Shown: one piece after another, positions 1 to 63,292 of the stretch
Position numbering within the stretch: position 1 is the stretch's first letter
Layout of the letters: each line of letters opens with the position of its first letter
Source: Chiloscyllium plagiosum
Taxonomy: Eukaryota
Assembly: GCF_004010195.1 (NCBI RefSeq)
Contig: NC_057719.1
Location: 16,352,892-16,416,183 of the forward strand
DNA length: 63,292 nucleotides
Direction: 5' to 3'
The notes under the pieces: model-generated
The model's input: the letters and a program-made list of their open reading frames with translations, nothing else
The model's database searches: none
What the model was told of the DNA's origin: nothing
Translations under genes and position numbers: made by a program

Positions 1-638
1 CATACTAAGAACTGACAATGAGAAAACATAAAAACATCATTTTACATAAAATAACTACACTTAAACCCTGCAGTATGAATGCTCTTGCTGTAATGAAGTA
101 ATATCACTCAAGTCCACCAATTTAATCTTGTGATAACTGCACTAGAGTTTATGCTACAATTGCATAATATTGAGTCTATAAAGGTAATACATGCCTTGGC
201 CTCTCAAGAGAAAAATTCATCCCTTACAAACAGTCAAAATTTAAGATTTATTACTGTTTGTAAACTGGCCTGTGTTGCAGAAATAACATTGAGTTTGTTC
301 AGCTCATTGAGGTAAGGCTTGTGTTTTGGGAAATGAAAGGGTTCTAACATTCATGACTGTGGATAAATTCTTCAACCTAAATCTTAACATCAGTGTCTCT
401 CTTGCACCTTCTGAAGTTCCAACAATGTGTACTCAAACAGAAAGCTATGCAGTGAGGAAGTATATTCTTTTGATGAGCTTTTATCATTTATTACCAATTT
501 ACTAAGTCAAAACTGCTTATTTTTAGTTCATAGGCCCATTACAGAAATCTAAGTTATTGCTCGACTTTGTTATATTAACCATCAGGCCTCTACCAAAATC
601 AGCAATTTTATCAATTAAGTAGCTAAGACTGTAGCAAT

Positions 639-862
639 TGTAACAAGGTCAGCTAGGTGGACATTATAGAATGAGTTTCCTGATTGGCACTGTATATCTG
701 GTCCAAATCAGGGAGCCCTAGCTAACAGACAAAAACAGAAGTTTCAAATATTCCTGACACCTCAAGCTGGCTTTGAGGGAGCTGGATCAGTGTCAAGGAC
801 TTTCCAAACATAAACAAAGAATGATTTGGTGACAGGATATTGGCCTCTGTGGAGCAATTACA
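639..862 (+). mobile_element. Solo LTR of an LTR retroelement
   Basis: TGTAAC...TTACA termini, about 224 bp, with an internal tcctgattgg...ccaaatcaggga hairpin. No clear TSD. Confidence 0.5.
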
Positions 863-904
863 AAAACAAATATCATTTTGGTACGAAGAACACAGAGACA
901 CAAT

Positions 905-1590
905 ATAAAATGAAGGCCAAATGTTAAAGTGGGTGCTAGAGCAGGTAGATCTGGATGCATGTCATCAAAAGTGGCACGGCAGGTTGAAACAGCAGTCAAT
1001 GAAGCATACGGTACCTTGGGCTTCATTAGTAGGGATGTTGAGTACAGAACAAGCAGGCTATGCTGAACTTGCCTTAGGCACTAGTTTAACCTCAGCGGGA
1101 GTTTGCGTCCATTTCTGGCTGTTACACTTCAGCGTGAAGTTGCTCCCAAGAAAAATTCCGGGGATGAGGAATTTCAGTTAAGATGATACATTGGAGAAGT
1201 TGGGTTTGTCTACTTTGGAGAAGGGAAGGAAGAGAGGAGATCTGACAGAGGTATTAAATCTTAAAACATCCAGACAAAGCAAACAGGGAGAAAATGCTCC
1301 CATTTATGAAAGGATAAGCAGCGGGAGGGCAGAGTTAATTAGTTTAAAATACCAAAATAAAGAAAATTGTTTACATAGAATGAGTGGTTAGGATCTAGGA
1401 TGCACTGTCTGAATGTATGATGAAGGCAGGTTCAATCAAGGGGGAGTTAGATTGTTTCTGGAAAAGGAACCATACATGAAGATATTGGGAGAAGGCAGGA
1501 GGATGGCGCCAAGTGAGGTACTCAATTTATGAGCTATCTCAAGACACACTGGGTCACAATGACCCCTTCTGTGCTGCAACTATTCAGTGA
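905..1590 (+). mobile_element. Decayed CR1 LINE 3' fragment
   Basis: Degenerate CR1 ORF2 C-terminus (LEKLGLSTLEKGRKRGDLTEV) followed by a CR1-type 3' tail. Confidence 0.75.
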
Positions 1591-3634
1591 CTTGGAAAAC
1601 CACTGATCCATTGCTATGATGATACAGCATAGTGCTCCTAACAATTGAGATTTATGATTAAAGTACATGTTCGAATTTTGCCTTGTGTACTACCCCTAGT
1701 TTTCTTCCCTTTTAAAAGGCAAAATACAGAAAGTTTAACCTCTGTAGCACATTTATTGATATTTTTTATGCCAGTTAATCAATTATGCCTTTGTTTTCAA
1801 ACCAACTCTTTTGTGCTATAATCATCTAAATTGCAGAAACTGAACATAAACTCCAAACGCCTGCCTGAGACCGGAGACCTCCAAACTAGATTCAATCAAA
1901 CAGCCTTGAGACCTGATCATTTCTCAACTTCCGGCCACTTGCGCAGGCCCTATTTTAATCACTCCATCACATCTTCAGCTAGTTAGAGTCGAAGCTCTGG
2001 AATTCCCTCTCAGCCACTGCACTTTAAAATGCTCTTTAGAACCAACTCTGACCAAGGATTAGGTCACTTAGCCTAACACTGCGCTATGTGGCTTGATTTG
2101 AGTTGTAGTGATAAGGCTCCTATGAAGCACATTAAGTTCCATTACCTAAAAAAAACTACATAAATGCAAGTTGCCACTGAAAAGTGTTATATCTTCCCCT
2201 ACAGTCAGTCATTTTATGAATTTTATCATATGACAATCATTAATTTGACTTTCAACTTACAAATAAAAATTATAGTATTTGGTTCAGGATATGCTCCAGT
2301 AAATGCAACACTGAATAAGCGACATTGGATACATTTTTTCGTAGTTTTCATACTAGCTAATTTGATACATATTCTTTCCATCTGGGTAGGAGTATCGCAT
2401 GGTTATATACCTGACATCATGAAGAAAAAACAGATTTGAAACAGGAAGATTAACTGGAATGAACAGGTCAAATATTTTTCAGTTATTTTAAAACAAAAAC
2501 AAAATTGTAACATTTAAATTGTAAATTTAACTCCACTGGAAATTTCAAACAATTTTAAAAACAGTTGTATCATAATTTCCTTTGTATACATGAAACAAAA
2601 CAATGGACTTTTCTAATTCAGTTGTTACGTAAAATTGTCCGAATAAAGGAGAGCAGCTTACTCCTACGTCTATGTACTATAAATATGCTCACAAAGAAAC
2701 TGTAGTAGTACAAAAGTGAAATCTAATTTTACAGGGAAACCAAATTCGAGAGAAAACAAAGGTACACAGAGTTGTAAAAAAGAAATGAAGTAGTTTTGTG
2801 GAACATTTCGATTCCTGCAAAATTAATCAAAAGAATAAAAAGCACAAAAATTTCCACTCTGAGTCACTCTTCCTTCTCTAGTCTTTAAGGCAGCATATCA
2901 ACCTTGAGCAAAGTTTGTGCCTTTCCAATGTCTCATCTAAATGGGCATTCATCCTACGCCAGAACTGCTGTCGCAATGTCAGTAAATGGATGGATCATGC
3001 GGGGATGGAAAAGGATTCCAAGCCAAACTCAGTCATGACATGATCCCACCAATATCTGCATATATACACTTTCACTCAGACAGATGCTGAGGCCAACTGA
3101 AGCTACCAATGCCAAATCAAACGTGGGGCTTTCAGATCAGCACAGTATAGCACCATGTTATTTAATGCAGTTATCTACTGATCCATTATAAAAGCTCTCG
3201 GGGAGGCACTTTTGCAGGAATTCATCTGCATTTTATAAACCTCGGACTAGAACTACATCAGAAAACCAGCTATAGTTCCTCGCATTAATAAGTAAAGAAT
3301 TTTACAATTTAATTAAATGCATGGCTAAAATGACTAAAATAACCTTATTTCTATTTCCAAGAGTTACTCGGAAGCCTGAACAACAGCACAGGATTCAAAA
3401 GTGTGTCAATACTCAATTCAAGCAAAAATATCCAAGCATATTATTTGAATATTGGCTCAGCTCCACTCACTTCATTACATTGTCCACAGTATTCAGTTAC
3501 ACAGCACTAAAGTTGTCTTAAGTTAGTCTAAATAATACTCTTTCAGCAAAGCATCCTGTACCTCACTATAGCAAGTTCATCCACCTCTCTAAACCTCCCA
3601 GTTATGCTTGCTCGTCTTCAAGAATGAAGTTAGT

Positions 3635-3911
3635 TGAACACAACCCACGCCTTGCAATTGAAGATTCTCCATAGGGTCCTTTTGGCCCCAGGCTGCCTCA
3701 TCAAATTCAAAGCAAGAGCATCTCCAATGTGGCCTAAATGTAAAGTGAGCATGGGAACGCTTACTCATTGTCTTTGGTCCTGCCACAGACTGTGGGCATA
3801 CTGGAGCGCTGGGCTAGGCGAAATAGAGAAAGCCTTGGGGACGGAGGTGGAGATGGACCCAGTATCTCTAACTTCATGGCTTTGTTAATTCACTTTCATT
3901 AGATGCGCGCA

Positions 3912-3949
<38 letters not shown>

Positions 3950-4453
3950 GGCTTTTCAGAAGGTACATTCTATTAGGGTAGGTGTCAGAAAATTCCCCGG
4001 GGTTGGCGGGCTGGCATAAGCTAGTCATGGAGCACAACCCCTTGGACTTTCTTACTAGTATGGTGCACCATAAAACTGAGAACTTCTATAAGGCATGGTG
4101 GCCCTTTTTGGACTACCTGGGTACAGATGTGTCCGCCATACTAATAAGAGCCTTTACATAGTTATGGCAAATCTATGTAATGAATCTGGTATCCAGACAG
4201 GAGGAACTACAAACATATGAATATGAAAAAACTTATGCGTGTGATGATTGAGGTGTATTGCTTTGTTTCGCTGAGCTGTACTATTGTTATTGTTATTATT
4301 GTTAAGATTTTCCTTTTTTAGCTTTGTTATTAGTTATTATTTATGTAATTGGTGAGTTCATTTCTTAACATTGGTTTGGATTGTTTGGTTTCATATTTGC
4401 TGTAATATTCAAAAGAAAATAATTCCTTTTTCTAATAAAAATACATTTTAAAA
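3635..4453 (+). mobile_element. 5'-truncated L1/Tx1-clade LINE with 12-bp TSD
   Basis: ORF2 C-terminal Cys/His region (QLKILHR...PKCKVSMGTLTHCLWSCHRLWAYW), T-rich 3' UTR, AATAAA plus A-rich end. The direct repeat aatgaagttagt lies at 3623-3634 and 4454-4465. Confidence 0.8.
3905..3947. repeat. (GC)n/(CA)n microsatellite inside the L1 fragment
   Basis: gcgcgcacgcgcacacacac... seen directly. Confidence 0.95.
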
Positions 4454-5109
4454 AATGAAGTTAGTACTAAATGATTGCTATTAAATTAGAGCCATGTTTA
4501 AGTAGGAGAGCATGCATATGATATTAAACTTACTCAGTCAATAGAGAAGTCACTGAAACTTCACAAGTTAGCACAGGTTTCCAATGTAGGTCCAATTGTA
4601 AAAGGATAATAGTCTTTGTGTCATACGTATTCTGGACAAGAAATTCTTCTTCTAAATTTCCAGCCTTTGATCAACATTAGTACACTCTCCACCTTTCTAC
4701 AGGTTTAAATGCCAGCCATCAAGATGAGACCTGATGCTTTCCAGTGGGGAAGGTGGAGAGAAAACAATGGTGCTCAACTGGCAGTCTCAAAGAGAAGCTA
4801 AAAGAATGTTAGATGGAAGAGAAGAAAAAAAGTGGTGGTGAGTCTTCTGAAATTAAAATTAAATTTTATTTTTGACACAGCTTCAATATAAATATTCTAC
4901 AGTTGAAAACAGACCACAGTGTTTCAATGCCCTGCGTGCCCAGCATTGTATCTTCAACAAGAATACAGCACAATTTCTCCATAGATTTTGGGGTTCTTGG
5001 ATGTGTCACCTGGCTTAGTGCTTAGCCCATAAACTTGAATTCTGTGATCTATATAAAAGTGAAACAATAGGTACGGTACATCCAATGCCCTCATCAGAGA
5101 AATGATGCA

Positions 5110-5460
5110 GGACCTTTCATGATTTTCAGACATCTCACGTGCTTTAATGCCAATGAGGTGCTCTGTTGTAGGAAAATTCAGTGGCAAGTTTTATGCACAG
5201 CAGGGTACCAAAATCAACAACTAGGTAAAGGATTTGGTGAACAGTTATATTTAATTACAGTGAACAGGTAATAAATACTGGCCAGAACAACACAGTGGGA
5301 TTTGTTATCTGAGACAACAAAAACTTAACAATTCACCTGAAAGACTAATCACCAATAGTATTGCATTCCTCCAGGAATACAATGAATAGATGTTTGGGAA
5401 TATGTGCTCCTAAATTGCAGTAGAGTTTAAATCTTCAAACTGTTAACCAAGGATCAGTTT
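5110..5460 (-). mobile_element. Decayed Deu-domain SINE (SacSINE1/AmnSINE-like)
   Basis: Its reverse complement resembles the adjacent plus-strand copy (e.g. aaatactggccagaac, gtgctttaatgccaatgag). Confidence 0.5.
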
Positions 5461-5489
5461 TTCTATCTGAGTTATAAATTTCATTCTAG

Positions 5490-5830
5490 ATATTGGAGCA
5501 CAAAAGTCTGGGCAGACAATGCAGTGCAATAGTAAGGAGTGCTGCACTGTCAGAACTGTCGCGTTCCAGATGAAACATCAAACTAAGGCCCAGTCTGTTT
5601 AAGGATAAAAGAGCCCATGACACTATTTCAAACAAAAGGAAGGTATCCCTCTGTCCTGACTGACATATCTTTCAATCACCATTGCACCAAATAACAGTTT
5701 ATCTTACCTTTATCACGTCTTTTAGTGGGAACTTGCTGGCTGCTGTGTTTTGTGCAGCTCAAAAGTACTCATTGACCGCAAGATGCTATGCGGCTTTTGA
5801 CATCATAACACTATATGCACAGACCCAAAA
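5490..5830 (+). mobile_element. Deu-domain SINE (SacSINE1/AmnSINE-like)
   Basis: Core motifs ggagtgctgcactgtc...gatgaaacatcaaactaaggcccagtctg...taaaagagcccatgacactatttc...tgtcctg, recognised as the Deu domain. Confidence 0.65.
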
Positions 5831-8215
5831 CATAATTCTGACCATGCATCAAGAAACAAATAGGTTAGCCTCTCATCATTCTTCTGGGTAGCTTGATGCT
5901 CAGAACTATTACATTACATTCCTGAAACAATAACTTTAAATAATTTCAATCAACATGTTCTGACATGTTATTGCAAACCTGTGAAGCAGGTGAGACTGGA
6001 GTCTGGGCCTTCAGGCCCAGAGGTAAGGACAATACCACTGCAGCACAACAGCCCTAACAATAGTCTATGATTCTGGATTAGAGCAGTGCTGGAAAAGCAC
6101 AGCAGTTCAGGCAGCATCCGAGGAGCAGGAAAATAGTCTTATCATTGCTTTTGCTTTCTTATATTTCAAGATCGAACATAACAAAGAAAGTGTAAATTTA
6201 ATGGGACTGTGATGCTAATTGCTGGGACAGATTTGATTAAATTTCCATTCTGCAAATCCAAAAGGATTCTAACCCCATGTGAAACCTGTGGGCCGCACTG
6301 AGTGAGCTTCAGTGCAGATGGCCTGTAACCAGACTGCAACAGTCACCATATTCACATACAATAAACAAAACAAATCTATGACTTCGCCGCTTAGCACAAA
6401 GACAGTCGAACCTGCAAGTTTCCCTCCAAGTCACATACCACCCTGACTTGAAAATAACTCAATGTTCCTTCATCACCGTTGGGTCAATGTTCAGGATTCA
6501 CTTCCTTACAGTATGTACCTAACCAGCATGGACTGTCGCAGTTTTAAGAAAGCAGCAACACACACCCCTCGAATGAATAAGAAAAGAGACATGATCAAGA
6601 CAACAGAAAACCTTCCAAAGCAATGGTATGATATCCAGAAAATAAGTCCACACTTTCAGGCAAGATGGAGGAAGATAAATTTAAAACCTAGAGAAGGAAA
6701 ATATAATTAGCTTGCATTATAGGAGTTAAAAATTAGTTTTGGAGAAAGAGTTTGTAAATGGCTACTCCAACTATAAATACAACGATCTTCAGCCTTGATT
6801 GAAAGCCCAAGGAGTTTGGCAATGTAGACTACATCTTTGATTAAAAGGGGGACTGCATGTCCATTCTCAAATCAAATCTCTTTTAAAGCTAAATAACTCA
6901 ACTACAAAACAGAAAAAAATACCCAACCCCAATCCCGAGGATTAATTTCGTAGGCTATGATAATATTTTCCATTTTAACACACACACAGAAATTCCCGAA
7001 TCATTTTAATGATGAACCTGAATATTTTTAACAAAATTAGAGTTTACTATAATATATCCAAGAGATGTCACTCTTCAGGTTAACTACAATATTTCACACC
7101 AAATATCAATACATTAAATCAACTCTGGATAATTTAGAGCTCAAATGGTTATTATAAATCTGTAGACATTTGTAAGATGGAACATAAGCTGTGGAAACAG
7201 CAAACAATTTATACAAAGAGTTCTGTTGTAAGCTGGTGATCGCTGTCTCTCTCACTGATACAGTGAGGTGTAATCTAGAATAATGTACAACAGAAAGGCC
7301 TGAAGTGACTCCATAGTGTCAGGTCCAGAATCATACATATTACTCCAACAGAATCATAACATAAGATTAAGAGATCATCAGACCAACATCATCTGCAAAA
7401 AAAAAGTACAGATCTCTTGGCACTAAACAGCATCAAACACATTTATAGATTATTCTCTGCAGGCATGATTGAAAAGGATTTCTACCCTTTACCACGCAGT
7501 TGAAATAAGTACCGAAGTTATTTACTCCAATTTCAGTGCTCAATGAAATCCTTTGTATATCTGGGATCCAACTGAAAGTCTGTTGTGCTTATGAACATCA
7601 GGCCTCTTTGAAATATTCAAAACAAACCCATTCAGCAAACCAAAACAAAACCTATCGGGGCACCTGGAGGGCTAAGATGGCTCCATTGGTCAGTGAGTGA
7701 ATACATTTCAAGCTACCTGCAGCCAGGTTGCTGATGGTTTAAATTAAAACAAAAAAATTCCAAAGACTTACGAGGCTTTTGTCTTTAGAATTGGAAACTT
7801 CTAAAGATTTACTATGGAATTCGCCCATTCAAAATAGCAAAGCATCCTCTATTAAACCAATACTTTAATTTATATTTAGATTTACAATTGCTTAGCAGAC
7901 TAATAGACAATTTTTGTTTAAATTAAGGAGCCTTCACCACCAAATCTCTTGAACCTCCTGGATAGGTGAGGGTGGGGAGGTGGAGGTTACCAATTCATTC
8001 TTTTCATAAAATAAAATGAAAAAATCAAAGTAAAGCTTGTCCACCACTGGTCTCACCTTGGTTAAATGCAGCAACACAGAGTAAAGTAAACCATTTACTA
8101 CCATGGCAGGTATCGCATACGACAGTATAATAAGTTACAAGAGGCAGTCCAGTTATAGTAGGTTTCAAGTATGCAACACTGCAATTGTATTTCTTTGGAA
8201 CTCTACGGACGATGT

Positions 8216-8221
8216 TTTATT
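8216..8221 (-). promoter_or_regulatory. Candidate poly(A) signal AATAAA for trip11
   Basis: First AATAAA I found on the minus strand, about 460 nt after the stop codon. No transcript evidence; more distal signals also exist. Confidence 0.25.
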
Positions 8222-8684
8222 TTTTCTCAAGAGGGGATGGAAATGGAAATCCATTACTGCATATAGATTCCAACCAGGTAAATCCCATTAGGATTTTGGA
8301 AGGATACTGAATCCCAGCAGCATCTGTAAATTTTTTTTGAACAGTAATTATCCAACACCACAGATCTCAGTTAAGTGCCAGATATCAGTATTTGCAGTCA
8401 GTAATAATGATCACCTTGTGTTTTTAGTACAAGTATTCATAGCTAGGCTTTTAGAGAGGCAGAAAGTGTTCTACATCTTGGGCAAACCTTCTCTAGTTGG
8501 ACAGTGGGCTGGCGTCCTTGCAATCTTCATAGACTTAGCATTTCTAACTAAAGAAGAGTATTTGAAAAGATGTAAATAACACTTGGGAGACTTTGTGCAC
8601 ACTGAAGAAGGTCCCTCTGTGCAACAAGAGTCTATAGTGTTATTTCACTTTAAAGTGCTGTAGTAGTTCGCTCCAGTTTTTTCA

Positions 8685-8902
8685 CTATTTGAGGAGATCT
8701 TTAAGTACAGCTCCGGCACTAGAATCTGGAGACACTGGTAGAGGTGTGAAGGTAGGAAGAGCATTGGAGATTGGTTTCATGAGGAGATGAGAGGCCCCAA
8801 CACCACTAGAGGCTGTTGATGTGATGAGGGGGATGGCAGCAGAACGCGGTGCTAAGAAAGGATTCGAGTCAGATTTTTTCACCAAACCCTCTCCTAAAGT
8901 AC
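8685..8902 (-). CDS. trip11: TRIP11 terminal coding exon with TAG stop
   Basis: ttttatttgcag|GT; (G)[26 protein letters not shown]...[34 protein letters not shown], matching the conserved TRIP11 C-terminus. Confidence 0.94.
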
Positions 8903-9355
8903 CTGCAAATAAAATGCAACAGCATTATTCAGGGTGATAATTGCATCATCAATGAAAGCAGATAACAAACGCACATCTAGCTGGTGCTCAATAATTAGGA
9001 CTTCAATAATAAGAACATTCTTCTTGGAAGTGACTTTTGCAAATACTAAAGTATCTGCATATTACCACTGAACTCTGTGCTTCAAAATTAAAAATCCAGC
9101 TATTGCTACTTGCAAGTCAGACAGTAAAACAAAACTAATGGCACCCAGTAGTAGAAAAGTTCATAAGTAGAAGATCTGGGATTGGTTTGAAATTCCCTGC
9201 TTGGAATGAAACTCTTAAGACAAATATCAGCTGTTTATCAGTTGACATCGTCCAAATAAAATAAAAGCTCAATTCACTTTCCAAATTGTAGAGGATACAA
9301 TATCAATGTATGTTGCTTAGGATTACACAAAAAAAGTCATCTTCTTATAACAGAC

Positions 9356-9500
9356 AGGAGGTTGGCTAGCTCAGTTAGCTGGACAGCTGTTGTCAATAGC
9401 GTGGGTTCAATTCCTGCACTGACTGTGGTTACCATGAAGGACTCTTACTCAAGTTCTCCTATAACCTGAGCTATGACAACCCTCAGATCAAAACACATTA
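9356..9500 (+). mobile_element. tRNA-derived SINE fragment
   Basis: A-box-like tagctcagttag and B-box-like gggttcaattcc. Confidence 0.5.
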
Positions 9501-9756
9501 ATGAATGGGCAGCTGGGACAGGGAGGCGAAAAAAGCATATCAAAATCATTCATAATATTCCTAGTCTAGCCAAAGTTCCTTATAAGGTTAATGGAAAACA
9601 GAAAAATTCTCTTTGCAGTGAATACTGGTGCTTTTTATTTTGATTTAATAGCCTTATTAATCCAAATGGCACCTCTCAAGTTATTTATCAATCTATGCCA
9701 GTCTTTTACCAATAACTTCAGAAGAAATACAGTAATTAACATTATAAAGCCTATAC

Positions 9757-9904
9757 CTGCAGTATGGCCAGAATAGCTGCTGGATGGCTGGCTGCTTCCA
9801 GACATGGCTCCAACTGGGTGCACATCGTAAACTGGAAGTTTTGGCGGTGGGAGGGAAGGTCGAGATTCTACTTCCAGGAACTTCACAAACATTTGTGAGA
9901 AAGA
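9757..9904 (-). CDS. trip11: TRIP11 exon (148 nt), GA1 motif
   Basis: ttctcctgcag|TCT...GCAG|gtatag; [30 protein letters not shown]...; phase 0-1. Confidence 0.93.
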
Positions 9905-10006
9905 CTGCAGGAGAAAATGCAGTGATAGCTTATATGATAGTGCTTCAACAATATAAATTCTGCAAATAAAGAACACCACTCCCTGATCTGAACAAACTCA
10001 TTTTTT

Positions 10007-10246
10007 GTTGTGGTTCTGTTCGCCAAGCTGGGAATTTGTGTTGCAGACGTTTTGTCCCGACTGGGTGACATCTGGGTGGCATTTATAGTGGCCGGAGGAA
10101 AGATCACAGAAGCGCTTCACAGGAGACTCCCAAGTACTGAGGATGTCACCTAGACAGGGGACGAAACGTCTGCAACACAAATTCCCAGCTCGGCGAACAG
10201 AACCACAACAACGATCACCCGAGCTACAAATCTTCTCACAAACTTT
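10007..10246 (+). mobile_element. Short Penelope-like fold-back element (inverted partial terminal repeat plus terminal repeat)
   Basis: Arms gttgtggttctgttcgcc...gcagacgt and acgtctgc...ggcgaacagaaccacaac; TSD aaactcatttttt at 9994-10006 and 10247-10259. Same terminus as the GIY-YIG element at 44630-45300. Confidence 0.8.
10134..10173 (+). ncRNA. Minimal hammerhead ribozyme motif
   Basis: gta-CTGAGGA-t-gtcacc(tagaca)ggggac-GAAAC-GTC-tgc. Confidence 0.75.
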
Positions 10247-10975
10247 AAACTCATTTTTTTTAAAACCTGTTTGCACATCTGAAGATTTACTTTGATTCAG
10301 AACAGAGGATCATGTTTCAGAATCACGAAGATCAGCAGGAGGCGACTTGATGCACCATGTTAATGCAATAGGTCCATATCACATTTACCAACGGTATTCC
10401 CATTTTTCTCTGTCCCTGTGTTGCTCAAGATTTCTTCATACATTAATTTAATCACTTCCTAAACTTCAAGATTGAATTGGGTACCTAAACAGCAACAAGA
10501 GGATGAATTATAATTGCATTATACTGATGGTAAAGAATCTCGGGGATATAATGATGCTTAGAAATACTTAAGTTCTACCATTTTAGCTTTGGCAAGCATT
10601 TTACTTTTGCCTTACTTCCTCAAATTTCTATCCAATATCCACATCTTTCTCTTCTTTAAAAACTATCAAAATTAATTGTTTTGATCAGACTGTTCATCAG
10701 TCATGGGTCATGGTTAACTTCACCATATCAGGTATGTTCGACATTGCAGTGAACCTTCTTTATATCCCAATGAAGTTTTAACTGAATTTTGCGCTGAAGT
10801 ATCTGAAGTTGCACTTAAACCTACAAGTTTCAAACTTAGAGGCAAGAGTGGCACTGGGTTGGCTTGATATTTGATATTTAGAGCAATCAGAAAATAATGC
10901 GTTGCACAAAAATGGAACAATTTTTGAATTGTTCCCTTACATCAACTGACTGATGCGTTTTGACAAATACTATAC

Positions 10976-11670
10976 TAAACTAACAAACTTAAAAGACCCA
11001 GTACAACCCATGGACAAAACCAAGTCATCTACTAAAATTCCATGCAAGGACTGCCACAAATACTACGTAGGACAAACAGGAAGAAAGTTAGCCACCAGGA
11101 TACACGAACACCAGCTAGCCACAAAAAGACACGACCCTCTCTCCCTCGTAGCCCTACACACGGANNNNNNNNNNNNNNNNNNNNNNNNNNNNNNNNNNNN
11201 NNNNNNNNNNNNNNGCCCTCCTTCAGGAATGAGGAAGGTGTGCCAAGCAGGCTAAGATAAAAGGTAGGGAGGAGGGACTTGGGGGAAAGGCGTTGGGAAT
11301 GCGATAGGTGGAAGGAGGTTAAGGTGAGGGTGATTGGCCGGAGTGGGGATGGGGGCGGAGAGGTCGGGAAGAAGATTACAGATGGGTTCTAGATAAAGAC
11401 ATGCCAGAGAATTCCTAGAGGCCTGGCACTCCAACCACAACGCCATAAACAAACACATAGATCTAGATACCATCTATCAACCCCTCAGAAAACGAACAGG
11501 AAATGACCTGACCACAAACCCCAGGAACCCCATCCAGGACAAACATATAAATAGAAAGCAGGAGACAACAGCTTCGCTTCACTTGGAGGTCACCACTGAT
11601 GATGTTACCTAGCCAGGTAATGAAACGTCTGGATATCAAACCTACAGCTCAGCGTGCAAACCTACACCCT
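10976..11670 (+). mobile_element. 5'-truncated Penelope-like element (GIY-YIG end plus terminal repeat), with an assembly gap and a nested fragment of another family at about 11215-11385
   Basis: KIPCKDCHKYYVGQTGRKLATRIHEH (GIY-YIG); TSD aaatactatac at 10965-10975 and 11671-11681. Confidence 0.85.
11593..11632 (+). ncRNA. Minimal hammerhead ribozyme motif
   Basis: cca-CTGATGA-t-gttacct(agcc)aggtaat-GAAAC-GTC-tgg; stems I and II pair fully. Confidence 0.8.
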
Positions 11671-11960
11671 AAATACTATACCGTGAAATCTTACGTCTAC
11701 AAACTCTCATACAAAATAACCCTAGGATTCCCAGAACATTTAATGCAAAGAAGAATTCTCATGCGAGAAGAAGTACAGAGAGGACTACTCCAAGAGTTCA
11801 TGTGACCATTAAAAAATCCCAACCATACCAGTTTCTTCAAATTTGCTGCATAATTGATGTTCCCCATCACTGAACCATTGTTGTGAACCTTATCTGAGAT
11901 TTCCTAAAGTGTGATGCCAGAACTGGATACTTCAGATGGGGCTGATTTAATCTAGAGGAT

Positions 11961-13370
11961 AGATTTGTTGTTAGTCTGTTCGCTGAGCTGGTAGGTTTGT
12001 TAATAGATGTTTCATCCCCTTTCTTGGTGACATCATCAGTGCTGTGTTGCCTCCTGTGAAGCGCTGCTGTACTGTTCCACTTTGAATTGACGTAATTCTG
12101 ATGAGCTATTGGTGCCAGTTCCAGTCTTTCCACTGCAGCGGTTTGTATGTTGGGTCCAGGTCAACGTATTTGTTCATGGAGTCTGACGATGCACCATGCT
12201 TCCAGGAATTCCCTTGCTGTTCTTTGTTTTGCCTGTCCTAATGTCGTTGTGGTATCCCAGTCAAACTCATGGTTCTTGTTGTCCATGTGTATGGATACCA
12301 GGGCAAGTTGGTAGTGTTGCTTGGTTGCTAGTTGGTGTTCATGGATGTGGGTTGCTAGTTGACTGCCTGTTTGTCCTACATATTGCTCAGTGCAGTCGCT
12401 GCATGGGGTTTTGTAAATTACATTCGCCCTGTGTTTAGTGGGGATTGGTTCCTTTATTCTGGTGAACGGCTATCTGAGAGTGGCTGCCAGTTTGTTGTCC
12501 TGTAAAGATCCCTAGTGGTTGGAGCAGTCTGGTTGTCAGTTCTAAAATGTTTTTAATGTATGGGAAAGTGGGCAGTCCGTTGGGGTATGTCTTGTCATCT
12601 TGATATTGTGTGTCTGCCAGGCATCTGTGGGCCAAGCTATGAAGCTATCCATTTTTGGCAAAGACTTTGTACCGGTGTTGTTCTTCCTCTCTTCGCAATT
12701 CTGGGGTGCCACAGTGTGTTGCTTGTCATCTTGATATTGCGTGTCTGCCAGGCATCTGTGGGCCAAGCTATGAAGCTATCCATTTTTGGCAAAGACTTTG
12801 TACCGATTAATGTTGTTCTTCCTCTCTTCGCAATTCTGGGGTGCCACAGTGTGTTGCTGTTCTCTTGAACAGGGTCCTTATGCAGCTTCTCATGTGGGCG
12901 TTCGGGTGGTTGCTGTTGTAGTTTCGGACAACCAAACTGCTCCAACCACTAGGGATCTTGACAGCACATAAACTGGCAGCCACTCACCAGAATAAAGGAC
13001 CCAATACCCCCTATGTGCTGTACAAATGTAATTTACAAAATCACATACAGCTGCACTAAGCACTATGTAGGACAAACAGGCAGACAACTCGTGAACCGAA
13101 TTCCTGGAAGCATGGTAATCATCCTCAGACTCCATCAACAAACACATTGACTTGGACCCAATATACAAACCCCTGCAACGGAAACAGCTGAAACAGAACC
13201 ACATCAATTCAAATCAGAACAGCAGAGCTGTGTTTCACATGGGCAACACACCACTGATGATGTCACCTAGAAAGGGGACAAAATGTCTGCCAACAAACCT
13301 ACCAGCTTGGCGAACAAACCAACAACAAATCCAACCAGCTCCCAAGCTACAGGTCTTCACAAAAACTTTA
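11961..13370. mobile_element. Penelope-like element with inverted halves (minus 11961 to about 12900, plus about 12920-13370) and an internal tandem duplication
   Basis: Decayed GIY-YIG/RT-end sequences on both strands, terminal repeats with decayed hammerheads at both ends, and a unit of about 131 bp at 12591-12721 repeated at 12722-12857. Confidence 0.8.
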
Positions 13371-13450
13371 AACCTAGTGGATTCTGTGATTTTCATACTC
13401 AGCATTTTAAAAACTAAAGATGTAGGAAAGCAAACGAAAAGAGGACTTAC

Positions 13451-13579
13451 GTTGTTGAGGTCAGGATTCTGGTTTGGTCTCTGTGGCGTACTTGGGAAAC
13501 TTTGTGTTCCACCACCTCTGTTAACACCAAGCCAACTAGTGACCCATCCAGTAACTCCACGATGCTCACTATCCAAGAG
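13451..13579 (-). CDS. trip11: TRIP11 exon (129 nt)
   Basis: ttttcactag|CTC...AAC|gtaagt; LLDSEHRGVTGWVTSWLGVNRGGGTQSFPSTPQRPNQNPDLNN; phase 0-0. Confidence 0.92.
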
Positions 13580-14564
13580 CTAGTGAAAACATAGCACAGA
13601 AGTTACACTTATAAATATGGAACCAATTCAAATGAACAGAAAATGGAAATACAAAAATATCATTTGGACATTTTCCAAAATTAAGGGCATGGAATAAGTT
13701 CTCTATTCTAAATAGTAGGGATTTAACAACATGAGAATAGATTGTAGCTTATGAATTGTTATGCAAAATAGTGAGAACAGATAAGATTATCACAGTTTAA
13801 TTTAACAAAGATTTGAATGATTCATTTGCTGATACACTATAATGATTTTTGAACTGTGTATTGGATATGCTTAACATAATTAGAATGATTTTCAAGGTGT
13901 AGGAACTTGGATAGTTTGAGAATTCAGTAGTAAATTTGAAATATAGATTGCATGCCTGAGCAGAATTCCTGTCAGAAATAGGCTAGCACCTCAAGAGTAC
14001 CACTGGTAATTAATAACTGCAAATTGTGAGCAACATCAACACTTACTGATTAGTAATAAATAGACCAACCTTTTAGAGGCAATGGTCTGAACCAATAACC
14101 AGCCAAAGAGGGGCAGCAAATCACAGCACCTCTTCAAACTTCCAAGACAGGAGTTCAAAGTATCAATTTATTACCATGCTCAATATACCGAAATTTTACT
14201 GGGTAAGCTGAGGAACCAGAATCAAAATTAATCGAGCTGAGTCAAATAGTCAACTCTTTGGGGTACAAAGGAGATGGAAGACAAACAGAAATTGCTGGAA
14301 AAACTTAGGTCTGGCAGAACCTGTGGAGAGAAATCAGAGTTAACAATTTCAGGTCTAGTGACCCTTCTCCAGAGCTCAGAAAAAGTTGGTTTTATGCAGG
14401 TGGTATGTGTAGAAGGGGGTAGTTTATAAATCAGAATTTAATAAAATACACAGCAGGATCAGCATCTAATAGGAGATACCTTCTTTAAAGAAAACAAGTT
14501 TCTTTGTAATGTTCTTGCAATCTGATGAACTGCACTTGAAAAGACAGCGACCATTTCATCCTAC

Positions 14565-14679
14565 CTCTTTAATCTCTTCTTTCTTTAACCCCAAAACATT
14601 TCCCAACAGTCTTATTGCTTCATCACGCTTGTTCTTTGGAGTATGGAAGTAACCCACAAATAAATTTCTCATCAAGACC
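14565..14679 (-). CDS. trip11: TRIP11 exon (115 nt), GRAB (GRIP-related Arf-binding) domain core
   Basis: ttattttaaag|G...GAG|gtagga; VLMRNLFVGYFHTPKNKRDEAIRLLGNVLGLKKEEIKE; phase 2-0. Confidence 0.94.
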
Positions 14680-15680
14680 CTTTAAAATAAACGGGATCTG
14701 GTTAGGAACAAGAACGGAAATGACAAATCCATACTTGAATTGGCTGGCATGCCAGACAACAGGACCTTTAATGTTACTGTTTAAAAATACACTTTACAAT
14801 TGGAAACATATTGCAAACTGAGCTGTTGAATTCAGCTGATAAAAATGTGATCAAGGTTTTGTTTTATGATCCCTGTTTCATTCTCTGTTCAATATTTGCT
14901 CCATGATATTTCAAATACAGAAGCAATTTTTAACATATATTTTCCTGTTGTGTGAAGATATGAGGTTATTGCTGACCATTTTAGCATCTCTATAAATTTG
15001 TCAGTTGTGCACGGTTGAATGAAGTTTGTGGTATGATACCGAGATATGGATAAAGATTCCCATATGCAAACTCCAAGCTGTTAAGAATTAGCTGATTGCA
15101 AGTGAGGTAACAGTACAGTACAAAAACTGGTATAAAAGGTTGGGGTGCAGTGGGAGTCAGGGGTTAAATGAGGTATCAGCTAGAATTTTCACTAATTGTT
15201 CACCCACCATGATAAAGTCTTCATGAGTGAATATTGGCTATCAGAACTCAGTTTGAATGCACTGATCCTTAAAAATGAATAGCCATTGACATTACCTGGT
15301 TGGGCTCACAAATAGAGACTATATTCTTAAACTGTTCCCCTTTGGTCTACACTCAATATAGGTAAAAATTCTTTCAGCGTCTTCCTGACGAGCCTCCTCA
15401 GGATTTTACAGGTTTCAATATGATTCTTTTAGACTCAAAATGGATATGACCAGTGTGTCTATCCTTTCCTAATAGGAAAATGCTCCCCCACCCCTGATAT
15501 CTGAATAGCTTCTAATGAAATTATGCCCTCTTTTAAATAAGATGACCAAAATGATAGAAAGCACAGATGTGACCTGTACAACTGTAGTAAAGCATCCTAC
15601 TTAGGTATCCATTCCTTTTACAATATTAAAAAAAACATTCAATTTGCCTTTCTTACTTGCTGCACATATATACTAAAGTT

Positions 15681-15862
15681 AGGAGAAAGTGACTACAGGG
15701 CTGCAGATGCTTGAGATCAGAGTCGCGAGTGTGGTGCAGGAGAATCGGCACTACAACCATAAGTCCTTCATCAGGAGTTCAACTTATGCCAGAAACACTG
15801 ATTCCCCTGCTCCTCAGATGCTGCCTGATCTGCTGTGCTTTTCCAGCATCACACTCTTGACC
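15681..15862. mobile_element. Short fold-back Penelope-terminus element
   Basis: ggagaaagtga...ctgcagatgct arm and gatgctgcctgatctgctgtgcttttccagc arm; TSD catRtatactaaagtt at 15665-15680 and 15863-15878. Confidence 0.7.
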
Positions 15863-17090
15863 CATGTATACTAAAGTTGCATGATTCAGGTATCAGGGCA
15901 CTTTGATCCCTCTGTATCTCAGAGTTGTATATCTCTTCAGTTAACTAATATGTTTGCTTGCTATTCTTTCTTCCACATTATACTTCATTTGCTAAATTTG
16001 TGTCCACTCACTTACCCTATATCTTCACTTGTTTTCAGACTCCTATGTCCTTTTCAGGATTTACTTTCCTACTATCCTTGAACAACTTTACATACAGCAT
16101 CTTTATTATGTTATTAATTTACAAATTGTAAACAGTTCAGGTCCCAGCATTGAGCCCTGTGGTCGTCCTTGTCAAATTATCTTGGCAACCCACAAATGAC
16201 TCACTTATGTTTACTGTGGGTTGGAAACGTTAGATAGGGAAAAGTTGTGCTCAGTCATAAAAAGAATGAAACACATGAAAAGACAAAGACTTAGTGATGT
16301 GCACAGCGAACACGGATGATGAATGGAACACACTGCCTGGAAGTGTGGTCGAGGTAAGTTCCATTGAGGCATTCAAGGTGGCACTGGATGATTATGTAGA
16401 TAGAAATGTACAAGGGCATAGTGAAAAAGCAAGAGACTGGCATGAGATCACAATACTCATTTGAAGAGCAGGTGCGAACATGTCTAAAAGCAAATGTTAT
16501 ATATCTAAAAGTGAGAGGTGAGAAACAAATTGCAAGTTACTCACATTTCATTTCTCTTCATTTTATTGAGTTTATCAGTCAAATGGTCATTGTCTGCATC
16601 ATACTAATTCTGTAATACTGCTTCCTGTTATCTAATCAATCCTCTGTCCATGTGAATATTACTCTCTACATCGACGAGTTTCTCTCGTTTCATTCTCACA
16701 TCAGAAATACAAGGAAATCATGCTGGGTTGTGACTGACGTGTGCAGAGGACCACAGTATTCAGATTTCAGTGATCAAAGAAAGCTTAAATATCAGTGAGG
16801 GATATGAATCAAAATGAGAATTTTAAACCAAAACTGAACATATGATTGGCCAATAAATCAGAAAATTGCCAAAACAAATTCATAAAGTTATAAAATGTAA
16901 AGGTTAGATCTAGAGTAAAACGCATTAGCCAATACTAAGTTGCTACAAATGCTAAATATGTGCAGGAGAGAAATAAAGCTATCATTTCAAATTGATGATC
17001 TTTCATTAGAACTGGAAGTCAGAGATGCAGCAGATTCAATTAGGGAAGGAGCTAAAATCTCACAGGGCAAGTCTGTTATATGATGGAGAT

Positions 17091-17394
17091 CAAGATGGCT
17101 CAGTGGTTAGCACTGATGCCTCACAGCACCAGGGTCCCGGGTTTGATTCCCACCTTGGGCAACTGTGTGTGTGGAGTTTGCACATTCTCCCCGTGTCTGC
17201 GCGAGTTTCCTCCCACAGTCCAAAGATGTGCAGGTTAGGTGAATTGGCCATGTTAAATTGCCTGTAGTGTTAGGTGTGTTGGTCAGGGGTAAATAAAGAG
17301 GAATGGCTCTGGTGGGTTGCTCTTCGGAGGGTCGGTGTGGACTTGTTGGGCCAAAGGGTCTGTTTCCACACTGTAGGTAATCTAATCTAATCTA
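17091..17394 (+). mobile_element. HE1-type V-SINE (tRNA-derived, CR1-related tail)
   Basis: A box tggctcagtgg, B box ggtttgattcc, V-domain tgtggagtttgcacattctccccgtgtctgc, and an (aatct)n tail. A truncated copy lies at about 39069-39190. Confidence 0.85.
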
Positions 17395-17737
17395 AAAAAT
17401 ATATTAAGCAACAAAGGAAAAAGCCAAATGGTGATGACAATGGTCAAGAAAGAAAAAAGGTAGATATGGAGTATGACAATTGTCCAAATGGGTATTACTG
17501 AAAGTCAAACATTTCCTAATGTTTTGCTTTTGATAATTTGCTCGGCTAAAACTGCCTCTATACCTCAAATTGAATTATCTCAGTCCTGAACAAAACAATG
17601 CATCACATAACCCAAAAATCATCCATTGAGATACTTTCTGGCTTGAGTACAGCCACATTAGAGTTGTAAGTAACTATTTTCTGAAGTGAGAACATTTTCA
17701 TAGATTTCCAAAATAAAGATGAGTATCAGATACTTAC

Positions 17738-17819
17738 TTGTCAATTCTACCTTCACTGTTATTGACTAGGTTCAGCAGTTTTCTCTGTGCATCTTCCAAC
17801 ACATCCTGTTGAGTCACAA
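17738..17819 (-). CDS. trip11: TRIP11 exon (82 nt), start of the GRAB region
   Basis: cttaactag|TT...GACAA|gtaagt; (V)VTQQDVLEDAQRKLLNLVNNSEGRID(K); phase 1-2. Confidence 0.92.
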
Positions 17820-18489
17820 CTAGTTAAGAAATAAAGATTAATGGCGTGAGGTTCCTTTTTGAGTTGGAAAACAGTCATTTAGCATCAAGAGCAAATGTTA
17901 TATGTCTAAAAGCAAATGTTATATATCTAAAAGTGAGAGGTGAGAAACAAATATTTGCAAGTTACACACATTTCATTTCTCTTCATTTTATTGAGTTTAT
18001 CAGTCACTGCCAGTGACATTTTCCACCCATGAATTCAAAAGTGAGAATGAGGATTTTACAATAAGCATTGTGAATTCAGATTAGTGTGGAAAAGTTGCTG
18101 TTTATTAAAATTATGCTGGTATTCTCCAAGAACTATCCATTCTAACATAATCTCATAAACCTCAATAATGCATTCCAGAAATTTCCTGGCAACTGACAGG
18201 AGGCTAACAAATCTATAAGTTCTAATGTTTTGTTTTCTTCAACTTCCTAATGATTAGAACATTGGTACACTGGAATTAAATTTGTATCTTAAAAGAACCA
18301 GGAGTGGTTTGCTTAACCTCACATGTCCCTAATCACTTGTGTTAAATAGCATCAATCGAGTCTTTCAACCAGCCTTGGTGCTTTAATCAACTGTGAAGCT
18401 ACACTTTTTAGGATCCCAGGATTAAATCCTGGCATGTTGTCACTGTTAGTCGCTTAGGTTTCATCGATGCTATTTCTCTGTTGATATTA

Positions 18490-19100
18490 ATTACCTGAAG
18501 AAACTGAACTGAATCGCAAACATACCATGGCTAAAACAGCAGGTCAGAAGCTGCGTAATCCTTTTTGGGTGACTCACTTCCTGACTTCCCAAACCTTGTT
18601 CCCCACCACCAGGGCATAAGTCAGGAATATGATTAAATGCTCTTCACTTTCCTAGATGAATACAGCTCTATCAAAATGCCAGAATTTTAACAGTATCCAG
18701 GACAAAGATCCTTGCTTGACAGGCATCCCACACCACTGAAAAAAAAAATCCCTCCACCAATGGAGCCAGCAGCAGTGTAAACCTACAGCAACTTGCCGAG
18801 GTTCCTTTGAAAGGACCTTCCAAACCCACAACTTTTAACATCTAAAATGACAAAGGCAGCAGATTCATACGAGGAACATAATCTGGAAGTTTACTTCCAC
18901 ACGATGCACCATCCTGACTTGGAACCATATCGTCATTTCTTCACTGTCCCTGGGTCAAAATCCTGAAACACCCTACTGAAAAGCACTGCGTGTACACCTC
19001 CAGAGAGGCTACAGAAATTCAACAGAGAAAGCTTAACATCATTCCCAGGGCAATTGAGGAGGGTATTAAATGCTGGTCCCACCAGTGGTGAAGACTCAGA
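18490..19100 (+). mobile_element. Non-LTR retrotransposon 3' fragment (CR1/L2 group, second family); related copies at about 21100-21820, 30430-31250 and 37400-37620
   Basis: Shared motifs among the copies (acaaggcacaaatcaggagtg, ccaggacaaagcagc, caccatcctgacttggaa). Confidence 0.7.
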
Positions 19101-19994
19101 GTAGAGAAATATACCCCCGCAAACTTGATGGCCAGGACAACAAAAAGAATGGGTGTGAAATTTTAGCAGCATTCCTGATTGATAAAATACAGAGAAAAAT
19201 ACAGAAGAGTTCCCACTTGTGCTGAAAATCAAAATATATGCCAGCCTAAACAGCAAGGAGAAGGGAAAGTTACCATTTTAGTTTTCTAGGCTGGTTTAGT
19301 TCAATATGAATTAAATCAGACATGCGGCACCATTCTGAGCTCCATATTTAGTTTGGCTCATTCTATTTTCCTCTCCTTTCTAACCCCTGCACCCACCCCC
19401 ACCTCAGCTTTTTTTTGGCTGGTCGACTGTTTGTGTTTCAATGAATATTTTACCACTGAGTAATCAAAGTCGGATCAGAAGCCAAGGGCATGTATAAATT
19501 ATATAGGAAGAAAGAATGAAGTTATGTAGGAAACATCACTGGCAAAGAGTACCTAAAACACATGAAAATCCAATATCATGGATTAAATGGAACTATTTGT
19601 ATTCAATCATGTTCAGTCAAACAAAGAAGTGATCAAATGTAGTTGACCCATTCAATATGAATGCAATCAAACCATTGTTAGTTACAAAAAAAGTTAACAA
19701 ACAATTTGAACTGTTATTCCCTTGAAATATCTACACAGTGTAACCTAGTTTGAATCACTTCAACTGGGGAATTGCTGAAAATCTGAAGTCAACTTTGCTG
19801 GTTCACCTATTTCTCCACATAAAAATGTTTTTATTTCCAAACAAAATAATTAATTCTGGTCAAAATTAGGCGTTTCACATTTCAGGAACAGAAACAAAAA
19901 GTTTCTCAAACATGAAAGTATTTCACCGTGTTCTGCTCCACTTCCTTTTGTCATACATTAGTAGTGCCAGTTTACAAAAACAAAAAAAAAAACA

Positions 19995-21000
19995 TTTAAC
20001 CATTCGGTTTCTCAAGCCTGCACTGACATTCAATAAGACATGGCTGGTCAGTTTGTGATTCAAGTTCCATATTCGAATTCAACCCCACCCCTCTAAAAAA
20101 AATCCTGGATTCACTCCCAAACAAGAACTTTTCATTTATACATTTGAAACACTGTCCCCAATGCCTTCTCAGGCAGAATTCTAAAGTCTCACAACCCTCA
20201 AAAAAAAAACTGACTTCTGTCCTTAATTTTAAAACAGTGTCTCCTAGTTCTAGACTCAAAGGGAGTATACAGGTGCAGCAGAAAATCAGGAAGGCTACTC
20301 GAATTATTTCAAGGGGACTGGAGTATAAGAGCAGGGAAGTTTTCCTACAACTGTACAAGATGTTTGCGAGACCACATCTGGAGAACAGAGTCGTTCTTAC
20401 CACTTTATTCAAGGAAAGACATCATTTCATTGGAGAGAGTTTGGAGGAGGTTCATTAAGATCATCCCTGGGATGGGGAGATTATTTTGTGAGAGGTGATC
20501 TTTACAAAACATAAAAGATTCTTAAGGGGTTTGACAGAGTAAATGATGAGAGGAGTTAGCCCTCACAGGAGAGCCTAAGACCAGAGGGCATTATCTCAGA
20601 ATAACAGGATGCCAATTTAAGACTGAGATGAGGAGGAATTTCCTCTGTGAGTTGAGTCTTTGGAACACTTTGCCACAGAAAGGAATGGAAACAGAGCCCT
20701 TAAGCATATTTAAGGCAGAGATAGACAGACCAGTAGGGGAAAGTGAGGACTGCAGATGCTGGAGTTTAGAGTCGAGAGGATGGTGCTGGAAAAACGCAAC
20801 AGATCAGGCAGCATCCGAGGAGAGGTGAGTTGACATTTCGGGTAAAAGCCCTTCATCAGGAATGAGATCAGTAGGGGAATCAAGGGTTATGAAGAAAGAG
20901 CAGGAAAGTGGCCATAAGGAATGACAGCTTAGCCATGATCCTACTGAATGGCAGAGCAAACTTGAGGGCTCAATGGCCCCTGCTTACACCTATTTGTTAT
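19995..21000. mobile_element. CR1 fragments back to back (minus about 19995-20255, plus about 20256-21000), interrupted by a Penelope terminus at about 20735-20865
   Basis: RGLEYKSREVFLQLYKMFARPHLE on the plus strand, with CR1 3' tails at both outer ends. Confidence 0.75.
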
Positions 21001-21819
21001 GGTCTTACAGACAAAAGAGGATATGGTGTGTGTTTTGGTCTCCTTATTTAAGGATGGCTGTATAGTTGATGGAAGGAGATTTGTTACACTGATACATTGC
21101 AAATTACCATCTCTAATAAGTGACAATCTAACCACCATCCCTCAACATTCAATGGTGCTACCATCACTGAAGCCTACCATCAACATCCTGGGGATTGCCA
21201 TTGACCAGAATCTCAACTGGATTCCCCATATTAATTCAGCAGCTACAGAAGGTGGCGAGAGTCAGAGTATGCAGCAAGCAACTCACCCAATTCCACTAAG
21301 CCCGTCCATCACCTACAAGGCACAAATCAGGAGTGTGATGGGGGACAGGCTTTGTGTAGCCAAGTGGTGAGCTATTCCCCACTTGCCTGAGGAGTGCAAC
21401 TCCAACATTCAAGCTGCTTGATACCATGTAGGACAAAGCAGCTCACTTGACTGGCTCCACATTCGCAAGCATCCACTTCCTACACCACCAATACAGAAAT
21501 TCACCAAGGCTGGTTAGAAAATACCTTCCAAGCTCACAGCCACAGACACTTTCTTCTAAAAGGACAAGGGCAACAGAGACATGAGAACACCATTACCTGC
21601 AAGTTCCCGTCTAAGCCACTCACCGTCCTGACTTCAAAGTATATCAAGGGTCCTTGGAGTCAAAATCCCAAAATGTGGTCCCTAAGGGAATTGTGAGTCT
21701 ACCTATAGCACATGGACTGCAGTTCAGGGCAGCAGCTCACTGTCTTTTCAAAGTCATCTAGGAATGGGCAATAAATGCTGGTCTAGCCAGTGACACCCAT
21801 GTCCGAATGAATAAAAGAA

Positions 21820-22245
21820 ACATTTTCTTATGAGGAAAGATTGGACTGATTAGATTTGCTTCCACTAGAGTTTAGAAGGTGGAGAGGCAACATGGTTAAA
21901 GAACACAAGATTCTGAACAGACTTGACAAGGTGGAAAAGATTTTTCTCTTTGTAGGTGAGCCCAGGACTAGAGTGTACAGATTTAAAATTACAGTTTACC
22001 CTTTTATGATACAGATGAGATATTATTTTCTCTCAGAACTTTATTTTCTCAAACTCCCAGCCTCATAAGGCATTGGAGGCAGGTTCATGAAAACCTTTAC
22101 AGCAGAGGTAGGTAGACTCTTAATAGGGAAGGTTATCAAGGCAAAGGTGAAGGCTGAATATGAAATAAACAGATTAACCATAATATTACTGAATGGCAGA
22201 GCAAGCTCGAGTGGCTGAATGGCCTACCTCTGCGCCTTATTCAAT
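21820..22245 (+). mobile_element. CR1 3' fragment
   Basis: LEFRRWRGNMVK...LDKV...GEPRTR motif and a CR1 tail. Confidence 0.7.
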
Positions 22246-24361
22246 GTTTATACTTTCATAACCAAGAAAAGGCCAAGGTTTTTTTTTCCCTTTAAATGCT
22301 GTCAAGTCTTTATTTAATAGAGGTCAGAAACAGGCGGTACATCTTTTCAAGATCATCTTTTGCAGATAGCAATCCAGACATACAGCTGTGAACCATAAGT
22401 TTACTGACAGTCCCGTCAACTGCATGTCTGTCACACTCCATTTTTTTAAATCCATCATTTAGTTGCTTCCATTTTATTCACTACGTCTGTCTCCATGTTT
22501 AAAAAATGCATTTCAAGTCCATTTTGTTCATGTTCTTAAATAAAATGAACCATTGCATAAATTAAATGCAAAAAGCCTCTTCACAACTTTAAATACAAAT
22601 GTTACTTTGTTTCTGTTCAGACCTGCTTTCCATAGAACTGGATGAACAAAATTCCTGCCCACGGAGCACCCAACGTTATGCTCTATATTTGTTCCCCCTC
22701 CGGTTTTTTTTTATTTTTCAGCCTATGTTAGCAATTCATCCTTCATACGAAAACAATTAAACATTTCCCACAATCTCCAGCTATGTACCCTCATTTTTGT
22801 CGAAGAATAAAGAAAGAAGACTCATCTTAACTAATGCTGGAATTATATAAGTTTGCTGAAGTTTCAAAGAAAGAGCACAGACGTTCCTTATCAAACATGT
22901 TAATCCTCAACGATGAAGCATCTCATGAGACCAAGCATTTCTGAACTTCTCATTGGAAGATTGTCAAGGACTGTGAAGCATGTCAAGAAATGGCTCCACA
23001 GGAAGCAGACACCGTAAGGCACCCAGTCACCATTTGTGCATGAATCTGAATGGCAAATGTTTGCAGGAAACCTCAAATATAAAGGGTATCACAGCTAAGG
23101 CCAGTGGTGCCTTTATGGTTGTCTGGTGTTAATACACATTCCGGACAAGTTGCTGATAGTGATCAGGAACAAAACTCATGGCTGACTGATACGCCCAAAG
23201 TGCAGGTCGCAGAGACAACACTGCTACTGCCACCTGGGCTAAACTGAGTCATTTATTAATCTGCATGGCTCAGCAGTAAATTGAATCACCTCATGATATT
23301 ACTCATGAATGGATTACTCCAAATTAAACTTTATCAGCCTCTTTATTGCCTGTTGTCAATTTTTAAATACATTACACACAAACAAAATGCAACATAATGA
23401 TAAGTGACTTCTCATCTCATGTGAAAATCCTATTTCATTGCCATTACTACAGATTTAGCTTTACGTTGATGGTCTGGATCTGACCAATATGAAACAAAGC
23501 TATGCATCCCAAGGCAAATGAGAATAAACTTGCATAATAGCTGTACAACTACCGTGTTGCATATTTTCTGTCAAAGTTATCAATGTAAAGAATGAGGAAG
23601 TTTTATCTATGCACTGATTTAAGTTCACAAGTAATACATTTACTTTGTTTCCTGGGCATGTTCAGACTAATTTGTTCTCAAGATGCAATGTATACAGAAT
23701 CATACCCTCTAAAACAGTAATTGAATGTTTTGCCACAATTTGTACAGAGGTTTGGATGAAAACGTTTCATGGAGTCACGAAAAAAAAATTGTACTACACA
23801 TGTTTTTATTCAATGAGCAGATGTTTCTTCAGATTCATCAAGCCTAAACTATTAAACTTGCACAAGTTAACTACATCTTTAAACACTGATGGATAAAGTC
23901 CATTTCACTCAAATATCTGTTAATCTTATAAAGTTAACAGTCCTGTGCTGCAATAACTAAAGTTATTCCCCTCAACCTCCTCCATTGATTTTCAACCTTC
24001 AGAGATTAGTTATTTCTATCATGCATGAAACTGCTTCGTCTCTTCCGATATTGTCCTTCAAATCTGCAATTATCATACAATTCTTCAAAAATCCAACTCT
24101 TGATCTTGCTGTACTTCCAAACTATTGACTCATCCCCCACCTTCTCTTTTTTGTCCAGAATTCCTAAATGTATTTACTGTCTCTCTGACACTTCTATAGA
24201 ATTCTAAGTTTGAATCCTCCGAATCAAGTTTCCAAAGTTGCCACAGAGCTGAAATGCCTTAAAGTCATAAATGAGTTTGAAGTTGAAAGAATGAAGATGG
24301 AATATGAAAACGTTACCACCTTTCTAATGAATCAATTTACACATGCAAAACAATGCATTAC

Positions 24362-24461
24362 CTTGCTTTTTAAGATCTTCCAGTTGCTCCTCTTTAAGGT
24401 CCAATTGTTCAGCTAGTCTTGATGCAGAATCTAGAGCCTCATTTGCTTCTTTTAAATGTTG
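24362..24461 (-). CDS. trip11: TRIP11 exon (100 nt)
   Basis: ctattgcag|CAA...CAAG|gtaatg; [33 protein letters not shown]; phase 0-1. Confidence 0.93.
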
Positions 24462-26688
24462 CTGCAATAGTAAGAAAGCAGTTAACAACGAATTAGAAAA
24501 TACTGTTGGAAAGTGGAAAATATTTTTCATTAAGTGTTAATTGACTGGATGGAAATTTGTCCATCTGGAGTTCAGCATTTTTTACAGTTCTAAATTATTT
24601 GATCTTGAACTAAATTTACTGTTGTGCACAGTCTAAATGCAAACAAATTTTCAATAGACCACTTATCAATGATCATACAGCTCCCTAGAGTAAGTGAGTT
24701 AAATTATGTAGAGATACACAGATGTTACAACACAGAAGAGGTCACTTGGCACAATGTGTGTTTACTCTTATTTTTCGCTCACCAAATGATTCCAATCACA
24801 TTTATTCACTGTTTGCCAGTATTTCTACAAACCATGCTTTTTTTCAACCACTTGAACAATCTAATCAATTTCTAAAGGAAAAACTAGATGAAGGATCTAA
24901 TTCCACATTTTTTTTAAAGCACCCATTTTAAGCAATGGGATAGGTCAGACACAAACTAAAACTTACTTTTCTTGGCAAAAAAAAGTCCAATCATATCATG
25001 TGAACATTTTAATTTCTCGTGCTAAACATCTCATAGGTTGACATTTAAATTTAACATTGATTTTTGTTGAACTGCATGTCGCCAGCTCTTTTCTGCTTAT
25101 ATCACTTTCAAGAAAACAAAAAAGGCCAGCAACACTTGGCAGGTCAGGCAGCGCCTAGAGAGAGATAGGCAATGCTAATGTCATCAACAATTTGAAAAGT
25201 TAACTTGGTTTCTCTCAACACAAGTGCTATCAGCCTGAGCGTTTCGAGCATCCACAATATTTTGCTTTTCTGAAAAAGGTGGTGATTTCAAGTTTCACAT
25301 CAGCAACGTATCAATGAGTGATAAGGGAGAGGGAATGACGTGAGAAGAAGGATGGTGAGAGGAAGAGGCAGAGATAAAGACTTGCACAATTGATTTTACC
25401 CAGCAGCAGTTAAGGACTTTTGATGTGAACAGTGCCATCCAAACTTAAAATTAATTAAAAACTTCAGTTTCTGGGTGTAGAGAAGTCTAATGTAGGGGTC
25501 ATCCACCCAGGTCTGAATGCACTGGTTTAGGAGGTATACAGATATTCTTAACAGCTGTAAAAAGAGATCTTGGGGCACTTAAGTCAATAAGTGACCTGAT
25601 GTTTTAAAGTATACATGAAAATGGTATTGGGATTATCAGCAGTCTAAGTAATGACTATTAATAAAGCTGGAGTCTGTAACCAGAAAGGTAGGTATTTAAC
25701 AAACTTATCTTAATGTAGACTGCATAACCAATGAGCTGCCTCTAAGGCTATTACTGTTGGACTACTATACTAATGGGGCTGGTGAAAATACTCAGAGCTT
25801 GGTTGATGGTCTCCAAGTAGAACATTCATTTCCAAATACTTAACATCAATACTCTGAAAAGGGCTAGAAACAAATATTAAACAGGCTCATTTCTATCCTC
25901 CTTACTTGCATCATTTTCGAATGGAATTTGTCTGCTAAGTTATGCAAGTTAAATATTCGTTGGTCCAAATTCTGCGCTGGAGTTTAACGCCTCCAAGTTG
26001 TTGATGCTTAGCATGCTGTTGTCAACTTGAGACAATCCAGGCTGTGACCAGACGTCAATTGAATAAGACTTAGAGTCATAGAGATATACAGTACGGAAAC
26101 AGACTTGTTATCACTTTCAAATTCATGGAACAAATCCAGGGATCTAAAACCAATTGAACACTTCTGAATGTATTACTCAAAGTTTTTGATACAGACACTT
26201 GAGAAGCAGCATTAGTGCATAAATCAGGAAGTTATTCAACTGGTTCAAAAACAAACTGCAAGCTACAGATCACCAAGCTGTTGAAATCTAAGCAGATAGA
26301 TGAGTGACGATAAAACTCTGAAAACCTAGACATTCAAGGAGGAGAGAGAAAAAACGAATATGGGTACGAAATCATGTCTTGCATAAAATAAAATAAATTA
26401 TGACATTTGGCCCAGCTGGTCCATGCATACTGTCCCTGGAAACTCTGAAGTAACATTACAGGGAGGTCAATTCTTCTGACAGATTATTTACATTCTTCAA
26501 AAATCCTGTCACAGAAACAATTCCCTTCCTCCCAAAATGGAATCTGCCATCCTCCTTAAATAGAGAAACCAATTTGTTTTCATATTGTAGGAGTTATTGT
26601 CCTGGCTTCAAATGTTGGGGACTAGTACCTCACATACTCCAATCAATAACTTTCAGACCCAAAATCATATCCAGCTTAAAAGAAGCTT

Positions 26689-26770
26689 GCGCTCACTTTG
26701 GCAGATAGAAACCAAACCAATGCAGTAACATTAGTAATTTCACCATGTTAAGTATGACATTCTATCCATG
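26689..26770 (+). pseudogene. Possible heavily decayed U6 snRNA copy
   Basis: gcgctcactttggcag...aatgcag..aacattagta...aagtatgaca is collinear with U6 GTGCTCGCTTCGGCAG...GATACAG..AAGATTAGCA...AAGGATGACA. Confidence 0.3.
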
Positions 26771-27185
26771 GCCTACTTAGCAAATTTATGCTGCCCTTCA
26801 ATACCATTCTTGCAAGATTCTTGCAGCATGGTTGCAATAGCTAACTGCTGCAGTGAGACAGCAATCATCACTAAGATTTTATGTCTTTCTAATCCTCATC
26901 ATGCTCCACAAAATCTGTTCAGAAATCTAGAAGGGAAAGACTAAACAACTAGATATCATCATGAACCTGGAACTTAGTTTCTTTGCTCCATATCCTACAA
27001 GTTTGGATCATTTTGCAATTCCAGCATGGTCTTCTTTTTAACAGTATGCATGGACCAGCTGGGCCAAATGTCATAATTTATTTTATTTTATGCAAGACAT
27101 GATTTCGTACCCATATTTGTTTTTTCTCTCTCCTTCTTGAATGTCTAGGTTTTCAGAAATAATGATTTTTGATTTGATTTGATTT

Positions 27186-27968
27186 ATGGAGTTCAATGTA
27201 GGTAAGTGTGAGGTGATTCACTTTGCTAAGAGTAACAAAAAGATGGGGTACTGGGCTAATGGTCGGATACTTGGTAGTGTGGATGAGCGGAGGGATCTTG
27301 GTGTCCATGTACACAGATCTCTGAAAGTTGCCATCCAGGTAAAAATAGTGCGGTAATGAAGGCATATGGCATACTGGCTTTTAATCGGTAGAGGAATTGA
27401 GTTCCGGAGCCCTGAGGTCATGTTGCAGTTGTATAAGACTCTGGTGTGGCCGCATCTGGAGTATTGTGTGCAGTTTTGGTCGCCATACTATAGGAAGGAT
27501 GTGGAGGCACTGGAATGGGTGCAGAGGAGGTTTACCAGGATGTTGCCTGGTATGGTAAGAAGATCGTATGAGGAAAGGCTGAGGCACTTGTGGCTGTTTT
27601 CATTGGAGAAAAGAAGGTTTAGGGGTGACTTGATAGAGGTGTACAAGATGATTAGGGGTTTAGATAGGGTTGACCATGAGAACCTTTTTCCACGTATGGA
27701 GTCAGCTATTACGAGAGGGCATAGCTTTAAATTAAGGGGTGGTAGGTATAGGACAGATGTTAGGGGTAGATTCTTTACTCAGCGAGTCGTGAGTTCATGG
27801 AATGCCCTGCCAGTAGCAGTGGTGGACTCTCCCTCTTTAAGGGGATTTAAATGGGCATTTGATAGGCATATGGAGGATAGTGGGCTACTGTAGGTTAGGT
27901 GGGCTTGGATCGGTGCAACATCGAGGGCCAAAGGGCCTGTACTGCGCTGTATTCTTCTATGTTCTATT
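27186..27968 (+). mobile_element. Young 5'-truncated CR1 LINE
   Basis: Open 175-aa ORF2 C-terminus (LYKTLVWPHLEYCVQFWSP...RGDLIEVYK...FFTQRVVSSWNALP), retained CpGs and a ttctatgttcta tail. Confidence 0.92.
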
Positions 27969-28310
27969 GTCACATGTACCTAGGAAGAGTGAAAAGTGTT
28001 TTTTTTTTGGCACGCAGTACTGGCAGATCAGACCATACAAAGTGTATAAGGGTAATAGAACAGAGTGAGGAATGCAGTCTTATGGCTGCAAAGAATGTGC
28101 ACAGAGAGATCAAAATTAAATCTGAAATATGAGGGGTCCATTCAAAAGTCTAATTACAGCAGGGTAAGCTGTTCTTGAATCTGTTGGCACGTGAGTTTAA
28201 GCCTTTGTATCATTTGCCTAAGAGAAGATGGTGGATGAGATTATAAATCAGGGTGAGACGAGTCTTTGATTATGCCTTTCTGGGGCAGCGAGAAATATTG
28301 ATGGAGTCAA
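27969..28310 (-). mobile_element. Rex1/Babar-like LINE 3' fragment whose (gattt)n tail is split by the CR1
   Basis: gatttgatttgatttat lies before the CR1 and tgtcacatgtacc after it. Body motifs include aagctgttcttgaatctg and gagtctttgattatg. Confidence 0.5.
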
Positions 28311-28889
28311 TTCTCAAATCAACAGTTTATTTTGTGGTGAAGGTTTAGAATATGTTATCATCATTTGGGAATTTGAAAGCAGAGGTATATGTCTTTTTGG
28401 TTTTTAGTGCTGTGAAGGCGTGATCTGTCTTTTTCAAGTTTAGGAAGTAATTTGGAACAGTGAGCTGAAGATAGCTTACATCGTATGATCCCTTGGAAAG
28501 ACTAAGTGACAAGACAATTACAAACCAAAATTTACAGGATTTCCAAGGACAGACAGTTGAGGCCACAAATAGGTTAGGTTCTGAAGAAAATATTCATTCC
28601 AGCAGCAGAAAAATTTGTGAAAGTCTTCAGACTACTTCAGAGCTGGAAAGAAATCTTGAGCTGTTTTAACAGCCTCAAAGTAATCAAAAATCAGAGAAAA
28701 GTCAACAAGTTAGTCCGACTGCGCCTCTCAGAGAGGTGGAAAGAAGCACATCTGGTAAATTACTGAAAGGAAATACTCCCAACCTCATCAATTCGGTAAC
28801 CAAATTATAAATTGAAGATAGGAGGCTTGCTGTTTATAAAGATGTGACTCTAATCAGAGAACCACAGCAAAGTTGCAACAAGGAATGAG

Positions 28890-30350
28890 ACTAGCCCTGT
28901 ACCAGCTGAATAAACTGGCCATCCACTCTAATCCCACTTTCCAGCACCTGGTCCACAGCCTTGCAGGTGATAAAGCTTCAGGCATACATCCAGACTCCTC
29001 TTAGTGTAAGATTCCCAACAAAAATAACAAACTAAGCACTGGATTCTAAATGGATTCTGGATCAATGGTGCCGGAAGAGCACAGCAGTTCAGGCAGCATC
29101 CGAGGAGCTTCAGCAGATTCTAAATACCCACCACCAATTGGGTGAGAAAAGCTTTCCTTGTGTACACTCTAACCACTCCACTGATCACCTTAAATCTTGG
29201 TAGACTTGGTGTGCCTTCCTAACTGACTGGGGAAATAGGACTTCCATGTCCATTCTATCCTATCCTTTCATTATTTCATACATCTTAGTTGGCACCACTC
29301 ATCATCTTCTTTTCTAAGGAAAACATCACACTACCCGATTTTTCCTCACAGGAACAATTTTCAAGCCACGGCAATAATATTGTACATCCTCTCTGTACTC
29401 TCTCTAAAACAATGTAATGTGGTGACAAGAATGGTTCACAAATCTCCATTTGTGGTCTAACCAGTGTCTTATATGGTTCTAATGTTACATCCCTGCTCAT
29501 GTTTTCAACACCCCACTCAATAAATAGAAGAATCTCATATGTCTTATTTACCACCTTATAGCCTGTCTTATTACCTTCAGGGATCTGCGCACATGCTTGC
29601 ACTTGCACTGTAAACTCCAAGGTGTCTCAGTTCTCTACTCCTCTCAATACCCTCTGTGTATTCGCTTGCTTTGTTTGCATTCCCTAAAAGCATAATATTG
29701 CATTTCTCTGGACTGAATTCCATTCATTATGTTTTCATTCACTTAAGGACTCATTGATATCTTCCTGCAGTACACAGCCATCTTCTTGACTACCAACCAT
29801 CTGGGCAATTTTTATGTTGCCTGCAAATTTCCCAACCTTATGCCTGCAAGTCTAAATCATTAATGTATTCCACAAAAGCAATGGGCCCAACATCAAGTCC
29901 TATGAAACACCAATAGAACCCAATTTCCATTTGCAAAAACATTAATCAACCATTAACTTGTTTCCTGTCAGTGAACAAATTTTGCAATTAATTACCACAT
30001 TCATCTGTATCCCACAGGTTTTAATTTTTCTGACCAGTTGGGACAGTAGCACCTTGGCAAATACCTTATTAAAATTCACATACACAATATCCACTGCACT
30101 ACCTTCATCAAGCATTCATGTTACAAACAGAATGGAGTTCTTTTGAGGAAGACAAGACCTACCCTTAGGTATACCCAAAACCATGCTAACTATTTCTAAT
30201 TAGACCATGCCTTTACAACTAACAATTTATCCTCTCTCTCAATATTGTTTCGGGTAATTTTTCCACCACTGACATCAGAAGGACTACCCTACAATTATTT
30301 CACCTACCCTTCATATCCATCTTGATTAATGGTATCATATTCACACATTC
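28890..30350 (-). mobile_element. Decayed CR1 LINE
   Basis: YKTLVRPQME...SPHY motif (ORF 29285..29620) and RT remnants further along. Confidence 0.75.
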
Positions 30351-33269
30351 TATGGTTAGAGTTTAACATCAAAACAGCAATAATTATGCTTATTATACCT
30401 AATAATTCACACTCTTGCTTAACTAACATGATTTTCTGATGATTCAGCAGTGTTCACATTTCCTCACATACTTACGCAGTCCAGGTCCATGAACAATATG
30501 CAGGCCTGAGCTGAAAAGTGCTAAGTAACATTTTTGCTACAAAAGTGTCAGACAATGGCCATCTCCAATATGAAACAGCCATGGACTCTTGACATTTAAA
30601 GGCTTTACCAACACCAATTCCCCACTATTAACATCCCAGGGTTATCAGTGACCAGAAGCTCCACTGTACTCATCATATAAATACAGTGGCTACAAGAACA
30701 GGTCAGAGGCTAGGAATACTGCAGCAAGTAACTACTACTGATTCCACAAAGCCTGTCCACTATCTACAAGGCACAAATCAGGAGTGCGCTGAAATAATGT
30801 CCACTTGCCTGGATGAGTGCAGCTCCAATAACACTGAAGCAGTTTGACACCATCCACGACAAAGCAGCCTGCTTGGTTGGCACTACGTCTACAAGCCTCC
30901 ACCCCCTCGACCATTGCCGCATGTACTATCTACAAGATGCATTGCAGAAATTCACCAGAGCTCCTGAGACAAGCCCACAGCCATTACCATTTACACCTAG
31001 AAGGACAAGAGCAGCAGATATATTGGAACATCACCACCTGCAAGTATACCTCGAAGCCACTCACCATCCTGATTTGGAAATATATTGTCACTCCTTCAGA
31101 GTCCTTACATCGTGGATGGGTAGATCTACAGCTCACAAACTGCAGCCATTCAAGGAAGGTAGGTCACCACCACCTTCTCAAGGTCAACTAGGGACAATGA
31201 GTAACAAACGTTGACCACCCAACAATGCCCACATCCCACAAGGCAATAACAAAAATGTCAATCCTCTGGTAACATATCTTTATCTAGTGAAGATCTGGGC
31301 ATGATCCTCAGATCATTTCTTCCTTTGCTCCTATTAACAACTCAGGATTAATTTGTCTGGAATGGTGATTTGCCCATCAAGGTCAATCCCCCTTATATTT
31401 TTCTTCATGTTTTGTTTATTTTAACAAATACTCCACATTTCCTCTTTAACTACAATGTCTACATCATCCATCTCCTTTGTGAAGGCAGAACCAAAATAAG
31501 AATCCTGCCCCATATCTTCTGTATCCATGCACAAATCATCCAGCACTGTACCTTTTCCTGAGTTATACACAGGCTCTTAATTTACTGATAAAACACTTTC
31601 GGACATTTCCCTATTATCGGGCAACATTTTTTCATATCCTCTTGCTGCTGGCCTAATCTCCTATCTCATTTAACCCCTGTACTTCCAAAACACCTCTATG
31701 CTTCCTGAAGTATTACTTTTTATAAGATTGCCATAAGTTCTATTTTACGGTTTTATCTTACCGTGTGCGATGGATAACCGGGGATTCTAGATTTGGCAGT
31801 ACCACCAGCTTTCTTTGTGACACATGCTACACTGTGTCCTTAGAACCTCGCATCTGAAAGCTTTCCACTGCTTTGCCACTGACTTTCTACAAAGAATGTG
31901 TCTAATCTGCTTCAGCCAGATCATCGTGGTCTTGTAAAGTTTGCCTTCCCAAATTGAGAATGTGTATTCTTGCTCTATCAATCATTTTTTTTTCTCTCAT
32001 AATATGTTACATCTGACCATATTATGATTACTATCCCCATACTTTGACTTCATCCACTAGGATGTAGAATTGCACCCTCTATTCTTGGACATGATGTATG
32101 CTGGGTTAAAAAAAAATTCAGTTGCTCCGTAACATACATTACCTTGGCACAAGGAAGGAAACATACTACCCTGGAGCATCATCTGCTGAGAGAGAGAGAT
32201 GTGTTGAAGTATTTAAATTCCATACCCAGTTTCACTGAAGATTAAACCGGTGAATTGCCTGGCACCACGACCTTAAAGAGTGTGGGACAGGAGGGAGAGA
32301 TAGCAGAGAGGAGAGCGGAATGGGGCAGAAGTTCCTTCTAATCCCCAGCCAGTGTTCCCCCACCTCCTTCCCCTGTCCAAAAATGCCCTCAATAGATCCT
32401 GGTGGTCTTTTCTGCAGCTGAATCTGTCATCTTACATTTTAGAGAGAGTAAGTGACTTGCGGCACTCTTTAACCTGATGGCTTGATTTCTGAGAAATCAC
32501 ATAATAAAACCGTTTTTAAGCTAGAATGTTCAAACAGTTCTGAAGATAACAGTTCCTAAAGAACTTGTATTCCCAATAACATCTTTTCAAGTTGTCTTAC
32601 AGGCTTTGGTTATAGTTTTCTTTCTTTTTAAGTAATAAATCTATGCACTTTTGTTAGAAGTACATTGACATCCTTGTGTCCATATGTTCAGTGATTGATC
32701 ACCAGCAATTCAAAATAGAAACGAAACTTAGGGTTTGTCATGCCAGCATTCTGGAATCTGATATGTCCAATAGTCATCAACTGGGATCATAACAACTAAT
32801 TAAACTGTCCAAATTGGTAAACAGAAAAGCTGAAAGCATCTTTACAATGACATACTTCACTTTCCCAAGAATGTGTAATAAATAAATAAATAAATATAGA
32901 TTGTCCATGACTGATTAAAACCACTCTCAGCAGTATTGAATTGAATATATTTGCAGTTTAATTTCAGCAATCAAAACAAAGACTTGCACCAAAAAGAAAT
33001 TGCTGACACTGAAGGAGAAGCTGTGGGTAGAGATAATCATAAGACACTATCTGGTTCAGATGACACTGTTTGTTCATGAACTGAACCAAAGACTCAACTA
33101 ATTGCTGTCAAACACTTGCTATTGAAGTGAAGAAAAACAACCAATATAAACAGGACCTGACAGGATTCACTGATGAGAAATCAAAATAGCAAAGTTGTTT
33201 GTTAAATGTTAAATTGTTGAATTACACACAGAGTATTCTTAGACTAATACCTGTTTAAAAAAAGCTCAC

Positions 33270-33373
33270 CTCCAAATCTGTGACTGTTTTCTCAAGATTT
33301 GATGCTTTCTTCTTCCACTCAGCAATGTCCTTCTGATACTTCTCCAATTCAGTTGCATACATCGCTTTCTCCT
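33270..33373 (-). CDS. trip11: TRIP11 exon (104 nt)
   Basis: cctgtgcag|AG...GAG|gtgagc; (E)EKAMYATELEKYQKDIAEWKKKASNLEKTVTDLE; phase 1-0. Confidence 0.92.
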
Positions 33374-34321
33374 CTGCACAGGCGGATTAATTGTCACAAA
33401 AAATACATGTCCTAGTTAAATCAATGTGAGCAACATCTGCCAACATAAGTAGCCTGGAATTTACAACTTCCATTCACATGATCAGCAACGAATGTGTATT
33501 CATATTAGCCTTTGGGAAGCAGATGGTGAGCCACCTTCTGAAACTGGAGAAGTCTATTTACTTTATAGCTTTTCAGAGCAGCTTTTTAGCCCAACATACA
33601 CTTGGTTGTGTTATCTCAGAGCAAACCAATTTTTCATGTGGTCTGAAGTCACACACAGGCTAAATGGGGTAAGGATGGTCAACTGCCTCAACTAAAAAGA
33701 ACAGCAGTGAACTAACAGAATTTTTATTGTAACCCAGTGATTTAATAGTCTCTTTTACTAATGAGCTTTTTTATCACAATTTTTAAAATTAACTGAATTT
33801 AAATTCCCAATTCCTGGGGTACTATTTGAACTCATGACTCTGGGTTTATTAGTAACAAGTAATTGACCATCATGGTATTATATTCTAATTCAGATCTTGC
33901 AGAAAAGCAGAGATGAGCTTGGATGAAGCATTAAGAAGTTGAGTTTTCATCTAGGATCTGCTGAGCACGTATATAATTTTTTAAAAAGTACATGCTCTGA
34001 TAGATGGAAGTCTGCCAACAATAAGTTTACATGACTGGTTAGCAAAAAGGATCCTATTTAAAAAACCTATAGCCATTGAAACTTGTGCTTTAGGAGCATA
34101 ACTGTCAATCAAGACAAAGTTAAAAGTGGAGTAAGTCTGACTGTTGAGATACAAAATTTCCAACTCTTCTCTAAACCGATCAACATCCAAACTTTATTGC
34201 TTCCTTTAATTATCAATGTCAAAATATTGAGGGCATAATCTTTACATTAATTGTCATGAATTATCAATACTTAATCATGAATTATAGAGTCACAAGTGCT
34301 ATGACACATAAACAGACCATC

Positions 34322-35735
34322 AGAAACAAGAAAATAGGAACAGGAGTAGGCTATTTGGCTTCATACCTGCTCCACCATTCAATATGATCATGGCTAATAA
34401 TCCAATTAGTACCCTCCTCCCATTTTCACCCCATACTTTGATTTTGTTAACCAAAGAATTATATCTAACACTTTCTTGCAAACATTCAATGTTTTGGCCT
34501 CAACTGCTTTCCATAGCAGAGTGTTCCACAGGCTCACCACTCCTTGGGTGAATGACCTTCTCCTTTATCTCAGTCGTAAGCAACCGACCCTGTATCCTCA
34601 AGATTGTGTCCACTGGTTCTGGACTCCCTGGTCATCAGAAACATCCTTCCTGTGTTTACCCTGTCTGGTGCTGGTAGAATTTCATATGTTTCTATGAGAT
34701 TCCACCCCGCATATTCTAAACTCCAGTGAACATTGTCTTAATTGATCCTACCTCTCTTCATATGTCAGTCATGCCATTTCAGGAATTGGCCTGATAAACT
34801 TCGTTGCATTTCCTCCACTGCCAAACATCATTCCACAGATAAAGAAACCAAAAGTACACAAAGCATTCTAAGTGTGGTCTCACCAAGACCCAATACAATT
34901 ACAGACTTGGATGTGAGCATAAGAGGTATGGTTAGTAAGTTTACAGATGACACCAAAATTGGAAGTGTGGTGGACAGCGAAGAAGGTTACCTCAGATTAC
35001 AACAGGTACTTCATCAGATGAGCCAATGGGCTGAGAAGTGGCAGATGGAATTTAATTCAGATAAATGCGAGGTGCTGCATCTTGGGAAAGCAATCTTAGC
35101 AGGACTTATACACTTAATGGTAAGGTCCTAGGGAGTGTTGCTGAACAAAGAGACCTTGGAGTGCACGTTCATAGCCTCTTGAAAGGGGAGTTTCAGGTAG
35201 ATAGGATAGTGAAGATGGTGTTTGGTATGCTTTCCTTTATTGGTCAGAGTATTGAGTACAGGAGTTGGGAGGTCATGTTGCAGCTGTACAGAACATTGGT
35301 TAGGCCACTGTTGGAATATTGCGTGCAATTCTGGTCTCCTTCATATCGGAAAGATGTTGTGAAACATGAAAAGGCTCAGAAAGGATTTATAAGGATGATG
35401 CCAGGGTTGGAGGATTTGAGCTATAGGGAGGTCAGGGAGTCCAGAACTAGAGGGCATACATTTAGGGTGAGAGGGGAAAGATACAAAAGAGACCTAAGCG
35501 GCAACATTTTCACACAGAGAGTGGTACATGTATGGAATGAGCTGTCGGAGGAAGTGGTGGAGGCTGGCACAATTGAAACATTTAAAAGGCATTTGGATGG
35601 TTTATGAATAGGAAGGGTTTGGAGGGATATGGGCCGGGTGCTGGCAGGTGGGACTAGATTGGGTTGGAATATCTGGTCGGCGTGGACGGGTTGGACCAAA
35701 GGGTCTGTTTCCATGCTGTACATCTCTATGACTGT
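34322..35735. mobile_element. Two CR1 3' fragments in opposite orientation (minus about 34322-34895, plus about 34905-35735)
   Basis: Plus copy: SKFTDDTKIG...WQMEFNSDKCEVLHLG, LYRTLVRPLLEYCVQFWSP and tail. The minus copy begins with the reverse complement of a CR1 tail. Confidence 0.85.
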
Positions 35736-38679
35736 ATTCAGGTCCTCTCACTATGAAGGTCAAGAAACCATAGGTCTTCTTCACCATCTTCTGTCTCTGC
35801 ACACTTACTTTCAGCGACTGGTGTACAAGAAACCTAGATCTCATTGCACTTCCTCCTTTCACAAGCTGTCACCATTCAGATAATATTTGGCCGATCACAC
35901 CAGATCTCCAATTAGGCATGATGACTTGGCTCCATTCTTCTGCCTTCTCCACGTTTTCTATTCAAATATTAATCCCATGCCTTCATGAATGCCTCAATTG
36001 AACCTAACTCCATCACATTTCTAGGAGATCATTCCAGTCCAGAATACATCTGTTGTGAAAACGCTTTTTCTCAGATCACATCTGCTTCTGTTACAAATTG
36101 CTTTGGATACTGTGCCCTCGCAATCTCAATCCTTTTACAAGCAAGAACAGTCGTTCCCTATCTACTCTAACCATACATTTCGTGATTTTGTGAAAAGCTC
36201 CAAGACCATCTTCTCTCCAAAATAAAACGAACAGTCACAACCGCTCCAATTTATCTTCGTTACTGAAGCTTCTCATCCCTGGAGGCAAATCATTCTTGTA
36301 AACCTCTTCTGCACTCTCACTAATACATTCACATACTTTCTTTAGCATTCAATGCCCCTTTTAGTAAGGGGAGGACACAGCATGCTTCATTAACTGAAAA
36401 AGCTCAACATGTCTGGACAGCATCTGTGGAGAGAAATCCAAGTTAACGTTTCAGGCCCAGTGACCCTTCCTCAAACTGTTGACTAAATAGACAAAAACTG
36501 AACAGAAAAGCTAATTAATTGGTGATGCATTGGGGGTGGGTGGGGTGGTGGGGGAAGAGGTCAACTCCACCCAACCATAAAAATTTTGTTTAGTTAAGCA
36601 TTTTAAATAGAGCGTGAAATCACAAAAAACAATGACACAATTACCTTATTGATGTAAGAAACTGCATGACTGCCTCGTTGAAACACCAGGGTGTTCATTA
36701 ATCTTTACTGGTTTGCAGCCACAACTGCTAACATGGGGACAATTTATTCATAAAGCATTTCATTACATGCCCAGAGCTCATTACACTTGGTATTAAACAA
36801 TTACCTTTTTTGTTTGTACTCAAGGAGAATGATTTTAATGCTGAGAAAGTGCAACAATTGAGCAACTAGAAAAGCTCCTTTTACACTGGCCAACTGGAGA
36901 ACAGACTACATGCATCACTGTGAATTATTTTTATTGGACTCTATTGAATAGATGGTCATTGGGTGTTAATCAACAGTAGACTCTGTACAATTATAACTTT
37001 GAGGGCCAATTCTTCCTAAGAACAGAATCAAAACAGCTAGTCTACAAACCTTGAGCAAATAAATGTTTAAAAACCTTTTTTTAAATAAATGACTGACTTT
37101 CAGCTCTGAAGGTCATGACTTATTTGTGATCATTCAAAATTCATCTTGCACAGTCTACAAACAGGTGTAGGGGAGGAAGAGGTTAATAATATACAAGAGG
37201 TTCAATTCACTCTCCCTTGTTAGCATCTTGGTCCAAGACCAGATCCAAGCACAAAATATCATGGCATCAGGTCAAATATCAGTGTGGATACCTCTGGCTA
37301 TAAGCAAAAACCACCTACCTTCAGATGATGAATAATACCTTTTCATGCCGACCACTACTCGAAGGAAGTAGTGAGGATGGTACAGATGCACTCTGGGAAT
37401 CTAACCATCGCTCTTGATATTCAACTACATTATTAATACTGAATCTTTCATTGTGAGCATCCTGGGGGTTTCCCATAGACCAGGAAATGAACTGGACTGG
37501 CCATGCAAACACTGTGGCTACAAAAGGAGGTCATAGGCTGGGAATACTGCAACGAGTAACTAATATCCTTACTATACAAAGCCTGTTCACCACCCACAAG
37601 CCACAAATTAGAAATGGACAAAGTGGATGGCTGGGCAAGGTTAACAAGTACACAAATGGATACAGTGGGCAAGGAATGCAATTGCAGGTGGGTTGAATGA
37701 ATAATAACACCAGAGTGGGGTGGAGTGGGAGATGTCAGGTCGAGTGGAGTGGTGGTTGGCTCCTGGCAGATCGATGGGAGCTTTAATTACATCGACAGCG
37801 GCACAGTAGGCCCAGTGTGGTGGAGCAGTAGTGGCTCCAGAATGAACTGTGATGTGAGGGCGTTAGTGGGCATGGAATTCATTGTGGAGGGCACCCCCTA
37901 CCCAGCAATGACAAGCAGAGCAGAAGAGAGGAGAAAGAACTACTTTTAGTTATATTTTAGTTATAGCTCAACATCTTCTGTAACTCAAAATGGTGGAGCG
38001 TGGCAACCTATTACTATTTTCACTGTATTTATTTGTTAAATGTAACACCTGGAGTGTCCCCAGAAATAATTCTAAAACTTCCTGTGCAGTTTCCACCAAG
38101 TTAAGCATGTCAAGATTTCAACACAGTCCAAATGTGCATTTTTGGTCATATGCTTGTCTCTGACAATTTGTATCAAGGCTTAAGGGATAATGACTGGGCT
38201 CTAAAGTAGGGAAAAAAAAAGGGAGATCAAGCTATCTCACCAGGCTTGCAATGAAGAGTTAAGTGCAATAAGTTGAACTGACTATACAATCTCTTGCTGC
38301 ACAGCACATCCAACTTGACATGTGGCATGATCAGTTTCAATCCAAACCATTAGATCAGCACATACAGAATATCCTGACAGGTCTGTTTTAACAAGGATGG
38401 TTCTTTAAATTGATAGAAAAATATGTCATTCTCTGATCAATTCCATATAATTAATCAAATTTAAAGACTGAGAGAACTGTGGATGTTGTAAATCACAAAC
38501 AAAAATAGAAAGTGCTCGCAAAGGTGACCTGAGGAAATTGAGAGGAATGGTCACTCGACCCACATGAACTCTGATTTCTCGCCACAGATGCTGCCAGACT
38601 TGCTGAGCTTTTCCAGCAATTTCTATTTGTGTTTTTAAAACTTGACAAACTGGATTTGAGCCAAGTTTGATTTGAAGAT

Positions 38680-38882
38680 TAAAAATCATACAACACCAGG
38701 TTTTAGTCCAACAGGTTTAATTGGAAGCACTACTCCTTCATCAGGTACACCACGACTACCTGATGAAGGAGCAACGCTCTGAAAGCTAGTGCATCGAATT
38801 AAACCTGTTGGACTATAACCTGGTGTTGTGTGATTTTTAATTTTGCGCACCCCAGTCCAACACCGGCATCTCCATATCATGA
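38680..38882. mobile_element. Fold-back element with hammerhead core (third family); related copy at about 39960-40315
   Basis: Inverted arms aaaaatcatacaacaccagg...agtccaacaggtttaatt and aattaaacctgttggact...cctggtgttgtgtgattttt. Confidence 0.75.
38757..38791 (+). ncRNA. Minimal hammerhead ribozyme motif (AGCT stem III, CUA site)
   Basis: tac-CTGATGA-a-ggagc(aac)gctct-GAAAG-CTA-gtg. Confidence 0.7.
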
Positions 38883-40482
38883 TTTGAAGATAGTTTTCTT
38901 TCTAATGTTGTTCTCACATATTTATTGTCCTCTTCCAGTACAATTAAATTTTTAAATGGCAGATGTAATAGCTAGCGCTGACGGTGGTGCAGTAGCCAAA
39001 AGGTAGGGGCAATAGCTCTTTAGGCTTCTTGGCCTGGTACTTCCAAAGAGGCAAAACTAAGAGACACAGCATGCTAAATGGTCCATAGTGTTAGGTGCAT
39101 TCGTCAGAGAGAAATGGGTCATGGTGGGTTACTCTTCGGACTTGTTGGGCCCAATGGCCTGCTTCCACGCTATAGAGAATCTAATCTCATCTAAGCTATA
39201 TGGGCTACATTCTGAAACATTATTTAAATGTTTTCCCTCTTGGAAAACTTTTTGTTCTCTAGACACAGATGCTTTTCAGCTATAACTCCACTGTTAGTCT
39301 TATTTTTCGTATTCATGAAAAAGTCAATGCATCAGTGCACCTTGAACACCAATGACATCACTAAAGGTATCAGTAAAATAATTACACAAAGGCTTATGCA
39401 TTATTCCCCATAAAGCAGAAGTCTTCTTTGGTTTATAAGACTATACTACAGCATTCCAATACACTGCACAATGGAATAAGATGAAATATCTGAGGAGCAG
39501 AAGAATCAATGTTTCAGGCATAGGCGCTTCATCAGGTGGGCATTTCAAATAAACCTGCTGGACTGTAGCCTGGTGTTGTGAGATTTTTTAACTTCATTCT
39601 GTCCAAATGATGAAGGGCTTATGCCTGAAACGTCGATTCTCCTGCTCCTCAGATGCTGCCTGACCTGCTGTGTTTTTCCAGCATCACACTCTTGACTCTG
39701 ATCTCCAGTATCTGTCCTCACTTTCTCCTAGCAAGACTAAGTATGCTTGGCATATGCATCCCTCACACAGCAACTCCACATCAAGGCAAAGCCATTATGG
39801 GAGGTGTCAAGTCAAGGTTACTTAATGGAGGATGCAGAAAAATCAACAAAAAAAAACAGAATGCTCCATACATATAATCTTCGCCCCCTAGTGTCAGATT
39901 TAAGAGCACATTTGGGCAACTTGCTCTTCAAGCCTCCTTACTCATTTGGACAGAATGAAGTTAAAAATCACAACACCCAGTTGTAGTCCAACAGGCTTAG
40001 TTGAAATTAAAACCTTAAGTCATCTCAAGGCTGACTTGAAAGAATTTCTGGGATTTACACATTAATACGTCGAAACCTGTATTCCCATTCTAAGTGATTA
40101 GAGACTTTTATCAGCAATTTAGGTTTTTTAATGCATCGCATCAATACTAAAAGCTGTGTCCTATGATCCTGCTCCGCTAGCTACCTGATGAAAGAATGAA
40201 AGAGCAGGGCTCTGAAAGCTTGTACTTTCAAATAAACCTGTTGAACTATAACCTGGCCTTGTGTGATTTTTAACCTTTGTCCATTCCAGTCCAACACTGG
40301 CACCTCCATACTATGTTATATAGATAAACTTTAATAATTCAAAAAAAAGAAAAGCAGGAAACAGAAGCTGACAAAATTAATTAGAACTGATCGAGTAAAA
40401 CATTTTAGTCAAAGCTCTGTCTGATTAAAACCATTCTAAAATGCAGACACTTCCAATAAACACTATTTTATCAAAAACTTAC

Positions 40483-40646
40483 CCTGCTGGAATTGCTCTA
40501 TCACCATCTGCAGGTTAGTTAGTGACATTGCATACTGCTTCACTTGTTCTTGAGACGTATTCAACTGCATCACTGCTTCATCTCGCTGTTTTGCAATAGT
40601 TTGAAGCTGCTCCTGCAAGGACTCCACTTGGAGGCTGGCTTGGTGG
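40483..40646 (-). CDS. trip11: TRIP11 exon (164 nt)
   Basis: tttatatacag|C...CAGG|gtaagt; (S)[54 protein letters not shown]; phase 2-1. Confidence 0.93.
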
Positions 40647-41180
40647 CTGTATATAAAAAATAAACCATGCAGCTTGGTATCAAGTATAATTCAGACCATC
40701 TACTAAACATCAGCGGAGGAACTGATGTGTGAGGAAACAGAAATCACATTAACTGGAACTCAGGGACTGCATGTTGGTCACAACTGTTATAATCCCCTCG
40801 GTAAATCAAATGAGCCCCCCGCCTCCACAAAGAAATTATTTTTTTCCATACCTTTGATTTTACGGAGTGTGCGCTCAACACAGGAAAAGGTTGCCACCAT
40901 TAAAAATGATTAACAATCTACTCCACGTGCAGTTTCACCCATGACGCTACATTAATAGAATAGAAAAATAACTGTTTTTTACCAAAGGTCTATTAAAGCA
41001 ACAGAGGCAGAATTCTGACTCATGACATCTGCTGCATAAATTGCATCGTTCTGTCAAGTTTAAGTTTCACATACAACTAAGGTATTTCCTATAACAGCAC
41101 CAAGTCCAACAGCAGTTTGCATTCACCTTTCCGATGTGAAAGCAACCAAAGGAGCTTCTCACAATACCATTGACCATCAA

Positions 41181-42210
41181 TGTTTGAGAAGATTTGTAGC
41201 TCAGGTTGATGATAAGTATGGAAGTTAGCTCGCTAAGCTGGAAGGCTTGTTTTCAGACGTTTCGTCATCATACTAGGTAACATCATCGGTGAGAATCTCT
41301 GGTGAAGCGCTGGGGAATGTCCCGCCTCTCCATTTATAGGTCTTAGTTTCTTAAAGTGGATGATGTCATTTCCAGTTTTTTTTTCAGGGGAAGGTAGAGG
41401 GGATCTAAATCAATGTGTTTATTGATGGAGCTCTGGTTAGAATGCCACGCCTCTAAGAATTGTCACACTTGTCTTTGTTTCGCCTGTCTTAGGATGTGTG
41501 TGTTGTCCCAGTCAAAGTGGTGTCCTTCTTTGTCTGTATGTATGGAAACTAGTGATAGTGGGTCATGTCTTTTGGTGGCTAGTTGGTGTTCATGTATCTG
41601 GGTGGCAAGTATTCTGCTTGCTTGTTCGATGTAGTTTTTTTTTTAAAAACAGTTCTTGCTTGGTATCTTGTAAATGATGTTAGTTTTGTTGGTAGTATCT
41701 AATGGATCCTTTAGGTTCATGAGTCGCTGTTGAAGTGTGTTAACATAATGTGGCTATAGGTTTTGGTTGCGTTGTGCCTGCTTGTTTGGGTTTATTTCGG
41801 AGAAATCAGTGGATTGTTTTTATGGGGTACCCATTTTTATTCAAAACGTTGTACGGATATTTTTCTTCTGCTGTTTGTAGTTCTTGGGTGCTGCAGTGTG
41901 GTGTAGCTCATTGAAATAATGTCTTGATGCAGTTCTGTTTGTGGGTGTTGGGAAGATTGTTTCTTAAGTATTTGGTCTTTGTTTGCTTTTCTCTAAATGC
42001 TGGTTTGAAGCTTTCCATTAACTGTACATTCAACTGTTACGTCTAGGAATGGGAGTCTGGTGTCATTCTCCTCCTCTTTCGTAAATTATATGCTGGCAGC
42101 ATGGTAGCCTACAACTCTACCAACACATTTAAGTAACAGCTAATGAACCTAAAGGATCCATTAGATACTACCAGCAAAACGAACGTCATTTACAAGATAC
42201 CATGCAAGGA
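41181..42210 (-). mobile_element. Penelope-like element (RT C-terminus, GIY-YIG, terminal repeat) with a terminal inverted segment
   Basis: Minus-strand homology to the 44630-45300 ORF. Bases 42100-42210 are an inverted copy of about 41650-41760. Hammerhead at about 41252-41292 carries a CTGA>CCGA change. Confidence 0.8.
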
Positions 42211-44020
42211 GGATTCTGGGTAATCCGAGATGGAGGACGGGAAACATTTCTGGCTGTAACAGGTATTGGAGGTGATTTCCTCTAATTCCAAGAGCACCAA
42301 TTACTGTTTTATATGCTGTTATATTGTCTTGGAACTTTGGAGGAAAAAAAAGTCAAAATACCAGAACTTTTAAAAGGGAGAGGAACAGACAAAGGCAGCA
42401 CATGGTGAGGTCTGTGTAGGGGGAGAGACAGAGAGTCAGACAGAGGGGGAGAGAAACCCACACTGCCAACCGACACCGCAGTGAGCCTGCACAGTTACTG
42501 CCTTTGCTGTTTGAATTCATTCATTGGAGTGCATCTGGGAAAATTAACAAATAATGAAATTCACAACTAAATCTTGGAGGAACCTGTTTGGGAGACATCA
42601 CAGCACAGAAACAGATAAGTGAATACTTTTAAGTGTGGCCTTACAGTAAGTCTGCAGTAGTGAGTAAAGCGGGTTCTTTCTTGATTGTATGTTTTATTGA
42701 GATTTGTCTCCTGATTAAACTTAAAAAAATATAAGCCATAAGCATTACGTCAGCCTGGAGCAATGTTTTGTAGACTAATAACACAACGCTATTTTCTGGG
42801 CTGTAGATTGGAAGAAGCAAAAATGGCTTTAGTAGAGTAATATGCCCTTCTTGTCAGATGTGGGAGTTTAGGGAGAGTTTACAAGTTACTGAGGATTATA
42901 TCTGCAATAAATGCCATCGGTTGTGAATCCTACCAGATCAAATGGATCAGTTGGAGACAGTTAGAGGCAATGAGGAATTTACAAGAGATAGGGTATGTGA
43001 TAGATAGCAGTTACAGGAAAGGAGAAAAGTTGCAGATATAGTCAAATAAATGGGTTAATGCCAGGAAAGGTAAGAGAGGTAGACAGGTAGTGCAGGAGTC
43101 TTCTGTGGCTATCCCCATTTCAAACAAATATGCTGTTTTAGAAAACGTAGGGGGTGATGGATTCTCAGGGGAATGTAGCATGAACAGCCAAGTTGCTGGT
43201 ATCGAGACTGGCTCTACTGCAATGAGGGATATGATGGGTTCCAAGAGATCGATTGTGTTAGGGGACTCTCTAGTCTGAGACACAAAGATGTTTTTGTAGC
43301 CAGCAGCAAATAATCAAAATGATGTGTTGCCTCCATGGTGCCAGGATCAAGGATATATCAGAGAGGACCAGCAGGAAGTCATTGTACGCACTGGAACCAA
43401 TGATATAGGAAGGAAAACAGATGAGATTCTGAAGGGAGAATAGAGAGAGTTAGGCAGAATTTAAAAAGGAGGCCCTCGGTAGTAGTAATTACTCCTGGTG
43501 CTGCGAGCTAGTGAGGGCAGGAATAGGAGGATAGAGCAGATGAATGCATGGCTGAGGAGCTGGTGTATGGGAGAACGATTAACATTTTTGGATCATTGGA
43601 ATCTCTTCTGGGGTAGAAGTGATCTGTACAAGAAGGACGGATTGCACCTGAATTGGAAGGTGACGAATATACTGGCAGGGAGATGTGCTGGAATTGCTCA
43701 GGAGTATTTAAACTATTAAGGTAGGGGGAATGGTGGGACCCAGGAAGAAGTGAGGAAAGAGATCAATCTGAGACTAGTACAGTTGATAAAAGAAGCGGGT
43801 CAAACAGTCAGGGCCTTTTAACCTTTCAAATATAGACTGGGACTGCCATAGTGAACAGAGTTTAGATGGAGAGGGATTTGTTAAGTGTGTACAAGAAAAT
43901 TTTCTGATTCAGTATGTGGATGTACCTACTAGAGAAGGTGCAAAACGTGATCTACTCTTGGGAAATAATGCAGGGCAGGTGACTGAGGTGCCAGTGGAGG
44001 AGCACTTTGGGGCCAGCAAC
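42211..44020 (+). mobile_element. CR1 5' part: 5' UTR, ORF1 (zinc finger plus SGNH/GDSL esterase) and APE endonuclease fragment
   Basis: CxxC...CNKC, IVLGDSLV, GTND and DGLHLN motifs, followed by decayed IDWD...[18 protein letters not shown]. Confidence 0.85.
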
Positions 44021-44590
44021 CACCAATTTTGGTGTCATCTGCAAACTTACTAACTGTACCTCTTTTGCTCGCATCCAAATCATTTATGTAAATGACAAAA
44101 AGTAGAGGGCCCAGCACCGATCCTTGTGGCACTCCACTGGTCACAGGCCTCCAGTCTGAAAAACAACCCTCCACCACCACCTTTCTACCTTTGAGCCAGT
44201 TTTGTATCCAAATGGTTAGTTCTCCCTGTATTCCATGAGATCTAGCCTTGCTAATCAGTCTCCCCATGAGGAACCTTGTCGAACGCCTTACTGAAGTCCA
44301 TATAGATCACATCTACTTCTCTGCTCTCAATCTTCTTTGTTACTTCATCAAAAAACTCAATCAAGTTTGTGAGACATGATTTCCCATTCACAAAGCCATG
44401 TTGACTATCCCGAATCAGTCCTTGCCTTTCCAAATACATGTACATCCTGTCCCTCAGGATTCCCTCCAAGAACTTGCCCACCACCGAGGTCAGGCTCTCC
44501 AGTCTATAGTTTCCTGGCTTGTCTTTACCGCCCTTCTTAAACAGTGACACCACGTTTGCCAACCTCCAGTCTTCCGGCACCTCACCTGTG
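44021..44590 (-). mobile_element. CR1 reverse-transcriptase fragment, inverted relative to the adjacent ORF1/APE part
   Basis: EVPEDWRLANV...PGNYR...QHGF...[11 protein letters not shown] and [22 protein letters not shown]...[10 protein letters not shown]. Confidence 0.9.
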
Positions 44591-44629
44591 TTGGAAGTGT
44601 TGGAGGCTAGTACAATTGCAACATTTGTA

Positions 44630-45300
44630 CTAATACCTAACGGAGAATTCACCACAGAGGTTTACAGGAAAGTCACACACACAGACCAAGTCCTGAACTA
44701 CGAAAGCAACCACCCCAACACACACAAAAGAGGTTGCATCAAGACACTGTTCAAAAGGGCCACAACACACTGCAGTACACCAGAACTGCAAAAACTCACC
44801 AGAACGAAGGACCCGATTCCCAGCATGAGCAAAACCAATGTAGTGTACAAAATCCCATGCAAGGACTGCACAAAACACTACATAGGACAAACAGGAAGAC
44901 AGCTAACAATCCGCATCCATGAACACCAACTAGCCATGAAACGACACGACCAGCTATCCTTAGTCACACACGCAGATGACAAGCAACATGAGTTCGACTG
45001 GGACAACACTACTATTATAGGACAAGCCAAACAGAGAACAGCCAGGGAATTCCTACAGGCATGGCACTCATCCACAGATTCAATCAATAAGCACATCGAC
45101 CTGGACTCAATATACCGACCCTGCAATGGACACATGGAACTGACAACCGGAAACGGCAGAGACAAACCACTATAAATGCCGGAGGAAACATCACAGAAGC
45201 GCTTCACAGGAGGCTCCCAAGCACTGAGGATGTCACCTAGACAGGGGACGAAACGTCTGCAGCACAAATTCCCAGCTCGGAGAACAGAACCACAACAATG
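44630..45300 (+). mobile_element. Penelope-like element 3' part (internally deleted RT end, GIY-YIG, terminal repeat)
   Basis: TEVYRKVTHTDQVLNYESNHP; NVVYKIPCKDCTKHYIGQTGRQLTIRIHEH...REFLQAWHS. Confidence 0.9.
45221..45260 (+). ncRNA. Minimal hammerhead ribozyme motif
   Basis: gca-CTGAGGA-t-gtcacct(agac)aggggac-GAAAC-GTC-tgc. Confidence 0.8.
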
Positions 45301-46423
45301 GTTGCAAATCTTTCCCTATCCTTAACAGATGATCATTAAAGCAACAGTAATGACTCAGTTGTGTGAAAAATCAGTTCATTCAATATACAAAAAGAATTGA
45401 CCTGCACAATTCAACATTATTTGCCTACTTCAAGCACTTAATTAGTTATCCTTTCTTCTTACAAACATTGAGCAATTGCTGACTGACTAGTTCTCCCAAT
45501 ATATCAGTCCTGAAGAAAAATCACTGGTCCTGAAACATTAACTTGGCTTTTTCAGGCCTAGAGGTGCCAGACCTGCTCAGTTTTTCCAGCAATTTCTGAT
45601 TTCTCGCATCCACAATTCTCTTTATTTTTATAAAATATATTTATCTTATCTTTGCAGAAATCTTTAATCAACCCAACCAATGTTTCAAATTATGCCATGA
45701 CTGAGATTAGTGATTCATTGTGAAGCAAATTTTGAACCACATGTTGACTCTTCCTAATCAACTAACCTTCTTTCCTTCTAGGTATTAATTGATATCCTAA
45801 ATAACTGTTTCTCGAAGCTTGCCCACCAAAGCTAAACTTCGTGGTCTGTAATTCACAATTCTCCAGTCTTCTGGTACCTCCCAAGTCCAGGAAAGAATGA
45901 AATATTGTGGCCAATATCCCTTCAATTTCTAACCTCACTTCCTTCAAAATCCTTGAATGTATCTCATCTGGTCTCAGTGCCTTGACAAACTTAAGTACCA
46001 ACCGTCTATCCAATACTTCTTCCTAATCAATTTTGAACCTTCCTGATGAAAGAATTTCCTTCTCTGTCACTATGGCTAGGGTAGCATTCTTCTAGTTTGT
46101 AAAAAGCAGTGCAAAGTATCCATTTAACACCTCAGCCATGCCTCTTGCTTCTATGTCTAAATCTTTTTGGTCTCCATTTGGCCCTTGAACCAATCATTTT
46201 TAAAAGTAGTAATGGATAGATTTGAAGGTAACACTGTTGATGTGGCACATATGGACTTCCAGAAGACTTGAGAGGAATAATACCACACAAGACTTGAGGG
46301 GAAAATTATAGGCCATGATATAAAAAGGATAGTAGCAACATGGATACAAGGTTGGCTGCTTGATAGGAAACAGAGTGTAATAGTCAATGGATTCTGTTTG
46401 GACTAGTGCTCCCCAGGGATCGG

Positions 46424-46590
46424 TACAGGTAGTTCTTCTATAACATGATGGTTGTGTTCTTGTGCGACCCTGCACTATATAAAAATCACACGATAAAATA
46501 GCATTTACTGTTGGCGATGCAATCGTATTCTAGCCAACACACATTTTAAAAGTTTGTACTTTAGAAACAGCATCCCTTATTCATCAACTG
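46424..46590 (+). mobile_element. Tigger/pogo-like MITE fragment
   Basis: TA followed by a caggtagttcttctataac terminus and CpG-decayed internal repeats; the right end is not evident. Confidence 0.45.
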
Positions 46591-46686
46591 TGTAACACGT
46601 GCAGACAATACTAAACTTGAATGAATTATGAACTGAGAGGATAACAGTGTGGAACTCCAAAAGGAGATTGACAAATTGGTGGAGTG

Positions 46687-46880
46687 CAGGAAGCATCCGA
46701 GGAGCAGGAAAATAGACGTTTCAGGCAAAAGCCCTTCATCAGGAATCATTCCTGATGAAGGGCTTTTGCCCGAAACGTCGATTTCCCTGCTCCTCGGATG
46801 TCGCCTGACCTGCTGTGCGTTTCCAGCACCACTCTGATGTAAACTCTGGTTTCCAGCATCTGCAGTCCTCACTTTTGCCA
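46687..46880. mobile_element. Fold-back element with two opposed hammerhead cores, inserted in CR1
   Basis: gacgtttcaggcaaaagcccttcatcagg (minus core) and cctgatgaagggcttttgcccgaaacgtc (plus core); degenerate TSD attggtgRagtg. Confidence 0.8.
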
Positions 46881-47793
46881 CATTGGTGAAGTGGGTGAAT
46901 ACGTGGCAGATTAGGCACAATGCAGTGAACTGTGACCCATTGCATTTTGGTAGAAAGAACATTAGGTTGTGGGAGCAGAGGAACCTGGCTGCATAAGTAA
47001 ACAGATCATTGAAGACATCAGAACAGGAGAAGAACAGTTACTAAAGAAAATAAAAAAATGCAGTGCCCTCAGATTTACGACTGAGGCACGAAATAGAAGG
47101 ACAGACTATTGATGTTGAACTTGCTAGACCTCAATCAAAATGCTGCTGTGGGTGCCACAATCTAGGAAAGACGTGAATGTATTGGAGAAAGTGCAAAAAT
47201 AATTTACACGGATGGTTCCAGGAAAGAGAAACTTCAATATGAGGATAGATTGAATAAGTTGGGGCTGTTCTCCTTATATAAGAGACAACTGAGAGGATTT
47301 TGAGTAGAGGTTTTCAAAATCATGAGTCATCTGGATAGAATAGATAGGGAGAAGATGCTCCTGCTCATTTAAAGAAGCAAAATGAGTGGGTATATGTTTA
47401 AAGAGATGTACTAAAGAAGCAAAAGGTGATGTGAGAAATAAAATGGTTTTCACATAACGAATTGTTAGGGTATGGAATCTCTTGCCTGGAAATGTGGTGG
47501 AACCAGGTTCAATTGAGCAGCACACATATGATAAGGCAGCATTCAAGGAGAAATTGGATGACTATTTTGGTAGAAATGTTGTACAAGGGTGCAGGGAATA
47601 AAAACAGTAGATTGACACTAAGAACCAGAGCTGACACGATGGGCTAAATGGCCTCCTCCTGCACTGTAACAATTCTGTGAAATCATACCCTAAATCTATA
47701 TCACCTGGTGTACGAAGAGGACAAATTAAGCGATTTAACATCGATAATAAACATTAGTTGAAGCCTTATTGTAGGAAAAGTCATTACTTCTAC

Positions 47794-47987
47794 CTGGCAT
47801 TTTCTACAGCAGAAGATGAGGATGCTAACTTTTCCCCCAGAAAAGTAGCCCTCTTCCTCAGCTCGGCCTCTCGGTCCTCAGCTGCCAAGGCCTCTTTGGT
47901 GTATGACTCTTCCATCTCAATTAAATGTTGTCGCAATCGCTGCAAATCCTGGTACAAACGCTGCTCCTTATCACGTGTGTGCTGCAA
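47794..47987 (-). CDS. trip11: TRIP11 exon (194 nt)
   Basis: cttatttcag|TTG...GCCAG|gtagaa; [46 protein letters not shown]...SSSAVENA; phase 0-2. Confidence 0.93.
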
Positions 47988-48890
47988 CTGAAATAAGAGA
48001 CAAGACATTGCCATCACCATCCCCAGGTGGTTGGTAATTTTATGAATAATGCTTTCAAGGCCCATGAGAGATAGGCAATAATTAGCCCAGTTAGCGATGC
48101 CCTCATCACAAGAATGAATTAAAACATCATTTTCCAAGATAATAACTGACATGGAAATCACGGAATATCAATTGGAACATAATAAAATACCAGAACTCAC
48201 TGACAGTGAGACTAAAGGAACTTTTTTTAAAAGTGCAGGTGATAACAAGCATGTAGCTCTCTTCTTCAGATAAATGTTCCGTTTTGGTAAGAGGAACATG
48301 GAACTTTAACATAAACTAAAGACTTCAATTCTAAAAAACGTGCAGAAGCAGAACAAAGAGGTAAATGCCCCTCAGTTAATGAAGGCGACAGGGAGAGGTT
48401 GAGAGTAGTTAATAATGCATACAGTATCCTAATTTATTAATATGGGCATATAGCATAAAAGCAGAGGTTATGTTGAATTTGCATAACCATATGGCAAAGG
48501 AAACAGAAAGGGAATGGTTTCATGGATCCTTTTGTGGCTTAATATTGAAATGTGAAAACATTTTTGACATAAAAGGGTTTTTATTCAAACTAGGTTTTAA
48601 ACTGATCTAGTTTTGAAACTTAACATATGTAACAGGCCTATGAATATTAGTTTATTACTATTGAGCTTCAATTTATTATTAGGTAACAACGCTGGGTGGA
48701 GTCACACAATGATCTTGTAAAAATAAACTGATGGTCCTAGAGAGCATTCAGACCCTAAATACTGGGAAATTTGGGATGATGGTTCACCACTAGGAGATTA
48801 AACTATACACTGACAAGATGTAGTAATTGTCCTTGGGTGTTACCTTGCCTTGGGAGAGATCTGTAGTGTTGGCATGCCAAGAAAGAAAGT

Positions 48891-49078
48891 GAGAAAGTGA
48901 GGACTGCAAATGCTGGACATCAGAGTTGAGAGCGAGGTACTGGAAAAGCACAGCAGGTCAGGCAACATCTGAGGTGCAGGAGAATCCAAGGCTCATTCCT
49001 GATGAAGGGCTTATGCCCAAAATGTGGATTCTCCTGCTCCTTGACCTGCTGTGCTTTTCCAGCACCACACTCTCAATA
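48891..49078. mobile_element. Fold-back Penelope-terminus element, decayed
   Basis: gagaaagtgaggactgc... arm, cctgatgaagggcttatgccc core and gacctgctgtgcttttccagc arm. Confidence 0.7.
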
Positions 49079-50789
49079 CTAAGAAAGACAAGTTATTATA
49101 AAAGGGACAATCTTATAAACTAATTAGCATGTTAAGAATTAATCAGAAATCATCCTTAAGATGTCCATTACTTTTAAAGAAACTAATCAGGACTGGGGAA
49201 TACAGTATGCAGCAAATCCAAGGCTGAACACGACCTGTTCATATGTTAGCAAGCCAATTACAGTTAAGTACGTCTGTGATCATTTACACTGGGTAATGGC
49301 TAGCAAGGTTTAATAAGTTGTGATTTTTAGTGTTTTAGTGCATGCCAGTAAGCAGAATAGAATAGACTAATGCCCAATCAATTAGATCAAGAATTGGTAT
49401 TGCAAAGTGGATATAGTGAAAATCACTGCTTTTGTTACCTATTATTTCTTTAGGAATCACTATGAAAAAAAAATTAGTAATTACACAGAACTGTCAAAAT
49501 ATATTTGTTCCTGGAATTGGTCTTGTAATTTATCAAATTAATTAAACCTTTAGCATGGGTTAATTCCCAAAATCTTATGTCAGATTCTAGCAATCTGTCT
49601 TTTGCTTCACCAGATCTACTGAGCCAATTGAAGTTACCCTGAAGAATTTCCAATTCCAATGAAATGCATGCTTATCAATAATGTTTTATGCCATTAACCT
49701 GGGCACTTAAGCATTAAAGATCCTGATATGTAATATACAGGAGTTGTTTTTACTCACTATCTTCTCCTAGTCCCACACACGTTGAGCTGACTGGTAATTT
49801 TTGTTTAACACCTTCTACAATTATCAGCTGGGCAACACACAATTGCATCAGATGTCATCATTTTCAGCCTGTTATCTACTAAGGCTAACATTAAGCTATG
49901 GAGAGTTGCGAAAATATAAATGATGAAGAACAGCATACAGAAAACACCTTCCAAACTAAACTAAAACAAATCAATGGAAAGTACAGAACCCATAGTTGGA
50001 CTACAGACACCCTCGAAGTTCACATAGCATAGCAAGATATAGAAAGAGGCATTAAAAAGCTGAAGAAATGAGATACATTGATTCCCAGAGATTGATGGCT
50101 TGGATACTGACAATTAATATTTAAAACAGAACTTTTCATTTTTATTCTCTATCACTCACAAATGTGTGTATAAAGAAATCCCAAAAGGTATGGGTAGGGA
50201 GGCTTAGAAAGATTCTGACAGACTTGAATGCGCCCTTCCTATTGCAAAGCTTTTAAGTCTCTGCACAGATGCTTGCCACAATTCAACTGCATGTAGAACA
50301 TAAAAGAAAAGCACAACAGGGAAGATTGAACTCCAGCCTTCAACTTAAATCTGATTCACAATAGCCAGTGTTCCAATTTCAAGCCTGCAGTAGCAACCAT
50401 GTCAACATCAGGAGTTTCTAACATGAACGTAATTAGACTTTGCATCATATTCACAATGGGTGACTCACTTTCCAATACAGCAATAGCTTATGTGATGGTA
50501 CACTTTGGTTTACGTTGACACCAGGTCATGACCTGCAACAGAAGTTTGAGCACTTAACACATATACTTCTTCAATTTCTCAAAGGGTGGTCTAAGCCAGG
50601 CTTGATAAGAATCTTTTGGTTGTTTTATATCACCAATCAACACATCAACAATTATAATTAGATTCACCTATGCAATTAAAGAACTTATTTTTACATAACG
50701 ATACTAAGGAAAATATGGAACCTAATCATGGTGAGTCATATATTTCACTTACACTCAGATAACTAATAGTTTATTTTGCCAACTACCTT

Positions 50790-51470
50790 GTTGAAGCTCT
50801 CTCTCCTGCTCTCTCTGCTCAGAGCTCATGAACTGCTCTGTCACCGGACATTTTCCTCAGACGGCTCTACTGCTTCCCTTCCTCCTTCCTGTCAAGTCAA
50901 ATCTTCCTCGTGGTCCTCCAGTGTGGTTTTAATCTCCATCCTGATCTCTCATCTTGTTATTCCCACCTTGCCCTAACTACTACTCACCTTTCCTTGAAGA
51001 TTATTTAATTGCAAACCACATCCCCTACATTATCAAGTTTTTGAATATTTGATTTTCCTCTTGCGTCGCATTATCTTTGGTTACTTCTAATCACGCACTA
51101 TTTCCTTTTTTTTCAATCATAATTTCACTGAAGACATTCATCCATGCAACCTTACTCCAAACTCCTGCCTCCAAACTCCCCAATGTCTCCAAAACACCAG
51201 GATTCATGCATATCTCTTCATGAGCTTTCTGCCTATCTAAAAGTTCTTAAAACATTCCTAACCAAATGTATGAACAACATCCTCAGTAACCAACACAAGA
51301 TGCGTTATCCCTAATCATTCTGTCTGAAAACTTCGACATGGTTCACTGCCTTAACTTGCTCAAACAGTTCTTCACCATTATCCAGTTAAGTGGGACCTTC
51401 CTTTACTTCTCTTTGCACAACTCATACCTAGCCAATCGTACCCAGATCAGGTTCAGCAAAGGCTTCCCTT
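50790..51470 (+). mobile_element. Ancient L2-like LINE RT remnant
   Basis: Pyrimidine-rich decayed motifs (cttcgacatggtt, tcatacctagccaatcgtacccag). Confidence 0.4.
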
Positions 51471-51733
51471 TTTACCTGTGTTAAAACTTACTGGGGAGCA
51501 TTCTTAAAATTGAGCCCTGGAGTCATCATAAGAGTTAAAAGTTGTTAAATTAAGGAACTCCCTGTACTTGTTTATCTATCTTTTAGACTTAGATAGACAG
51601 AAAGGATGGAACAGGTTTCTACACTTAACAAGAATTACTACTTATTACAAATAAACAGATTCAAGCTAAATTAAGCAATTTTGAACCATCAGAAAATAAC
51701 TCCTACTAATTAAAACTAACCACTTTTACTAGA

Positions 51734-52030
51734 GTGGGGGAGTCTAAAACTGGAGGACATAAGTTTAACGTGAGAGGGGAAGTATTTAAGAAGGACCTGA
51801 GGGGTAACATATTCATGCAGAGGATGGTGCGTGTATGGAATGAGCTGCCAGAGGAAGTGACAAAGGTTGGTACAATTATATGTAAAAGGAAGCTGAATGG
51901 GTCTATGAATAGAAAGAGTTTAGAAGGATATAGACCAAATGCTGATAAATGGGATTAGGTTAGATTCAGATGGTTGGTCAGCACAGGAAATTTGGACTTA
52001 AGGGTCTGTTTCCAAGCTGTATGACTTGAA
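51734..52030 (+). mobile_element. CR1 3' fragment
   Basis: GESKTGGHKFNVRGE..DLRGNIFMQRMVRVWNELPEEV and tail. Confidence 0.85.
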
Positions 52031-53025
52031 GACTCTATACTACCTGGCCATTAGTCCACAGATCAATCAGCAACTTGCTTCTAGTTGATTCTCCATTTGT
52101 ACACATAGCGCTTGGCTCCAGCTTGTCTGCTAACCACCAACTACTGTTTCAAGCAGAAACACTAAGGCAGCATTTGCAAAGAGTATCAGGTTACTTGTTT
52201 TCAAAAAAAGTGTACCAATCCCTCAACAATCCTTGGTTTTTAATACAGTTCATAAGTAAAATGACAGAAAAATACAAGGTCTTTACACCTACTTTGCCAC
52301 TTTAGAAGTCTCGGAATAAAGAATTCTCGGACCCTTCTTGAAGGCCAAGCACCCCATTGTTAAAAAAATCTGACAACAGAGTCAGATTGCACATGTGCAT
52401 TAGTAGAAGTTTGACACCAGAAGAAATGCTCATGATTGAGATGCTTAATATCATTATGACACTAGGACAATGTCCAAAGGAAGAAGATGCAACACAGCTC
52501 CCTAAGTTTATAGCAATATTGACACAAAGTTAATTGGCTTGATAACAGCGTCATTCTCATCCCACCACCATATAAGGCCATTTGGACCAGAGCCATTGCA
52601 ACATGTTTGATCCATGACTGTGATGTTCGGTTGTGCAGGACAGATCTTTCTCAGACATGAAGAGTTTGAGTTACTTTGCCAATTTGGAATGTGGCTGGTT
52701 CACAATCTAGTTAAAGTGAACAAAATGCTCATAGAAGGTGAAAGGAATGCAAGCACCATGTGTACTGATGTCAAGTGCTGCACTGGCTGAATCAGACAAC
52801 ACTCATTCAGTCAATCTATATAGCTGTCAGTACAAGTGGCAGAAGTTAAATCAGCACTGTGAACTAATGTTTATCAGGAATTAGATACAACTCAAAACCA
52901 CTGATCTAGAGAAGAATTAGATTCAAGCCCTTGATTTGCAATTTGCCACATCTTTCAGTTGTGCTCAGCACACTTTACAACAATTGTGAGGCTAAAATTT
53001 AATGACTACTTCAATAATACATTAC

Positions 53026-53166
53026 CTCATTCACTAATGCAGAGTTTTCCATCTGTTTCTGTTTGAGGGCCAGCATTACTTGGTCTCTCTCATGCTGAAA
53101 CATCCCAGCTTGCTCTTGCATTGATTTCACTTCATTCAGCAGTTGATTTAACTCACCAGTCTTTCC
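53026..53166 (-). CDS. trip11: TRIP11 exon (141 nt)
   Basis: tttgaag|GGA...GAG|gtaatg; [47 protein letters not shown]; phase 0-0. Not in the ORF track; read from the sequence. Confidence 0.93.
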
Positions 53167-53448
53167 CTTCAAATTATGAAATAGAGCTGATCAATTTCAT
53201 AATGAAGCTCAAACTTAGCAGGACAGAAGGCAAGTTTATTTTAAAAATACATCAAACACCAGGACTGTAATGCTTTTGTTCGCTATGTTAAAACAAAAAG
53301 TTGGTAAGTTGAGCCACTTAGTCATGTCTAGACTTCTATTTTTTTCAAATACCAACAATACCAATTATATGAACTTTCTTCATGTTTTTAGAATGTCTAT
53401 TATATTGCTGATATAGGAATTTCAAGTCTTGGGTATTACTGGGAAAAG

Positions 53449-53629
53449 CTGAAAATGTGTTGCTGGAAAAGCNNNNNNNNNNNNNNNNNNNNNNNNNNNN
53501 NNNNNNNNNNNNNNNNNNNNNNNNNNNNNNNNNNNNNNNNNNNNTGCTGCCTGACCTGCTGCGCTTTTCCAGCAACACATTTTCAGCTCTGATCTCCAGC
53601 ATGTGCAGTTCTCACTTTTTCCTCGAAGA
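53449..53629. mobile_element. Fold-back element with an assembly gap at its centre
   Basis: Arms agctgaaaatgtgttgctggaaaagc and gcttttccagcaacacattttcagct; TSD tattactgggaaaag at 53434-53448 and 53630-53644. Confidence 0.8.
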
Positions 53630-55249
53630 TATTACTGGGAAAAGACATGTTTTGTTGAAGTTTTGCATTTGCACTCATTTATCCACACAGTACACCTGTT
53701 TCAAATCAACAAAATAGGGGCTGCCATTCGCTGGCTCCTTTCTCAGGACATTGCCTTGCTCAAGTATACAGTCATCAGGCCTGGTTTATAATTTAATTTA
53801 AAAAAAAGAACTGTGGATGCTGAAGGGGAGGAGGGTCACTGGATCTGAATCATTAACTCTGCTTTTTCTCCACGTTGCTGCCTGACTTGGTGAGTTTCTG
53901 CAGCAATTTCTGTTTTTGTATAATTTGACAAAGATTGACTGTGAACTGCCATTCTGTATTAATGGGCATATTCACCATGACAATGCCTCTATCATCAGAC
54001 TCCATTTTGTCAATCAATCAATCAATTTGCACATTATACTCGTGCTACATACAGAACTGGTATTTTCGCAAGTGACTTTATGAGTGCAAAGCAAAATGAC
54101 ACAACAAAAATGTTTATTTTCAGCAATACCCAATTCCTGCATGACCAAGTGACAATTTTAAATCTCATTTGACTAAGAGTTTTTATTCCCCTCCTCCCGC
54201 CAAGCATTTCAATCACAGGAAGCATTCACGAGCATCTTCAATACAAATGGGGGCGGAAAGTATTGAGATGCAAGAGACGGGGTTCTTCTTGAAATCACTT
54301 CAACATCCAACCAAAGAAACTATTCTATGGATGGGAAAACAAAGATCTCAAATAGTAACATGGTTTCCAGGTCAATTTTCAGACCAATGTGAAACTGCAG
54401 AAAACAGACAATCCTTTTCATTAACATAACTGGAACCATCTAATAGGAAAACAGAAATAACTTTACAATTGTAATTAGGTGATAAAATTTGCAAGTCTTT
54501 CAAATGAAGAACTGTGACTTATCTTTGACAAAGTAAATGCCGAGTCACCTCAAGTTCAATGCGGTCATAGAGAACAAAATACTTGCTTCTTTAGAGGCAT
54601 TACGTATAGAAGAAAGGAGGGATAAGAGACTTAAAAACAGAAACAGAAAATACTGGAAATACTCAGCACATTAGACAGCATTTGCTGAGAGAAAAACTAA
54701 GTTATCATTTTAATTCCTACACATATTCAGAAAATTTAATTTGGTCAAGAAATATCATTCTTGACATATTTAACAAATGCATAAATGCAAGACAATCTGG
54801 ATGAGGAACAGCATAAAACGTAGAGCTTAATGTTGGCTCCATGAGCACAAGGATCAAATCCATGTTGGAGGTGTCAAGTATATAAAGAAAAGTTATTTTG
54901 CAATCTTATGTAGCCAGAACTGAGGAGAAGATGGAATAAGAAAAAACAACAAATTAGGTTATTTAAATCAGATATGGAAAATGCAAGAAGAAAGTAAGTT
55001 TGTACACACTGGGCAACAAAGGATGTTGGGAGTGTTCCATTTTCCATAAAGTTTTCAGGAGTCCCCTCTCCTTACTAAAAGATTGGATGGAAAGAATTGT
55101 CAATAATACAGAAAATAAATGATGCACATTAACAAGAATTTAAAAGGCCCAAAATCTAGCCAATTAGGAGAAGACTGAACTTACCCAATTACAACACAAC
55201 CCAGAAAGTCTTTAAGTCTGTGTCTGATGGCTCATTGGTCTATCCTCCT

Positions 55250-56050
55250 CTAGAGGAGGCCAGATTGTGAGCGGCGAATGCAGTAGTCTAGATTGTGTGA
55301 AGTGCAGATAAAGTACTGCTTCACCTGAAAGGTGCGTTTGAGTCCTTGGATACAGAGGAGGGACGATGTGAACGGACAGGTGTTAAGTCTTCTGCTGTGA
55401 GGTTGTTGGGAGGGGGGGGGGGGGTTTGTAAGTGAAGGGAGAGTGGACCAGGGATTGGAGAAACTACATTGGGGAAACGAACACAGATTGGGTGACCGCT
55501 TCACAAGACAACCCTGAATTTCCAGTTACCTCCCACTTCAACACAAGTGTTCTGTTCCCTGGCCAACATCTGTGTCTCAGGCTTGCTGCTGTGCTCCAAC
55601 GAAGCTCAGTGCAAGCTGGAAGAGCAGCACCTCATTTTCCGCTTGGGGATTTTACAGTCTTCCAGACTCAATATTGAGCTCAATAGCTTTAGGGCTTGAG
55701 CTCTTCCATGTCCTGACCCCAATCCCACAAATCGGGTCTTGTTATCACAATCTGCTATTATACAACACCCACTGTTAGCCTTTAACATCCCCATTAATAG
55801 CTATTCGCCCTCCTAGCCAGATCGTTATCTACTTCTTTGTCTATCCAACTGTTCTTCTCTCTCTTTGGGCTCTGTTCCCACATATCGTTTACTCCTTACC
55901 CCAGTCTATCTTCTGCATATAAACTGACATTTTCCTAGTGACCATCAGTTCTGAGGAAGGGTCACACGACCCGAAACTTTAACTCTGATTTCTCGCCACA
56001 GATGCTGCCAGACCCTGCTGAGCTTTTCTAGTAATTTCTGGTTTTGTTTC
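55250..56050. mobile_element. Penelope-like element remnant (inverted piece plus GIY-YIG end and terminal repeat with hammerhead at 55947-55984)
   Basis: YIGETN motif on the plus strand; agtt-CTGAGGA-a-gggtc(acac)gaccc-GAAAC-ttt-aact. Confidence 0.75.
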
Positions 56051-56350
56051 AGCTCACTGCTTGCTCCATGAGCCCAAGGATTAAATCCAAGTTGGAGGTG
56101 TCAAGTATATGAAGAAAAGTTATTTTACAACCTTTTAAGCTGCCAGAAACTGAAAAGAAGTTGGAATGAGAACAAAAGTCAATAAATTAGGTTATTTAAG
56201 TCAGATAGGGATAATGCAATAAGAAAGCAAGTATGCACTTATTGGGGCAAAGGATGTTGCAAGTGTTACATTTTCCGTACAGTTTTCAAGAGACCCCTCT
56301 CCTCACCAACAGGAAGATTGGTTGTAAATAATTGCCATTAACACAGAAAA

Positions 56351-56570
56351 GGAGAAAGTGAGGACTGCAGATGCTGGGGATCAGAGCTTAAAAATGTGTT
56401 GCTGGAAAAGTGCAGCAGGTCAGGCAGCATCAAAAGGAGAAGGAGAATCGACGTTTCGGGCATAAGCCCTTCTTCAGGAATTCCTGAAGGGCTTATGCCC
56501 GAAACGTCGATTCTCCTTCTCCTTTGATGCTGCCTGACCTGCTGCGCTTTTCCAGCAACACATTTTTAAG
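56351..56570. mobile_element. Young 220-bp fold-back element with opposed hammerhead cores
   Basis: Near-perfect inverted arms of about 90 bp centred on ggaattcc; exact 15-bp TSD cattaacacagaaaa at 56336-56350 and 56571-56585. Confidence 0.88.
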
Positions 56571-56902
56571 CATTAACACAGAAAATCAATGATTAACGTT
56601 AACAGAAATTTAAAAGCCACAAAGTCTAGCGAATCAAGAAAAGGACTGACTACAAATTTACCCAGAAAGTCTTTAAGACTGTGCCTGATAGATTAGTTAT
56701 AGACCGATGAGCTATTTGTTGGGATGCTTTTGCTCCACTGAAAATAAGAAATGAATCAAATACAAACTGTCTTATTTAGTCAAGTAATTCTGATCAAAAT
56801 TAGAGGCACAGACGTGTTTCAATAAATTTATACTTAGTCATACGGCAAATTAATTTTAAACCTGTTCAATTGAAACTGCAAACATTAAAGTTTTGAACTA
56901 AC

Positions 56903-59900
56903 CTCTTCTTTCTCCTTCAGCAGTTTTTCTAAAGCAGAAGCCTTTTCTTTCATGGAATTTGTCTCAAATTCCCTTTCTCTCAACATCATAGAAAACTGCA
57001 TATTAGTCTCCTGCAGGGCTCGAAATTCAGTTTCTTTTTCTCTCGATTTAGCTACAATTTGGTCGTTCTCTTCTTGGACTTTATGAACATCCATCTCTAA
57101 AAATGAAATTCGCTCTTTCAGATTAGTGACAGCTTGCTTCAAAACTTCATTTTCAGCATCCCTGTTCCTTAGGTTCTCGGTCACTGATGACAACTGATCA
57201 CTTTTTGATTTAATGAGAAGATCTTTTTCCCTGAATGATCTTTGAAGCTCCTCATTTCTTTCCCTTACATGTTTCATCTCCAGGGCAGTAGCATCTTGTT
57301 CCTTTTTGCCCATTTCAGCATCTGCTGCCTGAGAGTTCAATGATTTAATGTTATTTTGAAGTTCAACTATTGTGGCCTCCTTTCCCTCTAACATCTTGTT
57401 CAAGCGTTCTACTTCTTGTTGCAGTTTTTTAATTTGGTCAAGTTGTTCTTCGGAAGAAAATCCACTGCAAGAAACTGGTGTTTGCAATACTCCAGATACT
57501 GGTACCCCATCCAACTTATCGAGTATAAGATTCTTGGTACTGCTGAGCTGCCCAATACTTTGCTGGACCTCAGCCAATTCTTGACTTAAGGTTTGCAATC
57601 TCTTCTCTTTTTGCTCGTAACTGTGAATTAATCGGTTGTAGTCTACTTGAAGCCGGGAGTTACAGTCACCATCCGTTGACAAGCGGCCCTGAAGTTTAAG
57701 GAGCTCATCCTGCAGCTGAGCAGATTCGTGCTGCATGTTCTGAACAGTAGTGATCACCTGTTGCTTCCATTCCTCCATTTTCTTTACTTGCTGTTTTAGT
57801 TTGTCACGCTCTTGCAAAAGCTCTTCAAACTGATTACTGCTCACCAAGCCTGATTCGCCTCCAGATCCCATTCCAGATGTCTGCAAGACAGTGACTAAAG
57901 TTTGGCACTTCTGGGTAAGGGCATCTATTTCCATGTCCTTCTCACGTATAATCCGGGATAAATTCTGGATTGTTTCCCGTACCATGTCTTGACTTTCATT
58001 CTCATACTTATTGACCATTTTCAGATTTTCTTCTTGTAGCTTCAACAGAGCAGCTTCTTTTGCAGCTACAATGTCCATCATTCTATGATATTCAGTCTTC
58101 AGTTGGCTGTTTTCCCTTGTCTTTTCATTTAATACTGCTAGCATTTGCTCTCTCTCCATTGCATAAGCCTGCAGTTGCTGTTGCAAGTAGGCCACATCTG
58201 CACCAACTTGCATATATGAGCCAGGTGTCACCCGCGCATGAAGTGTTTGGATCTCCACATTTTTCTGTTGAATGATTTGAGTAAGTCTACCAACTTCATC
58301 TTTGAAAATGGGTAACTGATCCAACTGCTTATTCAGAGATAAATATTTTTCATTTAATACTTTTATCTCCATTTCTTTTTCTTTCAGTCCATTAACCAGC
58401 CTGTCAATCTCCACTTTGGACAAATCATGTTTTTCATTGCCATTTTCTCCATTCACTGTTAGCACTTTAGTTTCTTGGAGAATGACTGGAGCATCTGCAG
58501 GAGAGACTGGGGCCTCCCTCTGAAACTGAGTTCTCATTTGATCAATGGACTCCTGCAAGCTGTGAATTTCTTTATCTTTCTCTGAAATTAATTTTTCATA
58601 CATTGAAGTAATCTCTTGACACTGTGTTTTTGCTTCGTCCCCTTCTTTCCCTTGTGCTTGTATAGAACGTTGAAGCTCTAAAACATTTTGCTTTTGCTGC
58701 TCAACTGTCTTTTTGTGCTGCCTTATTTCCTCTTCAAGACTGTTCTTTTTATTGTTCAGTTCAGTTATCTCTGTCTCAAGCTCGATTATTATGTCAAGGG
58801 TCTTGGGTTCAGCAGTAGGCTGAGGCCTGCTTTGTTGGTCCCGGAAGCGATCCATTTCTTCCTTGAGGTGGTTGTTTTCCTCTTTCATTGCACTTAATTG
58901 TCGGTCTTTCTCTTCAAGACATTGCTTCAAGGATTCGCAATCTCTGGAAATGTTTACATTCTTTTCAAGTTCTTGTTGTAACTCTGAACTTCTTTCGTTG
59001 AGTGCTTCAACAAATACCTCCTTTTCATTCAAAAGATCAGTCAACTGCTGCTGTCCATCCAAACTAGATTTCAGCATTTCTCTAGTCTCTTCATGGTCGG
59101 TTTCTAGTTGCTGTACAGTACGTTTGAGTTCTTCAATCTTAAAGTCCTTTTCCTGGTTAGCCTTGATAAGATGGTCATGCTCTTTCTGCAAAGCTGTTGC
59201 ATCTAAATTTCGAGCCTTTGTTAGCTCCTTGATAGTGTGCTCATATTTTGCCGCCTCTTCATTTACCCGTTTCTCAGCCTGGTTCAATTCAAACTCCAGC
59301 TGGGCCTTCTCCATTCGCAATGCCTCCAGTAAAGTGACTCCCTCCTTGGAAATCTCACTTCTACTGGCTACAGCTGCCTCAAGCTGCTCTTTAACATCAT
59401 TTATAGTTACAGTGGCTTCCTCCTTTTCTGCAGCCAATTTTTCATTCTGAATTTTGAGGTCAATTTGTAACTCATCATTTATACATTTCATTTCTGAGAC
59501 CTGTTTCCTTAGCTCGATATTTTCACTCTCTTTAACTTGCAGCAATTCTTCTTGACCTTGTTTGCTTAAAGCTTGCTGAACAGTTTGTGTTAACTCTGCC
59601 TTGACTATTGACAGTTGCGATTCAGTACTCTGCACCTTCTTCAAAAGATTTAAATTTTCAGCCTTCAAGTCAGAGCTATGCGTGTTTGATTTGCTCAAGT
59701 CCTCCATTAGGCCTTTGACCTTCATCTCCAGCTGCTGCTTGCTCATATGCAGCTCATTAAGTGCAAAAGCACTCTGACTCAGCTTGTCTCTCTGAGACTC
59801 TAGCTCTTCTACCATTAATGCCTTATCAACTGCAACAATCTCCAGTTCTGATTGCAATTCTTTGAGCTTGTTTTCAGAATCTTTCCGCTGCTGCGCCAGT

Positions 59901-59923
59901 AGATCTTTCAATGTGATCACATG
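56903..59923 (-). CDS. trip11: TRIP11 giant coiled-coil exon (3021 nt, 1007 aa; mammalian exon 11 equivalent)
   Basis: ORF 56885..59947, acceptor cttttcctaaag|CAT, donor GAG|gttagt. Contains TRIP11-specific blocks such as EKHDLSKVEIDRLV, LQQQLQAYAMEREQ, LNEKTRENSQLKTEYHRMMDIVAAKEAAL, ETIQNLSRIIREKDMEIDALTQKCQTL and EFRALQETNMQFSMMLREREFE. Confidence 0.97.
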
Positions 59924-60806
59924 CTTTAGGAAAAGAAAAGAAAGCATAATGTTATTCTGGCACGTTCAGCTGTATTCTGTTTACTGTATAAACTCACTGA
60001 ATGCCAAATTGCCAAAGGTACAAGTTGCTCCTAATGTTTCGCCATGTGCATGCCAGTTGGGAAAAAGCAATTACATATGGAAAGAGGAAGAAAGGAGAGA
60101 AAAATGGAGGAAAGAAAACAAACCAAACATTGGTACTAATGCTCAGTCATCCCATCACCAGAAACCTGTGGCTAATGTCCAAAATACAAAGAGCCAGATG
60201 GCATGGAAAGGTACAACAGGGGAAGAAAAGACTTCAAACAAAAAAAAGCAATGATCCAAAAAGATCAAAATAGACTATTTATAGTTTGTCAATAATTGCA
60301 TTTCTAAACAAATCTTTAATGATAAAAATGTGCATATTTAAAACAAAATGTAAATACTACACACTAATATTTCAATGTTTTAAACGTCCCATAATGGACT
60401 GCACAACTGAGCTCCAGACCCAAGGAAAATAAACATGCGGGGTTATGGGGAGAGAGCAGGTGCATGCAACGAATTGGCTTGTTCCAGAGAACCAGATGGT
60501 TTGATGGGCTGAATACCCTCCTTACTGTGTCATGCTGACTCGAGAAAATAACACTGAAGGACAGCCAACTTGACTGTTCTATCTGCATAAACTGCAACAA
60601 TGAAACTGGATTAAAATCATCTAAAATGCTCACCTAAAATTGCAACTACAGGAAAAATGCAACAATTCAAAGTAAACTTTCCTTATGGAATTATTTATGG
60701 AAATAATTAAAAATTGGATAATTATAACTGAACACTCATTTTTCTAAAGCAATTAGAAATAAGCAGCTAGCGATTATGGGAGTGCAAGTGATAGAATAAT
60801 GCATAC

Positions 60807-61016
60807 CTCAGTAGCTTCTTGATTCTGCTTATCCAGTTCTTCAAGTTCAGACATTAATGTGTCTTTCTGCATGGAAATCTCCAGTAATTCACTCTCTTTA
60901 GTTGACAGATTGTGCCTGAGCTCACTCACTTCCTTTGTCAGACTGTTCAGGTCTGAAAGAGAATTTCCATTCCCCGGCATATTCTGCAGCTTTGAAAGTT
61001 CCTCTTGGATAGCATC
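60807..61016 (-). CDS. trip11: TRIP11/GMAP-210 coding exon (210 nt, equivalent to mammalian exon 10); the upstream exons lie beyond the window end
   Basis: Acceptor ttcctttctatgccag|GAT and donor GAG|gtatgc. Translates DAIQEELSKLQNMPGNGNSL...ELEELDKQNQEATE, phase 0-0, continuous with the giant exon. Confidence 0.93.
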
Positions 61017-61944
61017 CTGGCATAGAAAGGAAAATAATTTTTGTCAATTTTCACACATTACTACGGAGCAGATAAAATTTTCAGCCAGTTTGTATTGTTA
61101 AAAATAGCAACTGCCTGCAATAACCAATTAACCACGTTGTCAGGTCCAGTACGGTTTTAAGTTAGAGATAAACCTTCAACCAATGTATAAAATGCATATG
61201 CTATTAAGCTGAGAAGCAATGCCTGACTCTGAGTTTAATGATTACTGTTCATGAGCTTTACAAGACATGTACGATTGTGAATGTCAACCTATTCCATGTT
61301 CAACAAGGTGGGACAACACCACTGAAGAATTGAATGTGACATGTTTTACTCAAGTTATGTCAAATTTCAGGCGCAACATATATCACATTCTAGAAAACCA
61401 CATTCAGCTTCAAAAAACAGAAACTGCTTAAAAAAAACTTAGCAGGTCTGGCAGTATCTGTGGAGAGAAATCAGAGTTAACATTTCAGGTTGAGTGACCC
61501 CTCAGTGGGGTCATAAGAAAGGTCACTGGACTGGAAACATTAACTGTGATTTCTCTCCATAAATGCTGCCAAAGCAGCCGGGTTTTTACAGCAATTTCTG
61601 TTTTCATTTCTGATTTACAGCATTCAGAGTTTTCACATAATCAGCTTGGATTAGTGCAGAACCAGCAAGTACACACTCAAGCTCAGAGAATTTCAGGGTA
61701 GATTGATAGAACAAGGACTTACAGACACTCTCAACAAGCAGACAAAAACATTTATAATTGTACAGCATTGAAAACAACACAATTTAAGAAAGGTGAGCAC
61801 AAGCGAGACTATTCTACTGTTATCTAAACTGCACCACAATCTTGTTTGCAATCAGAGTGCAGTGAGGAGAAACTCATTTTCCAGTACCGTAATGCCTCAT
61901 AGGTTCCATTAGTGTGCCAGGTTAACAGATTACTTGTTAGCAGT

Positions 61945-63292
61945 ATTATGCAATTATAAAGCCAACATATGATCTTCCTAATTGCTCACTGCATCTGCTT
62001 GCTGGCCTTCGGTGTCTTATGTTTAAGATCACCCAAGTCCCTTTGACTTCAACACATCCCAATCGTTCACCATTTAATAAATACTCTACATTTCTAATTT
62101 TCCTCCCAAAGTGAAAAACTTCAAAATTATATTCCATTAGCCACACCCTTGTCCATTCACTTAACCGATCCAAATCAATTTGAAGCTTCTGATTCTATGA
62201 ATCCTCTGCACAACTCAGCGCCAGATTGTTGTTTTGTCATCCATAAACTTGGAAATGTCATACTTTATTTGGTCCCTCCATATAAAGCATTGATATACAG
62301 TGTGACGAGCTTAGGCCATTGCACTGATCTTTGCAGTATTTCAATAGTCACAGCTGGCTGACCTCAACGACCAGTTTACTCTTCACCTGCTTTCTGTCAG
62401 TTAAACAATTCTCAGTCCACACCAGTACATTTGCACAATTTCATGTACTCTAATTTTGCATTCTGACCTGCCTTGTGGGACTTTATAGAGTCAGAGATGT
62501 AGAGGACAGAAACAGACTTGTCTAACTCATCATGCAGACCAAATATATTAAATAAAACTCATCCTATTTGCCAGCATTTGGCCCACATCCCTCTCAACCC
62601 TTCCTGTTCATATACCCACCCAGATGCCTTTTAAATATTGTAACTGTACCAGCCTCAATCACTACCTCTGGCAGCTCAATCCATACACACACCACCCTGT
62701 GAGAAAATGTTGCCCCTTTAGATCCCTTTTATATCTTTTTCCTCTCACCCTAAACCAATGCCATCTGGTTTTGGACTCCCCCACCCCAGGAAACGACCTT
62801 GTCTATTTATCCTATCCAGGCCCCTCATGATTTTGTAAACCTCTGCAAGGTCACCCCTCAACCTCCGACACTCCAGGAAAAATAAGCCCAGTCTATTCAG
62901 CCTCTCCCTGTAGCTCATACCCTTCAATCCTGGCAACATCCTTCTAAATCTTCTCTGCAGTTGAAACTTTATTGCTGGAACAGCACAGCAGGTCAGGCAG
63001 CATCCAGGCTGGCAACATCCTTGTAAATCTTCTCTGAACCCTTTCAAGTTTCACAACATCCTTTCGATAAGAAGGAGACGAGAACTGCACACTATATTCC
63101 AAAAGTGGCCTAACCAACATCCTGTACGGCCACAACGTGATCTCCCAATTCCTGTACTCAATACTCTGACCAATAAAGGAAAGTATACCAAACACCTTCT
63201 TCATGATCCTATCTACCTGCAACTCCACTTTCAAGGAATTGTGAACCTACAATCCAAGGTCTCTTTGTTCAGCAACACTCCCTAGGACCTTA
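61945..63292 (-). mobile_element. CR1 fragments (older about 61945-62485; younger 62487 to window end)
   Basis: DRLSEWTRVWLMEYN, LVRPLLEYSVQFSSPSYRKDVVKLERVQRRFTRMLP and RRLRGDLAEVYKIMRG. Confidence 0.88.

Follow-up and report, generated by a model that had tools for sequence, protein, structure and literature searches.

The window analysed, a stretch of 63,292 nucleotides from the shark Chiloscyllium plagiosum (contig NC_057719.1), carries part of the gene TRIP11 on its minus strand (Table 1). The gene extends beyond the window, to window position 106608, and is expressed and spliced: the junction 59923/60807 is present in public contigs. A preliminary description had proposed that several lineages of Penelope-like elements (PLEs) left minimal hammerhead ribozymes, many of them decayed, in the introns of one housekeeping gene, and the exon map bears this out, the gene being TRIP11. 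The seven motifs cited there are all present at the coordinates given, six of them antisense to TRIP11 and the seventh inside a long inverted-repeat hairpin, and the estimate of 15 or more intact or decayed motifs compares with 34 motif-plus-tail copies recovered by profile search, 7 of which match the full core pattern. All motifs are intronic, bar a decayed tail (6073-6142) past the last coding exon.

Table 1. Features of the window, in window coordinates.
Feature	Position	Strand	Basis
TRIP11, coding exons 10-21 of 21	8688..61019	-	protein P0001 100% identical, named TRIP11 by sources; exon map
Family A (Poseidon-type) minimal hammerhead, core intact, antisense to TRIP11; tail to ~10234	10134..10173	+	strict scan, profile search
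Family A truncated inverted arm, head-to-head with 10134	10001..10072	-	profile search
Family B (Poseidon-type) minimal hammerhead, core intact, 7-bp stem II, after GIY-YIG C-terminal remnant	11593..11632	+	strict scan
Family B copy, stem III decayed (ACAT), downstream of GIY-YIG remnant	11964..12042	-	profile search
Family B copy, G12 lost, downstream of GIY-YIG remnant	13252..13357	+	profile search
Solo family D copy, decayed, 11-bp flanking duplication	20780..20863	-	profile search
Deleted family C arm, head-to-head with 38757 motif	38676-38746	-	profile search
Family C (Neptune-type) minimal hammerhead, stem III AGCU, triplet CUA	38757..38791	+	strict scan
Nested D / C / D copies, decayed	39488..39689	both	profile search
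Family C copy, duplication within stem II, ~200 nt upstream element UTR	40182..40277	+	scan, profile search
Family B copy, one core change (CCGAUGA), after GIY-YIG remnant	41190..41291	-	scan
Poseidon-type ORF remnant (RT-region end and GIY-YIG, internal deletion), upstream of 45221	44640..45175	+	translation
Family A minimal hammerhead, core intact; tail to ~45305	45221..45260	+	strict scan, profile search
Family D (Neptune-type) head-to-head pair; core-intact motifs 46752 (+), 46742 (-)	46684..46877	both	sequence, fold
Family D head-to-head pair, decayed	48932..49075	both	profile search
GIY-YIG-region C-terminal remnant (EQHLIFRLG...), 250 nt upstream of family E motif	55622..55699	+	translation
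Family E minimal hammerhead, stem III palindrome broken; tail to 56042	55947..55984	+	sequence, fold
Family D head-to-head pair; intact 56446-56482 (-), deleted core on plus	56353..56572	both	sequence, hairpin fold
Family E head-to-head pair, decayed	61417..61603	both	profile search
Further decayed E copies	14283, 36389, 38542, 45507, 53829		profile search
D tails	6073, 15783, 29055, 53545, 62960		profile search

The motifs of the window are genuine minimal type-I hammerheads, for which self-cleavage is predicted. In the window, 5 motifs pass a strict descriptor that asks for the exact core, 3 or more uninterrupted bp in each of stems I and II, and a stem III that is palindromic or a stem-loop; 30 dinucleotide shuffles gave 0.1 on average. 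The seven full-core motifs have the type-I topology with core CUGANGA ... GAAA ... UH. In a catalogue of 212 motifs, all common types carry the extra nucleotide between A9 and stem II and the G10.1-C11.1 pair; the first stem II pair (10.1-11.1) of families A and B is G-C in 48 of 62 rows and G-T in 12. Stem III is a loopless palindrome across families A to E, as had been described, ACGU in A, B, D and E and AGCU in C, but at 55947 it reads ACTT; this copy, listed at first among the examples, is decayed, because it has ACTT in place of the palindrome and TTT as its triplet, intact family E copies having ACGT and GUU. The motif at 10134 likewise stands, though with stem I gta/tgc rather than gca/tgc. 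Family A has an A-G mismatch inside stem II, and stem I of the D motifs at 46749 and 56446 consists of 2 contiguous pairs, then U-U, then A-U.

The count of five families holds only if the Poseidon sub-lineages A and B, which share ~71% identity across 73 nt, are split; profiles yield four. Covariation, which had been described for the stems, is two-sided at one stem I pair of the A/B alignment (G-C 36, T-A 13, C-G 6, in all 55 of 62 rows, 2 of the rows shown resembling false positives), the next position outward pairs in 2 of 62, and the rest is mostly replacement of whole stems between lineages; within D there is none, stem II being invariant except for decay. The Rfam search that had been suggested as a check returned no hammerhead match at E<=5 in the window. 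Its best matches were miRNA models, spurious artefacts of the inverted pairs. Predicted stem I probability in the monomer is at most 0.19 in 8 of 8 folded motifs, and the active-dimer fold is predicted to lie 6-14 kcal/mol above the best cofold for the six motifs modelled.

Reverse transcriptase (RT) and/or GIY-YIG sequences upstream identify the motifs as PLE hammerheads of several lineages, as proposed: one Poseidon-type (A/B) and three with Neptune-type features (C, D, E), the clade names being taken from motifs, not from a tree. They lie at the PLE pLTR/3' end, and in one C locus (L248) an ORF reads through from the tail. The C motif lies downstream of RT at 14 of 16 RT-anchored loci, and RT, linker, YIGET and motif are collinear in C loci; the D motif follows a Neptune-type RT on the same strand at 11 of 19, the other 8 entering assembly gaps. 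An A motif lies downstream of an RT ORF in locus L034 (Pfam RVT_1, E 3.4e-11) and a D motif immediately after a GIY-YIG domain in L016 (E 4.9e-05), the only two domains to pass Pfam cut-offs. Family E is tied only to a GIY-YIG remnant, and no RT was seen with it; the EQHLIFRLG peptide of that remnant also follows a weak GIY-YIG match in L061. Within the window, a weak GIY-YIG match (10950-11162, E 0.006, below cut-off) lies upstream of the 11593 motif, and the ORF remnant upstream of 45221 has no Pfam match at 0.01. A CX4CxxC linker is present in C and D elements and was not seen in A; in the form CX2-5CxxC it lies between RT and endonuclease in two D loci (L220, L022) and, in frame, in 7 of 16 C loci, and was not seen for E. 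The CX2-5CxxC linker is common to Neptune and Nematis. None of 36 RT-anchored stretches holds an intact full-length element, all long copies having gaps or stop codons. Same-strand motifs 3.1-3.2 kb apart flank an RT in L225, which is gapped, and in L248, where the 5' pLTR is interrupted, neither with an intact ORF. The order of RT then GIY-YIG is that of EN+ PLEs, Neptune and Penelope/Poseidon (PMC8557442; PMC3846280), with the CX2-5CxxC linker in C and D, not A.

Genome-wide, the core pattern, applied without a pairing test, matches 221,209 times against 4,512 for the control, or ~217,000 core-intact motifs net, a density of one per 16 kb. Neighbour pairs among 388 copies are 79 head-to-head, 11 direct and 5 tail-to-tail: inverted pairs take in ~40% of copies, and the same-strand tandem geometry that a cis dimer needs is rare among neighbours. 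In the window, each arm of the 46684..46877 pair starts 4-6 nt before the core, and the 56353..56572 pair is bounded by a 14-bp target-site duplication (56339-56352, 56573-56586). Duplications of at least 8 bp flank 18 of 41 solo short D copies against 0.68 in shuffles; 12 of the 41 have upstream sequence in common with another copy, so that the set may include inverted arms or duplicates that escaped recognition. The 3' ends are bimodal, in two clusters 30-40 nt apart. Of 140 D copies, 31 (22%) have lost the catalytic G12 by mutation, a rate equal to that at other CpG sites of the motif (22-28%), so that the copies look neutral.

The class and its arrangement have been known since 2014 from the metazoan PLE minimal hammerheads described by Cervera and de la Pena (PMC4209133), which share the exact core, the extra nucleotide before stem II, G10.1-C11.1, the palindromic 15.2-16.2 and the short stem I. 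There, too, a genome holds many sequence families, most motifs stand alone at the remains of truncated elements, and there are opposite-strand pairs; what is added here is scale and the distribution of 5' ends. The counts given there, ~4,000 for coelacanth and 9,000 for Xenopus, compare with ~217,000 net core matches in the shark under a different descriptor, ours having no pairing test, and unlike those motifs stem I is only 2 bp long in the main shark D subfamilies. Neither the passages used here nor supplement file 2 of that paper name a shark, though supplement file 1 may list one; we found no report on shark PLE hammerheads, allowing that the supplements of the Li et al. 2026 preprint may list a shark. 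EN+ PLEs (PMC8557442; PMC3846280) likewise show 5' truncation, copies inverted head-to-head, a 30-40 nt tail at one end and target-site duplications; unlike these, with pLTRs of at least 200 bp, the commonest shark product is a unit of 100-140 nt or an inverted pair of 150-250 nt.

In young D copies, collected from 1.15 Mb of unselected DNA (n=113, a few references with inverted arms inflating the bin at -30 and beyond), 30 5' ends fall at -6..-1 relative to the core (p=5e-14), 4 at -29..-13 and 4 at the cleavage site (+26..+30). By eye, the first 100 matches listed in a tail-anchored search have 44 ends at -6..-1, 2 at -21..-7 and 2 at +28. E behaves similarly, with 11 of 30 ends at -5..-1; those of C are broad (8 of 30 at -14..-4), and A has no pile-up, 19 of 25 copies reaching at least 30 nt upstream. 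Ends are not enriched at the cleavage site in D (p=0.26), nor in C, E or A. That so many D and E copies begin 1-6 nt before the core and not at the cleavage site suggests reverse transcription of uncleaved RNA. Literature listings on truncation, start sites and solo pLTRs included none on a 5' pile-up at the motif. A splice acceptor was considered as its cause in D and rejected, there being no AG directly before -5 and no common upstream exon in truncated copies. E does have AG at -4/-3, where an acceptor is still a possible cause.

The nearest experimental system is the Anolis Poseidon element PAc (Frangieh et al. 2024, PMC11167929). In the sections of that paper drawn on here, the hammerhead likewise lies at the pLTR/ORF start and two RT start sites define a tail of 30-40 nt; insertion proceeds mainly from uncleaved RNA, RNA-seq ends are lacking at the cleavage site, and cleavage, which is unnecessary in vitro, is there shown to be protein-assisted, the shark motifs being known from sequence alone. 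No 5' pile-up before the core, such as that of shark D and E, is described in those sections. The role of the PLE hammerhead was called unclear by Craig et al. 2021 (PMC8557442). By extension from the lizard element, the element protein would prime reverse transcription ~90-140 nt downstream of the core and copy through the uncut hammerhead. For D and E, synthesis would often halt 1-6 nt before the core; the likeliest reason is that the template RNA itself starts there, for which the chances seem about even, and two such cDNAs back to back would yield the inverted pairs. Selection would be confined to the hammerheads of master elements, which likely cleave, protein-assisted or as a dimer, at another step.

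Carried further, and put tentatively, at a little under an even chance, this becomes a proposal that places the transcription start of shark Neptune-type elements on the hammerhead itself: an initiator, TCATTC / TCAGTT with its A at -4, would lie in the 5' strand of stem I. Since RT would prime only ~100-140 nt downstream, most retrotransposition events would be abortive run-offs that leave an uncleaved hammerhead plus tail, single or back-to-back, giving ~2x10^5 core-intact and roughly 10^6 total motifs; the 5' ends would be a fossil record of this, and the hammerhead would not process the template in vivo. A downstream promoter element (consensus RGWYV) was not seen at +28 from the proposed D start. 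In D. virilis Penelope, unlike the start proposed for the shark, the start site lies ~120 nt before the end of an intron that abuts the hammerhead.

Other causes fit as well, because the pile-up falls where stem I has its 5' edge and where D also has an ATT like the preferred cut site of the endonuclease. The same elements could pile up through integration chemistry or RNA structure, RT dropping off at a protein-bound or folded hammerhead or the cDNA annealing by microhomology to an ATT-like overhang, a serious competitor that we nevertheless think rather less probable than a start site: the D and E ends match the 5' strand of stem I (-4..-1), D carries at -4..-2 the ATT preferred by the lizard PAc endonuclease, and junctions of inverted pairs often show 2-3 nt of microhomology, but E has AGTT, not ATT, at the equivalent position, both arms of the inverted pairs end in the same register, the scarcity of ends at -21..-7 among the first 100 matches listed makes a one-sided wall, as from a template end, and structure should stop RT on entry, on the 3' side, where there is no peak.

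A second alternative makes the 130-nt units a non-autonomous family that propagates itself, a SINE-like partner of Neptune transcribed from an internal promoter and re-copied. It would account for the very high copy number, the target-site duplications, a 5' start fixed at a hexamer that resembles an initiator, and the retention of a putative protein-bound tail. We consider it unlikely: sub-family letters are common to short and long copies, with no sign of a distinct short lineage, the positions of the 3' and 5' ends are variable, and single-cell polyA reads cover the unit in both orientations, 95% continuing into unlike sequence, as passengers in host transcripts would. On locus L151 these reads form no pile of molecule ends, in a library type that cannot map 5' ends. 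Editing of the 56353-56572 hairpin was indistinguishable from paralog reads.

Non-LTR retrozymes, too, are high-copy non-coding repeats with type I hammerheads related to PLE pLTRs, reaching up to 120,000 copies in axolotl, in the portions used of Cervera and de la Pena 2020 (PMC7229834) and the Li et al. 2026 preprint, and have been reported from one chondrichthyan; they form tandem arrays, with mostly canonical ribozymes and circular RNAs, whereas the shark copies are dispersed, minimal and inverted, have direct neighbours 11 times among 388 copies and grade into PLE ORFs. Head-to-tail arrays with a hammerhead per unit were not found in the window, and a reading of the motifs as tandem retrozymes making circular RNAs, largely excluded on this ground, is very improbable.

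The data do not support anything special about the host gene: the genome average predicts 3.9 core-intact motifs where the window has 7 (Poisson p=0.096), and the TRIP11 span has 26 on the plus and 21 on the minus strand (p=0.56). Two core-intact copies (46742, 56477) lie on the sense strand of this expressed and spliced gene, but each is within a head-to-head pair predicted to fold into a long hairpin (-114 and -161 kcal/mol) that hides the motif, both have a 2-bp stem I, 46742 lacking one of its pairs, minimal monomers failed to cleave in published work, and decay is neutral genome-wide, so that active domesticated ribozymes affecting TRIP11 RNA processing are scarcely credible; self-cleavage of TRIP11 pre-mRNA is not supported, the motifs being predicted not to cut.

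In all probability, then, the motifs are minimal hammerheads in the pLTR/tail of four PLE lineages, present as short, neutrally decaying insertions in TRIP11 introns, likely copied from uncleaved RNA and predicted not to cut the host pre-mRNA. Rfam overlooks such motifs, which could easily be mistaken for miRNA hairpins or MITEs, and their inverted pairs are a large potential source of intronic double-stranded RNA. If transcription does start on stem I, the ~2x10^5 core-intact motifs would be the highest count in the literature compared. The 5' ends of thousands of genomic copies serve as an in-vivo readout, pointing to templates copied past the uncut site and ending just before the core, and such copying would explain the abundance of solo minimal hammerheads.

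All seven hammerhead motifs singled out in the preliminary description are present where it placed them, as inspection of the sequence confirmed, though the Rfam hammerhead search proposed there found no hammerhead match in the window. A strict type-I descriptor matches the window 5 times, against 0.1 per shuffled window, and profile HMMs built from genomic copies count 34 copies of motif plus tail, more than the 15 or more intact or decayed motifs anticipated; 7 of the 34 match the full core pattern. Several lineages are indeed represented, but the profiles resolve four families rather than five, A and B merging (Table). The stems fared less evenly: stem I of the 10134 motif contains a G-U pair, stem II of family A pairs except for an A-G mismatch, the palindromic stem III is lost in the 55947 copy, and stem I of the D motifs has only 2 contiguous pairs.

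Table. Features of the window and its flank (window positions unless a handle precedes them).
Feature	Positions	Remarks
Family A/B (Poseidon-type)	10134, 45221, 11593, plus decayed copies	profile family
Family C (Neptune-type)	38757, 40182	profile family
Family D (Neptune-type)	46749, 46742, 56446, plus others	profile family
Family E (Neptune-type)	55947, plus others	profile family
Head-to-head pairs	46684-46877, 56353-56572	spurious miRNA precursor matches in Rfam, below gathering scores
Inverted arms	26317-26433, 27041-27157	117 nt each, separated by 607 nt, with 98% complementarity; resembles a young MITE or the remnant of a DNA transposon
Presumed CR1-like LINE remnants	27360-27893, 35065-35607, 43929-44661, 62745-63292	Pfam RVT_1 match, E 2.2e-09, at 44254-44661
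Second, older LINE-like family	18584-18949, 20966-21663, 30639-31214, 37448-37786	
Open frame, 521 aa	L020:3-1565 (same genome, ~8.5 kb left of window)	by eye like LTR-retroelement RT/RNase H
Assembly gaps	~11163-11220, 53470-53544	122 N together, each at a PLE junction

The proposed origin in Penelope-like elements (PLEs) is borne out by reverse transcriptase (RT) and/or GIY-YIG sequence upstream of the motif in every family, and each testable defining feature of PLE minimal hammerheads was found. Retrozyme identity was rejected, the tandem arrays looked for being absent from the window. GIY-YIG C-terminal peptides precede the A/B motifs in the window, and an A/B motif follows the RT ORF (RVT_1, E 3.4e-11) in L034, a stretch of the same genome outside it; no cysteine linker was seen in A/B elements, as in Penelope/Poseidon. 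In RT-anchored loci the motif lies downstream of RT on the same strand in 14/16 for C and 11/19 for D, the remaining 8 running into gaps, and both carry a CX4CxxC linker, a feature of Neptune and Nematis according to Craig et al. (2021, PMC8557442). For family E the sole linkage found is a GIY-YIG end. Clade names here are based on motifs, not on a tree. No intact full-length element was recovered, assembly gaps interrupting most long copies; in L248, another outside stretch, the ORF start is entered by read-through from a C tail, and another C motif follows 3.2 kb downstream.

At 39488-39689 in the window and in the outside stretches L248 (278-545), L232, L247 and L250, PLE copies have inserted into a different PLE family's pseudo-LTR (pLTR) or tail (D in C; C in D or A), which suggests that PLE ends are preferred targets. 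In L224 (3465-3556) a young solo D unit interrupts a different D element within its RT region. The D and E tails have a common stem-loop, GATGCTGCC...CTGCTG...TTTTCCAGCA, although their hammerhead stems differ; in Neptune-type RNAs it is a candidate element for protein binding.

Between lineages the core is fixed and the stems are entirely replaced. Within families, the covariation claimed holds at one A/B stem I pair (G-C 36, T-A 13, C-G 6 of 62), the neighbouring position pairing in only 2/62, but fails in D, whose stem II is invariant and whose subfamilies vary at position 7, in loop II and in the tail. The general base G12, within a CpG, is mutated in 22% of 141 D copies and the remaining CpG sites of the D motif in 22-28%; because G12 decays like other CpGs, we infer that the motif is kept in master elements and decays neutrally after insertion. 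In the most amplified D subfamilies stem I carries a U-U mismatch (58/69 long copies), and in a rarer one it is a perfect 4-bp stem (7/69); weaker ribozymes may thus spread better.

To map 5' ends we anchored on the tail alone, counting from core nucleotide C3, with predicted cleavage at about +28. For D, 113 of 207 tail hits were used (1 unaligned, 13 at gaps and 80 under 88% identity left out): 30 of these young copies end at -6 to -1 (p=5e-14), 4 at -29 to -13 and 4 around the cleavage site (p=0.26). By eye, among the first 100 of the matches listed for a D tail pattern (of 42,110), 44 end at -6 to -1, 2 at -21 to -7, 26 at 0 to +11, 4 at +12 to +27 and 2 at +28, and 22 are longer; scripted, 16 of the first 30 matches listed end at -6 to -1. 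Family E behaves like D (11/30 at -5 to -1) and C gives a broader cluster (8/30 at -14 to -4); family A shows no pile-up, 19/25 copies extending at least 30 nt upstream. Loose ends of RNA reads and contigs aligned on a D copy cluster at -4/-3, and are genomic junctions inside host transcripts.

This wall falls at the A of TCATTC in D and of TCAGTT in E, both of which fit the initiator consensus, TCAKTY, and we put the chances as even that it is where transcription of the element RNA starts. Internal promoters are known in PLE pLTRs (Schostak 2008, PMC2377424; Arkhipova 2013, PMC3846280). Other causes would also fit: the wall coincides with the stem I edge, and in D it stands at ATT, resembling the endonuclease's preferred site. 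Had the hammerhead produced the 5' terminus of the RNA that was copied, copies should begin at +28; such copies are not enriched, which suggests copying of uncleaved RNA.

Same-family neighbours at most 400 nt apart form 79 head-to-head pairs (inverted, motifs adjoining), 11 direct and 5 tail-to-tail, the head-to-head pairs holding 156/388 copies. The 3' ends of D, C and A copies form two clusters 30-40 nt apart, matching the tail of PAc, the Poseidon element of Anolis, whose origin Frangieh et al. (2024, PMC11167929) place in RT starting at two internal sites. Duplications of at least 8 bp flank 18/41 solo short D copies, against 0.68 in shuffles, and one of 14 bp flanks the second pair in the Table; together with the 3' clusters, these duplications identify the short units as products of insertion and not as what deletion left behind.

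Exact family patterns match the genome 53,899 (D), 4,417 (A), 4,393 (C) and 306 (E) times, each with 0 for the reversed control. A family-free core pattern, in which stem pairing plays no part, gives 221,209 matches against 4,512 for its control; nearly all of the first 100 among the matches listed, inspected by eye, fall into one of the four families. In unselected blocks totalling 1.147 Mb, window and flanks included, 388 copies were counted (338 per Mb), of which 75 have an intact core, extrapolating to roughly one million copies genome-wide. Since gaps fill most long PLE copies across the genome, long copies and inverted pairs are at least as numerous as counted here. Earlier surveys give ~4,000 motifs in coelacanth and ~9,000 in Xenopus, counted with a descriptor other than ours (Cervera and de la Pena 2014, PMC4209133), and, for axolotl, as many as 120,000 retrozyme motifs of the canonical type (Cervera and de la Pena 2020, PMC7229834).

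The ORF at 56885-59965 is 100% identical to a C. plagiosum protein that its sources name TRIP11; the gene's coding exons, on the minus strand, extend from window position 106608 down to 8688, two of them joined across a proper intron in public contigs. Seeding of one housekeeping gene by several lineages stands (TRIP11, four families). With 7 core-intact motifs against 3.9 expected at the genome mean, and 26 plus to 21 minus copies in its span, TRIP11 has neither enrichment nor strand bias. Of the 7 cited motifs, six lie on the plus strand, antisense to its pre-mRNA. In predicted folds monomer stem I probability is at most 0.19, the active dimer lies 6-14 kcal/mol above the best cofold, and the two sense core-intact copies form with their inverted arms hairpins of -114 and -161 kcal/mol. 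Earlier work reports no cleavage by minimal hammerhead monomers and little by dimers (Cervera and de la Pena 2014), and for PAc a ribozyme that requires protein, with cleavage dispensable for insertion (Frangieh et al. 2024). Cutting of TRIP11 host RNA by intronic motifs appears unlikely on this analysis. The two head-to-head pairs would, as modelled, form long hairpins in TRIP11 pre-mRNA that, as with inverted Alus, may act as substrates for editing or as dsRNA substrates.

The motif class, the PLE minimal hammerhead, is already known. Our literature search found no report of shark PLE hammerheads or of a 5' pile-up at the motif, weak evidence given its limited coverage; a retrozyme preprint (Li et al. 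2026) sampled one chondrichthyan. What most merits a specialist's attention is how many copies there are and where their 5' ends map.
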